Part shown: positions 1 to 64,000 of the stretch, piece by piece | Position numbering within the stretch: the first letter of the stretch is position 1 | Layout of the letters: every line of letters begins with the position of its first letter | Assembly (NCBI GenBank): GCA_903872035.1 | Contig: CAIQIZ010000021.1 | Location: 18,157 to 82,156, forward strand | Length of the DNA stretch: 64,000 nucleotides | Direction: 5' to 3' | Origin: an uncultured bacterium | GTDB lineage: Bacteria > Patescibacteriota > Minisyncoccia > Phycocordibacterales > PALSA-1337 | Position numbers and translations under genes: made by a program | The notes under the pieces: generated by a model | Told to the model about the DNA's origin: nothing | What the model saw: only the letters and a program-made list of their open reading frames with translations | Database searches by the model: none

Positions 1-1182
1 GATCAGCAAGTGGATGAGACTCGACAAGCCAGATTTGATCCTATCTCTCATACGCTCCCCCGGGATGAAAAATACCCATATTTTCCTAAAGCATAGAGCC
101 ATCCGCCAGGCACGGGAACGATAGATGCTATTCAGCTCATAGGATTTGGTTTCAAGCTGTGCTTCTGTATATATCAATTTTTTTGAGATCAGGTCAAGGT
201 GTGATCTGGTATCATTCAAGTCAGCCTCAGCCATGGTAAAATTCTTTCTGGAACTTTCAAGCGCTGCTTTCGTTGAATCAAGAATGGCCGACTGATCTTT
301 GACGGAATCAGCAAACTTGGAGAATATCGATATGCTCGAAAATAATTCGTTTTCAAATAGTGGACGATATTTAACGCTTTTCGAATGATGGAATGTCAGG
401 ACGTCATAGTAATACACCGTCTTTTTATCTATGTCGCCGATCAATCTTTTGAGCTCCTTCTGATCGGACAGATCGATGATCTTCACTGGAATCCCATAGT
501 TGTCATAGAACAAAGCGTCATGATAACCGTTCTTGTGGAGATAATCGAAGACGTCCAGAGGTTCAGTATCAGTCACCGAATATAATTCGGGATCAAATTC
601 AAAATATATCACCGGTTTCGTCTCTTTGAGAAAGTTCTTCCCGCTTTTTAGGACGCTGAAGTCGAATCCGTCGGTATCGATCTTGAGTAGATTAGCCTTA
701 TCGAATGAAACGTGCTCATCTATCATTCTGTCCAAGCTTTTTATCCTCACACCGTTATGCGTGTCGGTTTTAAGACCTGGAACAATCCTAGCGGTCCCGT
801 GCTCACGATGAACCTCAAGTTTTTTGTTTTTTCGCGACTCTTCACCGCAATAACTTCCCTCTATGACGATCTTACTATCTGTGACACGGCTCGTATTAGT
901 TCTTAATAGCGGCAAAAAATCCTCATCTCCCTCAACGCACAGAAATGTTCCGGAGATTCTATCGGTGACAAGAAACACCGTGTCGCCAATATTCGCGCCA
1001 ATGTCTATCATTGTTAGATATCCGTCGATCTGGTTGATCTCTTCGGATATCCTCGGCAATGCTCGATCATAGGACGCTGAACCCGTATAATAAGTAGGCA
1101 GCTTATGAGAGGCCCGTATCTGCATGAACCTCTCACCGATCTTTTTCTCCACAATTGGATCTTTTTCGTCTTCTCTGGTCAT
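1..1182 (-). CDS. FkbM-family SAM-dependent methyltransferase with C-terminal coiled-coil (WbdD-like glycan chain terminator candidate). Partial: the 3' end lies beyond the window start
   Basis: Manual translation of the minus strand from ATG at 1182..1180 gives MTREDEKDPIVEKK...MIDIGANIGDTV...KIDTDGFDFSVLKSG..., an FkbM/Methyltransf_21-like N-terminal half. The C-terminal half is coiled-coil. There is no stop before position 1. The ORF track does not list it because it is incomplete. Confidence 0.6.
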   Translation of the reverse strand, partial: MTREDEKDPIVEKKIGERFMQIRASHKLPTYYTGSASYDRALPRISEEINQIDGYLTMIDIGANIGDTVFLVTDRISGTFLCVEGDEDFLPLLRTNTSRVTDSKIVIEGSYCGEESRKNKKLEVHREHGTARIVPGLKTDTHNGVRIKSLDRMIDEHVSFDKANLLKIDTDGFDFSVLKSGKNFLKETKPVIYFEFDPELYSVTDTEPLDVFDYLHKNGYHDALFYDNYGIPVKIIDLSDQKELKRLIGDIDKKTVYYYDVLTFHHSKSVKYRPLFENELFSSISIFSKFADSVKDQSAILDSTKAALESSRKNFTMAEADLNDTRSHLDLISKKLIYTEAQLETKSYELNSIYRSRAWRMALCFRKIWVFFIPGERMRDRIKSGLSSLIHLLI

Positions 1183-1186
1183 ATTG

Positions 1187-2476
1187 TTAGTTCCACTTAT
1201 AGCCTATATTCACCATGCCAAAATTCTTATCTTTGGAGAATACTTGGAAAGACTTCATCCTCGGAACATAATCGTAAGCGTTATGGACGTTATCACCATA
1301 TATAGCGAATCCGACATAATATGAATTCGTTCTCAGGGGGATATTTTTATAATCGACCTGACAATATCCATTCTTCTTGTATTTCTGGGTGTCGACCTCA
1401 TCCATAAAAGTATTGACCCCGAAAGCATAATTCCCATCGTCATTATATATTGCCAAGCCAAAATTCAATTCAGCGACTTCCTTGTGTTGCTTGAAATAGA
1501 CCCTGATCGACATATCATCTCCGCTTACAAAGACATTCTTCGGCTTACCATTCTTGTCGAGAAATTCCACACCCGTTATCACCACCGCCTTGCCGCCATC
1601 CCCGTCCCTTTCGGCATCCTCGGCTTTAGAACCTTTAGCGCCTTTTTGTTCTTTGATCCTAGCCATCTCTTGATCCCTCATAACCCTCCTCTCCTCATCT
1701 GACATATTCTGATAAATGTATCCGTTCGCCACCTCTTCAGCGCTGCCGATCATGACCACCTCGCCGCTACGGAGCAGCATGGCGCGATCACAATACTTCC
1801 GCATCGTGGAGATATCGTGAGTGACCAAGATGACAGTCTTGCCCATGTCTTTGTAGCGAACAAACTCCCGAAGACATTTTGATTGGAAATTGGAATCGCC
1901 GACTGCCAAAACCTCATCCATGAGAAGTATCTCGCGATTGGCATGGATGGCCACGGAAAAAGCCAGCCTGACTTGCATGCCGGAAGAATAATTTTTTATC
2001 TTCTGGTCAATGAATCGCTCTAATTCAGAAAATGCCACGATAGAATCGAATTTTTCATCGATCTCCTTCTCACAGAGGCCAAGGACGGTAGCATTCAGAT
2101 AGATATTGTCACGGCCAGAAAGTTCAGGATTGAAACCTATGCCAAGCTCGAGAAAGGGCGAGACTAGACCGTTGATATTTATCACGCCCTTGTTCGCGGT
2201 ATAAACGCCAGCCAAGATCTTTAACAAGGTCGATTTACCGCTTCCATTTCGGCCTATGATGCCAAAAAATTCTCCCTTTTTTACCTCGAATGAGACATCC
2301 TTCAAAGCGTAGAAAGATTCGTAGGAATTTCTTTTAAAGAAGTTGACGAAGGCGCTCCGTAAAGTGCTTATCTTTTCATGAGGGATCGTGAACTGTTTGA
2401 AAACGTTCTTAACAGAAATAGCGATGGGACGATCCTTTTTGCTCGCGGCTGAATTGTTATCGGTTGTTGATGTCAT
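1187..2476 (-). CDS. wzt: ABC transporter ATP-binding protein Wzt/TagH type (O-antigen/teichoic acid exporter) with a C-terminal Wzt_C-like carbohydrate-binding domain
   Basis: Walker A GRNGSGKST; ABC signature YSSGMQVRLAFSVA; Walker B LLMDEVLAVGD. About 170 extra C-terminal residues form a beta-rich domain typical of Wzt/TagH. Confidence 0.8.
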   Translation of the reverse strand: MTSTTDNNSAASKKDRPIAISVKNVFKQFTIPHEKISTLRSAFVNFFKRNSYESFYALKDVSFEVKKGEFFGIIGRNGSGKSTLLKILAGVYTANKGVININGLVSPFLELGIGFNPELSGRDNIYLNATVLGLCEKEIDEKFDSIVAFSELERFIDQKIKNYSSGMQVRLAFSVAIHANREILLMDEVLAVGDSNFQSKCLREFVRYKDMGKTVILVTHDISTMRKYCDRAMLLRSGEVVMIGSAEEVANGYIYQNMSDEERRVMRDQEMARIKEQKGAKGSKAEDAERDGDGGKAVVITGVEFLDKNGKPKNVFVSGDDMSIRVYFKQHKEVAELNFGLAIYNDDGNYAFGVNTFMDEVDTQKYKKNGYCQVDYKNIPLRTNSYYVGFAIYGDNVHNAYDYVPRMKSFQVFSKDKNFGMVNIGYKWN

Positions 2477-3267
2477 ATGAGTTCGGCAACAGTCTTTTCG
2501 TATTTCCGGAAGACTAGGAACGCGATCACTCCGGCCAAGACGATCCCGGCGACCATAGCCATGAAATGCCAGAATGTGGTGTAGTTGTTATTGATCAATC
2601 CTTGTTTGGAATAATTCACAATAAAAGCAAACGGGTTGAGTAAGATGATCTGCCAATATCTGACGGGTAAGGATGTCAGCGGATATATGACAGGCGATGC
2701 ATACATTATGACCGAAAGAAGCACTTCCCAGATCGTCGACAAGTCGCGAAACCGGACATAGAATGGCGCTGTCAGGAAAGAGAAAGCCACCGCCAAGATA
2801 TAGAGGAGCAGTGCGTATACAATGAACATGGCCACACCGCCCAAGGTAGGTATTCTGCCATAATATACAAAGAACAGAGCCAAAACGATCAGGTTCATGC
2901 CGAAGACGAACAGAGCATTCATTGTCGATCCCAAAACAATAGTCCAACGAGGCACATAGATCTTGGTCACAAGTTGCGCTTTGTTGACGAGCGACATGAG
3001 GCCAGTCATGGTAGCTTCAGAGAAGAATTGAAAAAGGAGCAACGCAGTCAATAGTTCCAATGGATAATATGGCGTACCGGAATTACGGAAATTGAAAATG
3101 GACGAAAAGACAAAGTTTAAAATAGTGAACATAAGGAGCGGCTTCAAGATCACCCAGACATAGCCGAGGACGCTACCATGGTAACGGAGCTTGAAATCGG
3201 TCTTGGCTATGCGCATCACCAATTCCCGGTAATTTTCGTGGCTTTTAGTCATAAAGCGGCTAGGCAT
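2473..3267 (-). CDS. wzm: ABC-2 type polysaccharide/teichoic acid export permease (Wzm/TagG)
   Basis: 264 aa with 6 predicted TM segments. The ATGA start overlaps the wzt stop. ABC-2 permease family features. Confidence 0.75.
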   Translation of the reverse strand: MPSRFMTKSHENYRELVMRIAKTDFKLRYHGSVLGYVWVILKPLLMFTILNFVFSSIFNFRNSGTPYYPLELLTALLLFQFFSEATMTGLMSLVNKAQLVTKIYVPRWTIVLGSTMNALFVFGMNLIVLALFFVYYGRIPTLGGVAMFIVYALLLYILAVAFSFLTAPFYVRFRDLSTIWEVLLSVIMYASPVIYPLTSLPVRYWQIILLNPFAFIVNYSKQGLINNNYTTFWHFMAMVAGIVLAGVIAFLVFRKYEKTVAELI

Positions 3268-3359
3268 TGCTATTCATTTATAGCACCGCCATGGCCTAAA
3301 GTATAGCATTTTGTCGTCCTATATCCCCTTGTTGAGAAGCGTCCTGGTCTAGACTGCTA

Positions 3360-5573
3360 CTATTTTTGCATTAGCTTGATCATTCCGTCCACACCTGTTT
3401 TTAGTTCCGGATGAACGCTCTCGAGTATCAATAACGTCTGAATAGCTTGTTGCACCATCCCTTGAGAATATTCCATCTGCGCCTGAGCAATCACGATATT
3501 CGCATCATCAGAAAAGAACGTCACGCCTTTGAATAGAACAAACAGCTTATTGGAATCATTGCTAGTAGCATAACTCTGGACATTTTTCAAAGTAGTGTTG
3601 AACAATGCGTCATTAGGGAGTATTGCATGAGCTTGAACATCATTACCCGCCAACTGAAGCGCGATAGCGTAGGCTTTTGCCACCTGAACATATTGTGGAG
3701 TAGCATCATATGCCTCTTTCAAGACCTTCACAGCTTGGTCATATTTCTTCATATATATGAGGTCGGCTGCAAACTCAAAATCGAACATCTGTCTAGCAGG
3801 TGATAATTCATGGGCTTTGGAAAGATAGGTTTCTGCGGCACCGATTTGACCAGTTTGATTTAGAGATAACCCGGCAAAATAATAGCTCCGCGCGTCTAGA
3901 GGTGTCGATCTGATTTGATTCGCCATCTCTCGACTGGCTAATTCGGTAAATTCCTGTTTGCGGTCTCTTGTAAAATCCGCATCCCAGTACGAACCGACAA
4001 AACATGAATACAATTGCTCTCGCGCCTCCTGTTCGATCATATACACGTTCGAATCAACAACCTTACGGAACGCTTCTATATTCACATCCTTGCTGCCGCA
4101 GGTGCCAACGGCGATAACTATTTCCCGAGCAACAACGATCTGTTTCGCCGAAAAGAAGTAGATCGTGACCGCCAACAATATCGTCAGTACCGGCAAAGCG
4201 ACATAATTTACAACCTCCCGCTTCATCGGGTTCGCACCGAACCATTTTATCTGGCGACCTTCTCTAAATGCGTTAACATACGCGAGCAACGCAAAGAATG
4301 GGACGTAACTGCCCAGATTGTCAAAAACAAAAAGATTGTTTATAGCATAAGCGACGAGAAGACCGGTTAGAATGCTTTTTTCGCCGATACTTGATAGCGA
4401 TTTCCAGATATAGATAATAAACAATATGTAAAGCATCAAGTATGATAAGAGACCGACAATGCCGGAATCGACCAAAGTATCGAGAAAGACGTTATGTGCG
4501 CGATCAAACCATTGTTCTTGGCCATCCATAGCCGGATTATAATGTTCTTGAAATACATAACTGAAATTTTCTTGTCCCCACCCCAGAATCGGCCTCTCCA
4601 TCGCGCCTTTCAGAGCCATCGGCCAAATGTATAGCCTCGACTGATTTGAGGCGTCACTGATCGAAATCGAGGCGAATCTATTCAAGATTGGACTATTTCG
4701 TATAAATGAAGCATTTCGGTTCAACCAGAAAATACATCCCGCGATCAATAGTAGGCCTATGATTCCCGCCGAGATCCAGCGCAATTTGTTCGACTCGCTC
4801 TTCCTGAATATCGCAAACAAGATCAGAGCTGATAAAAGGCCCCCTACGAGACCCAAGATCGCAGCCCGCGTCTGTGTTTCAAAAATGACAAAGCTGAATA
4901 GGACAACAAGAATGATATACGCCCACCGAAACGACTTATTCGACTCGATGTTCTTGTTGGACAGGATAGCTTTTGACTTGGCGACAATAAATAGATACAG
5001 AGAAATAAAGACATTGAAAATCATATAGACAGCCAGAAATTCGGCATTGCCGAATGACGCATCTAATCGGCCGAAATCTTTATGGAAACTTACCCAGCCT
5101 AATAATTGAAATAGGCCATAGATCGCCACGACACCGGCAACAAGCAAAGAAAAGTTCAACCATCTACGCCACAGAAGTTTTCCATCTTCACTGGCGCCGA
5201 ACACGCTAGTTATGACTATATAGAAAGCCCATAGATGAATAATCGTTATCCAACCGTCCATACGTTCAAGGTTCGACCATAAGCTACGCAAGACTTCGAC
5301 TCCAAGCAAGTCCGCGATAAGCGCGACGATCGCGAATATGCTCACGGCAATAGATAGTGACGACAACTTAGGCCTATATTTCGCATCCAATAAAGCCAGC
5401 GAGACCCAGCCGACAAAAGCTATTTCTACGATTACCCTAAAAAAGAAGGCTTTTCCGGTAATGAAAGGAAAAATGAAAGATTTCGTGACGATCAACGGAA
5501 ATATCGGCACGAGAAATAATGCCGCAATCGTGATATATCTAATTATCTTTTTTGATTCCATATAGCTTAACAT
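3360..5573 (-). CDS. O-antigen ligase (Wzy_C)-like polytopic membrane protein with C-terminal TPR repeats
   Basis: 737 aa. Many TM helices in the N-terminal 430 aa. The C-terminal soluble region has TPR-like repeats (YAIALQLAGN...). This architecture is common for O-antigen ligase family proteins. Confidence 0.6.
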   Translation of the reverse strand: MLSYMESKKIIRYITIAALFLVPIFPLIVTKSFIFPFITGKAFFFRVIVEIAFVGWVSLALLDAKYRPKLSSLSIAVSIFAIVALIADLLGVEVLRSLWSNLERMDGWITIIHLWAFYIVITSVFGASEDGKLLWRRWLNFSLLVAGVVAIYGLFQLLGWVSFHKDFGRLDASFGNAEFLAVYMIFNVFISLYLFIVAKSKAILSNKNIESNKSFRWAYIILVVLFSFVIFETQTRAAILGLVGGLLSALILFAIFRKSESNKLRWISAGIIGLLLIAGCIFWLNRNASFIRNSPILNRFASISISDASNQSRLYIWPMALKGAMERPILGWGQENFSYVFQEHYNPAMDGQEQWFDRAHNVFLDTLVDSGIVGLLSYLMLYILFIIYIWKSLSSIGEKSILTGLLVAYAINNLFVFDNLGSYVPFFALLAYVNAFREGRQIKWFGANPMKREVVNYVALPVLTILLAVTIYFFSAKQIVVAREIVIAVGTCGSKDVNIEAFRKVVDSNVYMIEQEAREQLYSCFVGSYWDADFTRDRKQEFTELASREMANQIRSTPLDARSYYFAGLSLNQTGQIGAAETYLSKAHELSPARQMFDFEFAADLIYMKKYDQAVKVLKEAYDATPQYVQVAKAYAIALQLAGNDVQAHAILPNDALFNTTLKNVQSYATSNDSNKLFVLFKGVTFFSDDANIVIAQAQMEYSQGMVQQAIQTLLILESVHPELKTGVDGMIKLMQK

Positions 5574-5576
5574 TCT

Positions 5577-7109
5577 TTATATGCCCTTATTTAGGAGTGC
5601 CCTAGTCGCCGGACCGACAACGCCGATAACGGTCAAACCGTTCTTTTTCTGAAAAGCTTCCACGGCAGATTTTGTTTGCAAACCAAAATATCCAGTAGGA
5701 GAACTAGAAAAAAATCCGTCCGCTTTTAGCCTCTGCTGTAATGCCAGAACTTCGCGGTCAGATACTCCGTAGTCAGTCATGCCTGGATACAAATATTTTG
5801 TGAAGCTGCCGGCAAATGATTGGCCAGGCGAGACGGCGATCGCGCTTTGTGCCCCGGATACCGTGCTTACAGGAGCATTCTGTGTAGAATCACCGATCCA
5901 TAGATAACTATGTCCTACCCTACCAGAAAGATCGGTGAAAGAAATAGCGACAGCTAAAGGCAAAACGTCACTCGCGGAAGGCTTGTACGAGGTATAATAA
6001 AGTCCGTTACTTCCCTGCGTCACGGCAGTCTGTGATCCGCCGATCTTCACTTGCACATTGTTGACAGAGACGTTCGCGCCAAAATTGAGAGAGATCGTAC
6101 TGTTTCCGCCGAAAAACAACCCGCCGGAGTTATTCGATGATATTGTCAAAGTGGAAAGTTGCGGCGGTTCATTAAACCCGGAAACGACTGGCGTCTGGAG
6201 CACGGTTTGGTTCGGTATAGCGCTTCCTGATGCCAACGAGTTCACGGTGATAGATCCGCACAGATATCCCTGGGCGCATACCGAGACGGTGGCTTGACCG
6301 ATAGTGGTACCCTTCAAAACCAAATTGGTGCCATCTATACTGGCGGTGATCGCATCTTTATTCGTATTTGCTGGGGTACTATATGTTCCAGGGCCATAAA
6401 TGCTGATCGTTTGTGCCGGCTGACCAACGACGACATAAGCTTGCGGCAGACTGAACGAGATTGCCTGTGTCGGAGCAGTGATCGAGACACTTAAAGTAGC
6501 GCACCCGGCTGTTGACGCACAGATCGAAATAGTCGACGAACCAGCATTAAGTCCGGTTACGAGCACCGAATTGTTCGAGGTTTGCACAGCAGTAGAAACC
6601 ACTGACAAATTAGAATTCCCTTGGACGGATAGAGCGTTGCCTGTATTCATAGGAAAGATATTCTTGCTCTGTCCGACGACCAAAGAGATATTTTGATCGG
6701 AAAGCGTCAACGAGCCTGTCTGGCCCGACGAACTGACAGAGGCCGGCCAGGAGACCTTGGAAGAATTGGCGCCATCAACCGAAACATATACAGAGACTCC
6801 GCCAGTCAGGCCGTAAGAATTCGGCGCAACGCCAACCGTAAAGGAACCTGCCGAGTTTGTTTGTCCAATATCTATAGATGTATAAGTCACGCTGTTCGTA
6901 CTGTTCGTATAAGAATTTGGGTAATAGAAAGTCACCGTCGCATTCTGGTCTGCTCCAGACACTGAAATATTCACCGATGAAGCGGTATTTATAAGCTCCA
7001 ACGTCGGAACAGATGCGGCTAACGTCAACTTACATTGCACAAGCAAGAAAATTGCCGCTAGAACGATGCCCGACGTGAGCGCTGGAATAGTTTTTGAGGT
7101 GAACTTCAT
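5577..7109 (-). CDS. Secreted S/T/N/G-rich surface protein with a C-terminal peptidoglycan-binding domain (PG_binding_1)
   Basis: Signal peptide MKFTSKTIPALTSGIVLAAIFLLVQCKLTLAAS. C-terminus LALQQRLKADGFF...GYFGLQTKSAVEAFQKKNGL...GPATRALL matches PG-binding domain repeats. Confidence 0.65.
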   Translation of the reverse strand: MKFTSKTIPALTSGIVLAAIFLLVQCKLTLAASVPTLELINTASSVNISVSGADQNATVTFYYPNSYTNSTNSVTYTSIDIGQTNSAGSFTVGVAPNSYGLTGGVSVYVSVDGANSSKVSWPASVSSSGQTGSLTLSDQNISLVVGQSKNIFPMNTGNALSVQGNSNLSVVSTAVQTSNNSVLVTGLNAGSSTISICASTAGCATLSVSITAPTQAISFSLPQAYVVVGQPAQTISIYGPGTYSTPANTNKDAITASIDGTNLVLKGTTIGQATVSVCAQGYLCGSITVNSLASGSAIPNQTVLQTPVVSGFNEPPQLSTLTISSNNSGGLFFGGNSTISLNFGANVSVNNVQVKIGGSQTAVTQGSNGLYYTSYKPSASDVLPLAVAISFTDLSGRVGHSYLWIGDSTQNAPVSTVSGAQSAIAVSPGQSFAGSFTKYLYPGMTDYGVSDREVLALQQRLKADGFFSSSPTGYFGLQTKSAVEAFQKKNGLTVIGVVGPATRALLNKGI

Positions 7110-7131
7110 GAGTGTATCTTATGATTCATAA

Positions 7132-8178
7132 TTATTGTGACACAGAAACAGTAAAAGATAATGTTACCGGCTGTGAGTTCTGTCCGTCATTGACATATAT
7201 CGTATGCGGACCAGTCGGAACATTGGCTGGAACCGTAAATACCAACACAGTTCCATCAGAAGATATATACTGATTTGTAGCACGCAGACTGGAATTGTTT
7301 GCGTCAAAATAGACAGAAGCCGAAGGGGTAAATCCCGAACCGAGCAACACAACTGAAGTCGCATCATCGGCAAAGGCGGACGCCGGCATTATTCTGCTCA
7401 CACTTAATTGCGAAGCAACGACAGTGAACCATCCGCTCGTTAGATCCGCCGGACTGGAGCCGGCATTCGTGCCCTGCAGCCGGATCCTATACGTTCCAGC
7501 CGAAAGAGTCTGATAAGAATTAGCTGATGGGGTCAGGATCTTTCCAACCTTCCAGAGATATTGATTTCCGTTTGTTCCGGAAGATTGATCCTGCGCTATG
7601 AATCCCACACCCATGCCACCGGGCTGCTCCAGAGTTATATTATAATTCCCCGCCGGAGCCTTGTCCCATCTTATGACCGTGGAGCTACCTATAGACAGTA
7701 CCTGACCGGTAGTAGGAGATGTGACGGAACCGGTCGGAATCGATGGCACAGATGCCGTAACTGGTACTTTTATTGTTGGAGTTGAAGCAGGTGTTGCGCC
7801 TTGAACTGAAGATACGCACGTTTTTTTACTAAGCAAGGCACGTGTCATTGGACCTACATAACCAGTTGAAGAAATGTTGTTTGTAAGCTGAAACGCCTTG
7901 ACCGCAGATACTGTCGCTGGTCCAAAATATCCTGTCGGAGTCGCGGCTAGGAAACTCGAGTCGCGCAAGTAGCTTTGAAGTTGATAAACGGGGCCGCCAG
8001 AAAAGCCGTCGGCTGTACCCACACCTATGTCCGAATTCAGATTTATGCATGTCGCTCCATAGACACGATCCGTAACGCCGATAAATATGCCCACCAAAAA
8101 GATAATAGCGACAACCGTTTTATCGACGATCGGTCTTGAACTATTGGAGAGCCATGTATGCACAAATAACTTATTCAT
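7132..8178 (-). CDS. Secreted surface protein with an N-terminal peptidoglycan-binding domain. The track ORF runs to 8223; the probable start is MNKLFV at 8178
   Basis: N-terminal TM/signal VVAIIFLVGIFIGV, then PG_binding_1 motif TGYFGPATVSAVKAFQ...GPMTRALL, then an S/T-rich beta-rich region. Confidence 0.55.
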   Translation of the reverse strand: MNKLFVHTWLSNSSRPIVDKTVVAIIFLVGIFIGVTDRVYGATCINLNSDIGVGTADGFSGGPVYQLQSYLRDSSFLAATPTGYFGPATVSAVKAFQLTNNISSTGYVGPMTRALLSKKTCVSSVQGATPASTPTIKVPVTASVPSIPTGSVTSPTTGQVLSIGSSTVIRWDKAPAGNYNITLEQPGGMGVGFIAQDQSSGTNGNQYLWKVGKILTPSANSYQTLSAGTYRIRLQGTNAGSSPADLTSGWFTVVASQLSVSRIMPASAFADDATSVVLLGSGFTPSASVYFDANNSSLRATNQYISSDGTVLVFTVPANVPTGPHTIYVNDGQNSQPVTLSFTVSVSQ

Positions 8179-8221
8179 TTCACCACCAATTATACACGTA
8201 ACCGGGCGATTTGGACAACAC

Positions 8222-8248
8222 AAAAACCGCCCTAGAAGGGCGGTTTTT
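8222..8248 (-). terminator. Rho-independent terminator (bidirectional hairpin AAAAACCGCCC-TAGAA-GGGCGGTTTTT) downstream of gene 8315..10183
   Basis: Perfect 11-bp stem flanked by A-run and T-run. On the minus strand it is followed by TTTTTGTGTTG. Confidence 0.7.
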
Positions 8249-8314
8249 GTTCCAACATTGTGACCCGTTGGGAGGAGACTCTAAGCTACACGACTACTAA
8301 CTGACCCAGATGGG

Positions 8315-10183
8315 TTAGAAGTTAGCCGTAGCGTATAGAGTGTTTCCAATCGTAGGAGCCGATAGAGAACCTGCGCCTGTAACCGCGCTACCATTCCAAC
8401 CAGTTTCATACTTCAAAGCAGTGATGCTATAAGTACCCTTTACAGTTCCAGGAAGACCGCTTGCGGACTCTGTAACGGTGAAGGTCTTTGTATTACCCGC
8501 ATCGACATAGAAGTGAGCCGATCCACCACTTGTAGTATCACCTGTAGAATCGTTATCGCGGAAGCTGACATTTGTCCATGTTCCAGTTCCCGTTGTAGCA
8601 GCTGTGACCGCATTGGCATAATTCGCATCTACGAAGATCGGATTATTTCCAGCAGTCAAGCTGTAGACGAAGTAGAATGTCTGAGACGATGAAACGTTCG
8701 CTATTGCTCCAGGAACAGAATCATGAGTAACAGCCAAACCACTCTGTGACACACCTGAATCTGCGAACGTCAAGACGTTGCTATTCGGGGTGATCGTGTT
8801 AACAGCGAGCGTGTTGTAAGAATTGTCGATAACGCTCGGGTTGTTTCCAGAAGCACCTGCTGTTCCAACAGCCACAATGCTTGTCGAGGCCATCAAACCA
8901 TTCAATGAGCCGCCAACTCTTCCTGCTGTATCGGCATTGACATTTGCGTAGACTGACACCGGAGTCCAGACATCGGCAGATAGCGGTATCACCAAGCTTG
9001 TGAAGTGCGCTACGGTTATGGCTGCATTCGAATTATCTATCGAGCTTGCAGAATATGTCTTACCTGCCGCCGAAATAGATATCGTGCCGAAAAGGTTAGC
9101 CACATTGCTGTTAGTGCTGATAGTGACATCCAGGCTCTGCATTGTTGAATTCACATTGGCAGACTTGACATCGTATATAGCCAAGAGAACATTATTGGTA
9201 TTAACCGATGTCGAGATCTGCACGTTTCCTGTTGTCGGTTGAGTGCTGTCAGACTTTACATTGATCTGACCAATGTTCGAACCTTGATAGGTGAACGAAC
9301 GCGCGGCAGATACAGTCTCTGTATCTGTCACACCGGTTCCGTCAACTGCACGGACTGATGCTCCGAGGATACTGATCGGGCACGAACCTGTCGGACAACG
9401 ATCTGAGCTCGGAAGGAATGACATATTGACTGTGATGTACTTACTCTGTGCGGCCTTAACAACGAAGCTAGCAGGAACGGTGATGCGATAATCGCTACCG
9501 GCTGTAAGCTCAACAAAGCTTGAAGCAGTCAAGTTGTTAACTGATCCAACGACAGCGCCTGTTTCATCCTTGAGGGTGATTGTGCCTGCGTAGAGCCAGA
9601 TATAGTTGTTAAAATCAAACGTGAAGCCGGAGACTGCCATATCGGAAGCTCCTGCCTGAAGTTTGTATGATGCAACATCATAAGCACTACCCTTGTAGGC
9701 TGAAACACCTGAAGGGGAAGACCACAGTGAGGCCGAGAGGATACCCGGTACACCAACGGTGGTGATACCAACCGTAGTGCCAGTGACCGGAGTCGTGCCT
9801 GTGAGCGGGGTACAATTGTATCCGACTGGACACTGAACGACTGGGGTTCCACCAGTGACTACTGTGCTACCTGCATTCAACTTTCCGCGTGTCAAAGGAC
9901 CGACGAAGCCGGTCGCAGGAAGACCAACGGATGTCTGATAAGCAACAACGGCAGCCTTGGTCTTAGCACCAAAGAATCCTTGGGCCACGCCAGCTGGCAT
10001 GGTGAGGAAGTTATTGGCGACGAGCCAAGTCTGAAGAGCTACAACGTCCTGACCAGTCGAACCAACGGTCAAGTTGTTCGAGAAGGTGTAACCTTGAGCG
10101 CTTGCGATCATGGTGAAGGCCAAAACGGCGATACCAGATGCAATAAGAACTTTTTTCATATCTATTTTTATAATTAAACGCAT
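8315..10183 (-). CDS. Secreted T/S/G-rich surface protein with an N-terminal peptidoglycan-binding domain
   Basis: Signal peptide MKKVLIASGIAVLAFTMIASAQG (alternative start at 10159). PG-binding motif TGQDVVALQTWLVANNF...GFFGAKTKAAVVAYQ...GPLTRGKL. Long low-complexity beta-rich remainder. Confidence 0.6.
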   Translation of the reverse strand: MRLIIKIDMKKVLIASGIAVLAFTMIASAQGYTFSNNLTVGSTGQDVVALQTWLVANNFLTMPAGVAQGFFGAKTKAAVVAYQTSVGLPATGFVGPLTRGKLNAGSTVVTGGTPVVQCPVGYNCTPLTGTTPVTGTTVGITTVGVPGILSASLWSSPSGVSAYKGSAYDVASYKLQAGASDMAVSGFTFDFNNYIWLYAGTITLKDETGAVVGSVNNLTASSFVELTAGSDYRITVPASFVVKAAQSKYITVNMSFLPSSDRCPTGSCPISILGASVRAVDGTGVTDTETVSAARSFTYQGSNIGQINVKSDSTQPTTGNVQISTSVNTNNVLLAIYDVKSANVNSTMQSLDVTISTNSNVANLFGTISISAAGKTYSASSIDNSNAAITVAHFTSLVIPLSADVWTPVSVYANVNADTAGRVGGSLNGLMASTSIVAVGTAGASGNNPSVIDNSYNTLAVNTITPNSNVLTFADSGVSQSGLAVTHDSVPGAIANVSSSQTFYFVYSLTAGNNPIFVDANYANAVTAATTGTGTWTNVSFRDNDSTGDTTSGGSAHFYVDAGNTKTFTVTESASGLPGTVKGTYSITALKYETGWNGSAVTGAGSLSAPTIGNTLYATANF

Positions 10184-10559
10184 CTCTCCTATTATTAATA
10201 ATCGAAGGAGATTTTAATGCGGTTTGTAAACTAAACTGCTTACTAATTAATAATTGCCACTTCTTCCCGATCCGCGCTATCGACACGCGTCACGAAAAGG
10301 ATTTGTGGGCGAAACATGATGACTGAATCTGAAGATTGAAAATTGAAAAATTAAAAATAATTCAACTTCCAAAAGACAAATCCAATCGGACTTGCAAACA
10401 TACTTTTGTTGTAGTTTTCAAGGTCCATTCCCCATGCATGCCGCTTCGGCATATGCCTTGGGACGAGGGTACAATTTTCCGCACTACTTTGTTTAATAGG
10501 CGGGAATTACACACTCGTTACAAGCCATTATAGCCCACAACACTACGAATCTGCAAAAA

Positions 10560-10730
10560 GAGCCATGTGGATAAGTTTCCAAGCAATTTGGGTAAATATA
10601 GGTTAAATACGGCCGAAAGTCAAGGAAAGGTGCCAAAAACCACATAAGAGCGCCCTTTTGGCGCCGCAGGATTTTCCCTTCGTTGCGCTTCGCGCAAGTC
10701 GGGAAAACTGCTCCGCCAAGCGGGCGCTAT
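10560..10730. other. Structured intergenic element downstream of gene 10737..11543: branched hairpin set closed by AGCGCCC/GGGCGCT. Possible complex terminator or small RNA
   Basis: Nested inverted repeats: GCGCC-CTTTT-GGCGC; TTGCGC-TTCG-GCGCAA; outer AGCGCCC...GGGCGCT. On the minus strand a TTTTTGG run follows the outer stem. A second hairpin ATGCCG-CTT-CGGCAT lies at about 10440-10460. Confidence 0.3.
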
Positions 10731-10736
10731 AATCCG

Positions 10737-11543
10737 TCATTTTAGCGAATACCTGCTCCAACGGCGTTCACCTTCCTTTTTGACTATCCCCTTTTCTACT
10801 AATTCCAGCAATTCACGCTGGATCGTCTTCTGGCTGCAATCCTTGATGACTTTAGAGAAGTCCTTTATGGTCAAATTCGACTGCGTCTTTAGGACATTCA
10901 AAATCGTCTCCCGACGATTAGACTTTTTCTCTTGCAAACCACCTTGTCCTTTAGTGTATCGCTCTTCTCGGCCATTCTCCTGACTCCTAGCTCCTTGCTC
11001 TTGGCTCCTAGTGCTCCTACTGTCTGACTTGAACCCGCTGACAAATAAATCGGGTGTTTTGAAAAAAGACTCAGAAAGGACATAACCAGCCTTTTCGGCG
11101 CTCATAGCCAGACGATCTCGGAGCATAGATACGATGTTATCAATTTCACGGACCAACAGGCGATGATTCATCTCGGATACCAGATTGGAGATCCTGGCCA
11201 CATTCAATAGAGAGAGGGTTTCCAAGGCTGCAGTAAACAGTGACTGTATGACGATATTTTTATCGCCAGGCATAGAGCTTGATGCAGTGAAAGATGAGGA
11301 CAAAAGGTCAATACCACGATCACGCAATTCCCACTTGATAGGCTCATCGTCCTTTAGAAGTCCCGAGACCAAGTAAAGAGCAGCTGTAATCTTTTCTGTC
11401 TTTTTGAATATGTACAATAGGTATTCTTCCGCAGAGAAAAACCCCAATGTTTTCCAGTTCAATGGGTTATTGAAGGATTCTTGATTATTTGATTCTTTGT
11501 TGTCCATTATAGCTATAGGTCTGTCCTTTTGACGCCGAACCAC
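10737..11543 (-). CDS. Hypothetical protein with a C-terminal winged-helix HTH (putative transcriptional regulator). Carries an in-frame low-complexity repeat insert
   Basis: C-terminus TILNVLKTQSNLTIKDFSKVIKDCSQKTIQRELLELVEKGIVKKEG resembles a DeoR/wHTH domain. Internal tandem RSQEQGARSQENG is encoded by a CTCCTAGCTCC-type repeat at about 10965-11020. Confidence 0.5.
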   Translation of the reverse strand: MVRRQKDRPIAIMDNKESNNQESFNNPLNWKTLGFFSAEEYLLYIFKKTEKITAALYLVSGLLKDDEPIKWELRDRGIDLLSSSFTASSSMPGDKNIVIQSLFTAALETLSLLNVARISNLVSEMNHRLLVREIDNIVSMLRDRLAMSAEKAGYVLSESFFKTPDLFVSGFKSDSRSTRSQEQGARSQENGREERYTKGQGGLQEKKSNRRETILNVLKTQSNLTIKDFSKVIKDCSQKTIQRELLELVEKGIVKKEGERRWSRYSLK

Positions 11544-11622
11544 TTGTCCTATACAAAACGCGTGTTTTCCTTGTCCCTTATGTGTCCATTATAGTCGGAG
11601 TATGCTCAATTGCAAGCGGCTA

Positions 11623-11682
11623 CAGAAATCCTTCCGTTTGCCGTTGGCCCACAACGCTCAAACAGAAGGATTTCTTTCGCCA
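11623..11682. repeat. Palindromic repeat element, copy A (intergenic, upstream of ftsK): arms GAAATCCTTCCGTTTG / CAAACAGAAGGATTTC around core CCGTTGGCCCACAACGCT
   Basis: Shares the core GCCG(C/T)TGGCCCACA(A/G)CGCTC with copies at 48591, 50546, 51078 and 21198. Its inverted-repeat arms co-vary with copy B. Confidence 0.7.
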
Positions 11683-11724
11683 CGCTCATTCACTGGCAAC
11701 TGATAACACGATTTCTATTCTCAT

Positions 11725-14088
11725 ATGCTATTATTAGAGATTATGGCAAAGAAGAAAGAAAAGGACTTGGGAAAAAAGATCAGATTTTGGGATGAGATGC
11801 GCGATGAGACGGTACAGGTGATACTCTCCATATTCTCCTTCGTAATCACCATATTGACCTTGTTGGCGGCTTTTTATCATGGCGACAACAGTAACTATGC
11901 CGGTCCGATCGGCAACTTTTTCTATACTTATATGACAAAGCTTTTTGGCATCGGCTATTTCCTTGTTCCGATGGCTTTCGCCATGCTCGGTGTCTCATTC
12001 CTTCAAGGATTAAAGAAAAAGATAGAGATATCCAAGGTGCTCGGCGTCTTTCTCTTCTTCATCACCGGATTAGGCCTATTGAATATCGCCTACTCTGACG
12101 CTGGTGGCATAGTCGGTCGAACGATCGACTACCCGCTCGTGAAACTGCTCGATACCATTGCGAGCGCGATCCTCTTGGCCGCCATCCTCATTGTCGGAGT
12201 GATCATGACATTCAACTTGTATTTCACCTTCGCCGATCTACGAGAATGGAAAGAGGAAAGGAAGCTAAGACTGGAAGCAAAAGGTAAAAAGGAAGATGTC
12301 GGCAAAACAACCTCTGGTATAGACAAGAGCGAAGAGGAGTTCATAGCTCAAGCGGTAGCAAAGGCCAAGAGCGGTGGAGAATTGACGGCCCGAGAAGCCG
12401 AGGCGGCAGCTGCCAAAGCCCGTCTCGACGCAATGGAAAACAAGAAAGCAAAGACTGGAAAGCCTTTGGACACTGACGATCTTTCCGACTTCAAGACATT
12501 GGGGCTTTCGGCTGTCGCCTTGCCGCATCTCTTACCTTTCACTCCCCCACCTCTGACCTTGCTCGAAAAAGATCGTGGCAAGCCGGAGACCGGAGATATC
12601 AAAGCTAACGCTAATATAATCAAACGAACGCTGCAGAACTTCGGGATAACGGTAGAAATGGATGAGATTTCCATAGGCCCATCGGTCACTCGCTATGCCC
12701 TGAAACCGGCTGAAGGAGTGAAGCTCTCTCGGATAGTCACTTTGAACAATGATCTTTCCTTGGCTTTGGCAGCCCACCCTATCCGCATCGAAGCACCGAT
12801 CCCGGGAAAATCTCTGGTCGGCATAGAAGTACCGAACACTGCCAAGACTACCGTCGGATTGGCAACCCTTCTTTCCTCACCTGATTTTCAGGAATCAGAG
12901 AAGCCTCTATACATGTCGCTTGGTAAAGACATCACCGGAATGGCCCACTTCGCCAATCTAAGCAAAGCTCCACACATGCTCATCGCTGGAACTACTGGTT
13001 CTGGAAAATCGGTTACCATTCACGCACTTATAACTTCCCTCTTGTACCGCAACTCTCCCGAGAATATGAAGTTCATCATGATCGACCCAAAACGCGTGGA
13101 GCTGACTTTGTACAACAAGATTCCCCACCTTCTCACTCCAGTCATCACTGATCCAAAGAAGGCTATCCTGGCTCTGAAATGGGCAGCCAAAGAGATGAGC
13201 CGCCGATACGACATTTTGGAAAAGAACGCGGCTCGCGACATCGATTCATACCACAAGACGATCTTGGCGCCGGCATTGGCAGCCTGGAGCAAGGAGGAAG
13301 GAGCAAACAGGAAGAAGGAAGGGGATCCTGGCTCCTCACTCCTAGCTCCTAGCTCCTTGCCCGAGACAATGCCGTTCATTGTGATCGTCATCGATGAGTT
13401 GGCTGATATCATGCAGACCTACCCACGCGAACTGGAAGCAGCTATAGTTCGGTTGGCGCAGATGAGCCGGGCCGTCGGCATCCATCTTGTCATCTCCACC
13501 CAAAGACCGAGTGTCAACGTCATCACCGGTCTCATCAAGGCGAATATCCCTTCTCGCATCGCCCTACAAGTCTCTTCGCAGATCGATTCACGGACTATCC
13601 TCGATCAAATGGGCGCCGAAAAGTTGCTTGGCGCTGGCGATATGCTCTATCTGGGCGGCGAGATGTCCAAGCCGGTCCGCTTGCAATCAGCTTTCATCTC
13701 CGAATCTGAAGTCAAACGCGTCGTCAAATTCCTGACCGACCAATATCGCGACGAGATCATGAATGAGATCAACTTGACCCCGACAGAAGCCGGAGCTTCA
13801 GCTGCTTTCGATGCCATGACCGGAGACGACTCTCTGGAAGAGGAAGATGAGCTCTACGAGGCCGCTCGAGAAGAAGTCACCTCTGCCGGCAAAGCTTCAA
13901 CATCGTATATTCAAAGAAAATTGGGAGTCGGCTATTCGCGGGCCGCCAAGCTCATGGATCTCCTGGAAGAACATGGTGTCATCGGGCCTGCTAATGGATC
14001 TAAGCCTAGAGAGATCATCGGAGTCGGAGCAGGACTTGAGCAGGAAGTTCCAAAAATTGAAACTACTGAAACCACAGAAAGTTCATAA
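11725..14088 (+). CDS. ftsK: DNA translocase FtsK/SpoIIIE
   Basis: N-terminal TM helices; Walker A MLIAGTTGSGKSV; Walker B VIVIDELAD; C-terminal gamma wHTH domain. An in-frame low-complexity insert GDPGSSLLAPSSLP (nt about 13321-13362) is encoded by a CTCCTAGCTCC repeat. Alternative start at 11743. Confidence 0.85.
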   Translation: MLLLEIMAKKKEKDLGKKIRFWDEMRDETVQVILSIFSFVITILTLLAAFYHGDNSNYAGPIGNFFYTYMTKLFGIGYFLVPMAFAMLGVSFLQGLKKKIEISKVLGVFLFFITGLGLLNIAYSDAGGIVGRTIDYPLVKLLDTIASAILLAAILIVGVIMTFNLYFTFADLREWKEERKLRLEAKGKKEDVGKTTSGIDKSEEEFIAQAVAKAKSGGELTAREAEAAAAKARLDAMENKKAKTGKPLDTDDLSDFKTLGLSAVALPHLLPFTPPPLTLLEKDRGKPETGDIKANANIIKRTLQNFGITVEMDEISIGPSVTRYALKPAEGVKLSRIVTLNNDLSLALAAHPIRIEAPIPGKSLVGIEVPNTAKTTVGLATLLSSPDFQESEKPLYMSLGKDITGMAHFANLSKAPHMLIAGTTGSGKSVTIHALITSLLYRNSPENMKFIMIDPKRVELTLYNKIPHLLTPVITDPKKAILALKWAAKEMSRRYDILEKNAARDIDSYHKTILAPALAAWSKEEGANRKKEGDPGSSLLAPSSLPETMPFIVIVIDELADIMQTYPRELEAAIVRLAQMSRAVGIHLVISTQRPSVNVITGLIKANIPSRIALQVSSQIDSRTILDQMGAEKLLGAGDMLYLGGEMSKPVRLQSAFISESEVKRVVKFLTDQYRDEIMNEINLTPTEAGASAAFDAMTGDDSLEEEDELYEAAREEVTSAGKASTSYIQRKLGVGYSRAAKLMDLLEEHGVIGPANGSKPREIIGVGAGLEQEVPKIETTETTESS

Positions 14089-14117
14089 AGTCAGAAAGTT
14101 TTAAAGTTCGTAAAGTC

Positions 14118-14462
14118 ATGAAGATTGAAAGATTCGAAGACATAATAACCTGGCAGAAAGCTAAGGAACTTAGTTTGCTTTGTTATGTACTCTTTAAGAA
14201 CAATAAGGACTTTAAATACAGAGATCAGATACTATCTGCGGTTGTTTCTATTATGAATAATATCGCCGAGGGATTCGAAAGAAAAGGAAATGTGGAATTA
14301 AAACGATTCCTATTTATAGCAAAAGGTTCTTCGGGTGAAGTTAGATCTATGCTATATTTGGCCCTCGAATTGAAATATATTTCCGAGCAAGATTTTAATA
14401 AATGCTATAACCTTGCTTTAGATGTGTCCAAAATGCTTTCTGGCTTTATTAAGACTTTATGA
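14118..14462 (+). CDS. Four-helix-bundle protein of the 23S rRNA intervening-sequence protein / Avd family (PF05635, TIGR02436-like)
   Basis: ITWQKAKEL...NIAEGFERKG..ELKRFLFIAKGSSGEVRSMLYLALEL.YI matches the conserved pattern of the family. Flanked by inverted AAAGTT/CTTTATGAAC-type repeats at 14077-14117 and 14454-14500. Confidence 0.75.
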   Translation: MKIERFEDIITWQKAKELSLLCYVLFKNNKDFKYRDQILSAVVSIMNNIAEGFERKGNVELKRFLFIAKGSSGEVRSMLYLALELKYISEQDFNKCYNLALDVSKMLSGFIKTL

Positions 14463-14481
14463 ACTTTCTAACTTGTCACTT

Positions 14482-14907
14482 TACGAACTTATGACTTTGA
14501 CTCGCACCAACACCCTTCGTCTTATCCGATTCATCGGCATCGGTCTCATCGTGACATTAATAGTGGTTTACGCTATCTGGCGCTCTTTGAATTACGCCCG
14601 TGGACCCGAGATAGATGTCTTCGATCCGTCGAATGGATCTTCCATGAGTTCCTCAACAGTCGCTATCCATGGACGCGCCCTACGTGTAAATAACTTATTT
14701 TTGAATGGAAATGCGGTTTCGGTCGATCAGCAAGGCAATTTCAGCGAGACGGTCATCGTCTTTCCCGGCATGAACGTCCTTACATTGACCGGACAGGATC
14801 AATTCGGAAGGAATACAAGAAAAGAATTGGAAATCGTCGGAATGGTTAATCTACCGATGGCTCATTCATTGATCCCGCCTGTGACATCGACTAGCACGCA
14901 GCAATAG
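14482..14907 (+). CDS. Hypothetical membrane-anchored protein (the track ORF starts at 14422 and overlaps the upstream gene; the likely start is MTLTRTN at 14482)
   Basis: N-terminal TM LIRFIGIGLIVTLIVVYAIW, then a soluble domain. No recognisable family. Confidence 0.45.
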   Translation, partial: YELMTLTRTNTLRLIRFIGIGLIVTLIVVYAIWRSLNYARGPEIDVFDPSNGSSMSSSTVAIHGRALRVNNLFLNGNAVSVDQQGNFSETVIVFPGMNVLTLTGQDQFGRNTRKELEIVGMVNLPMAHSLIPPVTSTSTQQ

Positions 14908-15030
14908 TTCGTAAAGCTAGAAAGTTTGTAAAGTTCATAAAGCCTTTGAAAGCTGACTTTCGGTGCGATACTTTATGAACTTTTAAACTTGTAACTTTCA
15001 AACTTCTGCTGTTGTAACTTTTCATAAAAT
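14906..15030. repeat. Intergenic hairpin repeat of the AAAGTT / CTTTATGAAC family (solo inverted repeat without ORF)
   Basis: GTTTGTAAAGTTCATAAAG ... CTTTATGAACTTTTAAAC inverted repeat. The 10-mer CTTTATGAAC is shared with repeats at 14077-14117, 14454-14500 and 18464-18565. Confidence 0.6.
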
Positions 15031-15140
15031 GGTATTATTGCCATACGCCTGTACATTATTATTTTGCAAATATTCCTTCCATAACTCGAAGCCTGCTCGA
15101 GAACGGAAGGTATTTTGTAATTTCTAACAAGAATTAACCT

Positions 15141-16274
15141 ATGCCAGCAAATAAAATAGCGAGTACGAAATTGAAAACAAAAAATGAGGACGCTTCCCTA
15201 GTTACCGCCGACATTGTGCCGACCAAAGAAGCCGCCGAGACCGCCAATCAAAAAAAGGCAACCGATGCTGCCAAGAAAATCGTCGACCGCCAAGCAGCCG
15301 GCCAAGCCGGGATCAGAGATGCCCTAGATGCGATCCGCACCAAATTCGGCGAAGATTCGATAATGAAGCTGGGTGAAAAACCTAAAGTTAACGTCAACGC
15401 TGTACCGACCGGATCACTCGGCCTCGATTGGGCCTTGGGGATCGGTGGTATGCCTAGAGGACGCATTATAGAGATATTCGGTCCGGAATCGTCCGGCAAG
15501 ACTACCCTGGCGCTACACGTAGTCGCTGAAGCCCAAAAGCTCGGCGGCATTTGTGCTTATATCGATGCTGAACACGCCATGGACCCTGAGTACGCCAAGC
15601 GCTTGGGAGTAAAGATAGACGACCTGCTCATTTCCCAACCAGACACAGGTGAACAAGCTTTGGAGATCGTCGAGAGTTTGATCCGCACCGGCAAGATGGA
15701 CGTGGTCGTCATCGATTCCGTTGCCGCCCTAACACCTAAAGCTGAAATCGAAGGTGATATGGGGGCTCACCATATCGGAACTCAAGCGCGCCTAATGTCC
15801 CAAGCCCTCCGCAAACTTACAGCGATCGTGGCTAAGTCAAAAACCATAGTAATATTCATCAACCAGATCCGCATGCAGATAGGAGTGATGTTCGGCAATC
15901 CAGAAACGACTCCGGGTGGCAAGGCTTTGAAATTCTATGCTTCGGTCCGTTTAGACATCCGCCGTATAGCCCAGATCAAGAAAGGTGAAGAGATCATGGG
16001 TGGACGTTGCCGAGTCAAAGTCGTTAAGAATAAGGTTGCGGCGCCATTCAAGCAGACTGAATTCGATCTCATGTATAACGAAGGTATCTCTCAAGAGGGT
16101 GAGATCATTGCTCTTGGAGAGAAATATGAATTGCTTCAAAAGACTGGCTCTTCCTATTCATTCGGCGAAACTAAACTTGGACGCGGCTATGATGCTACTA
16201 GACAATTCTTGAAAGAGAATCCGAAAGTGCGTGAAGAGATTCTTGGTAAGATACGAGAAAAACTGAACGCGTAA
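15141..16274 (+). CDS. recA: Recombinase RecA (with an N-terminal extension of about 45 aa)
   Basis: [20 protein letters not shown] Walker A; L2/L1 loop regions; C-terminus conserved. The N-terminal extension precedes the canonical AL.AI..FG.DSIM motif. Confidence 0.9.
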
Positions 16275-16294
16275 ATCAAGATATCCAGACACTT

Positions 16295-16340
16295 CCCCAC
16301 CTCGCTTACCTACCAAATAAGTGGTGGGGTTTTGTCTTTT
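16295..16340 (+). terminator. Rho-independent terminator of recA
   Basis: CCCCACC...GGTGGGG stem followed by TTTTGTCTTTT. Confidence 0.75.
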
Positions 16341-16405
16341 ATGTCGCCTATGCTACTGTCTGGTCTGAACACCCAAACTGCACAATAAAAGAAAGTGAAC
16401 TCATT

Positions 16406-16798
16406 ATGAATTGCTCCATTATAGGTTGGTGGAACCAGCCTGATTTCCACACGCTAGCAATAGTCAAGAACCGCGCAGGAGTTGTGTCCATAGACAATTC
16501 ACACGTTTTTTCCGGGATTCTATTTGTCCACAAGGATGGCCACATCGACGAGAGCGTTTCCCTCTTGATCGACAAGAATGGCCTTGCAACGTTGTCGAAC
16601 GCAAGGATTGACCTTATAATCGGAACTATCTCGTTCATCAAAACATACGTGAGACGAAATGACTCTATTTTCTATCAAGCCTCCTACGTGGAGAAAGACC
16701 GCTGCTGGCGCGGCGAATTCAATGGCGAAGCGACCGGCCACGGAACAACAGCTTTCGTCATCCAGGAACTACCGGACTCTTTGTTCGTCGAAGATTGA
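16406..16798 (+). CDS. Hypothetical protein
   Basis: Longest ORF in the recA-efp gap. Antisense ORFs on the minus strand (16348..16641, 16520..16741) are shorter and overlap the recA terminator. No family recognised. Confidence 0.35.
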   Translation: MNCSIIGWWNQPDFHTLAIVKNRAGVVSIDNSHVFSGILFVHKDGHIDESVSLLIDKNGLATLSNARIDLIIGTISFIKTYVRRNDSIFYQASYVEKDRCWRGEFNGEATGHGTTAFVIQELPDSLFVED

Positions 16799-16936
16799 AG
16801 TTAGCACAGCCCGCCTTTGGGCAAATGGGGTGTTGAGTATCGACACCCCTTTTTTATTTACATTTTGCTTTTTCCTCTGAAACCGTATAGAATGGCTCAA
16901 TCACCTTATTATTCACCATTTACCCATCAATACACT

Positions 16937-17503
16937 ATGTCCCTACTCGAATACAACGAAGTAACTGAGAAGAAATTTATCGTCTTGGACGGCCAGCCTT
17001 ATGAAGTGCTCTCATCTCACGTCTTCCGCAAGCAGCAAAGAAAGCCGGTTAACGCTACCAAGCTGAAGAACCTCATGTCCGGCAAGGTCACAGAGTATTC
17101 TTTCCATCAATCAGAAAAGATCGAGGAAGCTGAGATCGAATCCCGTGAAGTAAAATACTTGTATAACAACCGTGGCGAATGGTGGTTCAGCGAAGATAAA
17201 GATCCGACCAAGCGCTTCAAAGTCACCAACGAGAACGTGGGTCCGCAAGGACGCTTTCTCAAAGCCAATACGGTCGTTGAACAACTCCTCTTCAAAGACC
17301 AGCCTATGGGCTTCAAAATGCCTATAAATGCCGAACTGAAAGTCACCGAAGCTCCACCAAATGTCAAAGGTGATACAGCGACTGGTGGCCAGAAGACGGT
17401 CACCTTGGAAACTGGCGCCACCATCAACGTTCCCCTCTTTGTTAACGAAGGCGATGTGATTAAGATCAATACGGACACGGGAGAGTATCGAGAGCGAGTT
17501 TAG
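16937..17503 (+). CDS. efp: Translation elongation factor P
   Basis: KLKNLMSGKVTEYSF...REVKYLYNNRGEWWF...VKGDTATGGQKTVTLETGATINVPLFVNEGDVIKINTDTGEY matches EF-P. The start is taken at MSLLEYNE (16937) rather than the track ORF start at 16817. Confidence 0.85.
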   Translation: MSLLEYNEVTEKKFIVLDGQPYEVLSSHVFRKQQRKPVNATKLKNLMSGKVTEYSFHQSEKIEEAEIESREVKYLYNNRGEWWFSEDKDPTKRFKVTNENVGPQGRFLKANTVVEQLLFKDQPMGFKMPINAELKVTEAPPNVKGDTATGGQKTVTLETGATINVPLFVNEGDVIKINTDTGEYRERV

Positions 17504-17511
17504 GAAATAGA

Positions 17512-17663
17512 AGCTCAGCAAACAAAGTCTTCGAGCCGAGTCGCAATGCGATTTGAGCCATGAACAAATTGCCCGTATGTGCTGAATCCTTGGAAGCACA
17601 TACGGGTGCAATTTGGAATGGCGACCTTGCGAGGAGGTGAGAAGACCTTGTTTGCTGAGCTTA
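17512..17663. other. About 150-nt near-perfect extended palindrome in the efp 3' region (nested stems; inner perfect 12-bp hairpin CCCGTATGTGCT/AGCACATACGGG)
   Basis: Outer arms AGCTCAGCAAACAAAGTCTTC (17512-17532) and GAAGACCTTGTTTGCTGAGCT (17643-17663). Inner stem CAAATTGCCCGTATGTGCT-GAATCCTTGGA-AGCACATACGGGTGCAATTTG (17565-17615). Confidence 0.5.
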
Positions 17664-17694
17664 AGATTTTTGCGCTAGAACTCATCGAGGATTA

Positions 17695-17722
17695 GAAAAA
17701 TCCCCTGCCCGGGGATTTTTCG
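17695..17722. terminator. Bidirectional rho-independent terminator between convergent efp(+) and rpsR(-)
   Basis: GAAAAATCCCC-TGCCC-GGGGATTTTTC: perfect 10-bp stem with A/T runs on both sides. Confidence 0.8.
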
Positions 17723-17754
17723 TGTCTCTGAATGACCACCTCCGCAAGTTTCAC

Positions 17755-17958
17755 TTAGCTAGCTACGAAAGGCAGAAGTCCCATGAACCTTGCACGCTTC
17801 ACAGCAGTGGCGAGTTGGCGCTGATACTTGGCGGCGATGCCAGTGCGCTTGCGACTAAGGATGCGTCCGTGCGGATTCAAGAACTTCCTCAGGATCTCTG
17901 TATCCTTGTAGTCGATGAATTTGATGTTGTGTTGGCTAAAATAGCATTGTTTCTTCAT
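17755..17958 (-). CDS. rpsR: 30S ribosomal protein S18
   Basis: 67 aa; ...ILRKFLNPHGRILSRKRTGIAAKYQRQLATAVKRARFMGLLPF matches S18. Confidence 0.9.
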   Translation of the reverse strand: MKKQCYFSQHNIKFIDYKDTEILRKFLNPHGRILSRKRTGIAAKYQRQLATAVKRARFMGLLPFVAS

Positions 17959-17979
17959 GTTGATGATTTGATTATAGGA

Positions 17980-18462
17980 TTAAAACGGTATGTCGTCAGG
18001 ATTGATCTCTTCCTTCGGATATTCGATGGCTTCGCCAGGCGCGGCTCCCTTTTCATCAGAGATACCTTCTGGCACAGCCCCTTCAGAAACCGCCGCCTTG
18101 GTAGCATTAGATGGGCTTGAACCGGCGCTTCCAGGACCCTTCCAACCAAACTGTATATTGTCAGCAATGATCTCTGTGCGATATCTTTTCTCGCCATTTG
18201 GAGTTTCCCAGGAACGAGTCTGGAGGCGGCCTTCGACGAGAGCTTGCTGCCCCTTCTTCAAATATTGAGCTGACAATTCGCCGAGTTTGGCAAAGGCTAC
18301 AACGTTGTGAAACTCAGTAGTATCCTTGAGGACACCCTCTTTATCCTTATATTTTCGATTGGTGGCAACGCTCAGATTGGCGACCTTCGTTCCGGATGGC
18401 AAGGCCTTCAATTCCGGATCGCGGGTCAGATTACCTATGAGATATACTTTATTTAGGTACAT
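17980..18462 (-). CDS. ssb: Single-stranded DNA-binding protein
   Basis: OB-fold N-terminus MYLNKVYLIGNLTRDPEL...FHNVVAFAKLGE. Gly/Ser-rich linker and acidic tail DDIPF. Confidence 0.9.
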   Translation of the reverse strand: MYLNKVYLIGNLTRDPELKALPSGTKVANLSVATNRKYKDKEGVLKDTTEFHNVVAFAKLGELSAQYLKKGQQALVEGRLQTRSWETPNGEKRYRTEIIADNIQFGWKGPGSAGSSPSNATKAAVSEGAVPEGISDEKGAAPGEAIEYPKEEINPDDIPF

Positions 18463-18463
18463 G

Positions 18464-18565
18464 TTATTTATAAGTTAGAAAGTTTACAAGTTTGAAAGTT
18501 GCAAGTTATTTTATGCCGGACTTTATGAACCTTCTAACTTGATGAACTTTATAAACTGTTAATGT
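18464..18565. repeat. Intergenic AAAGTT / CTTTATGAAC-family hairpin repeat between rpsF and ssb
   Basis: AAGTTAGAAAGTT ... AACCTTCTAACTT inverted repeat plus CTTTATGAAC / GATGAACTTTATAAAC. Confidence 0.55.
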
Positions 18566-18567
18566 GA

Positions 18568-19071
18568 TTACACCTCTTTGACCATTTCATCTATGCTCTT
18601 ATCCATCTCTTCGATGGTTGCAGGAGCAGCATCCTTCTTCTCGATTGGAGCAGCATCAACTCCCTTGATAACTGGCCGTTTCAAGGTCAGGTTGGCGACC
18701 ACTTCAGCGGCGCGCTTGCCGAGATAAGTGTTCTCTCGAACCGTGGTAATGAGGAGCATTCGTAAGACAGTCGGGATGAGCGAGACGGCATTCTTTACAG
18801 CCTCAACCTTGAGAGAAGAGACCTCGAACTTGACCCATCCAAAATATGCCTCCTCATACTTCTCGTACGAACCGGCAACAGTCTTCCGACGCATCGTATA
18901 AGCCAGATGCTCTCGATGCGGCATCTCTTCGGCTATGACTTCAGCTCCGGAATCAACGATTATCTTCTTAACCTTATCAGTTTCAGCTCCGACTTGATCT
19001 TCCGGAACCGACGAAATGATGAGGTACCCTATCTCGTAGACCGCTAGGCGGTCATCATGAATATCATTCAT
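18568..19071 (-). CDS. rpsF: 30S ribosomal protein S6 (with C-terminal extension)
   Basis: N-terminal 95 aa match S6 (YEIGYLI...EHLAYTMRRK...G.Y). rpsF-ssb-rpsR is the classic operon order. Confidence 0.8.
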   Translation of the reverse strand: MNDIHDDRLAVYEIGYLIISSVPEDQVGAETDKVKKIIVDSGAEVIAEEMPHREHLAYTMRRKTVAGSYEKYEEAYFGWVKFEVSSLKVEAVKNAVSLIPTVLRMLLITTVRENTYLGKRAAEVVANLTLKRPVIKGVDAAPIEKKDAAPATIEEMDKSIDEMVKEV

Positions 19072-19399
19072 ATTGTTTTGCAGTCAGCTACCTGTCTATT
19101 TACAGGACCTCTATTCGCATTGAGACCATCTCCGGCAGGTGGGATGGGTCCCAAGTGGCAAAATCAAGGACTTACTGCGATTACGTACTGTTATTAATGT
19201 ATTCACGAGACTACCACACAAATGCCCTGCCCTGCAAGAGCTAGAGGCCCTAAGAGCTTACTAAATCAGTATGAAGAAAGGTTAAAAATTGTCTCAAGAA
19301 ACGATAAAAAATGTCTCAAGAAAGCGTGAAGAGGAACGCGAATGGCCATGTCCCACTTCAAACGGGCCCACCGTTCTGAAGCAGGACATAGCCATTCGC

Positions 19400-20248
19400 T
19401 TATACTAACTTAAAGAATCGCTTCGCATTCGCTAGAACTTGTTTGGCCACGACTTCTTCTGATTGGCACTTGATCATGGCCAAACTTTTCACAGCTTCGA
19501 TGACATAGGCGGGTTCATTGCGCTTGCCACGGTAAAGTTTCGGGGCAACGAACGGGCAATCGGTTTCAGTCATAATGCGATCAAGAGGGACATATCTGAT
19601 GACTTCGTCGTAATTGCGAGCGAAGGTGATCACGCCAGTAAACGAGAATGCGTAGCCAAGATCCAAAAAAGGCCTAGCTTCTTCTATGGTTCCAGCAAAA
19701 AAATGTAGGTCACCTTTGACTTTGGATCTCTCTTTGATGATTTGGTAAGCATCATTGTAAGCCGACCCAGTTGATGCTTTTTCCGGATTGCGCAAGTGAA
19801 GCATCAACGGCTTACTAACTTCATTTGCGACATCTATCATCGTTTCGAATGTTTGGCGCTGCTTCTTGGTAGACTCTTCATTCAAGCGATAATAATCCAG
19901 ACCACATTCACCTATAGCCACGACTTTCGGGTCACGGGCTAGGTCGACATAAGCTTGCTTATCCACAGCTTCTCCCCTTGATGTGAACTCTTTACCACCT
20001 TCCCCCAGTTCCTGTGTATCATGATGGGAAGCTGTTGTGTGAATGGGATGTAGACCGACAGCAGCAAACATATTCTCATGTTTATGAGCCAATTCAATGG
20101 CTATCCGCGAGGTATCGATTTGAGTGCCGACGGTGATCATTGCCACCCCCGCTTCTTGGGCACGTTTGATGACCTCCTCCCTATCGGAATCGTAGGCGGA
20201 AAAATTCACGTGACCATGAATGTCTATGTAAGAATATGGTTTTGACAT
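19400..20248 (-). CDS. tatD: TatD-family metal-dependent DNase/hydrolase
   Basis: IDIHGHVNF...; HxH and conserved Glu/His/Asp positions of the TIM-barrel TatD family. Confidence 0.75.
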   Translation of the reverse strand: MSKPYSYIDIHGHVNFSAYDSDREEVIKRAQEAGVAMITVGTQIDTSRIAIELAHKHENMFAAVGLHPIHTTASHHDTQELGEGGKEFTSRGEAVDKQAYVDLARDPKVVAIGECGLDYYRLNEESTKKQRQTFETMIDVANEVSKPLMLHLRNPEKASTGSAYNDAYQIIKERSKVKGDLHFFAGTIEEARPFLDLGYAFSFTGVITFARNYDEVIRYVPLDRIMTETDCPFVAPKLYRGKRNEPAYVIEAVKSLAMIKCQSEEVVAKQVLANAKRFFKLV

Positions 20249-20260
20249 AAGAACACTGAT

Positions 20261-21838
20261 TTATTTTCTCATAAAGAGCGGTGCTTCAGGCATCTTGTTC
20301 TTTTCCACCAGTCCAACGATCTTTGCAGCAGTCTCAGGAAGGATCGGTAACAGCATCGTTCCGATCATGTGCAAGCGAGCAAGTAATTCCTTGATATCTT
20401 TTTCTGCACCAGCTCTGTCTTCTTTGATCTTCTTAAACGGTTGTCGTTCTTGGACGATCTTGTCAGTGGCTCCAATAAGATCCCAAATGGAATTACTGGC
20501 TTGCTGAATATCGTATTTATCTAGGCCCTCCGAATACTTCTCCAACAAAGTCTTGTACTCAGCAGATTCAGCAAATTCTTTCTCTGCCACCAAATCGTAT
20601 TTGATGCCATTGGTTTCGGCCATCTTCAAAATCCGACTGGTCAAATTACCTAACCCATTAGCCAAGTGTGCATTGAAAGACTCTTTGAATTTATCCGGCG
20701 AATATGCACTATCTTCAAAAGGATGGAGCTCACGCGCAACGTAATAACGCAGAGCATCCGTTCCGTATTCTTTGACGATATCCAATGGGTTTACCGCATT
20801 ACCGAGAGATTTGGACATCTTGACTCCCCCTTCACCTGTAATGAATCCGTCAATGATGATCTGTTTCGATGGTGGGAGCTTCACGGCCATGAGCATGGCT
20901 TGCCACATTGCTGACTGTTGGCGAAGATTGTCCTTTCCGCAATACTGTACAGCACCACCTGACTCGACCCACCATTTGTCGAACTTCTTCATATCAGTCG
21001 GCCAACCAATGGTGGAAATGTAATTGACCAAAGCATCGAACCAGACGTACATGACATGAGCTGGATCGTTCGGAACCGGAATGCCCCAAGGCATCTTTGT
21101 GGCCAATCTCGAGACGCTAAAATCTTCTAGGCCACGCTCAACAAAAGCTCTGATCTCATTTAAACGAGAACTTGGTACGACGAATGGAGTCGTGACAGGA
21201 GAACCGTCTCCGTCTCGCCGCTCTCCCACTCCGCTCGAGCCGGAGACGCTTCCCCGGCCATAGAGATCCATTAAAGGTTTCTGGTAAACACTGAAGCGGA
21301 AAAAATAATTTTCTTCTTCATAGACTTCCAATTCCATCAAAGGATGAAGCGGGCACTTGCCTTCGACAAGCTCCGATTCTGTTTTTTCCAGTTCACAGCC
21401 GACGCAATATTTGATCTTGTAATTCTTTTTGTAGATCAGGCCATTCTTGTCGGCGATCTTCCAGAATTCCTGCGCCGCAGCTATATGATCAGTATCGGTT
21501 GTACGGACGAATTTAAATGTGATCCCTGCTACATTTTCAGCGATACCGAGCAACGGCAACAATTCCTTGAATTTGGCGGCTGCTTCATCGACATATTCTT
21601 GCGGCTCTTTGTGATTTTGTTTGGCTTTTTGGAATATTTTCAATCCGTGTTCATCTGTTCCAGTATTAAAGAATACCTCGTGACCAGCCAAATTCTTGGC
21701 GCGAGCGATGATATCGGCACGGATAAGCTCCATGGCAAAACCGATATGCGGTTCAGCATTTACATAAGGTAAAGTGGTGGTTATGTAAAATGGTGGTTTC
21801 TTTGATCCTGTGGCCGTTTTTGAAGGGTTTTTTGTCAT
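20261..21838 (-). CDS. metG: Methionyl-tRNA synthetase (core form, no C-terminal tRNA-binding domain). Carries an in-frame palindromic-element insertion
   Basis: PYVNAEPHIGFAMELIRADIIAR...GTDEHG and KMSKSLGN class-I motifs. Insert SGSSGVGERRDGDGSPV is encoded at 21198-21255. Confidence 0.85.
   Translation of the reverse strand: MTKNPSKTATGSKKPPFYITTTLPYVNAEPHIGFAMELIRADIIARAKNLAGHEVFFNTGTDEHGLKIFQKAKQNHKEPQEYVDEAAAKFKELLPLLGIAENVAGITFKFVRTTDTDHIAAAQEFWKIADKNGLIYKKNYKIKYCVGCELEKTESELVEGKCPLHPLMELEVYEEENYFFRFSVYQKPLMDLYGRGSVSGSSGVGERRDGDGSPVTTPFVVPSSRLNEIRAFVERGLEDFSVSRLATKMPWGIPVPNDPAHVMYVWFDALVNYISTIGWPTDMKKFDKWWVESGGAVQYCGKDNLRQQSAMWQAMLMAVKLPPSKQIIIDGFITGEGGVKMSKSLGNAVNPLDIVKEYGTDALRYYVARELHPFEDSAYSPDKFKESFNAHLANGLGNLTSRILKMAETNGIKYDLVAEKEFAESAEYKTLLEKYSEGLDKYDIQQASNSIWDLIGATDKIVQERQPFKKIKEDRAGAEKDIKELLARLHMIGTMLLPILPETAAKIVGLVEKNKMPEAPLFMRK
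21198..21255. repeat. Palindromic repeat element, copy E (in-frame inside metG): arms GGAGAACCGTCTCCGTCTCG / CGAGCCGGAGACGCTTCCCC around core CCGCTCTCCCACTCCGCT
   Basis: The core resembles GCCGCTGGCCCACAGCGCTC. The encoded peptide SGSSGVGERRDGDGSP resembles the peptides from copies C and D (NGSGLSVVGQRQTGSVP). Confidence 0.55.
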
Positions 21839-21936
21839 GTAGTGGCTATATTAGCAGAAAATCAAAGGAAAATCCCTTTCCTTAAAAATATTTCGGGATG
21901 CCAGAAAATGAAACTTGATATGATTTTCTAGACTGC

Positions 21937-23034
21937 CTACTCCACACTTTTCCCCGCCATGGCCCTTTCAGCTGTTTCTTGTTTCTTATATTTTTCGATA
22001 TCGTGGATGTATTCCATGAGAGCTGCCGAGAGAGGCACGGCGATCACTGCGCCAAGGATTCCGGCCAACTTGGCGCCGATGACCAATGCCAAGATAACTA
22101 CGATCGGAGATATTCCAACAACTTTCTTGACTACTAGCGGATAAAAGAGTTGGCTTTCAAATTGATAGATGATGAGGTAAAGACAAACCAGAAGAACGCC
22201 TGTGCCGATACCCTTTTCTGAAAAAGCGATGAGTATGGCAGGCACAGAAGAAATGATTGGGCCAAAGACAGGAATGATCTCAAAAAGACCGGCGAAGACC
22301 GCCAGTATGAGAGCGTGCGGAATGCCGACAATTATTAGCGTCAGGTATACAAGAAGTCCGACGACTAGGCCAAGAATGATCTGACCTTGCAACCATAGAC
22401 CGATCTTTCTCTGGGAACGCTTCCAAAGGCCGACTATGTACTCGTGGTGTTTGACCGGTGCGACTATACGAAGGAAATCAGCTACACCCTCCTCTTGCAC
22501 TGCCAGATAGAATGAGAGAACCACGATCAGGATGAGAGAAAAGACGCCACCGAATAGCACGCTAGCCGTCTTGAAAGCGCTGGCTGAAGTGCCAACGATG
22601 ATATTCTGCAATCCATTGACCAGATCGGCCATAGAAACAGTATGAGCCTCCAAGGCATTGGAGACCGTGGTTCCAAAATTGACTCCCAAGCTGGACACTG
22701 GGCTCCAGAGATCTTCCAAGGAAACATTCTGGGGGATATTGTTAAGAAATTGAACAGCATCTTTAGCGACCACCGGAACAAAGAAGATCAGGATACTAGC
22801 TAGGACGGCGGCCATGAGAATATAGACTATGATGACGCCAATGATCCGGTGGATCTTTAATATCTTCAAGCGACGTACAACGGGTTCTACAGCTGAAGCG
22901 ATAATAACTGCGGCTAGCACAACAAGTACGACATCGGAGAGATGATAGATGGCGAACAAAAGCACGCCGATCATTACAAACCGCACCATAGTACCTGTTG
23001 TGACGTTTATGTGGATATCGCGTGATGGGGGCAT
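21937..23034 (-). CDS. AI-2E family transporter (PerM/YhhT, UPF0118) membrane protein
   Basis: 365 aa, 8 TM helices; typical AI-2E family hydrophobicity layout and C-terminal conserved region. Confidence 0.6.
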   Translation of the reverse strand: MPPSRDIHINVTTGTMVRFVMIGVLLFAIYHLSDVVLVVLAAVIIASAVEPVVRRLKILKIHRIIGVIIVYILMAAVLASILIFFVPVVAKDAVQFLNNIPQNVSLEDLWSPVSSLGVNFGTTVSNALEAHTVSMADLVNGLQNIIVGTSASAFKTASVLFGGVFSLILIVVLSFYLAVQEEGVADFLRIVAPVKHHEYIVGLWKRSQRKIGLWLQGQIILGLVVGLLVYLTLIIVGIPHALILAVFAGLFEIIPVFGPIISSVPAILIAFSEKGIGTGVLLVCLYLIIYQFESQLFYPLVVKKVVGISPIVVILALVIGAKLAGILGAVIAVPLSAALMEYIHDIEKYKKQETAERAMAGKSVE

Positions 23035-23056
23035 GGAATGATTATATCATAATGTT

Positions 23057-23569
23057 CTATAACCACTGCTCAAAACTATCCAAATCCTTCTTCTGTTCGA
23101 CCGGATCCTTGGCGCGGTGAGCCGCATTTCTATGGTAGATTCCCCCATCGCTCGTGGCCCGATCGAAATGTTCACCGAAGATATACCTGATACTTTCCTC
23201 GTCGCATTTCTTAGGGTCTGTATCGCCACCTGTCACTGACACTACTTTCTGCAACAAATCAGGACCTCCTTCGAGCAGAACGATCTCTGAAGGGCCGTTA
23301 TTGAAATGCTCCAAGGTCGCCTCCTCTATTCCTTTAGACAACCCCTTGTACATCGAACCGACGACAAAATCATCCGGCAATCTTTTTGTAACTGTCTTAA
23401 CGACATATAGACCAGAATCTTCAAGTCTCTTGACAATCTCGCCCTTCTTGGCAAAGGCATCCGGCTTGATGACAACGATAGCCAAACCGCTCTTTTCATT
23501 CACGGCTATATCTGATGCACTTATCAAAGCTTCCAAACCCTGATCCTCAAATTTTGCAGATTCATTCAT
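23057..23569 (-). CDS. Nucleoside diphosphate kinase-like protein
   Basis: LAIVVIKPDAFAKKGEIVKRLEDSGLYVVK resembles the NDK N-terminus; a His-containing C-terminal motif is present. The match is divergent. Confidence 0.45.
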   Translation of the reverse strand: MNESAKFEDQGLEALISASDIAVNEKSGLAIVVIKPDAFAKKGEIVKRLEDSGLYVVKTVTKRLPDDFVVGSMYKGLSKGIEEATLEHFNNGPSEIVLLEGGPDLLQKVVSVTGGDTDPKKCDEESIRYIFGEHFDRATSDGGIYHRNAAHRAKDPVEQKKDLDSFEQWL

Positions 23570-23605
23570 AGAATAATTTAACTGTAAGTCTTCATCCCCA
23601 ACTCA

Positions 23606-24877
23606 TCATTTGAACTTGAAATAGCTCTTGAAGCCTTCCCCATCCTTGAACTTCCCTACCACCGCCATATTGAGACTCTCATTGACGAATATCTCTCGTG
23701 CCAACTTCTGGACATGAGCGGCAGTAACGGCGTTCACTTTCTTAATGATCTCATCGGGAGATTCGATGGTGTGCTTCATCACTTCCTGTAAACCGCAGAA
23801 TTCGGCTCGCGAATCGGAAGTCTCCAGCTCGAGAAGAGTCGTACCAGAGATATAATCTTTGGCCTTGGTAAGCTCTGCTTCCGGGACAAGCTCTGTCTTC
23901 AAACGATCACATTCTGAAAGAATACCCCTCACCCCTTCTTCGACGCGGGAATTATCGAGGCCAGCAGAAATGGATAGAAAACCATGATCTGTAAATGGAT
24001 TGTCGCTCGTCCTTATGTAATAGCAAATCCCCAATTGATCACGCATTTTGGAAAACAGACGTGAGCTCATGCCTCCGCCAAGAATAGTCGATAGAACATG
24101 CATGACCGGAACCCTCTCATCAAAGATCGAAAATGTCCGTGTACCGATGACAATATGAGTCTGGTCAGTTTCTTTGAACTCCGTCTTGACCTGCGGCGCG
24201 CTCTGAGATTCTTTGACGGCGAGCTTACCGAGCTTGTCGCCAGTCAAAACTTTCTTGAAGGCTTGCTCGACGGCTTTGGTGATGCTCGCTTCATCAAAAG
24301 AGCCTGCAACAACTACAGTAGTCGCCTTTGAGACATAATGCTGCCCGCGGTAAGCTATGAATTGCTGACGATCAAAAGACTTCACGTTGACTTCGGTACC
24401 CGCCACATTCCAGCCGACAGGCTGATCGCCATAAAGAAGCTCCATGAATACATCGTGGACATGTTGCTGTGGGAGATCCTGATACATGCGGATCTCTTCG
24501 ACGATCACTCCCTTTTCCTTGGCGATCTCCGCTTCTTGGAAGAGCGGGTCAACATACATATCCGAGACTATATCGAGGACCGTGTCGAGGTGTCGCGAAG
24601 CAGCTTTGGCGTAATAGCCAGTAAATTCCTGAGTCGTAAAAGCATTGTAATGGGCGCCGATGGAATCGAGTTCACGGGATATATCTATGGCCTTGGGCCT
24701 CTTGGTCGTCCCCTTGAATACCATATGCTCGAGAAAATGCGAGAGGCCATTCAACTCCTTCGTCTCATATTTTGAACCAGCTTCAACTAGTACAAGAACA
24801 GTCACAGCCGGATTGTCGGCCATCGGAATGGTGATAAGACGCAAGCCATTTGAGAGGATGGTTTTCTGGAATTTCAT
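23606..24877 (-). CDS. M16-family zinc peptidase (insulinase-like)
   Basis: HxxEH zinc motif HFLEHMVFKGT plus downstream Glu; two-domain M16 architecture. Confidence 0.8.
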   Translation of the reverse strand: MKFQKTILSNGLRLITIPMADNPAVTVLVLVEAGSKYETKELNGLSHFLEHMVFKGTTKRPKAIDISRELDSIGAHYNAFTTQEFTGYYAKAASRHLDTVLDIVSDMYVDPLFQEAEIAKEKGVIVEEIRMYQDLPQQHVHDVFMELLYGDQPVGWNVAGTEVNVKSFDRQQFIAYRGQHYVSKATTVVVAGSFDEASITKAVEQAFKKVLTGDKLGKLAVKESQSAPQVKTEFKETDQTHIVIGTRTFSIFDERVPVMHVLSTILGGGMSSRLFSKMRDQLGICYYIRTSDNPFTDHGFLSISAGLDNSRVEEGVRGILSECDRLKTELVPEAELTKAKDYISGTTLLELETSDSRAEFCGLQEVMKHTIESPDEIIKKVNAVTAAHVQKLAREIFVNESLNMAVVGKFKDGEGFKSYFKFK

Positions 24878-24904
24878 GTTGCCACTTTATCACAAGGCTG
24901 TGAT

Positions 24905-25252
24905 TCAGGCTATTTGAAGTTTCGACTCGATGCGGCGCAAACGCGGAGCATGATCTTTGAAAACGACTTTCTCGAGAGAATCGAACTTCACTTCCAGGCG
25001 TTCGATATCATCTTTAGTGGCCATATTTTCTTTGATCCCCGAGATTTCTTTTTTTATTTCTTTGAAACCTTTGTCGACTTTGATGACTAAACTATCCATT
25101 CCCTTGAAACCGTTGGCAACTGTAACGGCAAGACCAGAAACGGTAACGGCAAGGTCGTCAGTTTCCTTGAATCCTTTAGCGATCATAATAGCCAGATCAT
25201 CGATAGTGACTTTAGAATCATTTGAATTACAATTTGTTTGTTCTTGAATCAT
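24905..25252 (-). CDS. Hypothetical coiled-coil protein with periodic KGFKE repeats, immediately downstream of the DGR RT
   Basis: Repeated GFKE(T/I/M)D motifs; no family recognised. Confidence 0.35.
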   Translation of the reverse strand: MIQEQTNCNSNDSKVTIDDLAIMIAKGFKETDDLAVTVSGLAVTVANGFKGMDSLVIKVDKGFKEIKKEISGIKENMATKDDIERLEVKFDSLEKVVFKDHAPRLRRIESKLQIA

Positions 25253-25377
25253 AGATTAATTGGTTAGAAAGCTATTAATAGGCGAAAACGGTATAGGCAT
25301 ACCGACAGGCCAGTACATTTTATTCCTCAATAAAAAGATTGCAAGCTTACACATTTGCGTTCTCGTTTTGTAATAAT

Positions 25378-26361
25378 CTATTTTCGTGCCTTCATACCCA
25401 ATGATGAAACAATCTTATGTGTATTTCCATGCTTTAGCATTCCCAGATATGAAGCAACCGTCGCCGGCTTTGGATTGTTTAGGAGGGCCTTAATCATTCG
25501 ACGTTTTGTAGTTGTGCGCAATATTCTATGACTGGGAAAATTGATCCACCCGAGAAAATCGATACCGGATGAGTATGTCGCGATAGAGACTTTATCAGGA
25601 TGCAGATCCAGCAAGAGATTCTGTTTCAGAAACGCGCGGATATGTTTCAAAACTTCCTCGATAACGGCTCGGTCGGTATTCATGACAATGAAGTCATCCG
25701 CGAACCGTATGTAATATTTCTCCTTAACCTCGTGCTTCATATACTGGTCAAATTCATTCATGAAAATATTGACCAGCAGTTGAGAAGTCAGATTCCCAAG
25801 CGGCAATCCCTTGCCGGGGATCACCGAATCGAAGCTCTCGACGATTCTTCTCAATAACCAGAGCGTGTCATCGCCGACGTTATGTCGCTTTACGACCTCA
25901 AACAATCGCGCATGATCAATGGAGGCGAAGAATTTTCTGACATCGCATTTTAGGACCCAGCAGGTTTGACTATCATTTCGGCTAGCTCTCCGATATAGCT
26001 CCAGAAACCTTCTTATAGCTTTATGGGTTCCTTTTTCATTCCGGCATGAATAAGAATCGTGGATGAACAGCCTGTTAAAATATGGATACAATACCCGGTA
26101 AACGGCGTGATGAAGAAGTCTATCTCGAACAGTCGCTTTGTGAATCTTTCTAGGTTTTGGGTCGGAAATGTTGAATTCCTCATAGCCGCCGTGTTCGTAC
26201 GTCCTATCTTTCAGATCCGCGTGCAAATCAAATATATTTTCTGACAAATGCATGGAAAATTCCATAACGTCCTTCCGACCACTTTTGCCACATAAAAATT
26301 CCTGCCATGCGACAAAAAGGTTATCCGGCGATATAATTGTTTGGTATAGATCTATATACAC
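25378..26361 (-). CDS. DGR reverse transcriptase
   Basis: RT motifs: PKPRKIHKATVRDRLLHHAV (motifs 1/2). Motif 4 is GLPLGNLTSQLLVNIFMNEFD, with the DGR-specific [ILV]GxxxSQ in place of QGxxxSP. Motif 5 is YIRFADDFIV. Thumb motif GIDFLGW. Confidence 0.85.
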   Translation of the reverse strand: MYIDLYQTIISPDNLFVAWQEFLCGKSGRKDVMEFSMHLSENIFDLHADLKDRTYEHGGYEEFNISDPKPRKIHKATVRDRLLHHAVYRVLYPYFNRLFIHDSYSCRNEKGTHKAIRRFLELYRRASRNDSQTCWVLKCDVRKFFASIDHARLFEVVKRHNVGDDTLWLLRRIVESFDSVIPGKGLPLGNLTSQLLVNIFMNEFDQYMKHEVKEKYYIRFADDFIVMNTDRAVIEEVLKHIRAFLKQNLLLDLHPDKVSIATYSSGIDFLGWINFPSHRILRTTTKRRMIKALLNNPKPATVASYLGMLKHGNTHKIVSSLGMKARK

Positions 26362-26407
26362 ATTCTCTCATGATGCCCCCCCCCCGCAATCAAAAATACC
26401 GACAGTC

Positions 26408-26764
26408 GTGCATAAGCAAAAAGAAGCATATTCATTATGGGTCAGGCTTCATCACAATTTTCCCCGGACAGAACGGCTCGGTCTTGGCCGGAAAATAGAC
26501 TCGGCCTTTCTCGATCTCTTGGAATGGACATTTGTCGGCGCGTACCTGCCTCCTGAACAAAAGATCCCTGTTTTGAACAAGGCCATGACAAGGCTGGATA
26601 TCGTAAAGTTCTTTACGCAAATATCGTGGGAAAACAAGCTTATACAAAACGAGCAATACATAGCACTATCTCTCATGTTAGAAGAAATCGGTCGACAGCT
26701 CGGCGGCTGGAAGAAAGGCCTGCAAACAAAACTCCCCAACCTTGAGCCGGGGAGAAAGACTTGA
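26408..26764 (+). CDS. avd: Accessory variability determinant (Avd) four-helix-bundle protein, encoded antisense to TR/RT. GTG start proposed; the track ORF starts at ATG 26252 and would overlap the RT start
   Basis: EAYSLWVRLHHNFPRTERLGLGRKIDSAFLDLL...IALSLMLEEIGRQLGGWKKGL matches the Avd pattern (...FP..E...LG.QI.....LL.....EVGRMLGGW). The stop at 26764 abuts the TR. Confidence 0.6.
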   Translation: MHKQKEAYSLWVRLHHNFPRTERLGLGRKIDSAFLDLLEWTFVGAYLPPEQKIPVLNKAMTRLDIVKFFTQISWENKLIQNEQYIALSLMLEEIGRQLGGWKKGLQTKLPNLEPGRKT

Positions 26765-26768
26765 GTTT

Positions 26769-26876
26769 CGGGAGAACACCTGGTTGCCATCATTCCACCT
26801 GTTCGGATTCTCAACCGGATTCGCGTTCACGTTCCAGCCGTCGTCGTACCAGTTCACGTTGACCGCGCGGAGCACA
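26769..26876 (-). repeat. DGR template repeat (TR)
   Basis: 108 bp, 81% identical to VR. All 20 differences are plus-strand T in TR (A on the minus/coding strand). TR translates to Asn-rich AVNVNWYDDGWNVNANPVENPNRWNDGNQVFSRNS. Confidence 0.85.
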
Positions 26877-27188
26877 CCGGAGTTCATCGTACACGAGACC
26901 ATCCGCATCACCGCCCACCAAACCATGATGAGCTGAATCTTGTTCGGGACATCGAAGTCCTCCAGTCCCATGCACCAATTCTATTCTTTTTTGAAGAGAC
27001 CTTCCCCACTCTCGCGCGAGGCCTGACCGTCAACAAGGAGTTATACCCAACGCGACTCTCGAAGAAAATATCCTAAAACCATGACGCGGAAGCCATGTCC
27101 GCCGCGTGCCGCATGATTTCAGCATTAGTATATCACCCAATAGGTAATTCCGTTGAACCAGGTCATATACAAAAATTGACCCCCGCCT

Positions 27189-27206
27189 GCCTCCGCCAGC
27201 TGGCGG
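27189..27206. repeat. Perfect 18-bp GC-rich palindrome CTCCGCCAGCTGGCGGAG, about 87 bp downstream of VR. Candidate DGR homing hairpin. A second copy lies at 28273-28290
   Basis: Self-complementary 18-mer. Identical 17/18 copy inside the glyS 3' end. Confidence 0.5.
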
Positions 27207-27243
27207 AGCAAACAGAGGGTCAAAGTGTCCGAGGAACAAAGGA

Positions 27244-27993
27244 TCAGGCTGTCGCCGGAACCGGAGTTTCCGAGGGTTTGAGAGCGGAATTGCGGGAGAA
27301 CACCTGGACGCCACCATCCCACCCGCACGGATACCCAACCGGACCCGCGAGCACGCCCCAGCCGCCGCCGTACCAGCACACGTCGACCGCGCGGAGCACA
27401 AACCATTGATCTTTGATCTCAAATAGGTACTGCGAATCCTTGACCTCTTCAAAGATCTCCCTTCCTTCAAGGCCAACGTAGCTGAAACGCTTGTCATCGA
27501 GTTTCTTCACCGGTTGGGGGATGTAGCGGATATTCGCATACCCGTTAGTCAGAAGCAGACCAGCGGCGCTTTTGGGACCGTCCTGTTGATTCTCCATGTC
27601 GCGGAACATTTCACCAAGAGAAGAGACGGCTTTGGGCACACCGCCCAGCTCGAGGATAATGTCCTTGTCATACATGTACCTGGGCAAGGTGAAGACGTTG
27701 GGTGCCTTCGTCGGCGGGAGATCTTCAACCGTGTTCCAGAACCAATTCATGAAGTTGTTCCGGACTTCGCAGATCTTCACCTTAGCATTGCGGCTGGTGT
27801 CGACCTTGAAGTGATCCCTGACAACAAACTTGCCTTGATTCCAAGATTGAGAAGCGAGCCAATCGGTCAGAGGTCCTTGAAGGCGACCGGACTTAGCCGC
27901 ATCAATAATGTTTTGAGGGACGAGATCTGTCCGATTCCAGTTGACACAGGTTATGAGAGTCGCACCGGCGGTTGCTATCGTTTGATTATTCAT
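27244..27993 (-). CDS. DGR target (variable) protein with C-terminal C-type-lectin/FGE-like fold carrying the VR
   Basis: The C-terminus LRAVDVCWYGGGWGVLAGPVGYPCGWDGGVQVFSRNS is encoded by the VR. The TR encodes the same frame with Asn (AAC) at the variable positions. Confidence 0.8.
   Translation of the reverse strand: MNNQTIATAGATLITCVNWNRTDLVPQNIIDAAKSGRLQGPLTDWLASQSWNQGKFVVRDHFKVDTSRNAKVKICEVRNNFMNWFWNTVEDLPPTKAPNVFTLPRYMYDKDIILELGGVPKAVSSLGEMFRDMENQQDGPKSAAGLLLTNGYANIRYIPQPVKKLDDKRFSYVGLEGREIFEEVKDSQYLFEIKDQWFVLRAVDVCWYGGGWGVLAGPVGYPCGWDGGVQVFSRNSALKPSETPVPATA
27293..27400 (-). repeat. DGR variable repeat (VR) at the 3' end of the target gene
   Basis: Aligns base-for-base with TR 26769..26876 (offset 524). 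The mismatches are confined to TR-adenine positions. Confidence 0.85.
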
Positions 27994-28191
27994 TTTTGGT
28001 TTGCTAGGTATCGCAATGCTCCTTCAAATCCTTGCACACCTTGATTCATATCAAGCCCGCACAAGAAAAATCAGAAAGAGAAGTGGTTCGCCACAGCATT
28101 CCAGGTCCTATCTCAAGACCCAAAATGCCATGGCGAAATGGATATTTCTCCACAATTTGCTCTGTAAAGGAGCCCTATTTGCCTCCTTTTA

Positions 28192-29529
28192 TTATACCAC
28201 CTTTTGCTTCAAAAAGTCAAGTAGTTCCGCCTCACCAACCCTCTCCTGCTTACCTGTATCTCTGTCGCGCACCGTTACGCCTCCGCCAGCTGGCGGATTT
28301 TTTTCAATAGTATCAAAATCGATGGTCACACAAAATGGCGTACCTATCTCGTCCTGGCGGCGATAGCGCTTGCCGATGTTCCCGTTGTCGTCGAAGGTCG
28401 TGGCTGGGATTTCTTTTTTTATGGCCTTGAATATTTGCTGAGCTCTTTCAACTAGAACTGGCTTGTTGCGAAGCAATGGAAAGACAGCGACTTTATACGG
28501 CGCCACATTCGGAGACAATTTCAAATAAGTACGCTTCTCTCCGCCAAGGTCGTCTTCTTTGTAAGCGTCGGTGAGAACTGCCAGCAGCATACGATCAAGC
28601 CCAAATGAAGGCTCGATGCAGTGTGGGATGAATCTTTCTTTGGATTCTTCGTCGTAATATGACAGATCGACTTTGCTTGATTCGGAATGTTGTTTCAAAT
28701 CAAAGTCGGTACGATAAGCCAGACCAGACAATTCTTTTCGGCCAAATGGAAAATCGAATTCGAAATCGATGGTTCGTTTGGAATAATGAGCGCGATCGCC
28801 GTCCGCTACTTCCAATTCATGGACTTTGGATCCATCCAAACCGACATCGGCCATAAAGTCTTTTGATTCTTGCTGGAAATGTTCGAAAGACTTCTCCCAC
28901 TCCTTTGGGTTCACGAAATACTCTATCTCCATCTGCTCGAACTCTCGTGCACGGAAAAGGAAATCCCTGGGAGCGATCTCATTCCTGAAAGCCTTCCCTA
29001 TCTGAGCCAAACCGAAAGGTAATCGTGGATGCTGCGTGTCGAGGATATTTTTGAAATTAACGAACATGCCCTGAGCGGTCTCCGGACGCAGATAAGAAAT
29101 AGACGATTCGTCTTGAACAGCTCCAACGTGAGTCTGGAACATCATATTGAATTGCTTCTGCTCCCCGACCTTGCCGCCGCAATCCGGACACTTCCCCGCC
29201 TCGGCTAGTTGATCGGCACGAAAGCGATGTTTGCACTTGGAGCATTCAACCAGAGGGTCACTGAAACCGGAAACGTGTCCGGAAGCTTTCCAAACATTTT
29301 GGTTCATAAGGATAGCCGCGTCTACGCCGAACATATCGTGACGGCCATCGACAAAACGCCTCCACCAGAGGTTCTTGATATTATTCTTCAAAGCCACGCC
29401 GAGTGGGCCGTAGTCCCATGTTCCAGCCAATCCACCATATATTTCAGAGCCTTGAAAAATAAACCCGCGGCGTTTGCAGAGCGAGATGATCGCCTCCATA
29501 ACATCGGTTTTGTCGTTTGATTCCGCCAT
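28192..29529 (-). CDS. glyS: Glycyl-tRNA synthetase (alpha2 dimeric type)
   Basis: Class II motifs; C-terminal anticodon-binding domain ...GKRYRRQDEIGTPFCVTIDFDT...VTVRDRDT. Contains an in-frame palindrome-encoded NPPAGGG insert. Confidence 0.85.
   Translation of the reverse strand: MAESNDKTDVMEAIISLCKRRGFIFQGSEIYGGLAGTWDYGPLGVALKNNIKNLWWRRFVDGRHDMFGVDAAILMNQNVWKASGHVSGFSDPLVECSKCKHRFRADQLAEAGKCPDCGGKVGEQKQFNMMFQTHVGAVQDESSISYLRPETAQGMFVNFKNILDTQHPRLPFGLAQIGKAFRNEIAPRDFLFRAREFEQMEIEYFVNPKEWEKSFEHFQQESKDFMADVGLDGSKVHELEVADGDRAHYSKRTIDFEFDFPFGRKELSGLAYRTDFDLKQHSESSKVDLSYYDEESKERFIPHCIEPSFGLDRMLLAVLTDAYKEDDLGGEKRTYLKLSPNVAPYKVAVFPLLRNKPVLVERAQQIFKAIKKEIPATTFDDNGNIGKRYRRQDEIGTPFCVTIDFDTIEKNPPAGGGVTVRDRDTGKQERVGEAELLDFLKQKVV
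28273..28290. repeat. Second copy of the 18-bp palindrome CTCCGCCAGCTGGCGGA(T), in-frame inside glyS (encodes PPAGGG)
   Basis: Matches 17/18 with 27189-27206. The two copies flank the DGR target gene. Confidence 0.5.
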
Positions 29530-29553
29530 ATCGATATCTTATACCAAAGAAGA

Positions 29554-31503
29554 CTATCTTACTACCGACTCATTCCCAACCTGATATCTCGGGTCTGTAC
29601 TGAACCGTGTGGTCAAAACATCCTGCTTGCTCTCCAGCTGGGCCCCAGTGAAATTATCAGTGGCCGTGAGAGTCGACTGGTTGACCAGGGTCGGGATCTG
29701 GCCGATCTGGGTGACGCTCGGAGTTATCGATATTTGGAATGCTACCTCCCTCCTGTGCGACGAATTCAAAGTATAAGTCCCGACATTCCCTAGATTCCAA
29801 GTGATCGTGCCACTATGGGTATCATAGGTGACATTTTCCGAACTAGGACTGACTGTATTCAACCACTTCACATAAGCCGGCAAAGTTGCGGTCACCTGCG
29901 CCTTACTTATGGCGTTCGAAGTATTATCGACATCCCAGATGACTGTATAAGTTGTGGCCCTTTCAGCTCTAGGTGGGACCAGTCCGCTATTCGCGAACGG
30001 GCCGACCGTGCGCACCATTCGGCCAGAAAGCGAAACGTTGGAAGAGATCCTCACGTTCTTAGTCACAGCCGAAGTCAGTATGGACGGTACATTGGCTTCC
30101 TGGGCACGATTTCCCATGACACTGACCGCGAAGTTCAAAGTCGGATTGACGACCGGACTATTGGGAGTACCGAGATCCTTTGGTGTGATGGTAAACGAGA
30201 TGTGACCAGTATCACCAGCCGCAACTGAGGCAAATTCGTTGTTGGTCTGCTCATTCCAGACGATCTGATTGTTGAGCGAATCGAATATTCCCTGCCCAGA
30301 CTGTACGTCGTTCTTGCTATATGCCGTTCCCGACAGTTTGATAGTTATGCTCATATTGGAAAGAGAAACCGGCAGATTGTTAGACCAGTTGACGACCACG
30401 CGTTCATTTGAATTGAATTGTCCAACATGGTCGTTATTGGTAGCGTCGTTATCCACAGTAACGCCCATTGAAATGAATGGCTTCTGAATGGTCATATCCT
30501 GCTCGACGACCATATATTCCGTTCCGACGCTCTTTGGATCGGACGGGCTCGATGCACCGACAGTGAAATGAAAAGCCCGAAGATCGCTATCTTCGCCTGT
30601 AAGTTTGCCATGAACAATGATCACCCGATTCCCACCGGCCGGAATATCGCCGATCTTCCATGTGGCATTATCGGAAAGCGCTGGAAAACTTGAGCTCATA
30701 TATGTATAACCGAACGGATAAGCAGCTTTGAGGAGAACATTCTTCAATACTTGCTGAGAATTTGATTTGAGGTCTACCTTCATATCGAATTCCTGACCAG
30801 AAGTTATCTCTTTGAATGAAGTCACCGTCACGTTGATCGGCGAGGAATTGATGAGGACATCATAAGACTGGACCTTGGTGAAGGTAGACGAAGTGCCCTT
30901 GACTCCATAGGTCAAAGTAGCTTTGATCGTCTTCTGCAAATTTGCTTCGCCGAAAATGATGACACTGACACTCTCATGTATCGTGCTGCCAGCCGGAATA
31001 TCGCCGATCATCTTATCTAGATTGGTGAGCGGCGTACCTGGCTTATCTGGATCAGTGGCACCAGATGGAAAGTCCACAGACATGTCGGCCAACTGCAAAG
31101 CCACATTATTCTTGTTCTGAATGGTCACATCGAATGTGGCCGGGACTCCCCCAGGAATGGAAACTGGTCCGCTTATGACGATATTGATGTTGTTAGCAGA
31201 GATCAGATTGGCGCCATTGAAGAACAGATACGCGCCGATCCCAACTGCAATGACGCAGAATATGGCGGAGATGATGAGGAGTTTGCTGAAGAATGACATA
31301 TGATGCTCTTGGTATTCCGGATTCAAGGTCTTCGGCCGGACATCTTCTTCCTTTGGATGTTCCCAATCCGTCTTGACCTCGGTCACCGGCTCGGTGAATC
31401 GAAGCTTCCTCTTGGTGCGCACTTCAGGCGCCGTCCGAGAGTACAGCGACTTCTTCAATTCTTCAATGTAGCTTTTGTCTTCCTGAGGAGGCACAGACGT
31501 CAT
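29554..31503 (-). CDS. Hypothetical membrane-anchored cell-surface protein (N-terminal cytoplasmic segment, one TM, large beta-rich ectodomain)
   Basis: TM FFSKLLIISAIFCVIAVGIGAYLFF at residues about 70-95; the remainder is S/T/N-rich. Confidence 0.5.
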   Translation of the reverse strand: MTSVPPQEDKSYIEELKKSLYSRTAPEVRTKRKLRFTEPVTEVKTDWEHPKEEDVRPKTLNPEYQEHHMSFFSKLLIISAIFCVIAVGIGAYLFFNGANLISANNINIVISGPVSIPGGVPATFDVTIQNKNNVALQLADMSVDFPSGATDPDKPGTPLTNLDKMIGDIPAGSTIHESVSVIIFGEANLQKTIKATLTYGVKGTSSTFTKVQSYDVLINSSPINVTVTSFKEITSGQEFDMKVDLKSNSQQVLKNVLLKAAYPFGYTYMSSSFPALSDNATWKIGDIPAGGNRVIIVHGKLTGEDSDLRAFHFTVGASSPSDPKSVGTEYMVVEQDMTIQKPFISMGVTVDNDATNNDHVGQFNSNERVVVNWSNNLPVSLSNMSITIKLSGTAYSKNDVQSGQGIFDSLNNQIVWNEQTNNEFASVAAGDTGHISFTITPKDLGTPNSPVVNPTLNFAVSVMGNRAQEANVPSILTSAVTKNVRISSNVSLSGRMVRTVGPFANSGLVPPRAERATTYTVIWDVDNTSNAISKAQVTATLPAYVKWLNTVSPSSENVTYDTHSGTITWNLGNVGTYTLNSSHRREVAFQISITPSVTQIGQIPTLVNQSTLTATDNFTGAQLESKQDVLTTRFSTDPRYQVGNESVVR

Positions 31504-31628
31504 TGTACAACAATATGACCTCCCTGCTAAGCCATTCGAGGTGCTTGAACCACCAATTATTTTGTGTTATAATTATAAAAGCTAAAAATAACCGTCAATG
31601 AACGGTCAATAAAGGAAAGGAGTGCACT

Positions 31629-32195
31629 TTGAATTCTGACATAATGTTCTGGGTATTCATTCTAAGTATACCGACCTTGGCCGTCGCCATCTTCGAGATC
31701 AACCTGGATATGAAGCACAAGGTAGGTCCGTGGGGTAAGACTAAATTCAAAAACCCGTACTGGGAGGAGAAGATCCTCCAGAGATGGCCGATCCCTTTCA
31801 TCAAGTACATCTCGCGGTATCACGCCGTCTTGTTCTTGGAGGTGCTGCCTGTGGTATTCACACTGAGCATCATTTTCTGGAGCTGGGCGCTCAACTATGC
31901 TGTATGGCCGAGCGACTCATCTCGACTCATCAAATCGCTATCTTTCATCACACTATTCATCGCAGTCTGGCTAGGCAATTCCGGATTCGAGGACATGTTT
32001 TACTTCATAATCCAATCTTTGACTGGCTGGCACGAGCCTCATGCCTTGCGCAAAGTGGTGCTAGAGAAAGACTTCGACTGGTTCAAGGATTGGTTACCAC
32101 CGATCTTCGGATTGAACATTCCGGGGCATTGGGTGTTCTGTCCCGCCGCAGCATTGTTGCTGCTTTACATCCGACACCATTGGATAATGCAGTGA
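31629..32195 (+). CDS. Hypothetical polytopic membrane protein
   Basis: 188 aa with 4-5 TM segments; no family recognised. Confidence 0.45.
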   Translation: MNSDIMFWVFILSIPTLAVAIFEINLDMKHKVGPWGKTKFKNPYWEEKILQRWPIPFIKYISRYHAVLFLEVLPVVFTLSIIFWSWALNYAVWPSDSSRLIKSLSFITLFIAVWLGNSGFEDMFYFIIQSLTGWHEPHALRKVVLEKDFDWFKDWLPPIFGLNIPGHWVFCPAAALLLLYIRHHWIMQ

Positions 32196-32345
32196 AGCAA
32201 CAAACTTTTCTCGCTCGCCTTCCAGGCCCATCTGGTCGGCGATTTTATTTTATGAGACACATTTAATGCTGCCAGGTACGACCCGTGATATCATTTTGAT
32301 TAGAAATTCAATCATCTCTTTTGCTTTAAGGTTCGTATTCTCACT

Positions 32346-33089
32346 ATGAAGATCAATATCGCAACCATCAATCTCCAATCGGGCGTAGCCACAACAAAAG
32401 GCATCCTTCATTATGTTCTGACTGGTTGGAAATACTGGTTGCCTCATTCAGATAGACCGATCCGACAAGCTGGAGAAATGTTGAAACAAGAAGAAATAGG
32501 CATCGCGTGTGTAACCGAAATCACAGAGAAGTCATTGCGATCGGGATTTCGATCACAAACAGAAACCTTGGCGACCAGTGCTGATTTAAATAATTGGAAT
32601 TTCTTCTCTTCACAAAAGCTCGGCAAATTCTTTTTTTATGAGGGCAATGCTTTGCTTTCTAAATATCCGATTTCTCATCCGATCTCACATCCCCTGCACA
32701 TCGAACTCAATATGCGCATGGCTTTGGAAGAAGCGACCGTTGAAATTCAAGGCCAAAAGATTTCCATTTTCATCGCCCACCTTGCTCTTACCAAGCGTGC
32801 TCGCCAAATCCAAATCAGTGAAATCATTGAAATACTTGAAGATCGAACTGGCCCTATTATTCTAGCCGGTGACTTCAATGAAAGGCGCCCGGGAGCACTT
32901 GATATACTCCTTCAACAAACTCCTCTCAAACAAATATGCACTCTGAAGACTTATCCTTCGTGGGATTCTAAATACTCGTTAGATTACATACTCCTAAGTA
33001 AAGAGTTTACGGTTCTCGACTGCCATATCCCTAATAGCCCGGCTTTTTCAGATCATTCGCCACTAATAGTCAAAGCGGAGCTCAATTAA
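32346..33089 (+). CDS. Endonuclease/exonuclease/phosphatase (EEP) family protein
   Basis: IILAGDFNE and C-terminal SDHSPLIV motifs of the EEP fold. Confidence 0.7.
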   Translation: MKINIATINLQSGVATTKGILHYVLTGWKYWLPHSDRPIRQAGEMLKQEEIGIACVTEITEKSLRSGFRSQTETLATSADLNNWNFFSSQKLGKFFFYEGNALLSKYPISHPISHPLHIELNMRMALEEATVEIQGQKISIFIAHLALTKRARQIQISEIIEILEDRTGPIILAGDFNERRPGALDILLQQTPLKQICTLKTYPSWDSKYSLDYILLSKEFTVLDCHIPNSPAFSDHSPLIVKAELN

Positions 33090-33099
33090 CAAAATCCAA

Positions 33100-33732
33100 T
33101 TACATCATCGACTCTTTCAATGCCTTATTTATATGTTTGTTGAGGATCGTCCGCTTCTCTTTAAGCAGATCGACCAGATCACTAGTGATCTCAAACGACC
33201 GGATGTGGCCGCTCAGTTCCAAATCATCGCCGATGTAACCCAGCCAATGAAGGATGCGCGCGACCGTCAATGATTCGATAGCGGCCAATTGAGCAGCATT
33301 CAAATCTTCACGCTCACCAACAAAGTCCACGCAAGCTTTTATAACATCGAACACTTCAGGGTGTGCTTCTTCACCTTGAAGTAACCGTCTCAAGAGCTGC
33401 GCCAGCCTTGCGATTAAACTTTGAGAAATGGCCATTTCGCCCCCGCTTCGCGGATGGACTTTCCCCGACTGCGTAGCACGAAGGGGAAACGTCCGGAGCG
33501 AAAAGGGGGCGGCAGATGTGAGCCGCCACATCTCCCTTCCCTTTACGAGCGAAAACATTCCCATTGCGTGTTCTTGGGTATAGTATCGCAGCTTTGATCT
33601 CTCCAGACGGATCCCTTGGGCAGCAGCCATTATCAGACCAAATTCACGTGTGAATATGAAAAGCATCTTCCCTGCTTCTCCATAAGGTCGTGCTTGGATT
33701 ATGAATCCTGGAGTTGTGTGAATGTGATGCAT
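33100..33732 (-). CDS. recO: DNA repair protein RecO-like (short form) with an internal hairpin-rich insert
   Basis: N-terminal OB-fold PGFIIQARPYGEAGKMLFIFTREFGLIMAAAQGIR resembles RecO. Nucleotides 33440-33550 contain nested palindromes (GGACTTTCCCC...GGGGAAACGTCC; AGATGTG...CACATCT). Confidence 0.5.
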   Translation of the reverse strand: MHHIHTTPGFIIQARPYGEAGKMLFIFTREFGLIMAAAQGIRLERSKLRYYTQEHAMGMFSLVKGREMWRLTSAAPFSLRTFPLRATQSGKVHPRSGGEMAISQSLIARLAQLLRRLLQGEEAHPEVFDVIKACVDFVGEREDLNAAQLAAIESLTVARILHWLGYIGDDLELSGHIRSFEITSDLVDLLKEKRTILNKHINKALKESMM

Positions 33733-33804
33733 AGGTTATGCGCAAGGAAACGTTACGGCGAGAGCGCTGTGGTAGAGCGGCGAGCCGGAATGTTTCCTTG
33801 CGCA

Positions 33805-36800
33805 TTACTTCTTAATATCAAACTTCTCACCAAATTCAATAGCTGACAAGCGGGTAGCCGCTTTGATAGCTTGTTCGTTCTTACTGATCAAAGATTTCAT
33901 GTCTTCCGTCGCGACCAATACCGCCATATCGTTGACCGTCAATCCTTTCTCTTTGCGGAGGTCTTGGATCTTACGGAGCAATTCGCGGAGCTCGCCTTCT
34001 TCTTTAAGCTCAGGAGTAAGGACAGTATCCAATTCGACATCGGTTTCCATACCACCGTCGAATACAACTTCTTTTACATTAACTTCATCTGTTATGAGCC
34101 CAAGGAGTTCAGAATTTAAATCCTTAATTTTTGAATCCTTAATTTTTAACTTACCCAATGGTTGACGTACATTTATCTTTGCCGTCATCCTGGCTTCTAA
34201 ACCTTTGGAAGCGATAGACCGGACTAATTCCATGCTAGTCAATAATTTCTCATCGACTTTCCCTGCTTTCGGCCATTCTTCGAGGTGTACGCTTTCTTTT
34301 TCGCCTCCAACGCCTTGGTACAAGAAGTCAGCAAAGAAAGGCGTGAGCGGCGCCATGACTTTCGCCAATGATTGCAACACGAATTGTGTGGTAGCCAAAG
34401 CCGCTTGCTTGTCTTCAGCATTTTCTCCTTTGAATCGGTCGCGGGAACGTCGAAGATACCATTGGGAAAGATCTCCGACGAAATCTCGAATCGCTCGTGC
34501 AGGTTCGAAGAATTTGTAGTTGTCCAATCCGGTGGTCGTGGTTTCTATGAGCTGATTGAGTCTGGCGACGATCCACCGATCTAGAACATGAGATGTATTT
34601 GAAAGCTTGAAAATGTTTCCGGACCGAGCGCTGTGGGCCAGCGGCGAGGCGGAAGTATTTTCAAGCGATTCATCCACATATAGCTTATAGAACGACAGCA
34701 CATTCCCCGCCAAATTAAAGACCTTTTTATTTATCTCATCCACAGTCTTCTGATCAAAATTCTTGGAATCACCAGGCTGATTGACAGAATACATCCAGAA
34801 CCGCAGCGCATCAGCTCCATAGGCGTCCATCATCTCGAAAGGATTGACGACATTGCCGATAGATTTCGACATCTTCTTTCCTTGAGGATCGAGGATATGA
34901 CCGAGGCAGATGACATTCTTATAAGCCTTGCCTCTGCCCATGAGCACCCCGACTGCGTGCAATGTGTAGAACCATCCACGCGTCTGATCTATGGCTTCAG
35001 AAATAAAATCAGCTGGGTATGGGAATTTCTCCTTGCCGATCAAGCCGTGTTCTTTGCCACCAAGAACATGATCCTGGGCAAAAGGCATAGACCCGCTATC
35101 GAACCAGACATCCATGACTTCTTTGACTCGGCTCATTTCTCCACCACATTCGCAGGTCAATTTTACTTCGTCTATATAAGGACGGTGAAGGTCGAGCTCA
35201 AAATCAGGATTGTGAGGAAGGATCGAAAAGTCGAGTTTCCTAGCTTCCGCTTTTTGAACATACTTCAACTTATTCCAATCAGCCGCCTCGCTCTTTTCTA
35301 GTCCAGCGGCGGCACTGATAAGCATCATAGCCGGACATCCGTGAGTAACGATCAAAATCGTACGGCCTTGATATTTATTCTCCATTTCATAGAGGAAATC
35401 TCCGACCCTCTTTCTGACATCTCTCCAACTCTCAACCCCATCATCAGCCTTATTGAATCTGTCTTCGTTTATCGGAAACTTCTTATCGAATTTCGCCATA
35501 TCCTTGCCTTCCCAAGAGCCCATCCCCATTTCACGGACTCGCTCATCGACGATAACCTGCCCAGCTTTGAGACCGAGCGTATCAGCGACAAGATGGGCGG
35601 TCTCTTTGGTCCGCATGATCGGTGAAGTTATCACCAAATCTATCCCTGATTTTTTTAAGGCTTCGGCGGTTTTTGATACGTTTTCTTTACCCAACGCAGT
35701 CAAATGGCTCACCATCTCCAAACCGCTGTTCAAAGTCATTTTTACATTATTCTCCGCCTCGCCATGCCGCATAACATAGTAAGTATTGCGCGGCTTCTTG
35801 GAGACATCAGCCACTGATCCAGCAACTTTCCATTTCTTGCATTTGTCGCAAACCCAGACTGGTAAAGGCGTACCCCAATAGCGCTCGCGGGAAATGGCCC
35901 AATCCTTGACTTCGCGGAGCCATTCACCAAAACGACCTTCCTTTATATGCTCCGGCTCCCAATTGATGCCTTCATTTTCTTTGACCAGCTTGTGCCGCAA
36001 GTCCGACATTTTGATGTACCACGAATCACGGGCAAAATAGATGAGCGGTGTGTGACAGCGCCAACAGAAAGGATAGGTGTGCTCGTATTTTTCTTTACTG
36101 AATAGGATGCCACGGTGCGCCAAGTCTTTGATGATCTCCACGTCGGTCGCCTCATTCTTGACGAATTTGCCGGCCAAAAATCCAGCTTCATTTTTGAAAG
36201 TACCGTCTTCTTTTACCAGATGATATTTCGGCAGGCCTACCTTCGTGCCCAATTCAAAATCGTCCTGACCATACATTACAGCGGTGTGCACTATTCCAGT
36301 CCCATCTTCAGTAGTGACAAAATCAGCAGGATATACTTTGTAAGCATTCGACAGCTTCTCTTTTTCCGGACCGGAAATAGATTCTTTGAGAAATGGATAA
36401 AGGGGTTCGTATGAGAGACCGACCAATTCTTTGCCTTTGAAGGTCTCGATTATTTCCGGCTTCGTGTCTTTAAAAACTGCCTCCAGGCGATTTTTGGCAA
36501 GAATGTATGTCGTGGTCGCGTTTTTTGAATCTCCTTCCTCCTTACTGCTTCCTTCTTCCTCCATTTTTCTAACTTTCACATAATCGATCTTCTCCCCTAC
36601 CGCCAAGCCAACGTTGCCCGGCAATGTCCACGGCGTCGTCGTCCAAGCCAACAAATAGGTCTCGCTTGATCCTTCCTCCTTACTGCTCCCTCCTTCCTGC
36701 TTCAAGACCTTGAATTTCACTGTGACTGAAAGATCCTTGACCGTCTCATATCCTTGCGCCAATTCGTGCGACGACAAAACAGTTTGGTCATGAGGACACC

Positions 36801-37419
36801 AAGGGACGACTCGGAAATCTTTGTAGAGCAGATCCTTTTCGTGGACCGTCCGCATGATATTCCAAAGCGCTTCTATGTAAGCTGGCTTGTAGGTGATGTA
36901 GGCATTCTTCAAATCCACCCAGTAACCCATACGATTGGTAAGAAGTTCCCATTCACGCATGTAAGTCCAAACGCTCTCTTTACACTTCTCGTTGAAAGCA
37001 GCGATGCCGTATTCTTCGATCTCCTTTTTGAACTTGAAGCCGAGCTCCTTTTCGACTTGGATCTCTACTGGCAATCCATGAGTATCCCAACCGCCTTTAC
37101 GGCGGACATGGAATCCTTGCATTGTCTTGTACCTAGGAATGGCGTCTTTGAAAGCACGGGCTTCCAAATGATGGATGCCTGGACGACCGTTGGCGGTTGG
37201 TGGACCCTCATAAAAAACGAATTCACCTTTGGGCGCCTTTCCTTCTTGTGATTTATTCAGAGTCTTATCAAAAATCCCCTTCTCTTTCCAGAAGGCCATG
37301 ATCTTCTCCTCGCGCTCGGCGTGAGAGCTTTTGGGCATCGGCGGATTTTTCACGACGACCGGCGTTTTCTGCTCCGTAGGCATCTTTTGGCTTTTCTTGT
37401 GTTCAGAATCTGCTTGCAT
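33805..37419 (-). CDS. ileS: Isoleucyl-tRNA synthetase with an embedded histidine-phosphatase (PGAM-like) domain and two short EEGSSKEEG inserts
   Basis: P.ANG.PGIHH (HIGH-like), KMSKSIGN, WTTTPWTLPGN editing-domain motif, C-terminal zinc/anticodon region. Residues about 545-735 carry RHGE...SP.MRT.ETA...HG phosphatase motifs. Total length 1204 aa. Confidence 0.85.
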   Translation of the reverse strand: MQADSEHKKSQKMPTEQKTPVVVKNPPMPKSSHAEREEKIMAFWKEKGIFDKTLNKSQEGKAPKGEFVFYEGPPTANGRPGIHHLEARAFKDAIPRYKTMQGFHVRRKGGWDTHGLPVEIQVEKELGFKFKKEIEEYGIAAFNEKCKESVWTYMREWELLTNRMGYWVDLKNAYITYKPAYIEALWNIMRTVHEKDLLYKDFRVVPWCPHDQTVLSSHELAQGYETVKDLSVTVKFKVLKQEGGSSKEEGSSETYLLAWTTTPWTLPGNVGLAVGEKIDYVKVRKMEEEGSSKEEGDSKNATTTYILAKNRLEAVFKDTKPEIIETFKGKELVGLSYEPLYPFLKESISGPEKEKLSNAYKVYPADFVTTEDGTGIVHTAVMYGQDDFELGTKVGLPKYHLVKEDGTFKNEAGFLAGKFVKNEATDVEIIKDLAHRGILFSKEKYEHTYPFCWRCHTPLIYFARDSWYIKMSDLRHKLVKENEGINWEPEHIKEGRFGEWLREVKDWAISRERYWGTPLPVWVCDKCKKWKVAGSVADVSKKPRNTYYVMRHGEAENNVKMTLNSGLEMVSHLTALGKENVSKTAEALKKSGIDLVITSPIMRTKETAHLVADTLGLKAGQVIVDERVREMGMGSWEGKDMAKFDKKFPINEDRFNKADDGVESWRDVRKRVGDFLYEMENKYQGRTILIVTHGCPAMMLISAAAGLEKSEAADWNKLKYVQKAEARKLDFSILPHNPDFELDLHRPYIDEVKLTCECGGEMSRVKEVMDVWFDSGSMPFAQDHVLGGKEHGLIGKEKFPYPADFISEAIDQTRGWFYTLHAVGVLMGRGKAYKNVICLGHILDPQGKKMSKSIGNVVNPFEMMDAYGADALRFWMYSVNQPGDSKNFDQKTVDEINKKVFNLAGNVLSFYKLYVDESLENTSASPLAHSARSGNIFKLSNTSHVLDRWIVARLNQLIETTTTGLDNYKFFEPARAIRDFVGDLSQWYLRRSRDRFKGENAEDKQAALATTQFVLQSLAKVMAPLTPFFADFLYQGVGGEKESVHLEEWPKAGKVDEKLLTSMELVRSIASKGLEARMTAKINVRQPLGKLKIKDSKIKDLNSELLGLITDEVNVKEVVFDGGMETDVELDTVLTPELKEEGELRELLRKIQDLRKEKGLTVNDMAVLVATEDMKSLISKNEQAIKAATRLSAIEFGEKFDIKK
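35217..35787 (-). other. Histidine phosphatase (phosphoglycerate-mutase superfamily) domain inserted within IleRS
   Basis: YYVMRHGEAENN (RHG catalytic His), ITSPIMRTKETA, EMGMGSWEG, ILIVTHG (second His). Lies between the IleRS segments ...VWVCDKCKKWKVAGSV and DLHRPYIDEVKLTCECGG. Confidence 0.7.
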
Positions 37420-37522
37420 GACTTACAGCTTACGGCAAATCGCGCTCCTTTTCAATGTATATTTAGACCATACATCAGCATGTTACAATATTCGTATTAA
37501 TAGAATAACTATCAAAATTCCC

Positions 37523-37687
37523 ATGGCACTAGTAAAAGTTGAACAACACAGCTTCCTTGGAGGCATCTGGATGATCGGATGGCTCTTCACCATCGGCTTC
37601 CTGCAACTAGCTTTCTGGCAAGGAGTTCTGGCAATAGTGGTTTGGCCGTATTATCTCGGCGTGTTCGTGAATGGGTTGGTGAGATAA
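37523..37687 (+). CDS. Small hypothetical membrane protein (54 aa, 2 TM)
   Basis: MALVKVEQHSFLGGIWMIGWLFTIGFLQLAFWQGVLAIVVWPYYLGVFVNGLVR. Followed by a small hairpin and a CTTTTTC run. Confidence 0.35.
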   Translation: MALVKVEQHSFLGGIWMIGWLFTIGFLQLAFWQGVLAIVVWPYYLGVFVNGLVR

Positions 37688-37713
37688 ATCTGCAGAGGTG
37701 ACACCTCCGCAAA

Positions 37714-39618
37714 CTACATCTTTTTCGGAACTCTGATCCCCAACAGCCACAAACCTTCCGTCATAATGTTTTTGAAGCCTCTCGTCAACGCCAAGCGATA
37801 CGGCGACAGCGGATCTTTTTCGTCGATGATCGTCTGCGACGCATAGAAACTATTGAAGGCGCCGGCAAGGTTGATCAAGTAGTTAGCCACGACTTGCGGA
37901 GCATATTCGACTCGTGCACGCTCAACAACATCCGGGAAGCGGGCAAGAAGTTTTTCAAGAAGACCAACTTTATCAGGAAGAGCGGAATGATTTTCCAAGC
38001 CAGCTGAAATGCCTGCTTTCTCCAAAACTGCCGACGCTCTGACTACCGAGTATTGTAGATATGGTCCAGAATCACCTTCGAATGAGATAGACGCGGCTGA
38101 GTCGAATACGATATCACTTCCGATAGAAGAACGCAGGATGCTGTACTTTATAGCGCCGATGGCAATAATCGTCGCAACTTCTTCTGCTTCGACGGAATCA
38201 AATCCCCGAGTAGCGATCCTTTTCATCACCATTTCTTTGATATCTCCAATCAATGAATCCGCCGTAACCACATTCCCTGTTCGTGAAGACATCTTTCCCG
38301 CGGCGAAACGCATCATGCCGTGACCAATATGTTTTGTCTTGGCGCCATTCTTCTCGTCAATAAGCGACAAGACTTTCAACAAAACTTTGAAATATTCATT
38401 CTGTTCGCTGGCAGTGATGATGATCGACTGCACCGTATCGGGGTACTTCTCGAACTTGGTGACGTTTAGAGCGACATCTTTGGCTTCATATGTGGCAATG
38501 CCTTTTGAATTAACAAATACCCGTGTATGCAAACCAGCCTTTTCACCATTGAATACGATTGCTCCTTGGCTCTCCTCAAAAACACCCTTCTTCAAGAATT
38601 TTTGGACGATGGCCAGTCCGACCGGAGCCATGTCGCTCTCATATATGGTGTCATCAAAATCAGTTCCGAGTGTCACATACAATTCATTGAAATGATCCAG
38701 GCTCCATTTGCGACCCTTTTCATAGATCTTGTTGACCTCCGGATCAGACTTTTCGTACAAAACTTTATTGAGAGCGTCTATTTCCACCTGCGCCTTTGAT
38801 TGTTCAGTCTCAATGACTGGCTGATCCTTGCCAATTTCATTGGCATCCTTCTTACCATAGCTTCGCGTCCCTTCGACGTACATCTTCCCTAGAAATGCCG
38901 TTTTCTCTTGAATAGACGCTGAATCTTTTGGGAGTTCAGCCAAATGTTTCTGTATGGCCCAAATAGCCTTAGCGATATGCAATCCTTGATCCGATGGATA
39001 ACATATACGAATGACCTTGGCACCCGATGATTCGATAAGTCGCGAAAGAGATTCGCCGATAGAATTCGACATCAAATGCCCAATATGGAAAACCTTGAAA
39101 GCATTGGGGTCGGTGTATTCGACAAGGATCGGCCCGCTTTTTTCGTGCGACTTTAGTTGACTAAAGTGCTTCGCGGCGGAAGTTCTCCCACCTGCAACAG
39201 CCGAACCCATCACGGTCGAATCCGTCAAAGGTAAATCAGCCGCGACAAATTTCAATACCTCTTTGGCCATAACATCATCCTTAATTGTAAAGTTAATAAA
39301 TCCTGGACCGGCGATCGAGACATCTTTGATCGTGACCGGCATATTTTTCTTGAATCCTTCGACAACCGCATCCGCCAAGGCTTTTGGTGACTGGCCGAGT
39401 TTTTTTGCATAAACCAAAGCTGCATTTGTCGTAAAGTCGCCATGGTCCGGGTTTTCTGGGTAATCGATCTTTACCACTACCCCTCCACTAGCCAAATCAT
39501 CGGCCACTCCTAGGCAGTTCATTATGTCTTGCAGCCGCTTTACTATTTCGTTTTTCATCTCGATATTGTAGCAAAAATGTCGCCAATTTGCCTCTAAAGC
39601 TTTAGTTAGACTTGACAA
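37714..39618 (-). CDS. argS: Arginyl-tRNA synthetase
   Basis: N-terminal Arg_tRNA_synt_N-like domain, HIGH-like FHIGHLMS, class-I catalytic core, C-terminal DALR anticodon-binding domain. Confidence 0.85.
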   Translation of the reverse strand: MSSLTKALEANWRHFCYNIEMKNEIVKRLQDIMNCLGVADDLASGGVVVKIDYPENPDHGDFTTNAALVYAKKLGQSPKALADAVVEGFKKNMPVTIKDVSIAGPGFINFTIKDDVMAKEVLKFVAADLPLTDSTVMGSAVAGGRTSAAKHFSQLKSHEKSGPILVEYTDPNAFKVFHIGHLMSNSIGESLSRLIESSGAKVIRICYPSDQGLHIAKAIWAIQKHLAELPKDSASIQEKTAFLGKMYVEGTRSYGKKDANEIGKDQPVIETEQSKAQVEIDALNKVLYEKSDPEVNKIYEKGRKWSLDHFNELYVTLGTDFDDTIYESDMAPVGLAIVQKFLKKGVFEESQGAIVFNGEKAGLHTRVFVNSKGIATYEAKDVALNVTKFEKYPDTVQSIIITASEQNEYFKVLLKVLSLIDEKNGAKTKHIGHGMMRFAAGKMSSRTGNVVTADSLIGDIKEMVMKRIATRGFDSVEAEEVATIIAIGAIKYSILRSSIGSDIVFDSAASISFEGDSGPYLQYSVVRASAVLEKAGISAGLENHSALPDKVGLLEKLLARFPDVVERARVEYAPQVVANYLINLAGAFNSFYASQTIIDEKDPLSPYRLALTRGFKNIMTEGLWLLGIRVPKKM

Positions 39619-39979
39619 TTCCTAAATTAATCTTACAATACAACAAGAACGCACCTTCAACACGGGCTCAAGAAGACTTGCCCGGAAAACACCGTTCCCA
39701 TCGTACGGGAATGCTTGTAAATTGGGAAGGTTCCTTAAACGGCTTCGGTTCCTCATCTGATATCTTCGCGTTGCGCTGTGCACTCCAGCCACTTAGCCTG
39801 AAAGTCTTCCGAGCAGTAAAGCCCGTCAAAAAACCTAGGCGCGAGGTTTATCCGATCCCTCGCGCCTTCCCCTTTCGATTGCTAGACGTTTTCTTTCATT
39901 TTCGTCGGCAATCAGCGCAGGGTTCTCCTCCTCCGAGAGCCCTGCGCATTTTCGTATATGCATATCTGATACTTAGAAA

Positions 39980-41242
39980 CTATTTTCTCAAGATCTCGTC
40001 CATCTTCTTTGCGATAAGTTTGAAATCTTTTTCTTTGCGTCCACGAGTCGTTTCCGCAGCCGTGCCAAGCCGGATTCCTGAAGGATCAGCCGGGGGTCGC
40101 TTGTCGAATGGAATGGCATTCTTGTTGACGATGATCCCTTGTTTTTCCAAACGCTCGCTAGCCTCTTTACCAGTAATTGCACCGGCGCCCGCTTCAGCTT
40201 TACCGGCGGCATCCTTAACAAGAGGTTCCCTCTTTTTGCCGTCATTCCACGTGTCCACCAATATCAAATGCGAATCGGTTCCGCCGGAAATGAGACGCCA
40301 GCCGCGCTTCTCCAATTCTTCTGCCAAAACTTTGGCATTCTTCACAACTTGGTTGGCATATTTTCTAAAAGCTGGAGTAGATGCTTCTTTCAATGCCACA
40401 GCGACAGCGGCGATCTGATTGGCATGTGGGCCGCCCTGCAAGCCTGGAAATACTGCCTTGTCTATCTTTTTATATAATTCACGCGCATCCTTCTTTACGA
40501 ATATCAAAGCAGCTCGAGGGCCTCGCAAAGTCTTGTGCGTGGTAGTAGTGACAACATCAGCATAATCAAATGGCGAAGGATAGACGCCCCCAGCTACCAA
40601 TCCGGCGATGTGAGACATGTCCACCATCATTAAACCTTCGGAAGCATCAGACACTTCCCGCATCTTCTTCCAATCGATGATCCGTGGATACGCTGTATAA
40701 CCAGAAACGACAATAGTCGGCTTCTCCTTCATAGCTATCTCACGGAGTTGGTCGTAATTGATAGTCTCTGTAACCGGGTCAAGCCCATAAGGTATCTGCT
40801 GCCAAAATTTACCAGTAGCTGAAACTTTCTGACCGTGAGTGAGGTGACCTCCCTGGTCCAGAGACATACCCATGATCTTTCCAGCAACGCTCGTCGTCCC
40901 GTCTTCTTGTTTGACTCCGCCACGCGGAACCAGAGCAGTGAAAACAGCTAAGTTGGCTGGCGAACCGGAAAGCGGCTGGACGTTCACGTGCCATTCGTTT
41001 GGATCAAGTCTGAATAATTTCAAAGCACGGTCGATGCAAAGCTCCTCGATCTTGTCGATGATATCGTTGCCACCATAGTAACGCTTGCCGGCATAGCCTT
41101 CGGCGTATTTGTTGGTCAGTTCCGAACCGAGAGCCTCCAGTACGTCCCGAGAAACATAATTTTCCGAAGCGATGAGATTGATAGCTTTCTTCTGACGCTT
41201 CTTCTCAGCCTCTATGAGTTTTTTGATTTGTGTGTCTTTCAT
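39980..41242 (-). CDS. glyA: Serine hydroxymethyltransferase
   Basis: IASENYVSRDVLEALGSELTNKYAEGY...TTTTHKTLRGPR (PLP-Lys). Start taken at MKDTQIKKLIEAEKKRQ (41242); the track ORF extends to 41356. About 20-aa low-complexity insert AGKAEAGAGA near the C-terminus. Confidence 0.9.
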   Translation of the reverse strand: MKDTQIKKLIEAEKKRQKKAINLIASENYVSRDVLEALGSELTNKYAEGYAGKRYYGGNDIIDKIEELCIDRALKLFRLDPNEWHVNVQPLSGSPANLAVFTALVPRGGVKQEDGTTSVAGKIMGMSLDQGGHLTHGQKVSATGKFWQQIPYGLDPVTETINYDQLREIAMKEKPTIVVSGYTAYPRIIDWKKMREVSDASEGLMMVDMSHIAGLVAGGVYPSPFDYADVVTTTTHKTLRGPRAALIFVKKDARELYKKIDKAVFPGLQGGPHANQIAAVAVALKEASTPAFRKYANQVVKNAKVLAEELEKRGWRLISGGTDSHLILVDTWNDGKKREPLVKDAAGKAEAGAGAITGKEASERLEKQGIIVNKNAIPFDKRPPADPSGIRLGTAAETTRGRKEKDFKLIAKKMDEILRK

Positions 41243-41265
41243 ATAAACAATCGTATCATATCCAT

Positions 41266-41305
41266 AAGTAAATGTCGGCAGACAAAAAGGGGTCACGGAA
41301 ATGCA
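41266..41305 (-). terminator. Intrinsic terminator hairpin (GGGGTCACGG-loop-CCGTGACCCC + TTTTTG) located about 25 nt upstream of the glyA start codon, at the end of a roughly 345-nt leader
   Basis: Perfect 10-bp stem; on the minus strand it is followed by a T5 run. Positioned like a riboswitch/attenuator expression platform. Confidence 0.6.
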
Positions 41306-41651
41306 AACCGTGACCCCCCAACCGAGATACGGGGTGAAAAAACCCGACCTCAACATTTAGAAACAACAAACAACGAAAGAAATTGACCGGCGGCAACACA
41401 ATCAAACAATCTTCATTAAATCGATTATCCGAATGAATACCTATCAATCATGTTGCCAGCCGGAGTGGAGTTAGTTATCCACCATGAAGCCCGGTGAGGG
41501 CTTATTTCGTATTCCAGCCAACGCCAGAATCCGCTGATTGCAACAATACTCCTGTGGTCAAAAAAAGCAATCCCCAGGTTGTCCACAGGATGTTATACGA
41601 GATGAAGCTAGGCGGCGAGCCTCGCAGGATCTCGCGAAGTGAGACCTCGTA

Positions 41652-42074
41652 TCACTTACCAGTGCTTCCAAACCTCCCTTCTCCACGACTGGTCGTTCCG
41701 AGCCCATCGGCTTCTTCCAATTCAGCGATAGCTACCGGAAATATCACAAGCTGAGCGATCTTATCTCCTTTATGGATTTGATAAGGCTCGCTGCCGAGAT
41801 TGATCAGGTTCACATTGTACTCTCCTCTATACCCCGCATCATAGACGCCTCCCATAGTGTGGATGCCGGCATTCTTCGGTAAGCTGCCTTTATCCTTAAC
41901 GATAGCCGCATATCCTTCATGAAATTCCAGAGCAAATCCAAGAAAAAATATCCTTCTTTCGCTAGGCTTCAATAAATAGTCTTCCAGTGAATAGAGGTCA
42001 AGTCCGACGTCGCCAGGATGGGCGTATGAGGGTGTAGTCGCTGCTTGATTTAGTTTCTTTATTTTTATCCGCAT
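41652..42074 (-). CDS. dut: dUTP diphosphatase
   Basis: AGIDLYS-like GDVGLDLYS, GGVYDAGYRGE, RGEGGFGSTG-like C-terminal motif V (SRGEGRFGSTGK). Confidence 0.9.
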   Translation of the reverse strand: MRIKIKKLNQAATTPSYAHPGDVGLDLYSLEDYLLKPSERRIFFLGFALEFHEGYAAIVKDKGSLPKNAGIHTMGGVYDAGYRGEYNVNLINLGSEPYQIHKGDKIAQLVIFPVAIAELEEADGLGTTSRGEGRFGSTGK

Positions 42075-42122
42075 CGTGGTAATATTGCTTATACTAACAT
42101 CTAAGCATTACAAAATACCACT

Positions 42123-43034
42123 ATGAAAACATACGCCGAACGAACGCCCGACTCGCAATACCAGGGCTTGCTCCGAGAGATTTTGGAAACGGGTGTACGT
42201 ACTCCTAGCCAACAGGGCGTGGATGCGCTGACAGTCATCGGCCCGCGTTCCCTCCATTTCAAACTTGATAATGGTTTTCCCTTGATCACTGAACGAAATC
42301 TCAATCCGAAGACTTCAGATACGCTTCCGGTCACGATCTGGCAACAAGCCATCGGAGAAATACTCGGCTTTATGAATGGCGCACGGACACAGAAAGAGCT
42401 GGAGAAATTCGGTTGCTACTGGTGGCGCTGGTGGGTCACCAAGGAAAAATGCGAGAAACGCGGATTGGAAGAAGGCGATCTCGGACCCGGTTCATACGGC
42501 GCGGCTTTCCATGACTTCCCTACAAACGAAGGTGCACCTTACAATCAATTCAAGAACGTCATCGAGCAGATCAAAGAATTTCCGCATCTACGCACGCATT
42601 TCGTCACACCTTGGATACCGCAGTACATGATGCGAGGAAAAGGCAAGCAACAGAAGGTCGTAGTTTGTCCGTGCCACGGTTGGATCCATATCAGGATAAT
42701 CGATAACAAGCTGACTCTCCATATGATCCAGCGCTCCTGCGACGTTCCAGTCGGATTGCCACAAAATCTGATCCAGTACGCCGCTTTGGCCTTGGCGATC
42801 GCACACGTCACAGGAACGGAGGCTTATGAATATGTGCACAGCTTTTCCGATGCGCATATATATGTCGATCAAGTAGACTCAGTCAATACCATGCTTGCCC
42901 GCGAACCGCGACGCTTGCCGACACTGACATTGAATACATCCAAGAAAGATCTGTTCGATTTCCGACGCGAAGATTTCACCCTGACAGATTACGACCCGCA
43001 TCCAGGTATCAAAAAAATCCCAGTCGCCATATAA
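42123..43034 (+). CDS. thyA: Thymidylate synthase (ThyA family)
   Basis: N-terminal ThyA fold; catalytic CPCHG (Pro-Cys-His); QRSCDVPVGLPQNLIQYAAL matches QRS.D..LG.PFNIASY. Confidence 0.8.
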   Translation: MKTYAERTPDSQYQGLLREILETGVRTPSQQGVDALTVIGPRSLHFKLDNGFPLITERNLNPKTSDTLPVTIWQQAIGEILGFMNGARTQKELEKFGCYWWRWWVTKEKCEKRGLEEGDLGPGSYGAAFHDFPTNEGAPYNQFKNVIEQIKEFPHLRTHFVTPWIPQYMMRGKGKQQKVVVCPCHGWIHIRIIDNKLTLHMIQRSCDVPVGLPQNLIQYAALALAIAHVTGTEAYEYVHSFSDAHIYVDQVDSVNTMLAREPRRLPTLTLNTSKKDLFDFRREDFTLTDYDPHPGIKKIPVAI

Positions 43035-43043
43035 GCCAAGGAA

Positions 43044-43520
43044 ATGACCAGATTCATCAACACTGCGACTATTCGCCGAGAAGACCAGAGAAAAGTAATG
43101 GAGGAGATCGAGAAGAACGACCATTGCCCTTTTTGTCCAGAGAATCTTTCTAAATATCACAAGAAGCCGATATTGAAAGAAGGAAAATTCTGGCTGCTCA
43201 CAGAAAATCAGTGGCCCTACGAGAACACCAAGCATCAGCTACTGGCTATCTACAAGACTCATATCGAGCACATCAAAGATATCGACCCCCAAGCAGCGGC
43301 GGAACTCTTTCAAATGTTCAAGGATGAATCTATCAAGAGAGGTGTCGTTGGTGGTGGGATCGCAATGCGTTTCGGCAGCAGCCCTGATGGCAATTATGGT
43401 AGCTCTGTCCTACACCTTCACGCTCACCTGTTCGAGCCTGATCTTAAAGCCTTGAAATCGGACGAGGCTTGGCGCTTCAAATTCGGCCAACCGAAGGACT
43501 ATAAGAAAAAGAATGTGTAG
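43044..43520 (+). CDS. HIT-family nucleotide hydrolase/transferase-like protein (with CxxC)
   Basis: Histidine triad HLHAHL; N-terminal HCPFCPE. Confidence 0.6.
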   Translation: MTRFINTATIRREDQRKVMEEIEKNDHCPFCPENLSKYHKKPILKEGKFWLLTENQWPYENTKHQLLAIYKTHIEHIKDIDPQAAAELFQMFKDESIKRGVVGGGIAMRFGSSPDGNYGSSVLHLHAHLFEPDLKALKSDEAWRFKFGQPKDYKKKNV

Positions 43521-43592
43521 GTTTGACAATGCCTGCATAATGGCTAGTATGGCCTTAGACAGTCAACCTTCAACAAAGAAAGATAATAGCTT

Positions 43593-44180
43593 GTGAATGA
43601 AAAACCTTCCTTAGTGATCCCGGGTATTTCCGACCCGGCAAAATTGGCCTGCATCGCCAGAGCCCGCAAATTCAAACAGTACAGAAAATATGTCGAGGAC
43701 GCGTTGGCGGGCAGATGCACAATTTGCAGCCTCGACCAGAGCAATACCAGATTCGTCGAAGTTCCACGTGTCAACGCGATGAGAGTCTGGTACTGCAATC
43801 CGCCAGAGAAATTCACTAGGCTCCACTTCCTAATGAGCCCAGTGCGGCATATCACCGACACTCGTCAACTCTCTGTCGAGGAACGACGCGCGTTCTGGGA
43901 GGTAATGGAGTACTTGCCGAATAAGTTCAGCTTCAACTTTCGCGGCATCCTGATCCGCGATGGTGACGCGACCCAATCAGCCGGGACCATCGAACACCTC
44001 CACATCCACATCATGGTGCCAGACGGGACTGGTCGTGTTGAATCACCATTCTGTAAGACTCCAGAAGAGGAAGCCGCCGGCGTCGCTCGGGCAATAATTT
44101 TCGAGAAGCTCCGAACCGGGACAATGGTCGCGGAGCTTCCTGGCAACGAGTACGAGCTCGTCAAAGATCGTTTGGAGTAA
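43593..44180 (+). CDS. HIT-family protein (second paralog)
   Basis: Histidine triad HLHIHIM; CTIC motif. Confidence 0.55.
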   Translation: MNEKPSLVIPGISDPAKLACIARARKFKQYRKYVEDALAGRCTICSLDQSNTRFVEVPRVNAMRVWYCNPPEKFTRLHFLMSPVRHITDTRQLSVEERRAFWEVMEYLPNKFSFNFRGILIRDGDATQSAGTIEHLHIHIMVPDGTGRVESPFCKTPEEEAAGVARAIIFEKLRTGTMVAELPGNEYELVKDRLE

Positions 44181-44216
44181 TTCTGGAACGTCGATTTCGA
44201 AGAATAAATCGGGCGG

Positions 44217-45089
44217 CTACGATGTAGCCGCCTTTTTCATTCTCACATGAACGATCTTGACTCCCCTATTTTTCAATATCCTCTCGCCATCTAAGACACC
44301 ATAGCCATCCGAGTAATATACTTTCTTGATACCTGAATAAGCAACAAGCTTGGCACAAGCCGGACAAGGGAAAGTAGTGACATATAGCGATGTGCCTTCG
44401 AGGGATGTTCCCTTTTGAGCAGCTTCAGCGATTAGCCTGGCCTCGCAGTGAAACGAAGTGGAAAGCTCAATATTCACGCCTTTTGAGAAGTCCGAGCGAG
44501 GATCACCCTCTTCATACGGCAAATGTTCGGACGGAACTGCGTGGTTGTGAAGCATACTTAGAATTTTTCCATCTTTGACTATGGCCGCCCCAATTTGGCG
44601 CCAGATATCAGAGCTTTTCTCTGCCTCTTTTTTTAATGATGAGATCATCTCCCGATCCGTTCCGGACGTAGAGATAGTTTGATCGGCTTCAATAGGCCGA
44701 TTCTCAAACGACTTGTGTTTGTCCCAACGAAGAAAGATCGTGTCGAATATGACCTTGGTATCCTTGAAATATCTCTCCTTGATATCGCGCATGACTTCCT
44801 CGTCAGGCATGACAATCGTTGTTTTTGCAGCAGCCAATGACCGAAAATCTTTCTGACCGATGATACGTATAGATCTGAATCGTTTCCAAGACTTCAGAGC
44901 CAATAGCATAAGCTTCAAATCCAAAGCCCGGATATCCTTAGTAAGGGCCTTGTAATCTTTTATGATTTCCGGACCGATAAGAAAAAGCTCCTTGGCTTCT
45001 CTATGCTTATCGAAAAATCGCGCATACCCTTCATGCAACACCGGCACGTATGCGACGATGACCTGTCTTTTGTCGCCGTTTTTTTTCAT
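44217..45089 (-). CDS. dCMP (deoxycytidylate) deaminase fused to an uncharacterised N-terminal domain of about 150 aa
   Basis: C-terminal zinc-binding motifs HCEARLIAEAA and PCPACAKLV of the cytidine/dCMP deaminase family. The N-terminal half has no recognised family. Confidence 0.7.
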   Translation of the reverse strand: MKKNGDKRQVIVAYVPVLHEGYARFFDKHREAKELFLIGPEIIKDYKALTKDIRALDLKLMLLALKSWKRFRSIRIIGQKDFRSLAAAKTTIVMPDEEVMRDIKERYFKDTKVIFDTIFLRWDKHKSFENRPIEADQTISTSGTDREMISSLKKEAEKSSDIWRQIGAAIVKDGKILSMLHNHAVPSEHLPYEEGDPRSDFSKGVNIELSTSFHCEARLIAEAAQKGTSLEGTSLYVTTFPCPACAKLVAYSGIKKVYYSDGYGVLDGERILKNRGVKIVHVRMKKAATS

Positions 45090-45091
45090 AA

Positions 45092-45721
45092 TCAGTTCTT
45101 TTGCCTGAGATCGGGGCGACCAAGTAGAGTGTTGCTTATCATATCCGCCATTTTGGGGATGATGGCCTTTTCGAAGCGTTTGGCCAGCTTGAGCTGGAGA
45201 CGGCGGATCTTGGCACTGGTCGAAGTGGTCGCCATCGGCGCCAATACTCTGATCTCGCCGCAGAATTTCTTCATTTCTTTCATTTTATCTTTGCCGTATT
45301 TTTTGACCGTCTCATCAGTAACAATAAGAACGTCGGGTTGAACGGTCTTGATCAGATGCCATTTGGGCATCTTCTGCTCTTTGAGCGTCACAACATCTAC
45401 CGGACGCAAGTGGGTCACCATTTCCAACCGTTCGGCTTGCGGGACAAGCGGCCTATCCGGACCTTTTCTGGCTCGGACCTTTTTGTCGCTATCGACTCCG
45501 ACTACCAACAGATCCCCGTGCTTCTTGGCCTCCTCAAAGTAGCGGGCGTGGCCGATGTGAACCATATCGTACGTTCCTTGGGTCAAAACGATCTTCAAGC
45601 CTATGCCCTTGCAATGCTCGACGAGCTGTTTTAGACGTCCATAATCCGGAACAAATCTGTCTTTGAAATTGGAGTTGACCCCGAATATTCCTCCGTTGGT
45701 GCTGTATCGTTTTATGGACAT
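45092..45721 (-). CDS. Cytidylyltransferase-like nucleotidyltransferase (RfaE domain II / TagD family)
   Basis: GTYDMVHIGHARYFEEAKKHGDLLVVGVDSD...RKGPDRPLVPQAERLEMV matches the HxGH nucleotidyltransferase family. Confidence 0.6.
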   Translation of the reverse strand: MSIKRYSTNGGIFGVNSNFKDRFVPDYGRLKQLVEHCKGIGLKIVLTQGTYDMVHIGHARYFEEAKKHGDLLVVGVDSDKKVRARKGPDRPLVPQAERLEMVTHLRPVDVVTLKEQKMPKWHLIKTVQPDVLIVTDETVKKYGKDKMKEMKKFCGEIRVLAPMATTSTSAKIRRLQLKLAKRFEKAIIPKMADMISNTLLGRPDLRQKN

Positions 45722-45783
45722 AGAAGTTAGTGTGCCATTAAGTTAACATATCGCCTCTCATGCTACAATATGGACACACCCAC

Positions 45784-46305
45784 ATGAACTGTTTCATCAT
45801 CGCCGCCCTATCTGCCGACGGATATATCGCCAAGAATCCAACGGCACCATCGACCGTCTGGACGAGCAAAGAAGACAAAAAGCGCTTTGTTGAGCTGACC
45901 AAAAAGGCTGGCGTAGTCGTCATGGGTCAAAATACTTGGAACACACTTGGCGGCAAGGCTTTGAAAGATCGCTTGAATATCGTCTATTCCCCCACCCCAT
46001 TGCCAGCGACCGAGCGCTTGGAAGTCACCGAAAAAAGCCCAGCAGACCTATTGAAAGACCTAGAGTCGCGCGGTCACAAAGAAGTTGCCATATGTGGCGG
46101 CTCGCAAATATACACAATGTTCATGAAGTCAGGGCTTGTGACCAAGCTATTTCTGACCATCGAACCGGTCATTTTCGGCAGCGGCATCAGGCTATTCAAA
46201 GAAGATATGGACTTCAAATTGAAGCTCGTGGAATCTATCAAGACTGAGAATGGGACGCTTCTACAAGAGTATGATGTCCTTGCGACAATCTCAGACAACC
46301 AATAA
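45784..46305 (+). CDS. Dihydrofolate reductase-like protein (RibD C-terminal/DHFR family)
   Basis: IIAALSADGYIA...W.SKEDKKRF.ELTKKAGVVVMGQNTW..LGGKAL.DRLNIVYS pattern. Start taken at MNCFII (45784); the track ORF starts at 45760. Confidence 0.6.
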   Translation: MNCFIIAALSADGYIAKNPTAPSTVWTSKEDKKRFVELTKKAGVVVMGQNTWNTLGGKALKDRLNIVYSPTPLPATERLEVTEKSPADLLKDLESRGHKEVAICGGSQIYTMFMKSGLVTKLFLTIEPVIFGSGIRLFKEDMDFKLKLVESIKTENGTLLQEYDVLATISDNQ

Positions 46306-46407
46306 CCTTTAACCTAAAGGGTTTTGGCTATATTCTTGAATGTGCGATGAATTGACATCGTGCTTATTCGAGTTAGACTTGGCACAGAACAGGTAGCTTC
46401 ATAATCT

Positions 46408-47142
46408 ATGAAAGAACATTGCAATAATCACGCTTTGAGGCGCACCCTCCCAGGAAGCGTTCTTGGAACGTCCTTGCCGATCTGGCTAAAAGTACAATCC
46501 GGTCAGAGCTCAATCATTCGCTTCAGCCGCTATACCAACAAATACGACAAGCGCTTGCGTTGGCAGAATGGCTTTCAACACCAAGCCTCGGTATGTTTTC
46601 TCTGCATGCAGATACTCATCGAGTTACGTCCGTACGTGTCGCTGGACGAGCTATTGGTGAGCTGGTGCTTCCACCTACACGACGTTCCAGAAGGACTACT
46701 AGGAAGAGATGTCCTCGCGCCCAACAAAACCGAAAAGGACGACCTCGACGAGTACAGCGCCTTTCGCGAGCATTTCAGTACTTTAGACAAAACTGTCTGG
46801 GTCGCGATGCATCGAGCATATTTGCTTCAGACCGCTCTCAAAGTCCCGAGGATCTTCCCCAAAGACGCGAGAAAGATCGCTAACGATTTGCGACGGCATA
46901 AATATTTCGAGGCATTGGCCTTCCAAGGAATCCAGGTGATGGACTATCTCTATTATGCCGAGGAATGTGCCACACGAAATGTGGTTGAAGTCCTCGAAGA
47001 TGTTGCCTCGAGCGCCTTACCACAGCTCGATCAGATTGCAAAGAAGCTTCCCGGCTTCACCAAAACCGTCTGGACGCCAGAACGTCGCGCGTACTTTGAG
47101 AGGTATATCCAAAGGGTCCCCACCTCCAGAAGGAGACTTTAA
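46408..47142 (+). CDS. Hypothetical protein (possible HD-domain-like)
   Basis: FHLHDVPE and downstream D residues are weakly reminiscent of HD phosphohydrolases. Low confidence. Confidence 0.35.
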   Translation: MKEHCNNHALRRTLPGSVLGTSLPIWLKVQSGQSSIIRFSRYTNKYDKRLRWQNGFQHQASVCFLCMQILIELRPYVSLDELLVSWCFHLHDVPEGLLGRDVLAPNKTEKDDLDEYSAFREHFSTLDKTVWVAMHRAYLLQTALKVPRIFPKDARKIANDLRRHKYFEALAFQGIQVMDYLYYAEECATRNVVEVLEDVASSALPQLDQIAKKLPGFTKTVWTPERRAYFERYIQRVPTSRRRL

Positions 47143-47170
47143 CCTGAGTTAGAATTTCGTCAGCATTCAG

Positions 47171-47199
47171 AGAGCGCGGCAAGGATCGCGCTTTTTTTA
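47171..47199 (+). terminator. Rho-independent terminator of gene 46408..47142
   Basis: AGCGCG-GCAAGGAT-CGCGCT followed by TTTTTTTAT. Confidence 0.7.
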
Positions 47200-47273
47200 T
47201 ACAAAAACAGGGCTTTCGCCCCATTTTTTCTTCATTAACTTTACAGACTTTAAAGACTTTAAAGACTTTCTGA

Positions 47274-47696
47274 CTATTTTACTTCAACTCCCATCTGTCT
47301 GGCCGTACCAGCAATGGTCTTCATAGCTGCTTCAATAGTATTTGCATTCAAATCAGGCATTTTCTTTTCAGCGATCTCTTTGAGCTGAGCTTTGGTGATC
47401 GTGCCGATCTTCGAAGTATTCGGCTTACCAGAACCCTTCTCTTTCTTCAAAGCTTTGAGGATGAGGCTGGAAGCTGGCGGAGTCTTCAAAACGAAGCTAT
47501 AAGTTCTGTCCTCATAAACTGTAATGACTACTGGGATCATGTCCCCAATCATAGCTTTAGTAGCATCGTTGAACTTTTTTGTAAAATCGCCAATGTTCAC
47601 GCCGGCCTGTCCGAGTGTCGGGCCCAACGGAGGCGCTGGGGTTGCTTTCCCTGCTGGAGCGATGACTTTTACCTTTTTGATGATTTTCTTGGCCAT
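47274..47696 (-). CDS. rplK: 50S ribosomal protein L11
   Basis: MAKKI...[27 protein letters not shown]... matches L11. Confidence 0.9.
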
Positions 47697-47729
47697 GGAT
47701 GTTTATTAGAAATGTTGATGCACTGTACC

Positions 47730-48275
47730 TTAAACCTTCTTAACTTGCAAGAAATCTAGCTCGACTGGCGTTTCCCTACCGAACATAGAGACCAACACCT
47801 TGATCTTGCCGCGCTGAGTATCGACTTCGGCCACTTTGCCTTCAAAGTCCTTGAATGGACCGTCGGCCACCTTGACCAGATCGCCAGGAGTGAGATCGAT
47901 AGAGTGTTCAGTCTGACCTTTCTGCATCCGAGCGAATAGAGTCTCGACTTCTTTAGGATCCAATGGGACTGGCGAAACGCCGGCACCGACAAATCCAGTC
48001 ACGCGCGGTGTATTGCGAACAACATACCAGGAATCGTCCGTCACGATCATATCGACCAGGACATATCCGGGATAGATCTTCTCTTCTTCCTCGACACGCT
48101 TGCCGCCTTTGACTTTGATCTTCTTCTCCGTAGGTACGATAACTGCAAAGATCTTGTCTTCCATGCCCAAAGACTCTATGCGCTGCTTCAGATTGCGCGC
48201 CACTGCATTCTCGTAGCCGGCATAGGTATGGATGGCATACCAATTTCGTTCTCCAGTTGTTTGTTGTTTGGTCAT
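47730..48275 (-). CDS. nusG: Transcription termination/antitermination factor NusG
   Basis: NGN domain WYAIHTYAGYENAV...; KOW motif GDLVKVADGPFKDFEGKVAEVD. Confidence 0.9.
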   Translation of the reverse strand: MTKQQTTGERNWYAIHTYAGYENAVARNLKQRIESLGMEDKIFAVIVPTEKKIKVKGGKRVEEEEKIYPGYVLVDMIVTDDSWYVVRNTPRVTGFVGAGVSPVPLDPKEVETLFARMQKGQTEHSIDLTPGDLVKVADGPFKDFEGKVAEVDTQRGKIKVLVSMFGRETPVELDFLQVKKV

Positions 48276-48305
48276 GGGGACAAATTTAAAATTAAAGATT
48301 GAAAT

Positions 48306-48485
48306 TTAGAACAATAGTGTCAGAAGCTTAGAAAAAACGAAATCTGACAGACCAAGCAAAGCGGCGGTGGCCAGAGAAACCAAGATCACCAAAGACGTGA
48401 ACCTGATAGTTTGATCGCGTGTAGGCCAATTGACATGGCTCATCTCACCACGTGTTTCCTTAACATAATTGCTGAATCTATTCAT
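48306..48485 (-). CDS. secE: Preprotein translocase subunit SecE
   Basis: MNRFSNYVKETRGEMSHVNWPTRDQTIRFTSLVILVSLATAALLGL is a classic SecE. The track ORF extends to 48554. Confidence 0.8.
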   Translation of the reverse strand: MNRFSNYVKETRGEMSHVNWPTRDQTIRFTSLVILVSLATAALLGLSDFVFSKLLTLLF

Positions 48486-48590
48486 GGTATTGGTCCTTTT
48501 AGACGCTTTTTGATTAAAAAATCCCGCAGGGGGATAACATGTGTATAGTAGCATGCTGATAACAGTAAATCAAGGCCTGCTTGAAGTCTC

Positions 48591-48649
48591 CAGAAATCTT
48601 TCCGTTTGCCGCTGGCCCACAGCGCTCAAACGAAAAGATTTCTTTCGCC
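48591..48649. repeat. Palindromic repeat element, copy B (intergenic): arms GAAATCTTTCCGTTTG / CAAACGAAAAGATTTC around core CCGCTGGCCCACAGCGCT
   Basis: Near-identical to copy A, with a compensatory arm change (C:G in A, T:A in B). Confidence 0.7.
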
Positions 48650-48664
48650 TTCCAAGCCCGACTG

Positions 48665-49453
48665 CTACCTTATCTCGTAAGTGATATCCACTGTATCTGT
48701 GATCTTCTGTTCACCAGTCGCTATTTCTGGAGCGATCGCTTGGTTTGAAGCGGTGGAGTCCGCTTTCATCACGCCCAAACCATAGACCATAGGAGAAGGT
48801 CTATTGTTATTTTCTGAGAAACTGACGATCCGAACCAAGCTGACACCGAGCTGTTTGGCCAATTCATTGGCTTTGCTTTGTGCTTTGGAAATCGCTTCCG
48901 CTCGAGCTTCGGCATTGACACTGTCCGGATTATCAACAGAGAATGTTAGACCGTTAACATTTTGCACACCGAGTCCTCCAATAGTCGTGAACAGGGTTCC
49001 GGCTTTTGCTAGGTCGCGGATCTTCACTTGGACCGACTCGCTGACATCGTACCCGGTCAAAACAGATTTAGAGGGCGGACAACTATAAGTTGTGCAAACG
49101 CTATTTTGATATTCATAATGAGGATTGATCGAATACGAAGTCGTCTGAATATCTTTATCTGCTACTCCCCCATCCTTTACCGCCTTCATTGCGGCATTAA
49201 CTTTGGTAGTCATGGCTGCTTGAGCGAGAGCAACGGTCTTGGCCGTTTCAGTCACAGAAAATGAGAATGTTGCAATATCCGGAATGGCGACAGCATCTCC
49301 AGTTCCGGAAACGTTGATCGTATTGGTCATACTCGGATTGGCACCGACATATGAAATGGACTTAAGTTCTTTGATAGAAGCTACCGCCAGAAAAACGACC
49401 AGTAAAATAAATGCGGTTGTAACAGCGTTCCAAAACTTGGTTGGTATGTTCAT
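48665..49453 (-). CDS. SIMPL/DUF541 domain periplasmic protein (BP26/Omp28-like)
   Basis: N-terminal signal anchor; DUF541 conserved segments ...SVQVKIRDLAKAG... and ...VSLVRIVSF.E. Confidence 0.65.
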   Translation of the reverse strand: MNIPTKFWNAVTTAFILLVVFLAVASIKELKSISYVGANPSMTNTINVSGTGDAVAIPDIATFSFSVTETAKTVALAQAAMTTKVNAAMKAVKDGGVADKDIQTTSYSINPHYEYQNSVCTTYSCPPSKSVLTGYDVSESVQVKIRDLAKAGTLFTTIGGLGVQNVNGLTFSVDNPDSVNAEARAEAISKAQSKANELAKQLGVSLVRIVSFSENNNRPSPMVYGLGVMKADSTASNQAIAPEIATGEQKITDTVDITYEIR

Positions 49454-49583
49454 GACAATTTATCTAATTAATTATTAATAGTTGTTAATTCTAATGATAA
49501 GGCCCTTGGGTCTCTTTGTAAAATACGAATCATGTCCTAATTTCGGCGCTCTGTCTGGTAATAGCTTCGCGGCCATAAGGCCG

Positions 49584-50453
49584 TCAAACTCTTCCCGTGC
49601 ACAGATCCACTAGATTCTCGAACAATGAATAGACGGTCATCGGCCCAACTCCCCCAGGCACCGGTGTTATGGCGGAGACCTTCTTTGCAACTTTCTTGAA
49701 ATCAACATCTCCGACCAAACGAGCACCTTCTATCTCATCATCCAATTTTTCACCAGTCACCTTATTTATTCCAACATCGACGATCACTTGGCCCTTTTTC
49801 ACATGCTTGGCGGTGATGAGCCCGGGTTTGCCGACTGCTACGATCACTATATCTGCTGATTTGGTCTCCTTGGCCAAGTCCTTGGTCTTGCTGTGACAGA
49901 CCGTGACTGTCGCTTCTTCATTCAAACACATTGTGATAACCGGTTTTCCCACCAACATGGACCGGCCGATGACCGTAACTTTCTTTCCAAATAATTCGAT
50001 CTTGTAGGCCTCCAACAGAGTACGTATCCCCCGTGCCGTCGCAGGCAAGATGGCATCTTCTCGACCTTCGTACCAACGCTTTACACTGAAAGCTGTCAAT
50101 GCATCGACATCTTTCTTTGGATCGATGGCGTTGATGATAGCGTCTCGATCAAGATGAATCGGCAATGGCAACTGCACAATGATGCCGTGAATACCCCCAT
50201 CAGCATTACATTCCTTGATGATATCGAGCAATTCGCCCTGCGAAATCGATTCAGTTGTTTGGATATGCTTCTCCTTTACACCGATCCTTTGAGCAAATCT
50301 CTTTTTAGCTCCTATAAAAGCAGTTGAATCCGGTCTATCGCCGACTTGAATGATAGCCAGCGTCGGCACATACGAAAGCGCCTTGACCCTCTCTACTAGT
50401 CCGGGGATGAGGGAATCACGAGTGGCCTTGCCGTCGAGAATTATAGTCTTCAT
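49584..50453 (-). CDS. folD: Bifunctional methylenetetrahydrofolate dehydrogenase/cyclohydrolase
   Basis: ILDGK...AIIQVGDRPDS..Y...K, GIIVQLPLP, GKKVTVIGRSMLVGKPV, PGGVGPMTV. Confidence 0.9.
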   Translation of the reverse strand: MKTIILDGKATRDSLIPGLVERVKALSYVPTLAIIQVGDRPDSTAFIGAKKRFAQRIGVKEKHIQTTESISQGELLDIIKECNADGGIHGIIVQLPLPIHLDRDAIINAIDPKKDVDALTAFSVKRWYEGREDAILPATARGIRTLLEAYKIELFGKKVTVIGRSMLVGKPVITMCLNEEATVTVCHSKTKDLAKETKSADIVIVAVGKPGLITAKHVKKGQVIVDVGINKVTGEKLDDEIEGARLVGDVDFKKVAKKVSAITPVPGGVGPMTVYSLFENLVDLCTGRV

Positions 50454-50477
50454 AAAAATAGTCTAGCACACCTCATA

Positions 50478-51509
50478 TTACGCCGACCACCTGGCGAATA
50501 TTCCACAAGGCAACAAACGATGTTGTTGATAATTTACATGGGCGTCGTCCGGAACGGATCCGGTTTGCCGCTGGCCCACAACGCTCAAACCTGATCCGTT
50601 CCTCCCTCCTTCTTCAATAGCCAATTCTCCCATCTCAATCCTTCCCCCAAATTTCTCCACAAGCGGTTTCAAAATATTCTCATAAGCGACCGGGGAATAT
50701 CCCGAGGCATAGCCATTTATTATAAAGAATAACGGCTTGTCAGCGAGAATTTTTATACAATCATCGATAAGAGGTAGCAGGCTCTCTTCGATCTTCCATA
50801 ATTCATTGTCAGGACCATGACCGAAAGCAGGCGGGTCCATAATAATACCCGCGTACTTGCGACCACGTTTGACTTCACGCTTTACAAAAGTATGAGCATC
50901 GTCGAGGATCCAGCGAATCGGTTTCTTTTCCAATCCCGACAATTCAGCATTCTCTCGCGCCCATGAAATAGCGACTTTGGAACCATCGACGTGAACGACT
51001 TTGGCTCCAGCTTGAGCACAAGCCAGCGAAGCACCGCCTGTGTAGCCGAACAAATTAAGAATTTCAATTCCATCGACGTCGTCCGGAACGGCTCCGGTTC
51101 GCCGCTGGCCCACAGCGCTCTCACCGGACCCGTTCCTTCCTCCTTCCTCCTTCCTGCCTGCTTCAATGCAACTCCTCAACCATTCCCAATTCACAGCCTG
51201 CTCTGGAAAAAGTCCCACGTGCTTGAACGATGAAGGTCTGATCCAGAATTTCAATCCACCAAATGCGATCTGCCATTTGTCAGAAGTAGTCTTTCTCATA
51301 TTCCAGCTATTCGTAAATGCACCATCAGCTTTCTTCCATTCATCAGCCGACAATCTCTTGTGCCACAAAGCCTGTGGATCAGGTCGCGCCAAAGTGAACT
51401 GGCCGAAACGTTCCAGCTTCTCCCCTTCTCCAGAGTCGAGCAGCTCGTAATCCGGATTGGAATCTGTTATCTGAATATTTGAAATCTTGTTCATTTTTCG
51501 TATGCGCAC
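50478..51509 (-). CDS. Class I SAM-dependent (rRNA) methyltransferase, RlmI/YccW-like (PF10672), carrying two in-frame palindromic-element insertions
   Basis: LNLFGYTGGASLACAQAGAKVVHVDGSKVAISWARENAELSGL...IIMDPPAFGHG matches the RlmI catalytic domain. The inserts encode GGRNGSGESAVGQRRTGAVPDD and GGRNGSGLSVVGQRQTGSVPDD. Confidence 0.6.
   Translation of the reverse strand: MRIRKMNKISNIQITDSNPDYELLDSGEGEKLERFGQFTLARPDPQALWHKRLSADEWKKADGAFTNSWNMRKTTSDKWQIAFGGLKFWIRPSSFKHVGLFPEQAVNWEWLRSCIEAGRKEEGGRNGSGESAVGQRRTGAVPDDVDGIEILNLFGYTGGASLACAQAGAKVVHVDGSKVAISWARENAELSGLEKKPIRWILDDAHTFVKREVKRGRKYAGIIMDPPAFGHGPDNELWKIEESLLPLIDDCIKILADKPLFFIINGYASGYSPVAYENILKPLVEKFGGRIEMGELAIEEGGRNGSGLSVVGQRQTGSVPDDAHVNYQQHRLLPCGIFARWSA
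50546..50602. repeat. Palindromic repeat element, copy C (in-frame in the methyltransferase gene): arms GGAACGGATCCGGTTTG / CAAACCTGATCCGTTCC around core CCGCTGGCCCACAACGCT
   Basis: 57 nt (a multiple of 3); same core as copies A and B with different, self-complementary arms. Confidence 0.7.
51078..51136. repeat. Palindromic repeat element, copy D (in-frame in the methyltransferase gene): arms GGAACGGCTCCGGTTCG / CTCACCGGACCCGTTCC around core CCGCTGGCCCACAGCGCT
   Basis: Shares the flanking GTCGTCCGGAACGG with copy C. Followed by a CCTTCCTCC low-complexity tail similar to the ileS inserts. Confidence 0.65.
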
Positions 51510-51512
51510 TTT

Positions 51513-51998
51513 CTAATTATTAATTTCCAGTTCTAAAGATTTCTCATATCTTTCAAATATGACCGCCGCTGAAATAAATAATAACGTTGAGGTAACGACT
51601 GATCCCATGCAATAGACACAATATGAATGGAGAATGAATACTTGCAAAAAGACGAACCAGAGCGAAGCCAAAAGACCAAGAATAGTCAGGAGCAACGTAA
51701 CTCGGAGCACTTCATGATTCTTGCTTTCCAAAAACGAGAACAACCCTATGGCAATGACCAGATAATAAATAGCGCCGAACAGAGCCACCGGAATGCCGTA
51801 CAAAGTGCTGAACACACTGGTAAGGACTTTCTCACAACCGCCGACTATGGAGCACGGCGGAATGACATTCTGGAAATGTTCGATCGTCAAATATGAAGCG
51901 TCAGCAAAACCGAGCAAGGCTATCACCAAGACGGCTATGATGACTTTATTGGGGACTGCTTGAAGCCGCCGCGTCAATAAGCGCTTTAAATTGATCAT
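51513..51998 (-). CDS. Vitamin K epoxide reductase (VKOR) family membrane protein
   Basis: CxxxxxxC loop cysteines (PPCSIVGGCEKV), conserved GIPVALFG, C-terminal CxxC (CVYC). Confidence 0.65.
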   Translation of the reverse strand: MINLKRLLTRRLQAVPNKVIIAVLVIALLGFADASYLTIEHFQNVIPPCSIVGGCEKVLTSVFSTLYGIPVALFGAIYYLVIAIGLFSFLESKNHEVLRVTLLLTILGLLASLWFVFLQVFILHSYCVYCMGSVVTSTLLFISAAVIFERYEKSLELEINN

Positions 51999-52596
51999 AG
52001 CTCTGGGGGTTAACTATCACTTTGCTATTGATAAAGAATGTAGGAGTTTGATCGATTCCGAGATGGATGCCTTCGTCCTGATCAGCGTTGACGATATCGC
52101 GGAGAGTGCTGGAGGCTAGATCGGCTTTGAATCTATTCACATCCAAACCGATCTTTGTCGCGTATCCGATGAATATCGGCGTCGGATCAGAGAGTTCCGT
52201 CCAATCAGCGTGGTTGCTAAAGAGCTGGTCAAACATAGGCCAGAACTTCCCTTGAACAGATGCTGCTTCGCTGGCCATAGCCGCCGGTACAGCGTTAGGA
52301 TGCTGAGTCAGAGGAAAATGGCGGTAGACCAAGCGCATGGTCGATGAAGACTCATCGTAGAGCCTCTTTACTATCGGATAGAAATTCTCGCAGGCCGGAC
52401 ATTGGAAATCGCTATATTCGACGAGGGTAACTGACGCATTCGCTGAACCAAGCACATGGTCAGCAGCCGCGACAGGAGCCGGTGCCGCCAAATTTAATGG
52501 CCGCGCGCCCTTATTCATAGCCACAATAAGACCCCATATAATGAGTGCCAACACGATAATAAAACATGTCCAAAAGAAAATGCGTTTTGTATTCAT
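51946..52596 (-). CDS. DsbA-like thioredoxin-fold thiol:disulfide oxidoreductase (membrane anchored)
   Basis: N-terminal TM; CPAC active site in YSDFQCPACENF. Adjacent to VKOR, which is the usual pairing. Confidence 0.7.
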   Translation of the reverse strand: MNTKRIFFWTCFIIVLALIIWGLIVAMNKGARPLNLAAPAPVAAADHVLGSANASVTLVEYSDFQCPACENFYPIVKRLYDESSSTMRLVYRHFPLTQHPNAVPAAMASEAASVQGKFWPMFDQLFSNHADWTELSDPTPIFIGYATKIGLDVNRFKADLASSTLRDIVNADQDEGIHLGIDQTPTFFINSKVIVNPQSYDQFKALIDAAASSSPQ

Positions 52597-52617
52597 AGTA
52601 AAGTACAGTATATGAGC

Positions 52618-53364
52618 TTATAACCCCTGCGTCAACGAGACAATCTTGTATCCATGATGTTCAATTTCCGTGAATATTCCGTCAAGGATCGAGCCGGTAA
52701 TAGTGTCGCCTATATGCATCAAATAGATGTTCCCTGGCGCCAGATTGGACATGATATTATCGTGCACCTGTGCGGGCGTCTCTCCTGTTGGTTCCTCCCA
52801 GTCACGCGCATCAATAGTCCAATAGATTGATTCATACCCCGCCCGGAATGCCGCATTGAGAACTCTCTGATCCCTATCTCCATAAGGCGCTCGAAAGTAC
52901 GGATGAGGCGATGTGCTGGCGGTTTCCTCCAGAACCGCTTCGTTTTGTCCGAGCTCTTGCATGATCTGTTCGTCGGATAATAGCGGCAAATGAGGATGGT
53001 CATACGTATGGTTGAATATCTCGTTTCCCAGAGAAGCCATCTTCCTTACCAGTACAGGGTTTGCTTCGATGAATTTTCCAGTCAAGAAGAATGTTCCCTT
53101 CACATGATGCTTCGCAAGCACATCCAAGATCTGGTCGGCAGATTGGACACCATCACCACCATCAAATGTGAAGATAACCTGTTTTTTCGTCGTGTCACCA
53201 CGGACAATTTCCTTGTCTGATACAGGAAAGGCCGGCAGATTCGGTACTGTTATAACCGGCGGCACCGGCGGTCTATAGAACAATAAGGTTGGGCCGAAAA
53301 TGACCAAACATAAAAGAAGTAAGAAAATCCCCATCCTGACTTCAGTGGAATAGGTTGTCTCCAA
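52618..53364 (-). CDS. Polysaccharide deacetylase (CE4, NodB homology domain)
   Basis: TFDGGDG (TFDDG motif), H.YDHPHL (HxxxxH), signal anchor. Confidence 0.75.
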   Translation of the reverse strand: METTYSTEVRMGIFLLLLCLVIFGPTLLFYRPPVPPVITVPNLPAFPVSDKEIVRGDTTKKQVIFTFDGGDGVQSADQILDVLAKHHVKGTFFLTGKFIEANPVLVRKMASLGNEIFNHTYDHPHLPLLSDEQIMQELGQNEAVLEETASTSPHPYFRAPYGDRDQRVLNAAFRAGYESIYWTIDARDWEEPTGETPAQVHDNIMSNLAPGNIYLMHIGDTITGSILDGIFTEIEHHGYKIVSLTQGL

Positions 53365-53478
53365 AGATTGGCCTATTGAATTATAGTGAATGTTATCGAT
53401 GTATATAGTATAGCAAAACAGGAGGTCAAGAGCCTTCGCCCTTATCCCCCCCGCTTTGAGCTGATTATTAATTGATCT

Positions 53479-54327
53479 CTAGAACCCAAAGAGGTGCTTA
53501 AAGAATTGCCCAATTGAGCCAAATACCCCACCGCCTTGTCCGCGGCTTTCACCGTTACCTGGCGTATTTCCAGAACCATTCCCTGTTATTGGATGCGCCG
53601 GCTGATCGATGACCGATGAAGCTACAACAGCCTGACCAGCCACTGTTCCCTGAACGACTACATAATCGCCGACCGTTATACCAGAGATCGTGCTAGCAAC
53701 ATTACCCTTGGCGACCGTTGCATTGGTCGCATCGATCGTATAGGTCACATTGCTCGAGGTAGTTATGGTCAGACTGTTGCCATTCACAGTCGCTACGGTT
53801 CCCGCAACCACCGGCTGACCATTACCCTTGATGATAGGGTTCTGTGTCGGTTGACCATTAGCGCCGGGCATTCTGGTTCCACCAGGTCCGACATATCCCG
53901 GTCCGCGCACCATAACCCCGTCACGGATAGATGTGGCAACCATATTCGTGCCTGTCACCGTACCCCTCACCGAGACCGTATCTCCGACGAGCACAACAGC
54001 GATCGTACTAGTCGCGTTATTCTTTACGACTGTCGCATTTGTCGCATTTACCGTATACGTGGTCGTAGCTTGATTCGCTCCCGGACCACGACCGTTAACG
54101 GTTAAAGTATACCCATTGACCGACACTACTGTGCCGAATATCCCCGGACGCATACCTTGACCACTCGCGCCACGATTACCCATCATTCCTGATCGTCCAT
54201 TAGCCCAACCATTGCCATTATTCCCGCCTGTAGGCGGATTCGTCTGTGCAAATGCCGGTATTGCCACAACTGAGAGCAAACCCAGCATGGCGACCATTCC
54301 TACCAAGTATTTATTTATGTTTTTCAT
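53479..54327 (-). CDS. Secreted protein with three tandem beta-rich repeats (YT(V/I)..TNATV.K.N..S.I)
   Basis: Signal peptide MKNINKYLVGMVAMLGLLSVVAIPAFAQ; three repeats of about 60 aa. Confidence 0.5.
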   Translation of the reverse strand: MKNINKYLVGMVAMLGLLSVVAIPAFAQTNPPTGGNNGNGWANGRSGMMGNRGASGQGMRPGIFGTVVSVNGYTLTVNGRGPGANQATTTYTVNATNATVVKNNATSTIAVVLVGDTVSVRGTVTGTNMVATSIRDGVMVRGPGYVGPGGTRMPGANGQPTQNPIIKGNGQPVVAGTVATVNGNSLTITTSSNVTYTIDATNATVAKGNVASTISGITVGDYVVVQGTVAGQAVVASSVIDQPAHPITGNGSGNTPGNGESRGQGGGVFGSIGQFFKHLFGF

Positions 54328-54567
54328 GATTGTTTAAATTAGTAAACGCGATCAAGCTTAAATATTATTAGACTTATAATGTTGATTCTCGACTAAAGGA
54401 CTACGACATTTATCCTTGCATAGATCGCTGGATATCATACGTCTAACACCAGAATTTGGGTGCGCAAAAAAATCTCCCGCGGCATTAAACACAACAAAAA
54501 AGGCTAGTGAGATCATCACCAGCCCTGTCCCGCAACATATTGCATCTTGTCACGATCCTGGCTTCTT

Positions 54568-54867
54568 TTACGCTTTGTCGCCAGCTCCTTTGGCGAAAAA
54601 CTTAAGAAAACAGACCAGGATAACGAAGGCAGCGACCAAGCCGATCGCTCCGGACCACCCCAGGAAACCGTACAAGGCTACGGCGTGAATCTTCGATGCC
54701 TCGGTGTTGAAGACCAACAGGAAAACCAAAACCGACACTGCCACCGCTATCACACCGACCACGATTCCCACCAGGGACTCTGTCAGAGTGAACGATGCTA
54801 TGACATTCCACTGATGCGTCTTCCAATCCTTGAAGTCGCTTTTCGCCAACGTAGGTTTTGTTGCCAT
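54568..54867 (-). CDS. Small hypothetical membrane protein (2 TM) upstream of glnB
   Basis: 99 aa hydrophobic ORF. The overlapping alternative frame 54602..54928 is basic and Arg/Gly-rich and judged less likely. Confidence 0.4.
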   Translation of the reverse strand: MATKPTLAKSDFKDWKTHQWNVIASFTLTESLVGIVVGVIAVAVSVLVFLLVFNTEASKIHAVALYGFLGWSGAIGLVAAFVILVCFLKFFAKGAGDKA

Positions 54868-55001
54868 AAACTCTCTTTCTGTTCCCCTTTTGCAGAGGAT
54901 TTTGTTTGACTGCGAAAGTGCGACGCACTCTCTCTACTAATATTCAATACCCATTGAGGTCATTAGTCAAAGGGGGTTTTCCACTCCGTCTGGCCAGCGA
55001 A

Positions 55002-55340
55002 TCAGAGAGCGTCTTCCCCGACTTCTTCGGTGCGAACACGAATAGCTTCCTCGATGTTGGAGACAAAGATCTTTCCGTCACCGATCCTGCCAGTCCGAGC
55101 GGATTTGATTATGACCTTGATGACATCTTCCACCATACTGTCAGGAACGACTGTTTCAACCATAATCTTCGAAACCATGTCCGATGTTTCCGTCACTCCT
55201 CGGTAGAATTCCGACTGTCCGACTTGTTGTCCTAGACCCATGACTTCGGTCGTAGTCATACCACCGATACCGATCTCGACGAGCGCCTCTCTCACAGCTT
55301 CAAGCTTAAAAGGCTTGATGATCGCTTCGATCTTTTTCAT
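55002..55340 (-). CDS. glnB: Nitrogen regulatory protein P-II (GlnB/GlnK family)
   Basis: MKKIEAIIKPFKLEAVREAL...GMTTTEV.G.G.Q.G.SE.YRG...VE.VV.D..V...I.....TG.IGDGKIFV matches P-II. Confidence 0.85.
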   Translation of the reverse strand: MKKIEAIIKPFKLEAVREALVEIGIGGMTTTEVMGLGQQVGQSEFYRGVTETSDMVSKIMVETVVPDSMVEDVIKVIIKSARTGRIGDGKIFVSNIEEAIRVRTEEVGEDAL

Positions 55341-55467
55341 TTGTTAAATATCTTTCTTGGTTTTACCGTTGTCCGATTCAAACACTACAATAAACTCCAG
55401 ACGAAGTCGAGATACAAACAAACACGGCCAATCTTGACCGTGTTTGTTTTAAAATCAATCCTAATAA

Positions 55468-56010
55468 CTAGGCGCTATAACCAACAGTCACACCAGCCTT
55501 GCCGCTCGAATTGAGCACGCTACCTCCATAAGTCCTAGTCGCTGGATTGTAGTACGTGCCATTTCCGTAGTAGTAGACCTGTTGTCCGCCTGACAGATTG
55601 TAATATCCCGCGGCGACATAAAAGGCTCCAGTATTGACCTGTATTCCTGTCTGGCTATAGAGGGCCGGCATCAGGACGATGTCTGACTCTTCATTCGGAG
55701 CAAATGCAACATAACCAAGCGAAACTCCAGCCGTACCATATTGATTGGTGATGCTTCCGCCATACATCCGGATAGAAGGATCATAGTAAGTGCCATTTCC
55801 GTAATATTCGATCTGATGTCCTCCTGCGGATGGTCCACCTCCCATGTAATAATAGCCTGCCACCAAGTAACCGCTGCTATTCACTTGGAACCCGTTCTGA
55901 TTGAAAAGTTGCGGCATCGTCGCAATAGTCGATGCGTGTACTAATGCTACCGCCCCTACGCCGCTAGCCACTACAAATGCTAATAGCACTACTGTTATAT
56001 ATTTTTTCAT
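55468..56010 (-). CDS. Secreted protein with two tandem repeats of about 65 aa (YYYGNGTYY(D/N)P..R.YGGS)
   Basis: Signal peptide MKKYITVVLLAFVVASGVGAVALVHAS; internal duplication. Confidence 0.45.
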   Translation of the reverse strand: MKKYITVVLLAFVVASGVGAVALVHASTIATMPQLFNQNGFQVNSSGYLVAGYYYMGGGPSAGGHQIEYYGNGTYYDPSIRMYGGSITNQYGTAGVSLGYVAFAPNEESDIVLMPALYSQTGIQVNTGAFYVAAGYYNLSGGQQVYYYGNGTYYNPATRTYGGSVLNSSGKAGVTVGYSA

Positions 56011-56155
56011 GATTTATTTTAGTATTGAATTAATTTAGATTTATAATTTTATTTCTATTTCTGATGGCGTAAAGATTCGACTAGATATTGTCGGCCATGA
56101 TTTCTGTCTCCGAGTCTAGTGCCGTCTCGACGAGTGAAATATTACAGCGAAGCCA

Positions 56156-56746
56156 TCACGCCTTGCCTTTGAGCGCGCTAATCTCTTTCCCTAATTTCAA
56201 TATATACGTCTCCAATTTTTGTGTACGCTCCGTAAGCCTAATCTCGAAAGTGTTCGTATGCTCCGCCAGCTTCTCGGCCACCGAAACCATTTCGGTGATA
56301 TCTTCTATAGCCAACAGAATGATCGGCGGGAACGCTTCCGAACCTGGCCTATCTTGCACGTGGATCTGGCGAGCATTGAGGAGCATGACCTTCCTTCCGA
56401 TGAATGGGAATTCATGAGTGACTTCGAAACCCTTAAAAAAAGTATTCTTGGGCAAAATATCCTCCAAGAGCTTACGGAGGGCTGGTATATCCCATTGCCC
56501 ATTTCCCAACCTGTATACTATCTTTCCTTCAGTATCTTTTTCCTCGACTTGGAACATTCGATAGAAAGGCTCATTCGCCGCCATAACTCGCAAATCTTTA
56601 TCTAAAATTAGTATCGGTTCATGGACAACATCAACGACAGTCTTGATGTATGTCCAGCTATTCTCCCAAACTTGTTCGATCATGTTTATTTTGGTTGTGT
56701 CCATATAACACAAAGACGATGACCCGGTAATATCATTGCAATGCAA
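56156..56746 (-). CDS. PAS-domain protein
   Basis: ILILDKDLRVMAANEPFYRMFQVEEKDTEGKIVYRLGNGQWDIPALRKLLEDILPKN... has PAS-fold-like features. Likely start MDTTKIN. Confidence 0.5.
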   Translation of the reverse strand: MHCNDITGSSSLCYMDTTKINMIEQVWENSWTYIKTVVDVVHEPILILDKDLRVMAANEPFYRMFQVEEKDTEGKIVYRLGNGQWDIPALRKLLEDILPKNTFFKGFEVTHEFPFIGRKVMLLNARQIHVQDRPGSEAFPPIILLAIEDITEMVSVAEKLAEHTNTFEIRLTERTQKLETYILKLGKEISALKGKA

Positions 56747-56838
56747 CTATATTCCATAACATCTCGTACGATTAATGTAATCGCCGTTAAATTATTACAA
56801 CACAATTATGGCTTTAAATATACGTTATTCGATAGCGA

Positions 56839-57429
56839 ATGTGCCATACTGTAATATTGTCCGCTTGGAACCGTCACCTATTATTTACTATGACCAAACT
56901 CACCAAACTCCAACAAGCCCTAGAATCGACAAGGTTAACCGTGGCTCACCACGAGTTTGCCAAAAAGCTGACCGCTCACGCATTTTTCAAGACGCATGAC
57001 CGTCAGACTGGCGAGGATATGGTCCAGACCACTTTCATGAAGACTTGGAGGTATTTGGTCAAAGGTGGAAAGATAGATGTTATGAAAGCTTTCCTATATC
57101 ACATACTGAACAATCTGATCATCGACGAATACAGGAAACATAAAACAGCCTCCTTGGATTCGTTGGCAGAAAACGGATTCGACCCGGGTGACGACGATTC
57201 TGAACATATGATCCATACGCTCGACGGAAAAGCTATCGTCCTTTTGATACAAAGACTCCCTGAAATGTATCGCAAAATCATGCGCATGCGGTTCATCCAA
57301 GACCTATCGCTCCAAGAGATGTCGCTCATCACCGGACAAACCAGAAACACTATGGCTGTGCAGGTGCATCGCGGCATCGCCAAGCTGAAGATCCTATACG
57401 CCCTGCATCAGCCGATCATCCAATCCTGA
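56839..57429 (+). CDS. RNA polymerase sigma-70 factor, ECF subfamily
   Basis: Region 2 (FMKTWRYL...AFLYHILNNLIIDEYRK) and region 4 (LPEMYRKIMRMRFIQDLSLQEMSLITGQTRNTMAVQVHRGIAKLK). Confidence 0.75.
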   Translation: MCHTVILSAWNRHLLFTMTKLTKLQQALESTRLTVAHHEFAKKLTAHAFFKTHDRQTGEDMVQTTFMKTWRYLVKGGKIDVMKAFLYHILNNLIIDEYRKHKTASLDSLAENGFDPGDDDSEHMIHTLDGKAIVLLIQRLPEMYRKIMRMRFIQDLSLQEMSLITGQTRNTMAVQVHRGIAKLKILYALHQPIIQS

Positions 57430-57644
57430 TCAGATCTTCTCACAATCACAATGCAGAATCCCGTCGGCCGAAGTATAGGTCTCGCAGACCAAGCTTGGCT
57501 GCGCCGGTTTTATTTGTTTGTCTTGTTCTGTTCTCATCAGTCTGGTGACGAGCATCACCTAGGATCATTACAACTTATGGATTGTAATGGCCATCTAAGT
57601 TAAACGGCAATGTTGTATAGCATTATTAAAATAACATAAATCCC

Positions 57645-57794
57645 ATGTTAACATTCATCGCTGTCGTCCTTATAGCTCTCTGGCTCCTTGGAGTGGTAAC
57701 CTCATATACGATCGGAGGTTTTATTCACGTGCTTCTAATTGTGGCAATAATAATGATCCTCGTCCGATTGATCAGAGGACAGCGGGTGCTCTAG
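57645..57794 (+). CDS. Small membrane protein (49 aa), lmo0937-family-like
   Basis: MLTFIAVVLIALWLLGVVTSYTIGGFIHVLLIVAIIMILVRLIRGQRVL. The GG.IH.LL..A motif and length resemble the lmo0937 small-membrane-protein family. Not in the ORF track because it is under 60 aa. Confidence 0.45.
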   Translation: MLTFIAVVLIALWLLGVVTSYTIGGFIHVLLIVAIIMILVRLIRGQRVL

Positions 57795-57810
57795 AAGCGC
57801 TCCCTATTTG

Positions 57811-58257
57811 TTAGCGATAGTATCCTCCGTAACCGTAATTGGGATAATAGTTTGGACTGTAGCTGTAGTAATTATAAGAGTACCCAGGATTGTAATAAGT
57901 CGGTTGTGGATAATATCCTCCGGAATAATATTGGTTGTACCCATTGTAGTTATTGCAGCAATTGTTGTTGTATCCGTTGTTATAGTAATTTCCGTAGTTG
58001 TTCCCGCCACATCCGTAGTTGCAGCCATTGCTGTATCCATAATTTGAATAGCCATAATTCGGCTGATGGTAATAATTCGACTGGTCGTAATAGCCGTTAC
58101 TGTTGTAAGAGCTTCCTTGATTGTGATCGTAACCACCACCGTAGCCTCCATACTGCGCAAAGGCCTTGGAAGGTAGCAATAAAGAAACGCCCATAAACAT
58201 AGCTGCAACGCCAATAAATATTGATTTTTGAAGATTTGTTTGTTTCATAATGTTCAA
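57811..58257 (-). CDS. Secreted Gly/Tyr/Asn-rich low-complexity protein
   Basis: Signal peptide MKQTNLQKSIFIGVAAMFMGVSLLLPSKAFA-Q, then about 110 aa of GY/NY repeats with 6 Cys. The alternative frame 57804..58214 (T/I-rich) lacks a signal peptide. Confidence 0.5.
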   Translation of the reverse strand: MNIMKQTNLQKSIFIGVAAMFMGVSLLLPSKAFAQYGGYGGGYDHNQGSSYNSNGYYDQSNYYHQPNYGYSNYGYSNGCNYGCGGNNYGNYYNNGYNNNCCNNYNGYNQYYSGGYYPQPTYYNPGYSYNYYSYSPNYYPNYGYGGYYR

Positions 58258-58301
58258 TAATACAACAATCGCTCATCGGTGTCAACACTACATGAACAAG
58301 T

Positions 58302-58688
58302 CTACAGCTTAATCGGCGTCGTAAATACTTCCCTTTTTCTGTATTGATACCAAGCAACGACGGCAGCTGACAACAATAGTATGAGCGCTCCGATATCGCT
58401 TGCCACATCTCCTGCGTCACCTATTTCGATGAATATTCCAGCTATCTTTGCCACTAAAGCCGCAGTTACCAAGATCGCCGGAACCATAGAAAAGCCATAA
58501 CAGTTTCCCCCATTGAAATACCAAAGCAAGCCTATGATCGCCAAAATTATTACCAGTAGCTCATCGAGCTTGAATGAGAGCTGGCTTTCAAGCAAAAACT
58601 GTGGGACGAACGATAGAGCCGACAATGTAAGGAGGCTTATGACGATCAAATTTTTTCCTTTGTAGACAACACCGAGTAATGGTTGCAT
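58302..58688 (-). CDS. Hypothetical membrane protein (4 TM)
   Basis: Hydrophobic 128-aa ORF; no family recognised. Confidence 0.4.
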   Translation of the reverse strand: MQPLLGVVYKGKNLIVISLLTLSALSFVPQFLLESQLSFKLDELLVIILAIIGLLWYFNGGNCYGFSMVPAILVTAALVAKIAGIFIEIGDAGDVASDIGALILLLSAAVVAWYQYRKREVFTTPIKL

Positions 58689-58775
58689 TGTAATGATTTT
58701 ATATACTATTAAATAGATGGGCTACCTCGTTGTCATTGTTACGAAAATGACCACGAAGTTGGTGCGTGAGGCAAA

Positions 58776-59174
58776 CTACTCTGTAGTTATACCATCAAAC
58801 TCCTCATTGTCAGCCTCGGCTATTTCTTTGGTCTTGTGGACCATCCCATCACGATGATGTGCTGGTGAATAGATAGTGTACATCTTGAGATCTATCTTGT
58901 CTGAAGTGTTGACGATATTATGTTTAGATCCAGCTGGAATGATCAAAGCCATCCCGTCGCTTATCTCATATTCATTTCCATCTATGAATCCTTTTCCCTG
59001 CCCCTTCTCAAAGCGAAAGAATTGATCGTTATCCGGATGCACTTCCATACCGATCTCTTCCTTGGGCCGCAAGCTCATCAACACCAACTGGCAATGCTTG
59101 GCTGTGTAAAGAACCTTACGGAAATCGTTGTTATCTAAAGTATCTTTCTCTATATTTGAGTGAAATCCTTTCAT
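58776..59174 (-). CDS. Cupin-domain protein
   Basis: G.E.H.H......F...G motif region (EIGMEVHPDNDQFFRFEKGQG) and second motif (G.ALIIPAGSKHNIVN). Confidence 0.6.
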   Translation of the reverse strand: MKGFHSNIEKDTLDNNDFRKVLYTAKHCQLVLMSLRPKEEIGMEVHPDNDQFFRFEKGQGKGFIDGNEYEISDGMALIIPAGSKHNIVNTSDKIDLKMYTIYSPAHHRDGMVHKTKEIAEADNEEFDGITTE

Positions 59175-59194
59175 GGTTTTTGAATAGATTAATA

Positions 59195-59881
59195 TTAAAA
59201 TTTAGAATCTATAAGACGCACAACTTTTCCCTTTTCGTCGACTTCGACCGTATTCGTGGCATCAATACCATTTCCCTTAAAATGTCTCTCTTCTACATGG
59301 GTCTTTCCGCTAGCATCACCAGTCGGCTCTGTAAAACCTGAAGCCTGAAAGCTTCGCTCCATCTCCACAGCACCAGCCTCATGTTGCGCATGCTTCACGA
59401 TTTGTTCAGGAACATCAGCCACTTTGGCTAGTCCTTTGCTGGCTTCTATGACATTGTCGAATTCTCCTAAGATAGTCACGACTCCAGTCGCATCGTCGAT
59501 CTTCACATAACGCTGTGCCAGAAAATTCCGACCCTCTTTGGATTTTTTGACATACTCGACTCCCCAAGTAATTTTGGTCTCCTTGTATAGAACTTCAAAT
59601 AGCTCAGACGCTTCCATAGTTTTTCCAGCCGAAGATTCCGTGACTTCTTCATGCTTGGTATTGGGTGTGTTTTCCAGTAGGCTCGCATCCGCTGCTTCAC
59701 CACTCCCCATCGAGCCGAAATAGCCAACACCAACAACACCAGCCAATGCGGCCGTCTTTTTGACTTTATTGATCAGTCCGCCTAATTTATTTCGGGACTT
59801 TATCTTTGCCTCAGCTTTTACTTCCTGCTCCGACGCATCTTCCAATGGCGGAGTATTCGCAAGTGGGTTTTCTAGGCTCAT
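59195..59881 (-). CDS. Hypothetical protein
   Basis: 228-aa ORF; single predicted TM near residue 45; no family recognised. Confidence 0.35.
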   Translation of the reverse strand: MSLENPLANTPPLEDASEQEVKAEAKIKSRNKLGGLINKVKKTAALAGVVGVGYFGSMGSGEAADASLLENTPNTKHEEVTESSAGKTMEASELFEVLYKETKITWGVEYVKKSKEGRNFLAQRYVKIDDATGVVTILGEFDNVIEASKGLAKVADVPEQIVKHAQHEAGAVEMERSFQASGFTEPTGDASGKTHVEERHFKGNGIDATNTVEVDEKGKVVRLIDSKF

Positions 59882-59951
59882 TTTGGTGTATGTTATCGGT
59901 TAATACCTAAATGATACCACGCGGGTGAGCGTTAAATTTCATTGACTCCCA

Positions 59952-61508
59952 TCACCAATCCGTCTCCTTATAATCCTTGAGAAACTTACCCCAAATATGC
60001 ACGCCGGTATTGGCGCCAGAAATTATTGGGTCGACGATGCGAGCGGCCCCGTCCACGATATCTAGCGGCGGATGGAAACGATGTTCCTCGACTTTGCGGG
60101 CGGCGATGTGGGCTGGATCCTCGTCGGTAACCCAGCCGGTATCTACAGCATTCATATGAATTCCGTCAGCGTGGTAGTCAGCGGCCGCTGTGCGCGTCAT
60201 CATATTGAGCGCGGCTTTGGCCATGTTCGTATGTGGATGTCGGGTGGTTTTGAACTTTCTGTAAAATTGCCCTTCGACTGCAGAGACATTGACGATGTGC
60301 TTATCTTTTTCCGGTGTAAGAAGCATAAGCGGTTTTAAACGAGCATTGAGAACGAATGGTGCAACTGCGTTAACGAGCTGAACTTCGAGAAGTTCAACTG
60401 AAGAGACTTCGGCCATAGTCATTCTCCAGGAATTATGATCACGAAGATCTACTTGCTGTAAGTCTTGATCCAGCTTCCCTTGAGGAAACAAACCTTTTTG
60501 CGCCGCCAGTTCTTCTGGTAAGAGAATTATTTGGGACAAGTCGGCTGAAGACTTTGGCACGGCACCATTAGAGATCTTCACATCTTTCACATCCGCCGAA
60601 ACGGAAGCGTTTGAATTCCCTTCAGGTAATATGTGATAGCCCCTCAATCCCTCGTAAGCGCCCAATAATTTCTGCGCCTCTTTGGGAAGGTTTGTAATCG
60701 GCGCGCGTTCCCCTTCCATCATGTGCTTGTAATAGTCCGGTGGCCGACGAACCGTCTGACATGCGTTGTTCACGATGTAATCCAAACGCGAATGAGTAGA
60801 GATGATATGGTGACAAAAAGCTTCCACACTCGGAGTGTGACGCAGATCGAGACCGTATATCTCCAGGCGATTTCCCCATTCTTTGAAATCAGCTTCGGCA
60901 GAGTATCGCAATGCCGCATCTTTAGGAAATCGTGTGCACACTATTAGGTGCGATCCAGCGCGAAGAAGTTTGATCCCAGCTTGGTAACCGATTTTGACAC
61001 GACCGCCGGTAAGAAGAGCAACTCGTCCGCGAAGATCGGCAGTTTCTGTGCGCTTGCCATAATTGAAATCGGCACAAGTCGGACACAACTGATCATAGAA
61101 ATGATGTATGGTCGAATAATTCTGTTTGCAGATATAACAATTCTGCGGTTCTATGACCTCTCGAAATTCCGGATCACCAACGACTTCTTTCTGCGCAAAA
61201 TTCGCCGGTGGAAAGACATTAGGTGTCATAAAGACTTTCTCTCTTCGAAGCGCCCGAATACCTGTTTGGTTGAGCCTAGATTGCAGACGCTCCGTCTTTT
61301 CCGTCTTCCGTAGGCGCGACTTGGCTTTGACCAGTCTCCGTCGCTCGGCCACGTCGGGACAGAATATCTTCCTGGTGGCCGAAAATAGCTTGGCACGGTC
61401 TTCGTCCGAGAGTTTGGCCAGTGCCAGTCTATCTACTGAGGCTTTTTCCAGTATTTCCGTGGCCGCCACAAGCTTCGCGGCCAATTCTTTGTCAGCTTGG
61501 TCTTTCAT
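59952..61508 (-). CDS. Short-chain dehydrogenase/reductase (SDR) family oxidoreductase with an N-terminal extension of about 150 aa containing Cys pairs
   Basis: Rossmann motif LTGGRVKIGYQAG...; Cys cluster CYICKQ...CPTCADF in the N-terminal extension. Confidence 0.5.
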   Translation of the reverse strand: MKDQADKELAAKLVAATEILEKASVDRLALAKLSDEDRAKLFSATRKIFCPDVAERRRLVKAKSRLRKTEKTERLQSRLNQTGIRALRREKVFMTPNVFPPANFAQKEVVGDPEFREVIEPQNCYICKQNYSTIHHFYDQLCPTCADFNYGKRTETADLRGRVALLTGGRVKIGYQAGIKLLRAGSHLIVCTRFPKDAALRYSAEADFKEWGNRLEIYGLDLRHTPSVEAFCHHIISTHSRLDYIVNNACQTVRRPPDYYKHMMEGERAPITNLPKEAQKLLGAYEGLRGYHILPEGNSNASVSADVKDVKISNGAVPKSSADLSQIILLPEELAAQKGLFPQGKLDQDLQQVDLRDHNSWRMTMAEVSSVELLEVQLVNAVAPFVLNARLKPLMLLTPEKDKHIVNVSAVEGQFYRKFKTTRHPHTNMAKAALNMMTRTAAADYHADGIHMNAVDTGWVTDEDPAHIAARKVEEHRFHPPLDIVDGAARIVDPIISGANTGVHIWGKFLKDYKETDW

Positions 61509-61568
61509 GAAATATTTCGCAGTCTATCAGGTTAGAGGGAGGAAGTCATTGAGAACTGCTTCCTTGAT

Positions 61569-62354
61569 TCAATTCCTCAATAAATATACAGCAAAAAGAT
61601 CGGCAGTATTTATCTCCTTGATCTTATCCAATTTAATCGATTCTTCGTTATTCTTTTTATTCGCCTCAGAATATGTCAGCGGATAGATAACTTCAATATT
61701 GAGACCCAACTCGCTTACGACCTGAATAAATTCCTTTGTTATCAGCGAAGCGTTAACAGACCGTAGAAATCGCATAGCTTCATGATCATCCAAAATTGCA
61801 GACTGCCTCGTATTAATACTCTCGTCTGATGCATTTCTCACAAGGTCAAAAATGTACAATAGCCCTCCGTTTTTTAGTGGCTTCATTAATTCTACTATCG
61901 CCGTTTTGGGATCGGGAAAATGATGGAACGAATCCTTACATACTACGCAATCGAAATTTCCCGGAACATTCAGGTCATGCACATTTTGAACTTCGAAACG
62001 GATTCCATCAGAACCATATCTAGACTTGGCGATTTCAATCAGTTCTTTGCTTCCATCGACAGCAATTATATTCTGCGGTTTAACAAATTTAGAAAGCTCA
62101 TGAACCAATTGACCTGCTCCACAACAGACCTCAAGTATACGTGAATCAACCGTCAAATGAGCACGCTCGACAACATCGAAGGCGACCATCCTAAAAGTTA
62201 AGGTTCTATCATCCTTCCGATTGGCATATTTCACTCCTTCCTCACCGCCTATTACTTCCTCTGGTTCAAGAATTCTCCGTGATAAATCGGTGATAAAACC
62301 TTCTCGAGAAAATGTTTGTCTATTCATAGAAAAATGTAATATCAACCTAAACAA
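61569..62354 (-). CDS. Class I SAM-dependent methyltransferase
   Basis: Motif I ILEVCCGAGQL; motif post-I VDGSKELIEIAKSRY; Methyltransf_11/25-like. Confidence 0.7.
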   Translation of the reverse strand: MFRLILHFSMNRQTFSREGFITDLSRRILEPEEVIGGEEGVKYANRKDDRTLTFRMVAFDVVERAHLTVDSRILEVCCGAGQLVHELSKFVKPQNIIAVDGSKELIEIAKSRYGSDGIRFEVQNVHDLNVPGNFDCVVCKDSFHHFPDPKTAIVELMKPLKNGGLLYIFDLVRNASDESINTRQSAILDDHEAMRFLRSVNASLITKEFIQVVSELGLNIEVIYPLTYSEANKKNNEESIKLDKIKEINTADLFAVYLLRN

Positions 62355-62365
62355 TCTTTCACATT

Positions 62366-64000
62366 CTACACCAACCCAAAATCTAGCATCCTTTTGTCGA
62401 TGTCAGCGGCTTTAACTTTGAATGTAACAGTGTCGCCAAGAGTGAACTTCGTGCCGGATTTCTGGCCGACGATGGAATAGGTCTTCTCGTCAAAGGTATA
62501 ATAATCTTCACCGAGATTGGAAATGTGGATCATGCCTTCGCACATGGTTTCGATCTCGGCCACATATATCCCCCACTTGGTCACGCCGGTAATGGTACCC
62601 TTGAACATCTCCCCGATCCGCTCGCTCATATACTCGACTTGCTTCAGCTTCTTTGAGGCGCGCTCAGCTTCGGCGGCAGAGATTTCGCGGGCAGTGGAAG
62701 TTTCGGCGATGTTCTGGAAGACGACCACGTCGCGATCGCCGAATTTTTCATTATTCAAATGCTTGGCCAAAACTCGATGAACCAAGAGATCTGGGTAGCG
62801 GCGGATGGGCGACGTGAAATGTGTATAGAAACTGAAACCCAAACCAAAGTGGCCGATATTCTTGGTGGAATATACGGCTTTCTGCATGGATCTGATGGCG
62901 GCTGTCCGGATGAGCGATTCGTGTGGCGTATCTTCGATCTGATCGAGAAGATCGTTCAGGCTATGACCTGTCACTACCCCATCATGAGTCTTCAATGTGT
63001 ACCCTAAGGCTTTGACGAATGTGGCCAGGTTCATGATCTTGTCTTTGTCCGGGACATCGTGAATGCGATATATGGCCCCAGTGTCGCGGGTGCCTTTCTT
63101 CTTTATAGAATCAAAGATGAATTTGGCTACTTCGCGATTGGCGAGCAACATGAACTCTTCGACAAGTTTATGAGTATCCAAGTGTAGAGATTTGACGATG
63201 CCGACGGGCTTCCCCGTCTGGTCCAGCCGGAATTTTATCTCATCCTGTTCGAACTCGACGGCGCCTTGGGAGGTTTTTTCTTTCCTTAGGATCTTGGCCA
63301 ATCTATCGAGGTCGACAAAAGCCTCGCGATATTTCATTCCCGCTTCTGCCGAGGCTGTCGTCTGAATATTATTAGAATATTTCACTACCAAAGACGCATT
63401 ACCGTCGATAACAGCTTGAGCTGTCTCATAAGTGAAGCGATGAGTCGAATTCATAACCGTCTTTCCGAACCAACGAGAATGAACCCGGGCATTCTTATCC
63501 ATAGTGAAGATCGTCGAAAATGAGAGCTTGTCTTCATTGGGATTCAGACTGCAAACGTCATTAGAAAGCACCTCCGGAAGCATTGGTATCGTTCGATCAA
63601 CCAGATATATCGAGCAACCGCGTTTGACAGCTTCTTTGTCTAAAGATGTTCCTTCACGAACATAATGGGAGACGTCGGCGATGTGTACGCCTATCTCGAA
63701 TAATCCATCAGGCAGTTTCTTTATGGAAATGGCATCGTCGAAGTCCTTGGCATCGAATGGGTCTATGGTGAATGTTGGCGTACCTCTCACGTCACGACGC
63801 TTGGCGATCTCTTCGGCTGAAATAGATTTGTTCGCTCCTAATTCTTTGGCTTCCTTCTCAACATTCACCGGAAAGCCTACTTCAAATCCACTTTCCAAGA
63901 CGATAGATTCCATCTCCACATTGTTATTCCCCTTTGCGCCGATGATCCTCTCTACTCGTCCTTCCGGCATATCTGCTGGATCGATCCATTCGAGAAGTTT
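62366..64000 (-). CDS. rnr: Ribonuclease R / RNase II family exoribonuclease. Partial: the N-terminus lies beyond the window end
   Basis: RNB domain (RRDVRGTPTFTIDPFDAKDFDDAISI...), C-terminal S1 domain (GTITGVTKWGIYVAEIETMCEGMIHIS). The open reading frame continues upstream of the listed M to the window edge. Confidence 0.8.
   Translation of the reverse strand, partial: KLLEWIDPADMPEGRVERIIGAKGNNNVEMESIVLESGFEVGFPVNVEKEAKELGANKSISAEEIAKRRDVRGTPTFTIDPFDAKDFDDAISIKKLPDGLFEIGVHIADVSHYVREGTSLDKEAVKRGCSIYLVDRTIPMLPEVLSNDVCSLNPNEDKLSFSTIFTMDKNARVHSRWFGKTVMNSTHRFTYETAQAVIDGNASLVVKYSNNIQTTASAEAGMKYREAFVDLDRLAKILRKEKTSQGAVEFEQDEIKFRLDQTGKPVGIVKSLHLDTHKLVEEFMLLANREVAKFIFDSIKKKGTRDTGAIYRIHDVPDKDKIMNLATFVKALGYTLKTHDGVVTGHSLNDLLDQIEDTPHESLIRTAAIRSMQKAVYSTKNIGHFGLGFSFYTHFTSPIRRYPDLLVHRVLAKHLNNEKFGDRDVVVFQNIAETSTAREISAAEAERASKKLKQVEYMSERIGEMFKGTITGVTKWGIYVAEIETMCEGMIHISNLGEDYYTFDEKTYSIVGQKSGTKFTLGDTVTFKVKAADIDKRMLDFGLV

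Follow-up and report, generated by a model that had tools for sequence, protein, structure and literature searches.

Rickettsia palindromic elements (RPE) are palindromic units of 100-150 nt, with conserved sequence and ends, that lie in frame inside genes. Coxiella MITEs, which are also palindromic units of 100-150 nt with conserved sequence and ends, likewise insert in frame (PMC5896051). A second group of repeats is built from seven-base units. Passages of two papers that cite Mrazek, Guo & Shah 2007 state that, among long simple-sequence repeats, those with heptanucleotide units are the most frequent in most prokaryotic genomes, and the polymerase-footprint slippage model proposed for them is credited there to Mrazek 2007 (PMC4679880, PMC4692102). 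According to the same passages, inverted heptamer pairs occur in Xanthomonas, surveys find units with a length that is a multiple of 3 likeliest in coding regions, and well-described heptamer repeats are mainly intergenic (PMC4679880, PMC4692102). The GGGAATC and GGGGA(T/C)T repeats (Xanthomonas, Nostoc), the cyanobacterial STRR and the TAACTGA repeat of Beggiatoaceae each place a genome's own heptamer at many sites; they are overwhelmingly intergenic, often G-quadruplex-forming and discussed as regulatory, and genes contain a few TAACTGA arrays, placed in the orientation that avoids stops (PMC4692102, PMC4679880). Contingency loci, such as the 7-bp repeats at hmw1A of H. influenzae, are slippage-prone tandems of short units that form long perfect tracts, act as on-off switches for genes and show polymorphism within populations (PMC8262952). 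Finally, low-complexity regions of prokaryotic proteins grow by proliferation of short repeats, with units mostly of 1-5 bp or amino-acid runs (PMC10120016).

The arrays that we describe here share with prokaryotic heptanucleotide repeats their tandem 7-nt units, an excess of period 7, units that differ between genomes and a proposed origin in slippage. Unlike the published examples, 13 of 17 lie in frame in housekeeping genes, and they are decayed and only 3-14 units long. As with the Xanthomonas, Nostoc, STRR and TAACTGA repeats, the unit is the genome's own, and the inverted, hairpin-capable pairs sometimes seen there have a counterpart in the arms of ftsK; the hosts and the unit sequences are different. 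Like RPE and Coxiella MITEs, the arrays are short in-frame DNA in essential genes that adds a surface peptide while function is kept, but they are tandem 7-mers without ends, and the separate GCCGCTGGCCCACAGCGCT family of the same DNA is a better RPE analogue. In contrast to phase-variable contingency loci, they are imperfect and of fixed length in the population, and they sit in essential genes that every assembly shows intact. They lengthen loops by repeat proliferation, as low-complexity regions do, but with a 7-nt register read in three frames, which the work on those regions does not describe (PMC10120016).

Heptanucleotide arrays in the window

The window, by which we mean the whole 64-kb stretch of DNA analysed, belongs to a Paceibacterota (CPR) bacterium. 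The Glu/Gly/Ser/Lys-rich segments in its ftsK, ileS, HTH regulator and methyltransferase genes are partly decayed, short 7-base tandem arrays in tolerant surface loops. Their unit is AAGGAGG or CTAGGAG, not generic low complexity; the left arm of ftsK, both ileS arrays and the methyltransferase are of the AAGGAGG type, and the HTH gene and the right arm of ftsK are of the CTAGGAG type (Table 1). The initial annotation of this DNA had proposed several classes of repeat insertion. Its strings and peptides for ftsK, the HTH gene and ileS were all found where it had placed them, with a related string at 51128-51165, and they reduce to a single class, heptanucleotide tandem arrays.

A scan of the window for (AAGGAGG)3 found seven arrays at up to 5 mismatches (0.73 expected) and four at up to 4 mismatches (0.03 expected), and CCTTCCTCCTTACTGC had seven matches at up to 3 mismatches against 0.28 expected. 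TRF reported period 7, with 3.1-5.3 copies, at six sites of the window, and called ileS array 2 as period 14. Array regularity is 73-84%, with one perfect tract of three units. Among short periods, autocorrelation across the window is strong solely for 7 and 9, and 7 of the 11 exact AAGGAGG heptamers in the window fall inside arrays. The best non-self match of each array within the window is another array; the closest pairs are all neighbours, with seven arrays in 64 kb, and the AAGGAGG unit spans arrays across 38 kb. Read in the purine sense, the arrays of the window encode peptides rich in E, G, K, R and S, and in antisense peptides rich in S, L, P and A.

Table 1. Positions of the heptamer arrays and array-like sites in the window
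Feature	Position	Strand	Unit, sequence or peptide	Evidence and context
Intergenic heptamer array	10330..10358	.	TGAAAAT x4	TRF
HTH linker array	10975..11018	-	CTAGGAG type, ..RSTRSQEQGARSQENG..	TRF period 7 x4.0 at 10984-11011; (AAGGAGG)3 scan match
ftsK left arm	13279..13325	+	AAGGAGG type, coding sense, WSKEEGANRKKEG	TRF period 7 x5.3 at 13286-13322
ftsK right arm	13326..13362	+	CTCCTAG array (antisense CTAGGAG), PGSSLLAPSSLP	TRF period 7 x4.6 at 13326-13357
ileS array 1, IleRS residues ~285-301	36528..36570	-	MEEEGSSKEEGDSKN	TRF period 7 x4.6 at 36531-36562
ileS array 2, IleRS residues ~240-252	36660..36706	-	QEGGSSKEEGSS	TRF period 14 at 36675-36701; scan match
Methyltransferase site a	51128..51165	-	RKEEGGR; three perfect AAGGAGG units	Directly 5' of main-family palindromic element 51081-51142
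Methyltransferase site b	50595..50617	-	IEEGG; weak AAGGAGG-like	Scan match with 5 mismatches; beside second palindromic element

The loops in ftsK, the HTH gene, ileS and the methyltransferase gene

In ftsK the arrays form a pair of arms. The insert first noted at 13321-13362, which does encode GDPGSSLLAPSSLP, is half of the element; its left half occupies 13279-13325. This left arm matches (AAGGAGG)3 with 2 mismatches, belongs to a small set of window tracts that reach 22/24 purines or more, and has as its best matches ileS array 1 (30 nt, 83%) and ileS array 2. Together, the arms make an imperfect inverted repeat around GGATCC (13323-13328), with 24 nt on each side (13281-13304 and 13331-13354) that are 79% complementary; as RNA the fold reaches -39 kcal/mol, with a z of about -2 against shuffles. 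The third unit of the right arm reads TTG exactly where an in-frame TAG would come.

The HTH ORF (10737..11543, minus strand) encodes RSQEQGARSQENG from about 10975-11018, and its array agrees with the ftsK right arm, 2.3 kb away on the same chromosomal strand, at 22 of 24 nt. The 13-mer that had been singled out as common to these two genes is non-significant taken alone (10 of 100 shuffles equal it at up to 2 mismatches), but the extended match is significant. CTCCTAG and CTAGGAG, which had been called palindromic, are really reverse complements of each other, and the palindromic part is the CTAG core only.

Both tracts had been read as simple insertions. However, the ftsK loop differs across the whole set of 60 orthologs, and the HTH segment sits in a linker that close relatives also fill. 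Between relatives at one locus, ftsK changes in length, and the HTH gene either swaps its unit at equal length ((CCCGGAG)3 at the equal place in L001, which also has ATTGAAA x3.1 upstream of the HTH ortholog) or is 8 aa (24 nt) shorter (L002). The ftsK loop of L002 is longer, bears heptamer arrays on both arms (AGAATGG and ACTCCTT) and keeps the inverted R/Y layout. Because the nearest relatives carry equal or longer segments at these positions, neither tract is a simple insertion; both are old remodelled loops rather than fresh insertions.

The ileS segments, at 36528-36564 (encoding (E)EGSSKEEG) and 36664-36699 (encoding (G)GSSKEEG), had been described as missing from other IleRS proteins, and indeed none of 59 aligned orthologs has them, nor does PDB IleRS 8c8w. 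Presence and absence at the orthologous site is thus seen for ileS, whereas in ftsK and the HTH gene relatives hold homologous tracts. The two ileS arrays lie 138 nt apart and are identical at 27 of 29 nt, and the gap at array 2 relative to the nearest ortholog (P0002) is 7 aa, or 21 nt. In an AF2 model each is a low-confidence coil loop between beta strands, with a block pLDDT of 52 for array 1 and 62 for array 2.

At methyltransferase site a, TRF called period 7 x3.1 with 100% identity at 51134-51155, and the scan matched with 0 mismatches; the residues concerned (114-142) have been inserted, as PDB 2igt and most homologs lack them. Site b is mostly native coding sequence, as 'GELAIEEGG' aligns with native residues of 2igt and homologs, and both sites vary among homologs. 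The earlier observation that the ileS string recurs beside a palindromic element is borne out by an alignment of site a with ileS array 2 (36 columns, 86% identity, E 6e-6). The grouping of the arrays with the main palindromic family was not sustained: that family, sought at up to 4 mismatches to its core, is absent from about 60 kb of array-bearing relatives, so the arrays are independent of it.

Period-7 arrays in other Paceibacterota

In-frame period-7 arrays with other units (AGAGATN, AGTCAGA, AAAGGAA, AGATCCA) are present in ileS, argS and recO of other Paceibacterota, at 3-14 copies per array. The ileS gene of L149 has the units AAAGGAA, AGATCCA and AAATCTC, and argS and ileS of L150 have GTCAGAA/AGTCGAA and AAATTCG, with AGTC(A/G)AA common to both genes. 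A 7-aa repeat in protein P0057 predicted a 7-nt array in the DNA, and L151 bore AGAGATN arrays, x12.6 and x9.7 in ileS and x8.7 in recO, in which a 21-nt super-period is more regular (90-95%) than the 7-nt period (82-86%). In one frame the units CTAGGAG, CTCCTAG and AGAGATT give a TAG, and it is at this point that the arrays depart from their unit. Identical permissive IleRS loops are filled in different genomes, with the peptides KSQISNTKSQ, IRDERLE and KSEVGSQ in relatives.

In a census of 152 kb of Paceibacterota sequence (about 150 kb of the clade, at loci picked via ileS and ftsK; the metagenome 'control' loci had been picked for a heptamer-like pattern and so are not unbiased), 17 of the 25 arrays of at least 3 copies had period 7, against one of period 4, three of period 6, one of period 8 and three of period 9. 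A Markov-2 null predicts 0.05 period-7 arrays. Thirteen of the 17 are coding, and intergenic heptamer arrays occur too, in the window and in relatives. The claim of in-frame repeats in essential genes stands for the lineage, at positions that orthologs lack or vary, but not as something special to one genome, as other Paceibacterota have them. Among cluster members of at least 90% identity, a small sample, FtsK, HTH, IleRS and methyltransferase showed no length variants and substitutions only; ongoing slippage is thus not observed.

Origin and meaning of the arrays

The arrays are probably heptanucleotide simple-sequence repeats that arose inside genes through slippage and short-range copying and were filtered by frame and stops. 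They would be born and altered by replication slippage or template switching on 7-nt units, and short-range copying from an existing array, opposite strand included, would seed new ones; such copying onto the opposite strand would explain the inverted pair in ftsK. Selection would retain variants with a net length that is a multiple of 3 and without an in-frame stop, which would account for the decay of arrays, for 21-nt super-periods and for point changes just where a stop would otherwise arise. The arrays would then be tolerated passengers that lengthen flexible loops, with no function required. Two points sit less well with this origin. Slippage by one unit breaks the frame, making stepwise growth within an essential gene awkward, so that arrays may arrive pre-formed. 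In addition, separate genes have a unit in common (AAGGAGG here, AGAGATN in ileS and recO of L151, AGTC(A/G)AA in argS and ileS of L150), which in-situ birth alone does not predict and which hints at dispersal.

The first reading of this DNA took the arrays for copies of an RPE- or MITE-like small mobile insertion element that enters genes in frame and spreads through the genome. Consistent with this, the ileS segments are confined to the lineage and agree with one another at 93%, a non-consensus AGCAGT included, methyltransferase site a and ileS array 2 have TTGAAGCAGG..AAGGAGG in common, genome-specific unit types recur across several genes, and the window holds a true in-frame palindromic family. 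We nevertheless consider a mobile element unlikely. The arrays have no defined ends: inverted arms or terminal repeats are seen in ftsK only, a search for inverted repeats at the ileS and HTH arrays found none, and array edges vary between copies. The shared 'boundary' TTGAAGC.. is partly native methyltransferase coding sequence, in which IEAG aligns with VETA of 2igt, and related array pairs are all close neighbours. A metagenome scan with the ileS 18-mer found no dispersed copies, its 20 matches being unrelated, single and near chance. Moreover, the ftsK and HTH arrays stand at orthologous positions in relatives with other units and equal length, which fits in-place turnover.

It is improbable, though conceivable, that an active process of Paceibacterota plants genome-specific 7-nt arrays ready-made, in lengths that are multiples of 21 nt, where loops of many essential genes permit it; template switching could do this, as could repeat addition at breaks driven by a reverse transcriptase or polymerase. 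Unit sharing among unlinked genes and the difficulty of stepwise 7-nt growth in an essential gene would be compatible with planting.

Protein-level selection for flexible, acidic, glycine-rich loops, with the DNA periodicity as a by-product, strikes us as quite improbable. All sites are surface loops, SKEEG is read in one frame in both ileS arrays and ftsK, with KEEGG in the methyltransferase, and K, E, G and R are the sole residues of purine-rich codons. Yet one DNA unit, in two orientations or other frames, gives the unrelated SSLLAPSSLP (ftsK) and RSQEQGARS (HTH), relatives have quite different units and peptides at identical loops, heptamer arrays also occur between genes, and an exact 7-nt register would not be expected.

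We give still less credence to internal Shine-Dalgarno-like (SD-like) pause sites, at which pairing with the 16S 3' end would halt ribosomes, for instance to aid co-translational folding, or to translation-regulating mRNA hairpins. AAGGAGG and UAAGGAGG are perfect SD complements, and most exact AAGGAGG heptamers of the window lie in arrays; for a hairpin, the ftsK arms can pair stably as RNA and their inverted layout is kept in L002. However, the identical loops of relatives hold non-SD units, so SD identity is not required, and an SD-like motif precedes only about 6 of the 61 window genes, which suggests that SD pairing is little used here. By reading the sequence, we found no ATG, GTG or TTG at SD spacing after the ileS arrays; a 16S rRNA gene, sought in the window, is not present. 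The folding z in ftsK is also slight. The likeness of AAGGAGG to a Shine-Dalgarno site is probably incidental. Metagenomes can mis-assemble short repeats, but an assembly or sequencing artefact is effectively refuted by independent NCBI, JGI, ENA and Logan assemblies, in which 19-26 contigs carry identical IleRS, FtsK, HTH and methyltransferase proteins, and by reading frames that are all intact.

Since relatives carry the equal array type with other 7-base units, the arrays of this genome belong to a known bacterial repeat class, in an unusual form that sits in coding regions. The excess of heptanucleotide repeats in prokaryotes was already known; the novelty lies in how routinely they sit in frame in essential genes. 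Were active planting to prove true, protein surfaces would be under continuous remodelling by what could be called a 'mobile microsatellite'.

Heptamer arrays in four genes of the window

The initial annotation described in-frame, low-complexity inserts in ftsK, ileS and an HTH gene, and read them as the mark of a genome accumulating several classes of short repeat insertion in essential genes. All of the strings and peptides it quoted are found where it had placed them, and the observation is real. It needs a different interpretation: these segments, together with a site in a methyltransferase gene, are degenerate period-7 tandem arrays, a clade-wide, coding-region variant of a known repeat class. 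According to PMC4679880 and PMC4692102, which cite Mrazek et al. (2007), no other class of long simple-sequence repeat is as abundant as heptanucleotide repeats in most prokaryotic genomes; they have been attributed to slippage linked to the footprint of the polymerase, and coding regions were expected to hold units whose length is a multiple of three. The same papers describe genome-specific heptamers in Xanthomonas, Nostoc and Beggiatoaceae, with inverted pairs and rare in-gene copies. Our literature search combining CPR with in-frame or heptanucleotide repeats found no account of in-frame heptamer arrays as a routine feature of essential genes in CPR bacteria.

The closest IleRS and FtsK homologs, by the names of their sources, place the host in the Patescibacteria (CPR), within the Paceibacterota/Parcubacteria group and near Candidatus Taylorbacteria. 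As proteins identical to those of the array genes occur on 19-26 contigs from independent assemblies, the arrays are not assembly artefacts.

Scanning the window for (AAGGAGG)3 returned seven arrays at up to 5 mismatches (0.73 expected) and four at up to 4 mismatches (0.03 expected). The matches are exactly the sites in the initial annotation and two more, one being the left half of the ftsK segment and the other a weak tract at 50595-50617. Likewise, a 16-mer of ileS has seven matches in the window at up to 3 mismatches, against 0.28 expected, and tracts with at least 22 of 24 purines or pyrimidines are confined to the array sites and a charged linker of ftsK. The best non-self match of each array in the window is another array: the two ileS arrays, ileS_1 and ileS_2, agree at 27 of 29 nt, the HTH array and the ftsK right arm at 22 of 24 nt (E 1e-4), the methyltransferase array and ileS_2 at 86% over 36 columns (E 6e-6), and the ftsK left arm and ileS_1 at 83% over 30 nt (E 0.004). 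An exact 13-mer common to the HTH gene and ftsK had been singled out, which is unremarkable alone, with about 100 shared 13-mers estimated by chance per 64 kb; nor is CTCCTAG a palindrome, CTAGGAG being merely its reverse complement. The ftsK segment as a whole is an inverted array pair around GGATCC, with 24-nt arms that are 79% complementary; its folding energy beats that of shuffled sequences by just ~2 sd. Neither the Rfam scan nor the tRNA scan gave a match in the window.

Coordinates of genes, arrays and other repeats (window positions unless stated; TRF, Tandem Repeats Finder)
Feature	Position	Strand	Remarks
HTH gene	10737..11507	-	256 aa; weak C-terminal DeoR-like HTH match
ftsK	11725..14088	+	
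ileS	33805..37419	-	
SAM-dependent methyltransferase	50478..51494	-	
HTH array			CTAGGAG unit; TRF period 7, 10984-11011
ftsK left arm	13279..13325	+	AAGGAGG unit; TRF period 7, 13286-13322
ftsK right arm	13326..13362	+	CTAGGAG unit; TRF period 7, 13326-13357
ileS_1	36528..36570	-	AAGGAGG unit; TRF period 7, 36531-36562
ileS_2	36660..36706	-	AAGGAGG unit; TRF period 14, 36675-36701
Methyltransferase array	51128..51165	-	AAGGAGG unit; TRF period 7, 51134-51155
Main palindromic family	11620-11681, 33753-33790, 34617-34654, 48588-48649, 50547-50608, 51081-51142		
Window-specific in-frame insertions	33451-33486, 39139-39213, 40196-40228 and others		
Diversity-generating retroelement	25378-27993		
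Retroelement reverse transcriptase gene	25378..26361	-	RVT_1, Pfam E 2e-27
Retroelement template repeat (TR)	26763-26876		
Retroelement variable repeat (VR)	27287-27400		3' end of ORF 27244..27993 (-)
Period 8-9 intergenic arrays	14077-14136, 14457-14498, 14906-14942, 18467-18557, 47238-47269; L151 1548-1596		

Variable loops and reading-frame filtering

The ileS segments had been proposed as insertions, and this was borne out: both correspond to gaps in PDB 8c8w, and 59/59 aligned orthologs lack them, including the nearest (74% identity). At both positions, which are hypervariable loops, other lineages hold inserts of their own. In an AlphaFold2 model of IleRS residues 190-470 (mean pLDDT 82), ileS_2 and ileS_1 are coil flanked by beta strands (block pLDDT 62 and 52, respectively). 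Residues 114-142 of the methyltransferase, which comprise the heptamer array and a palindromic element, are also inserted when compared with 2igt and with most homologs, and the 'IEEGG' at a second site in this protein is native-like.

In the other two genes the segments are not clean insertions. That of FtsK lies in a loop before Walker B, which is variable in 60/60 orthologs and just as long in Pseudomonas FtsK; of the loci from the nearest relatives, L001 has a loop of equal length, and L002 has a longer one with a purine-rich heptamer array on its left and a pyrimidine-rich one on its right. The HTH linker of L001 carries (CCCGGAG)3 at the same place and length, and that of L002 is 8 aa shorter. 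The arrays turn over between relatives, and among cluster members with at least 90% identity we found no length variants at the arrays.

Translation of a heptamer array uses all three frames of the unit, so three units (21 nt) make seven codons. The gap at ileS_2 relative to the nearest ortholog is 21 nt, and in L151, an ileS locus of another Paceibacterota genome, the repeats are more regular at a spacing of 21 nt (90-95%) than at one of 7 nt (82-86%). CTAGGAG, CTCCTAG and AGAGATT units contain TAG in one frame, and the arrays are substituted exactly where TAG would be in frame, e.g. TCC TTG in ftsK. The two orientations of one DNA unit encode unrelated peptides, which favors an origin at the DNA level over one at the peptide level.

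Two further observations concern these proteins. Residues ~541-736 of IleRS form an internal histidine-phosphatase domain (phosphoglycerate-mutase family, PF00300) of ~195 aa that separates the CP1/editing part from the KMSKS half, an architecture found in 120/120 best homologs, all from Patescibacteria. Comparison of 30 genes with syntenic relatives gave 18 in-frame insertions of 4 aa or more that are specific to the window, among them some in recO, argS (25 aa) and glyA. Only one of the 18 falls in a heptamer array (in ileS, where the second array is masked by residues in relatives), and one other adjoins a palindromic element in ileS.

Arrays across Paceibacterota and beyond

In 152 kb of Paceibacterota sequence, arrays of at least 3 copies are distributed by period as 4:1, 6:3, 7:17, 8:1 and 9:3. 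A Markov-2 null predicts 0.05 period-7 arrays where 17 are observed, and array coordinates compared with gene calls place 13 of these 17 in coding sequence. In other Paceibacterota loci, ileS carries AAAGGAA x4.3, AAGGGAAG x2.5, AGATCCA x5.6 and AAATCTC x4.7 (L149), AAATTCG x9.4 and AAGTCAG x10 (L150), or AGAGATN x12.6 and x9.7 (L151); argS carries GTCAGAA x14.3 (L150) and recO AGAGATN x8.7 (L151). Arrays recur in at least four loops of IleRS, the fourth of which is occupied in the window by a palindromic element instead. A protein-level test of lag-7 periodicity across 390 homologs was insensitive, as 3-5 units yield just one 7-aa period. It did identify a 7-aa repeat, IRDERLE, in the homolog P0057, from which a 7-nt DNA array was predicted before the DNA was seen; the DNA of L151 agreed.

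Perfect AAGGAGG arrays (AAGGAGGAAGGAGGAAGGA) occur in at least 120 stretches from many phyla in a scan of genome contigs, although the taxon list may reflect database order. By a crude test, ~59% of the stretches listed lie within open frames of at least 600 nt, and some are apparently in frame in proteins. In Dyadobacter sp. OTU695 (L076), a perfect (AAGGAGG)~3 block is in frame (KEEGGRR) in a 909-aa open reading frame, whose putative product we take to have AlaRS-like motifs from a by-eye reading of TPFYAEMGGQVGDTG. CPR may therefore not be alone in having in-frame heptamer triplets in aminoacyl-tRNA synthetases.

A search for dispersed copies of an ileS 18-mer in a set of metagenome contigs that does not include the source ileS gave 20 unrelated single matches, some at ordinary SD positions. 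Three contigs found by chance in this way (L136, L140 and L144) each hold 4-5 separate period-7 arrays with unrelated units, e.g. CCCGGTA x12.9, AAAGTTA x8 and AATTAAC x4.9, suggesting that some genomes are heptamer-repeat-prone. The metagenome loci were invalid as a Tandem Repeats Finder control, several contigs being heptamer-array-rich themselves. On another contig (L143, Ga0209697_10000289, 6119-6213), an intergenic inverted heptamer pair, CAAGGAG..AAGGAGG followed by perfect (CTCCTTC)4.7, is located after the stop of a gene for an RRM-type RNA-binding protein and before the gene that follows. Its layout is that seen inside ftsK, but it is non-coding and hairpin- or terminator-like.

Origin of the arrays and relation to other repeats

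The arrays are most likely neutral. Slippage or template switching would generate them, and the seeding step may be short-range copying. That unlinked genes within one genome share a unit keeps alive a mechanism that disperses arrays, to which we give a low probability. A Shine-Dalgarno or pausing function was set aside, as the units vary from genome to genome and few genes have an SD motif upstream: an SD-like motif precedes about 6 of 61 genes (all window ORFs of at least 100 aa), and conserved genes without one include recA, nusG, rplK, rpsF and efp. With relatives also using non-SD units, AAGGAGG probably looks SD-like by coincidence. These upstream counts suggest SD-independent initiation.

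A tie to the main palindromic family of the window was rejected. Members of this family have a variable outer stem that encloses the core GCCGCTGGCCCACAGCGCT. Two or three of them are intergenic; of the in-frame copies, one is in ileS (ASPLAHSARSG) and two are in the methyltransferase (GRNGSGxSxVGQRxTGxVPDD). The closest relatives, which do have arrays, lack the family in ~60 kb of sequence; family and arrays are therefore independent and share just permissive sites, and by its distribution the family looks like a recent lineage-specific spread.

A link to the diversity-generating retroelement was rejected because the sequences are unrelated. The template and variable repeats of this element form a 114-nt pair of 81% identity, in which the template has A at 25/25 core mismatches and the variable copy has G (16), T (5) or C (4); between the same flanking genes, the relative L147/L148 lacks the cassette. 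Separately, intergenic arrays of period 8-9 nt (also 16 and 25 nt) with an ACTTTAT/ATAAAGT-like motif (AGTTCATAA, ACTTTATGA, ACTTTAAAG) adjoin small genes, and are seen again in a distant relative (ATAAAGTCT x5.4 in L151).

By themselves, the arrays reveal no new molecular machine. Lineage-specific insertions are frequent in CPR/Patescibacteria proteins, and their origin is seldom examined. Tandem 7-nt arrays, read in three frames and filtered by frame and stop codons, are a DNA-level source for such insertions, and in IleRS, ArgRS, RecO, FtsK and other housekeeping proteins they have repeatedly occupied the same permissive loops. The 7-aa repeats and purine-rich inserts they leave in universal marker genes are a pitfall for alignment and annotation. 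Collectively, our data show that the excess of heptanucleotide repeats known from intergenic DNA extends into essential coding sequence, and offer a concrete, testable mutational route to loop growth in reduced genomes.

What the first reader, a model, noticed from the sequence alone, without database searches (positions are those of the whole stretch)
11623..51136. Palindromic repeat family with a conserved core and co-varying arms, inserted in-frame in housekeeping genes as well as intergenically
**Copies seen: five**
- A: 11623-11682, intergenic, upstream of ftsK.
- B: 48591-48649, intergenic, between secE and the SIMPL gene.
- C: 50546-50602, in the RlmI-like gene.
- D: 51078-51136, in the RlmI-like gene.
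- E: 21198-21255, more diverged, inside metG.

**Structure**
- All share a core close to GCCGCTGGCCCACAGCGCTC, flanked by 16-20 nt inverted-repeat arms.
- The arm sequences differ between copies (A/B type GAAATCYTTCCGTTTG; C/D type GGAACGGMTCCGGTTYG; E type GGAGAACCGTCTCCGTCTCG) but remain self-complementary.
- Copy A versus copy B shows a compensatory C:G to T:A change, which argues for selection on a hairpin structure.

**Coding consequence**
- The three coding copies are in frame and add similar Gly/Ser/Arg-rich peptides to otherwise conserved enzymes: GGRNGSGLSVVGQRQTGSVPDD twice in the methyltransferase and SGSSGVGERRDGDGSPV in MetRS.
- This is the behaviour described for Rickettsia palindromic elements (RPEs).
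- I am not aware of such a family having been described for this kind of genome.
Basis: seen in the sequence. Interest (0 to 1): 0.85.

Follow-up and report, generated by a model that had tools for sequence, protein, structure and literature searches.

The report
Hairpin repeats inserted in-frame in genes
A tiny-genome candidate-phyla bacterium (Paceibacterota) carries a family of 60-85-base hairpin repeats sitting between genes and also in-frame inside essential enzymes, where they add about 22-residue surface loops, as Rickettsia palindromic elements do.

Summary

- **Copies.** All five copies are where stated. The window holds three more: F, G (inside IleRS, opposite orientation) and H. A ninth lies just outside the window.
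- **Organism.** A Patescibacteria (CPR) bacterium of the Paceibacterota.
- **Structure.** Each copy is one long hairpin with a 5-bp inner stem and a near-invariant G-TGGGC-C loop. The 16-33-bp arms differ between copies but stay paired: 85% of cells against 33-45% in slid controls.
- **Strand bias.** Mismatches are G·T on one element strand 46 times and A·C 9 times (p = 4e-7). One specific single strand is constrained, whatever the host gene's direction.
- **Spread.** Nineteen further copies occur in other low-GC metagenomic contigs, inside SecA, SMC, LigA, TsaD, RsmH and RsmI.
- **Reading frame.** Sixteen of 17 coding copies use the codon phase symmetric about the hairpin centre.
- **Orthologues.** Close MetRS, IleRS and RlmI-like orthologues lack the inserts. 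These lie in variable loops that AlphaFold2 models with low confidence.
- **Negatives.** I found no Rfam match, no transposase in the window, no target duplication and no literature for CPR.

**Best explanation:** a selfish, RPE/REP-like hairpin element whose mobilising enzyme is unknown.

The parts
11610..11689 (-). Copy A. Intergenic, between a divergent HTH-like gene (10737..11543, minus strand) and ftsK (11725..14088, plus strand). The strand given here and for the other copies is the one that reads GAGCGYTGTGGGCCARCGGC, the better-folding 'rc-core' strand.
   Evidence: 76.3 bits; RNA -41.9 against -33.1 kcal/mol for the other strand; z = -6.3.
19329..19408 (-). Copy H, new. It overlaps the stop codon of tatD (19400..20248, minus strand) and lies upstream of rpsF. 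The inner stem has diverged (ACGG/CCGT) but the TGGGC loop is kept.
   Evidence: (43.6 bits, E = 6e-9), and (-47.7 kcal/mol, z = -8.6).
21187..21266 (-). Copy E, inside metG (20261..21838, minus strand), sense orientation. It encodes ...SVSGSSGVGERRDGDGSPVTT.... It is a decayed copy: the loop reads TGGGA and the inner stem is lost.
   Evidence: 60.7 bits; z = -2.2; a clean gap against PDB 2csx; absent from the other 119 of the 120 closest orthologues.
33732..33811 (+). Copy F, new. It fills the spacer between the ileS stop (33805) and the recO start (33732). The loop is altered to TGGTA.
   Evidence: -45.6 kcal/mol; 71.7 bits.
34596..34675 (+). Copy G, new, inside ileS (33805..37419, minus strand) and antisense to the mRNA. 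It is translated as ...LENTSASPLAHSARSGNIFKL....
   Evidence: 70.5 bits; unique to this species; the region is a hypervariable linker before the LDxWI motif.
48578..48657 (-). Copy B. Intergenic, 8 nt downstream of the SIMPL gene stop (48665) and upstream of secE (48306..48554, minus strand).
   Evidence: (77.6 bits).
50537..50616 (-). Copy C, in the RlmI-like SAM methyltransferase (50478..51509, minus strand), sense orientation. It encodes GGRNGSGLSVVGQRQTGSVPDD at the tip of a C-terminal beta-hairpin.
   Evidence: 73.8 bits; pLDDT below 50 at residues 304-327.
51071..51150 (-). Copy D, in the same methyltransferase, sense orientation. It encodes GGRNGSGESAVGQRRTGAVPDD between helix 102-123 and strand 149-153.
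   Evidence: 82 nt, 85% identical to C; 74.9 bits; pLDDT below 50 at residues 127-145.

Best explanation
**What it is**
This is a family of short (about 60-85 nt) interspersed hairpin elements of Paceibacterota (CPR/Patescibacteria). It behaves like the Rickettsia palindromic elements and intragenic REPs.

**Shown**
- Each copy is one long imperfect hairpin. It has a near-invariant apical G-TGGGC-C pentaloop, a 5-bp inner stem that itself covaries, a small internal loop, and 16-33-bp arms that differ between copies but stay complementary.
- The whole hairpin, arms included, is the inserted unit. In MetRS the extra 20-22 residues match the 66-nt hairpin, and no arm corresponds to ancestral host sequence.
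- Copies lie between genes and inside essential genes, in either orientation.
- Coding copies are read in the one codon phase whose boundary falls at the hairpin centre. The palindromic arms therefore give the same kind of small, hydrophilic peptide in both orientations (SAVGQRQ/R in sense, SPLAHSA in antisense). They sit in variable surface loops.

**Inferred**
- The element multiplies through a single-stranded intermediate of one specific strand, either ssDNA or RNA. That strand tolerates G·T (G·U) wobble but not A·C. This would explain why mismatches are wobble on the same element strand regardless of host transcription.
- The invariant loop is the recognition site of an unidentified trans-acting enzyme. 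An HUH/Y1-type transposase, as for REP/RAYT and IS200/IS605, is the closest mechanistic model.
- Insertions that break a gene, fall in another phase or hit a structured region are removed by selection. What remains are in-phase loop insertions and intergenic copies. Old copies such as E decay.
For: **Repeat family and structure**
- The repeat family is not due to chance.
- Hairpin stability is supported by z-scores.
- Covariation: 84.9% of cells paired, 25 of 32 pairs with double changes, 0 of 500 shuffles reaching the observed value, slid controls 33-45%. RNAalifold gives 18 of 23 pairs with compensatory changes.
- The inner stem covaries while the loop stays TGGGC in 8 of 11 copies that were not selected by the exact core.

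**Strand asymmetry**
- 46 G·T against 9 A·C, binomial p = 4e-7.
- The better-folding strand is the same in 17 of 19 copies and under DNA energy parameters.
- The direction is the same in copies antisense to their host mRNA.

**Spread**
- 19 more distinct copies occur in about 10 low-GC metagenomic contigs, with different arms.
- Core matches in high-GC genomes have no arms, which serves as a negative control.

**Hosts and phase**
- SecA carries 3 copies, SMC 2 and LigA 2. TsaD, RsmH, RsmI and an RNase J-like protein carry one each. 16 of 17 coding copies are in the symmetric phase.
- The other phases are often stop-free: 15 and 12 of 27 in sense, 20 and 24 of 27 in antisense.

**Lineage-specific inserts in loops**
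-.

**Density**
- 9 copies in about 80 kb of this genome, 4 coding and 5 intergenic.
Against: - No act of transposition was seen.
- Contigs of the same species from other samples are 99.98-100% identical and keep the copies, so no presence/absence polymorphism is available.
- No target-site duplication and no conserved target motif were found.
- No transposase is encoded in the 64-kb window. The only reverse transcriptase belongs to a DGR.
- One Y1_Tnp gene sits on a contig that carries four copies, but it is flanked by unrelated hairpins.
- Orientation relative to the replichore is only 6:3, not the strict bias expected for IS200/IS605-like elements.
- The G·T asymmetry could equally reflect an in-situ function on that strand.
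Confidence: 0.7

Rival explanations
1. The hairpin is a host-serving cis element kept in place by selection, and its spread is secondary. It could be a structured RNA or ssDNA motif that acts as an mRNA 3' stabiliser or terminator, an RNase processing site, or the binding site of a host protein through the invariant G-UGGGC-C loop.
For: - The loop is near-invariant and the stems are maintained by compensatory changes in several divergent organisms.
- Three of the four intergenic copies in the window (B, H, F) start within a few bases of a stop codon, and B and H are in the better-folding sense.
- The wobble bias shows selection on a single strand.
Against: - About 60% of copies sit inside essential ORFs, in either orientation.
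- The strand bias is the same when the favoured strand is antisense to the mRNA (G, L029, L020a, L009b).
- No U-tract follows the hairpins.
- No Rfam family matches.
- Copy A lies between divergent genes.
- Orthologous genes in relatives do without the element.
Confidence: 0.15
2. The family is spread by reverse transcription, SINE-like. The favoured strand is an RNA hairpin copied by a resident reverse transcriptase and integrated. Such enzymes are common in these genomes; a DGR RT lies in this window and another RT in L032.
For: - G·U-type wobble on one strand fits an RNA intermediate.
- RVT_1 genes are present in the window (25378..26361) and in L032.
Against: - The window's RT is part of a complete DGR whose TR/VR differences are all at adenines. 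That is a dedicated system with no known role in dispersing repeats.
- The copies show no A-biased substitution pattern.
- The asymmetry is just as well explained with DNA energy parameters.
- There is no poly-A or priming feature and no RT next to most copies.
Confidence: 0.08
3. The element is not mobile. The shared segments are ancient conserved protein sequence, a chance similarity, or a short DNA signal such as an uptake sequence that accumulated by point mutation.
For: The 20-nt core is identical in several organisms. Uptake signals are also found in preferred reading frames inside genes (own knowledge).
Against: - Orthologues lack the segments, so they are insertions of 60-66 nt and not substitutions.
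- The chance expectation is 0.
- The long complementary arms are unexplained by a short signal.
- Density is about 1 per 9 kb, far below that of uptake sequences.
Confidence: 0.02

Closest known systems
Rickettsia palindromic elements (RPE-1 to RPE-10)
   Same: - An interspersed palindromic repeat family in a small, gene-dense genome.
- Roughly half or more of the copies are inserted in-frame in unrelated housekeeping genes, adding a peptide compatible with the fold, with the rest intergenic. RPE behaviour is taken from PMC10969869 and PMC3184786; this family.
- Copies of different ages are present, including decayed ones such as E.
   Different: - The phylum differs (Patescibacteria against Alphaproteobacteria).
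- These elements are shorter: 60-85 nt against about 105-150 bp for RPEs.
- The conserved part here is the apical loop and inner stem, while the arms vary.
- Both orientations are used, in one symmetric codon phase.
- No sequence comparison with RPE consensus sequences was possible.
REP / REPIN elements with RAYT (Y1, HUH) transposases, including intragenic GTAG- and CGTC-tagged REPs
   Same: - Imperfect hairpins are recognised on one strand.
- Intragenic copies are known in several phyla, often in replication and repair genes, encoding 20-30 residues (PMC3733652).
- There is one adjacent inverted doublet in SecA (L020 5625-5785).
- A Y1_Tnp gene exists on one contig that carries the family.
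   Different: - REPs are 20-40 bp with stems of 5-13 bp and an unpaired GTAG or CGTC tag (PMC3733652). Here the stems are 16-33 bp plus an inner stem.
- No consistent tag is present.
- Most copies are intragenic.
- The one Y1_Tnp gene is flanked by different hairpins.
Bacterial MITEs (Correia, ERIC, Nezha and similar)
   Same: Short, non-autonomous, hairpin-forming, sometimes fused in-frame to ORFs (PMC3184786, PMC10969869).
   Different: MITEs have conserved terminal inverted repeats, target-site duplications and a parent IS. Here the termini vary, the centre is conserved, no duplication is seen and no parent IS was found.

Membership tests
Rickettsia palindromic elements (RPE) | Interspersed repeat that folds as a palindrome or hairpin | tested here: met
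Rickettsia palindromic elements (RPE) | In-frame insertion in unrelated protein-coding genes, at sites compatible with the fold, as well as intergenic copies | tested here: met
   17 coding copies in 13 genes. The inserts are absent from orthologues. They lie in low-confidence coil loops.
Rickettsia palindromic elements (RPE) | Sequence relatedness to an RPE consensus and occurrence in Rickettsiales | not testable with these tools
   No RPE sequences were available. The host is Paceibacterota, and the 60-85 nt size differs from the 105-146 bp listed in PMC3184786. I therefore do not file it as an RPE.
REP / RAYT system | 20-40 bp imperfect palindrome, predominantly extragenic | tested here: not met
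   Hairpins are 50-86 nt. 17 of 28 copies are intragenic.
REP / RAYT system | Unpaired GTAG or CGTC tag at one end (PMC3733652) | tested here: not met
   GTAG is present only next to copy A, and CGTC/GACG only next to C and D. No tag is seen in the other copies.
REP / RAYT system | A RAYT (Y1 transposase) gene flanked by members of the family | tested here: inconclusive
   There is none in the window. One Y1_Tnp gene (PF01797, E = 2e-7) lies on L019, which has 4 copies, but it is flanked by AGGTCAGACCTAT hairpins. Only about 200 kb was examined.
MITE | Conserved terminal inverted repeats and target-site duplication | tested here: not met
   Arm ends differ between copies, and no flanking direct repeats are present.
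Known structured RNA families (Rfam 15) | Match to a curated covariance model | tested here: not met
   0 matches at gathering thresholds in the window. Only sub-threshold microRNA-hairpin noise appears on L016 and L020.

The most novel reading that the evidence does not exclude
The element is adapted to live inside genes of gene-dense minimal genomes.
- Its sequence is kept open in the one codon phase that is symmetric about the hairpin centre. It can therefore be translated into a harmless loop in either orientation.
- It is propagated by a strand-specific machinery, not yet identified, that reads the invariant G-TGGGC-C loop.
- With other palindrome families seen at the same loop in an orthologue, such elements would be a main source of loop insertions and length variation in CPR housekeeping proteins.
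Probability: 0.25. Interest if true: 0.8.

Novelty: new variant of a known kind. Interest (0 to 1): 0.62.

Why it matters
- In-frame 'protein-coding palindromes' are described mainly from Rickettsia, with scattered intragenic REPs elsewhere. Finding the same behaviour in the candidate phyla radiation shows it recurs in an unrelated lineage of small, gene-dense genomes. Here about 60% of copies sit in essential genes such as aminoacyl-tRNA synthetases, SecA, SMC and DNA ligase.
- For CPR genomics it gives one source of the variable-length loops seen when housekeeping proteins are aligned. It also warns against reading such inserts as functional domains.

Tried and rejected
**Searches that gave nothing useful**
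- A genome-contig scan for the core gave only five armless chance hits in high-GC genomes. The species is not among those representatives.
- The core is absent from viral contigs.
- Rfam gave nothing.
- phmmer of a 30-residue insert peptide against 1.84 billion representatives gave one uninformative hit, because the query is too short.
- Searches of the held paper library for such repeats in CPR, Patescibacteria or Parcubacteria found nothing relevant. Ogata 2002 (PMC186582) is not held.

**Leads that did not hold**
- The metagenomic loci and the window share no orthologous genes that would give empty or filled sites.
- Strain contigs are 99.98-100% identical. An apparent 63-nt insertion in tatD of L031 is a scaffold gap of Ns.
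- The idea that arms are inverted copies of the host flank is rejected. The MetRS insert length equals the whole hairpin, and no arm encodes ancestral residues.
- A stop-codon filter alone cannot explain the single reading phase, because the other phases are often open.
- RNA-level excision (intron-like) is rejected. Excision would not require one phase and stop-free copies.

**A generalisation that was only partly borne out**
- I tested whether other orthologues' inserts at the same loops are palindromes. One of three checked is a perfect 33-nt-arm palindrome (L032). The other two show no inverted repeat (L035 and L036).

**A weak test that gave one lead**
Its flanking hairpins are a different sequence.


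Full report
**1. Observation**

The five copies are at the stated coordinates. The 20-nt core with up to 3 mismatches occurs 6 times in the window, against 0 in 100 shuffles. This search adds two copies on the minus strand. F lies between ileS and recO, and G lies inside ileS.

I built a covariance model from 19 copies and ran it without filters. It recovers all seven and adds H (19329-19408, 43.6 bits, E = 6e-9), which overlaps the tatD stop codon.

I extended the genome through public contigs of the same organism. This gave a ninth copy 8-9 kb left of the window (L033 15548-15627, with perfect 25-bp arms). The 7.5 kb to the right holds none. That makes 9 copies in about 80 kb, 4 coding and 5 intergenic. 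If the genome is about 1 Mb, this extrapolates to roughly a hundred copies.

**2. Organism**

Homologues of the three host proteins are all from Patescibacteria: Candidatus Paceibacterota, Parcubacteria and Taylorbacteria.
- The species is absent from the GTDB representative set. The core gave only five armless hits in high-GC genomes.
- Its MetRS is found 100% identical on about 20 contigs from several samples.
- These contigs are 99.98-100% identical to the window and keep the copies.

**3. Anatomy**

I orient each copy on the strand that reads GAGCGCTGTGGGCCAGCGGC. Each is then one long hairpin:
- Arms of 16-33 bp.
- A small internal loop (AG on one side, G on the other).
- A 5-bp inner stem (CGCTG/CAGCG).
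- The pentaloop TGGGC.

Covariation on an ungapped 80-column alignment of 19 copies:

| Measure | Result |
|---|---|
| Cells forming pairs | 84.9% |
| Same, partners slid by 1-3 columns | 33-45% |
| Same, column shuffles | 62.6%; 0 of 500 reach the observed value |
| Pairs with changes on both sides | 25 of 32 |
| RNAalifold pairs with compensatory changes | 18 of 23 |

The inner stem also covaries:
- CGTTG/CAACG in A.
- CGCCG/CGGCG in L012b.
- TGCTG/CAGCA in L020c.
- AACTG/CAGTT in copy I and L023b.
- ACGG/CCGT in H.

The loop stays TGGGC in 8 of the 11 copies that were not selected by the exact core.

The A/B subfamily shares an outer GGC...GCC stem beyond a purine-rich 3x3 internal loop. 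This is also seen in L013, L015a, L020b and L023a.

**4. Strand asymmetry**

- In 17 of 19 copies the GAGCG... strand folds better than its complement. The same holds with DNA energy parameters.
- Counting arm mismatches in 27 copies gives 46 G·T on that strand against 9 A·C, which would be G·T on the other strand. The binomial p is 4e-7.
- The direction is the same in sense-coding copies (about 15:4), antisense-coding copies (about 7:2) and intergenic copies (about 20:2).
- The constraint therefore belongs to the element's own strand, not to the host mRNA.
- This cannot separate an ssDNA intermediate from an RNA intermediate.

**5. Spread**

One scan of metagenome contigs found 24 loci. All those with GC of 0.42-0.50 carry the core between complementary arms of new sequence. 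All the high-GC hits lack arms, which is a natural negative control. The model found further diverged copies on the same loci. In total there are 28 distinct copies.

Host genes, read from the translations:

| Host | Copies |
|---|---|
| SecA | 3, two of them adjacent and inverted |
| SMC | 2 |
| NAD-dependent DNA ligase | 2 |
| TsaD | 1 |
| RsmH | 1 |
| RsmI | 1 |
| RNase J-like MBL hydrolase | 1 |
| 951-aa P-loop ATPase | 1 |
| SAM methyltransferase | 1 |

The window adds MetRS (1), IleRS (1) and the RlmI-like protein (2).

**6. Reading frame**

- All 11 sense copies are read as ..S-A-V-G-Q-R-Q/R...
- Five of six antisense copies are read as ..S-P-L-A-H-S-A... The exception is L012b. The L027 copy turned out to lie upstream of the htpX start.
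- These two frames share codon boundaries, and one boundary falls exactly at the hairpin centre. The palindromic arms therefore encode similar residues in both orientations.
- The other phases are frequently stop-free: 15 and 12 of 27 in sense, 20 and 24 of 27 in antisense.
- A stop filter therefore predicts only about 47% and 33% use of this phase. By my rough estimate the observed 16 of 17 has a probability near 4e-6, ignoring non-independence such as C and D.
- Selection on the peptide is the likely extra filter. The used phase gives small, hydrophilic residues. The other phases give Cys-, Trp- and Pro-rich strings.

**7. The inserts are lineage-specific and lie in loops**

- **MetRS.** The 22 residues fall in a clean gap against Aquifex and Brucella MetRS structures. 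They are absent from all 120 closest orthologues except the organism's own entry. The ancestral sequence is LYEKNPDFVVP. The insert length equals the 66-nt hairpin, so the arms arrived with the element.
- **IleRS.** The insert lies in a hypervariable linker before the LDxWI motif and is unique to this species.
- **RlmI-like protein.** Both sites are length-variable in orthologues, whose lengths run from 286 to 377 aa. In an AlphaFold2 model (pTM 0.80) the only internal segments below pLDDT 50 are residues 127-145 and 304-327, both coil. The first lies between a helix and the first Rossmann strand. The second is at the tip of a beta-hairpin.

**8. What moves it**

This is unknown.
- Pfam scans of nearly all substantial window ORFs (metG and the RlmI-like gene were identified from homologues instead) show housekeeping genes and one DGR, but no transposase.
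- No target duplication or target motif is visible.
- A Y1_Tnp (IS200-like or RAYT-like) gene lies on L019, which has four copies. It is flanked by unrelated AGGTCAGACCTAT hairpins.
- The element has no Rfam match and is absent from viral contigs.

**9. Comparison with what is known**

- The behaviour matches Rickettsia palindromic elements (PMC10969869, PMC3184786) and intragenic REPs (PMC3733652).
- The family fails the REP criteria of size, tag and extragenic location. It also fails the MITE criteria of conserved termini and target duplication.
- RPE membership could not be tested.
- The held paper library returned nothing on such repeats in CPR bacteria.

**10. Verdict**

The finding is real and the RPE-like reading is supported. 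It is a new variant of a known kind, with three features that make it experimentally tractable: an invariant loop, single-strand wobble bias and a symmetric codon phase. The mobilising mechanism is inferred, not shown.

Noticed in passing
window 25378-27993: A complete diversity-generating retroelement.
- RT at 25378..26361 (minus strand, RVT_1).
- bAvd-like gene within 26252..26764 (plus strand).
- Template repeat at about 26763-26876 and variable repeat at about 27287-27400, at the 3' end of the target gene 27244..27993 (minus strand).
- Every TR/VR difference is at a TR adenine.
- A 24-nt-arm hairpin (27176-27223) lies just 3' of the target gene.
   Followed up: partly
window 33805-37419 (IleRS residues 548-715): IleRS carries an inserted histidine-phosphatase domain (His_Phos_1, E = 2e-34). 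All 120 closest Paceibacterota orthologues have the same Pfam domain, so the fusion is widespread in this lineage.
   Followed up: partly
window 36532-36560, 36670-36698 and 51134-51162; also SecA on L020, LigA on L009 and RsmI on L015: A second, non-palindromic in-frame repeat is present. It is a purine-rich, Shine-Dalgarno-like run on the coding strand, encoding (E)EGGSSKEEG or S/G-R-K-E-E-G.
- The two IleRS copies are 93% identical over 29 nt, lie in two loops, and are absent from orthologues.
- A third run abuts copy D.
- Its origin is unexplained.
   Followed up: partly
L032 6377-6463: In an orthologous RlmI-like gene (P0027, 61% identity, syntenic locus), the same first loop holds a different perfect palindrome. 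Its arms are 33 nt (TGTCATTCCCGCGAAAGCGGGAATCCAGTGTTG) with a 21-nt spacer, encoding ..SFPRKRES...LDSRFRGND... Two other orthologues with inserts showed no inverted repeat.
   Followed up: partly
L019 5028-5787: A 200-aa Y1_Tnp (IS200-like or RAYT-like) gene at 5155..5757 is flanked by AGGTCAGACCTAT / ATAGGTCTGACCT hairpins. These hairpins occur nowhere else in the fetched loci. The gene sits on a contig that carries four copies of the hairpin family.
   Followed up: partly
window 14080-14135, 14454-14482, 14906-14998 and 18520-18565: Short AGTTCRTAAAGT / ACTTTATGAACTT-type repeats flank a '23S rRNA intervening sequence protein' (PF05635) gene at 14118..14462 and recur near rpsF/ssb.
   Followed up: no
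L020 5625-5785: Two family copies sit back to back in opposite orientation inside SecA, 1 nt apart. The arrangement resembles a REPIN-like doublet and together they add about 50 residues.
   Followed up: no
window 1-64000: No Rfam family, not even a tRNA, reaches its gathering score anywhere in the 64-kb window.
   Followed up: no

Follow-up and report, generated by a model that had tools for sequence, protein, structure and literature searches.

The question raised by this locus

Proteins of the S23p/IVP type are known from the intervening sequences (IVSs) of 23S rRNA genes, and the nature of these IVSs, their origin and the role of their conserved ORF have been a question since about 1990. 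In the window (the whole stretch of 64,000 nucleotides that was analysed), a gene of this family is found between ftsK and a second protein-coding gene, enclosed by repeats, and neither rRNA nor tRNA was detected anywhere in the 64 kb. What kind of element, then, places an IVP gene inside a host operon, and what are its repeats for?

The cassette downstream of ftsK

The features of the locus are the following:

11725-14088, + strand: ftsK, host gene with Pfam FtsK domains
14076-14498, + strand: whole cassette, formed by the 5' arm, the IVP gene and the 3' arm
14076-14117, + strand: 5' arm, five tandem units ending in AAAGT and reaching the IVP start codon
14118-14462, + strand: IVP gene (PF05635/TIGR02436, Avd fold), encoding a 114-aa four-helix-bundle protein
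14453-14498, + strand: 3' arm, six tandem units beginning with ACTT, complementary to the 5' arm units
14491-14907, + strand: downstream host gene, encoding a 138-aa membrane-anchored protein with a Glucodextran_B-like domain (138 aa also in the JGI gene call)

The initial annotation had assigned the ORF at 14118..14462 to the family of 23S rRNA IVS proteins and Avd, and both family models and structural comparison agree. The curated cut-offs of PF05635 (E 8.8e-30, 103.5 bits versus 33.8 in Pfam) and TIGR02436 (99 bits versus 24) are passed by the IVP sequence, and its AF2 model (pLDDT 96) predicts four helices in an up-down bundle similar to those of 2GSC and 2RLD. These two pentameric structures, with five chains apiece, were the closest Foldseek matches (TM 0.90 and 0.83; 24-29% identity), followed by Avd (4DWL, TM 0.78; 11-14% identity over the structural alignment) and the DGR RNP (8UB7). 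The IVP sequence shows strong conservation and a large number of invariant positions, and an identical protein occupies the same site in 19 of the 19 contigs read for the host species. Moreover, the gene and its cassette show a GC content of 33% versus 46.6% for the host, and no further IVP copy exists in the 64-kb window.

The 5' arm is a C-poor array of about five tandem 7-9-nt units of the pattern NNRTAAAGT / NRAAAGT (in order, AGAAAGT TCATAAAGT CAGAAAGT TTTAAAGT TCGTAAAGT c), and the six units of the 3' arm read ACTTTATGA ACTTTCTA ACTTGTC ACTTTACGA ACTTATG ACTTTGAC. Alone, the 5' arm is unstructured (0 kcal/mol). When the region 14060-14520 is folded, the minimum-energy structure (-110.6 kcal/mol, z -3.7) joins it to the 3' arm in a long stem with the ORF inside, and none of 100 shuffles did as well. 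The partial reverse complementarity of the flanks, already pointed out in the initial annotation, is confirmed by two inverted repeats, 14076-14092 versus 14453-14469 (17/17 complementary) and 14096-14117 versus 14453-14474 (22 nt at 86%). The long stem proposed there also stands in so far as the flanks fold around the ORF, but not as a single repeat, as the arms are tandem arrays of short 7-9-nt units, found independently by Tandem Repeats Finder, and not one unique stem.

A close-up view of the junctions revealed that the arms reach into the neighbouring coding sequences, as had also been described. The ftsK stop codon (TAA 14086-14088) lies within the 5' arm, whose first units supply the last three codons of the gene (E-S-S) and the stop, and the C-terminal tail of ftsK diverges from its relatives past the conserved GSKPRE(I/V) motif. 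The first 3' arm unit constitutes the last codons of the IVP (K-T-L-stop); among 66 related cassettes, 27 have their first ACTT beginning 9 nt before the stop codon ends. At its other end, the 3' arm extends over the true start codon of the downstream gene, ATG 14491; four relatives (L085, L086, L087 and L173) share the resulting N-terminus MxLTRT. With host stop and start codons inside the arms, the three ORFs are therefore 29 and 28 nt apart. Neither arm contains a predicted sigma-70-like promoter or terminator.

Empty sites and ORF-less copies

Five syntenic relatives (L085, L086, L087, L173 and L175) keep the gene order ftsK, small ORF, recA, with the contig of L087 stopping before recA and that of L085 containing only the end of ftsK. 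The distance from ftsK to the small ORF is 15-134 nt in these relatives versus 402 in the window, neither an IVP gene nor AAGT/ACTT arrays were found in their 41 kb, and both solo hairpins described below are likewise missing. The elements in the window are therefore insertions, with the sporadic presence at a given site that also characterizes classical IVSs. This comparison supports the original proposal of a mobile IVS-like cassette inserted downstream of ftsK, and none of the relatives has the gene at this site without the repeats. The spacers of the closest empty sites (L085 and L173) are too diverged to define base-exact junctions or a target-site duplication.

Three more sites of the window carry units related to those of the cassette:

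14900-15011, no strand assigned: solo hairpin 1, ORF-less, of the cassette's unit family, between the small ORF and the recA leader
18468-18560, no strand assigned: solo hairpin 2, ORF-less, of the cassette's unit family, filling the 105-nt rpsF-ssb gap
47232-47275, no strand assigned: lone array of four ACTTT units, without partner arm

Solo hairpin 1 comprises 5' units (14906-14943), a loop (14944-14969) and 3' units (14970-15008), and its first unit contains the stop codon of the preceding gene (TAG 14905-14907). The region 14900-15030 folds with -32.5 kcal/mol (z -4.0) on the + strand and -37.6 kcal/mol (z -5.5) on the - strand, and no hairpin exists at the homologous spot in L085, L086, L173 and L175. 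Solo hairpin 2 (5' units 18470-18507, 3' units 18518-18557), located between rpsF (18568-19071, - strand) and ssb (17980-18462, - strand), shows a weaker fold over 18455-18570 (z -1.6 and -2.3); the same gap in relatives measures 33-55 nt and holds no units. The lone array (AACTTTACAG ACTTTAAAG ACTTTAAAG ACTTTCTG) adjoins a terminator-like hairpin and does not fold by itself. Its related tandem, first noticed at 47240-47270, was recovered by Tandem Repeats Finder at 47238-47269 as ACTTTAAAG x3.6. In the same line, the 10-mer CTTTATGAAC, reported at the outset as shared by hairpins at 14906-15030 and 18464-18565, turned out to be the commonest unit type of the arrays: allowing at most one mismatch it occurs 16 times versus 4.8 expected, a number reached in 0 of 100 shuffles, and the three named sites account for 11 of the 16.

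Across the surveyed loci and the window, 16 solo hairpins were collected, and the loops of those in L054 and L079 still encode N-terminal remnants of the IVP, which argues for an origin from full cassettes; no recognisable remnant is left in the loops of the two window hairpins. The latter, as ORF-less intergenic palindromes sharing their ends with a coding element, show the organization typical of MITE- or REP-like families. Both hairpins and the lone array appear to be ORF-less derivatives of the cassette, analogous to MITEs.

The same architecture in other bacteria

The survey covered the 80 closest IVP genes, from several bacterial phyla and with both flanks readable in 75 loci (set 1), and 72 more distant cassettes (set 2). 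IVPs 56-77% identical to that of the window occur in CPR bacteria, Bacteroidota, Leptospiraceae, Gammaproteobacteria, Bdellovibrionales, Ignavibacteria and Omnitrophota, and at this level of protein identity the AAAGT core is preserved across phyla. At least three units are present on both sides in 63 of the 75 set-1 loci, where AAGT reaches 4.5 per 100 nt upstream and ACTT 4.85 downstream (n=75; background 0.5), with a unit spacing that is almost always 7, 8 or 9 nt. A 7-9-nt period above the 95th percentile of shuffled flanks was detected in 41 upstream and 41 downstream flanks of set 2 (n=72), compared with 8 of 206 random positions. Unit sequences vary in set 2 from cassette to cassette, with the design kept and the paired arms still matching each other: arms score 29.6 with their own partner versus 14.1 with arms of other cassettes, and the cognate arm ranks first in 31/72 cases and among the top three in 50/72. 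Arm similarity follows protein identity (Spearman 0.59; 0.66 for GC-matched pairs) and falls to background below ~50%. The suspected co-localization of unit arrays and PF05635 genes was therefore overwhelmingly observed in other genomes.

Regarding the genomic context, 62 of 68 loci have the IVP gene in the same orientation as both neighbours, and in none is it opposed to both. Median gaps to the neighbouring genes are 50 and 56 nt, and these intergenic gaps are filled by the arms. The neighbours themselves are unrelated genes in each genome; one cassette (L074) sits between two tRNA genes. In 78 of 79 loci the cassette is poorer in GC than its host. No rRNA context was seen among the 80 closest relatives when they were scanned for conserved rRNA motifs, and Rfam searches on seven of them returned tRNAs only. 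Compound layouts, such as hairpin-gene-arm or arrays in the same orientation, were found in 14 of the 72 set-2 cassettes. Mismatches between arms showed no excess of G.U over A.C (46 versus 50 in set 1, 36 versus 45 in set 2), and permuting the order of the 3' arm units did not lower complementarity in a low-power test (n=21, p=0.68). Altogether, the hairpin-armed cassette is the general architecture of the IVP family outside rRNA and no peculiarity of the host genome; no published description of it was found.

Comparison with known systems

The cassette has in common with the 23S rRNA IVSs that carry an S23p/IVP ORF (Leptospira, Coxiella burnetii, Brucella; PMC4990558) the protein family, the terminal inverted repeats that form a long stem around the element and its ORF, the short tandem repeats just upstream of the start codon (GACAGAT, two to three times, in Coxiella), the sense orientation within the host transcription unit and a sporadic distribution with horizontal transfer. 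The Coxiella IVS, in particular, shows a 28-bp terminal stem and tandem heptamers ahead of the ATG, and is excised by RNase III with a cut at the first heptamer (PMC4990558). Unlike these elements, the window cassette is located between ftsK and another protein-coding gene and not in an rRNA helix, which sets it outside the classical rRNA IVSs; its arms are recognisable arrays of 4-6 units on both sides, and ORF-less copies are dispersed in its genome. Moreover, excision by RNase III, without religation, has been shown for rRNA IVSs only, such as that of Coxiella (PMC4990558).

With the Avd proteins of DGRs (PDB 4DWL, 8UB7), the IVP shares the four-helix-bundle fold and, in solved relatives, a pentameric ring. 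Avd binds a defined RNA stem-loop dedicated to it (bioRxiv 10.1101/2023.10.23.563531), and sequences up- and downstream of the template in the DGR RNA pair together, a feature to which the cassette arms can be likened. Integron gene cassettes are also promoter-less single ORFs of one orientation that rely on a promoter upstream, in the host or the platform, and include an imperfectly palindromic site, but their attC is found at one end only, and they need an integrase and an attI platform. The window element was rejected as an integron cassette, since it has arrays at both ends, insertions of its kind are scattered in ordinary operons, and no integrase domain was detected in the Pfam-scanned ORFs around it or in the called genes within 10 kb on same-species contigs.

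The solo hairpins, which are dispersed, imperfectly palindromic, ~100 nt long and located in intercistronic spacers, recall MITEs in general and the intergenic hairpin families that are co-transcribed with host genes (REP/BIME, ERIC, neisserial Correia elements). RNase III acts on Correia elements, and MITEs arise from coding elements through internal deletion. Unlike all of these, the cassette has arms made of 7-9-nt tandem units and a full-length form with a four-helix-bundle gene instead of a transposase, and a single architecture with differing unit sequences recurs across phyla. Short heptamer repeats in tandem, ahead of start codons, are also represented by the cyanobacterial STRR heptamers. 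The TAACTGA heptamer repeats of Beggiatoaceae and cyanobacteria also lie upstream of start codons (PMC4679880), and both kinds resemble the cassette arms in their tandem 7-nt units, common to distant lineages, mostly intergenic and pointing to a downstream start codon, from which they often end a few bases short. In contrast with the cassette, TAACTGA repeats were described as direct repeats only, with a single inverted repeat noted, and the same work makes no link to PF05635 genes or paired inverted arrays (PMC4679880).

Proposed mechanism and alternatives

The segment 14076-14498 is best explained, with a probability of about 0.6, as a promoter-less, single-gene selfish cassette of the IVS type, inserted in sense in the tiny spacer between ftsK and the small membrane-protein gene and transcribed with the host operon. 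Insertion is supported by the empty sites in five relatives, the low cassette GC (78/79) and the homologues across phyla, and dependence on host transcription by the co-orientation (62/68), the arms devoid of predicted promoters or terminators and the tRNA-flanked L074. Read-through from the host operon would transcribe the cassette, whose G/A/U-rich 5' arm would remain unpaired as long as the C/U-rich 3' arm has not been synthesized; the arms may then pair in an imperfect stem of ~35-45 bp around the IVP message. By analogy with the rRNA IVSs, where such a stem geometry is the target of RNase III, this RNA may be cleaved as well, and a cleavable geometry would therefore make the insertion tolerable in essential transcription units. 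No rnc gene is found in the window, although 64 kb says little in this regard.

The conserved tandem units would be recognition sites for the cassette's own IVP, whose binding would serve to regulate or shield the RNA of the cassette, or to further its propagation. The IVP itself, presumably pentameric, is probably the reader, as the solved members of the family are homopentameric rings, its relative Avd grips a specific RNA stem-loop, the AAAGT core is preserved and arm similarity tracks protein identity. TRAP, a ring-shaped homo-oligomer that reads a row of (G/U)AG repeats separated by 2-3 variable bases, one per subunit, offers a working analogy only for this hypothetical binding, the folds being unrelated. 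On the other hand, selection for a sense-strand RNA stem should leave an excess of G.U, and none is seen. As there is no register effect in the low-power test, pairing in cassettes of the same unit type is explained by the shared motif alone. Plain co-inheritance also gives co-divergence of protein and arms, and the 14/72 compound layouts are unpredicted by a simple model of one stem and one ORF.

Some of these observations would suit a DNA transposon, which we nevertheless regard as improbable. The inverted unit arrays would then be terminal inverted repeats with several sites for a DNA-binding protein, either the IVP or a transposase supplied in trans, the solo hairpins would be MITEs and RNA pairing a by-product, in keeping with the missing G.U bias and unit-order effect. 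Inverted arrays of short sites do look like the multi-site ends of Tn7- and Mu-type elements, and solo hairpins with ORF remnants, lone arrays, compound arrangements and presence/absence differences among relatives fit as well. However, no transposase or recombinase is encoded in or beside the cassettes, and we know of no nuclease or recombinase chemistry for a 114-aa helical bundle. Moreover, the near-absolute sense orientation in co-directional pairs (62/68) is not typical of DNA transposition as such and would have to come from selection alone, and RNA processing is the sole context in which the family has been studied experimentally (PMC4990558).

A host regulatory device is very unlikely. 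The hairpins would be intercistronic RNA elements of the REP type, serving as stabilisers or as sites of processing or attenuation, and the IVP a domesticated RNA-binding regulator or chaperone acting on all genomic hairpins of its unit type. The position of the solo hairpins between co-transcribed housekeeping genes (rpsF-ssb; small ORF-recA), the strong conservation of the IVP and its fixation at the site (19/19 species contigs) speak in favour, but the five close syntenic relatives keep their operons without gene or hairpins, composition is foreign in 78/79 loci, the nearest homologues are dispersed over unrelated phyla and the insertions have unrelated neighbours in each genome. Finally, a DGR remnant or accessory, as the Avd family membership (PF05635) and the Foldseek matches to Avd and the DGR RNP would suggest, is effectively refuted for the window locus: a single-gene cassette with a single IVP copy in the window, nearer in structure to the non-DGR 2GSC/2RLD than to Avd, has as neighbours ftsK, the small membrane protein, recA and efp, with no reverse transcriptase domain in any of the 8 ORFs scanned around it (about 11.7-19.1 kb) or in the precomputed Pfam hits of called genes within 10 kb on same-species contigs.

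Wider significance

A broader and tentative reading, which we hold to be possible but doubtful, is that IVP-type proteins are sequence-specific readers of their own 7-9-nt arrays, perhaps with one unit per subunit of the pentamer, and form with them a minimal mobile element of transcribed spacers that lacks a transposase. If so, such an element would colonise operon spacers, tRNA clusters and rRNA helices across bacteria and propagate by a mechanism of an undescribed kind, and the rRNA IVSs would belong to one element class as its special cases or debris, along with at least some of the tandem heptamer repeats known from cyanobacteria and Beggiatoaceae. The cassette might also provide an origin for the dispersed hairpins and tandem heptamer repeats of many genomes. 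Outside rRNA, the IVP cassette is stereotyped, with inverted arrays that change with the protein and sense insertion in operon spacers, and the old IVS question therefore becomes testable in terms of protein-repeat binding, RNase III processing and mobility. Caution is also advised in that IVP genes found in cas, restriction-modification and other operons need not be functional partners of these systems (PMC3936711, PMC10910872). The PF05635-type family is huge, with 9,524 clusters at 50% identity (E <= 1e-3, representative library), and is annotated merely as 'four helix bundle protein'. Cultured carriers of the cassette include Riemerella anatipestifer and Nostoc sp. ATCC 53789, and Nostoc sp. 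PCC 7120 carries the 3' array only.

The IVP gene and its repeat arms

The ORF at 14118-14462, placed by the initial annotation in the 23S-rRNA intervening sequence (IVS)/Avd family, encodes a 114-aa four-helix-bundle protein (hereafter IVP) with matches above the curated cut-offs to PF05635 (23S_rRNA_IVP, E 8.8e-30) and TIGR02436 ('four helix bundle protein'). An AlphaFold2 model obtained with 25 homologues showed a confident four-helix bundle (pLDDT 96), whose best structural matches were the pentameric XCC0516 (2GSC, TM 0.90) and BT_0352 (2RLD, TM 0.83), followed by the Avd protein of diversity-generating retroelements (DGRs; 4DWL, 8UB7). The gene is part of a cassette with a GC content of 33%, against 46.6% for the genome, and the main features are the following:

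11725-14088, ftsK, upstream neighbour of the IVP gene
14076-14117, 5' arm, the 42 nt before the IVP start codon, five tandem units ending in AAAGT
14118-14462 (+), IVP gene (PF05635, TIGR02436)
14453-14498, 3' arm, 46 nt, six units beginning with ACTT, reverse complement of the 5' units
start ATG at 14491, small membrane protein with a Glucodextran_B-like domain, downstream neighbour of the IVP gene
14900-15011, solo hairpin past the small ORF and before the recA leader, fold z -4.0 and -5.5
18468-18560, solo hairpin filling the rpsF-ssb spacer, fold z -1.6 and -2.3
47232-47275, lone array of four units

Past the small membrane-protein ORF, the gene order continues with recA, a 130-aa ORF and efp, and with rpsR-ssb-rpsF on the opposite strand. 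The RecA homologues place the organism in the Paceibacterota/Parcubacteria, within the candidate phyla radiation (CPR), and contigs identical to the window come from lake metagenomes.

The partial complementarity previously noticed between the flanks of the IVP gene extends to an exact inverted match of 17/17 between the arms, and in the minimum-energy fold of 14060-14520 the ORF is enclosed by a long stem (z -3.7), with no structure in the 5' arm by itself. As initially proposed, the repeats overlap the neighbouring genes: the second unit of the 5' arm holds the ftsK stop codon, the end of the IVP ORF (K-T-L-stop) is the first ACTT unit of the 3' arm, and the ATG at 14491 lies within this same arm, being the true start of the next gene as judged from a conserved N-terminus (MxLTRT) in four relatives. 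The two solo hairpins noted at 14906-15030 and 18464-18565 proved to consist of the same units without any ORF, and the related tandem at 47240-47270 corresponds to the lone array. The 10-mer originally singled out occurs 16 times against 4.8 expected, an enrichment due to its being the commonest unit. Chance or low complexity were excluded by shuffles and by recurrence at ~150 independent loci. Sigma-70 promoters or intrinsic terminators were not predicted in the arms. A known RNA family was rejected, as Rfam at its gathering thresholds and ARAGORN gave no match anywhere in the window, and PADLOC likewise gave no match to its anti-phage defence models.

Empty sites in syntenic relatives

The order ftsK, small ORF, recA, efp and rpsR/ssb/rpsF is kept, to the contig limits, in five relatives (loci L085, L086, L087, L173 and L175), with the small ORF being 56-71% identical to that of the window in the three where it was measured (L085, L086 and L087). 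None of the five carries the IVP gene, and there are no AAGT or ACTT arrays across their 41 kb. The spacer between ftsK and the small ORF measures 402 nt in the window and 15-134 nt in the relatives, whereas the one between rpsF and ssb measures 105 and 33-55 nt, respectively. The cassette and the solo hairpins are thus insertions, and the comparison of the ftsK-recA interval has revealed the empty sites of the cassette. Altogether, the initial observation of an IVS-like cassette is confirmed, and its reading as a mobile insertion is supported and extended beyond the window.

A conserved design across phyla

A search with an alignment of close homologues as query, keeping one genome per species, gave 80 loci (set 1) whose proteins are 56-71% identical to the window IVP and whose hosts include CPR, Bacteroidota, Leptospiraceae, Gammaproteobacteria, Bdellovibrionales, Ignavibacteria, Omnitrophota and Desulfocapsa; the design of the cassette is kept across phyla. 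In the 75 loci that offered both flanks, the 100 nt upstream of the gene contain AAGT 4.5 times and ACTT 0.4 times, and the downstream flank ACTT 4.85 times and AAGT 0.6 times, over a background of 0.5, with at least three units per side in 63 of them. Spacing from core to core is nearly always 7, 8 or 9 nt. In 27/66 loci the first 3' unit begins 9 nt before the stop codon ends. No constant spacing separates the last unit from the ATG, the values ranging over 0-20 nt without a sharp peak. A scan for conserved rRNA motifs revealed no rRNA context among set 1 loci: single motif matches in four loci were spurious, and Rfam, run on seven loci, reported only tRNAs.

Sense orientation is maintained within co-directional gene pairs, the cassette sharing the direction of the upstream neighbour in 71/74 loci, of the downstream one in 69/74 and of both in 62/68. 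Median gaps to the neighbours are 50 and 56 nt, so that the arms fill the intergenic spacers, and the GC content of the cassette is below that of the host in 78/79 loci. Set 1 loci and the window together contain 16 ORF-less hairpins, besides many lone arrays in the loci. The hairpin loops of L054 and L079 still code for the first ~20 IVP residues, which suggests that some solo hairpins, at least, arose by deletion. Other layouts were also found, such as hairpin-IVP-hairpin (L067, 4803-5400), hairpin-IVP-arm (upstream flank of L167), a 402-aa ORF within 5'-type and 3'-type arrays directly before the IVP gene (L027, 3729-5000), a cassette between tRNA-Val and tRNA-Met (L074, 4883-5470) and cassettes directly 5' of a tRNA-start-like sequence (gggggatcgtctaacggtaggac...; L101, L102 and L127).

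Scanning metagenomes with a family member of 42% identity as the seed added 80 loci from more distant relatives (set 2), 72 of them usable. Upstream of the gene they again carry tandem units, and on the downstream side the reverse complement of these, with a C-poor 5' arm and a G-poor 3' arm, and the unit varies from cassette to cassette.

Examples of unit pairs in set 2 (5' unit; 3' unit)
AGGTT; AACCT
TTCAGT; ACTGAA
GTGAAAGG; CCTTTCAC
GCAGAAAG; CTTTCTGC
GGTCAGGG; CCCTGACC
GGTGAGT; ACTCACC
GACGTTTT; AAAACGTC

A 7-9-nt period above the 95th percentile of shuffled flanks was detected in 41 upstream and 41 downstream flanks of the 72 loci, and in 8/206 random positions used as a control. The mismatched-arm control, uninformative in set 1 because the AAAGT motif is common to all arms, was clean among the diverse units of set 2, where the two arms of one cassette co-vary: complementarity was 29.6 for cognate and 14.1 for non-cognate arms, and the cognate arm ranked first in 31/72 cases and within the top three in 50/72. 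Moreover, across 144 cassettes the similarity of arms does not depart from background where proteins share less than 50% identity, and it climbs steeply beyond 55% (Spearman 0.59; 0.66 after GC matching), the unit sequence being conserved within a subfamily at divergences that would randomise neutral DNA.

The same design occurs in cultured bacteria such as Nostoc sp. ATCC 53789 (GGGAAAA units; pNsp_c 96451-96828) and Riemerella anatipestifer (AAGGTT units; NZ_CP081938 100318-100734), and only a 3' arm is evident in Nostoc PCC 7120. No recombinase was associated with the cassettes. Phage carriage was set aside given just two distant matches in IMG/VR, the viral contigs L089, with GAAAT-type units, and L088, with a frame-disrupted IVP copy and no recognisable units.

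A proposed mechanism and its rival

Host transcription would carry the expression of the cassette, and the arms could then pair in the transcript. In the rRNA IVS of Coxiella, the only relative to have been studied, RNase III cuts a 28-bp terminal stem at the first of several tandem heptamers, which lie ahead of the start codon (PMC4990558). A purely structural stem would need neither periodic tandem units nor a conserved core, and the units probably have a reader. Since this reader would have to differ by subfamily yet travel with the cassette between phyla, the IVP is the only candidate, and we propose that it may itself read the tandem units of its own arms. Solved IVP relatives are homopentamers, and Avd, an IVP homologue, binds an RNA stem-loop devoted to it within the DGR complex (bioRxiv 10.1101/2023.10.23.563531).

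A serious rival is that the arrays act at the DNA level, as multi-site terminal repeats. In this regard, mismatches between arms show no excess of G.U over A.C (46 vs 50 in set 1, 36 vs 45 in set 2), a bias in neither direction that discards wobble asymmetry as a sign of a sense-RNA stem, and permuting the order of the units did not lower complementarity in what is a low-power test. Both results are in line with a DNA-level role, and selection for a particular base-paired register is consequently not demonstrated.

Relation to known systems

The cassette probably works like the ORF-bearing IVS of rRNA, to which it is evidently related, but it lacks the defining location in an rRNA gene, and 'IVS-type cassette in an mRNA context' is the most fitting name. 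With no RT nearby, it does not count as a DGR, nor does it qualify as an integron cassette. In their behaviour the solo hairpins resemble elements of the MITE/REP type. Beggiatoaceae and cyanobacteria are known to have tandem heptamers 5' of start codons, described with no link to the IVP gene family (PMC4679880). IVP genes within cas operons have been interpreted as functional associations (PMC3936711, PMC10910872), and sense-oriented insertion into operons explains them more simply. No published description of the IVP-cassette architecture was found in the open-access literature, an absence that is no proof. If the model of a protein reading its own arms is true, the cassette may stand for a minimal mobile element of a new class.

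Other repeats and local variation

A hairpin of a different heptamer family lies at 13286-13357 inside ftsK, in frame in a variable loop of the protein's motor domain; this loop exceeds those of L086 and L087 by ~11 aa. The hairpin consists of GGAGNAA-type units followed by CTCCTAG/CTCCTTG units (-39 kcal/mol, z -2.6), a G-rich arm and then a C-rich one, as in the cassette arms. Further tandem heptamers occur at 10984-11011 (CTCCTAG x4), within a 268-aa ORF (10737-11543, minus strand) and sharing ACTCCTAGCTCCTTGC with the ftsK-internal hairpin, at 36531-36562 (CTCCTTC x4.6) and at 51134-51155 (TCCTTCC x3). The rpsF-tatD spacer (19263-19324) carries ~2.5 copies of a tandem 22-nt repeat, AAGAAAGGATAAAAAATGTCTC.

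The cassette-less relatives L086 (4868-5000) and L175 (3842-3990) have unrelated long hairpins, AAAGCAAAGTCC...GGACTTTGCTTT and GAGCAACACAAAAGGA...TCCTTTTGTGTTGCTC, in the same two spacers as the window, and these spacers have the look of hairpin-insertion hot spots. Relatives share a conserved recA leader (window 15030-15140; L085 470-680; L173 3900-4000), made up of a promoter-like stretch, tggtattattgccatacgcctgtaca, and, just 5' of recA, a hairpin (ttccttcc...ggaagg), with an additional GC-rich hairpin inserted between both in L085. After recA, this closest relative has a hicAB toxin-antitoxin pair (1884-2389), at the position of the 130-aa ORF of the window (16406-16798), which belongs to no recognised family. 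Finally, a 63-nt duplication or insertion splits a TatD-family ORF in the population variant L001 (window 19714-19742; L001 15625-15660), loci L001-L004 being elsewhere 99.85-100% identical to the window.
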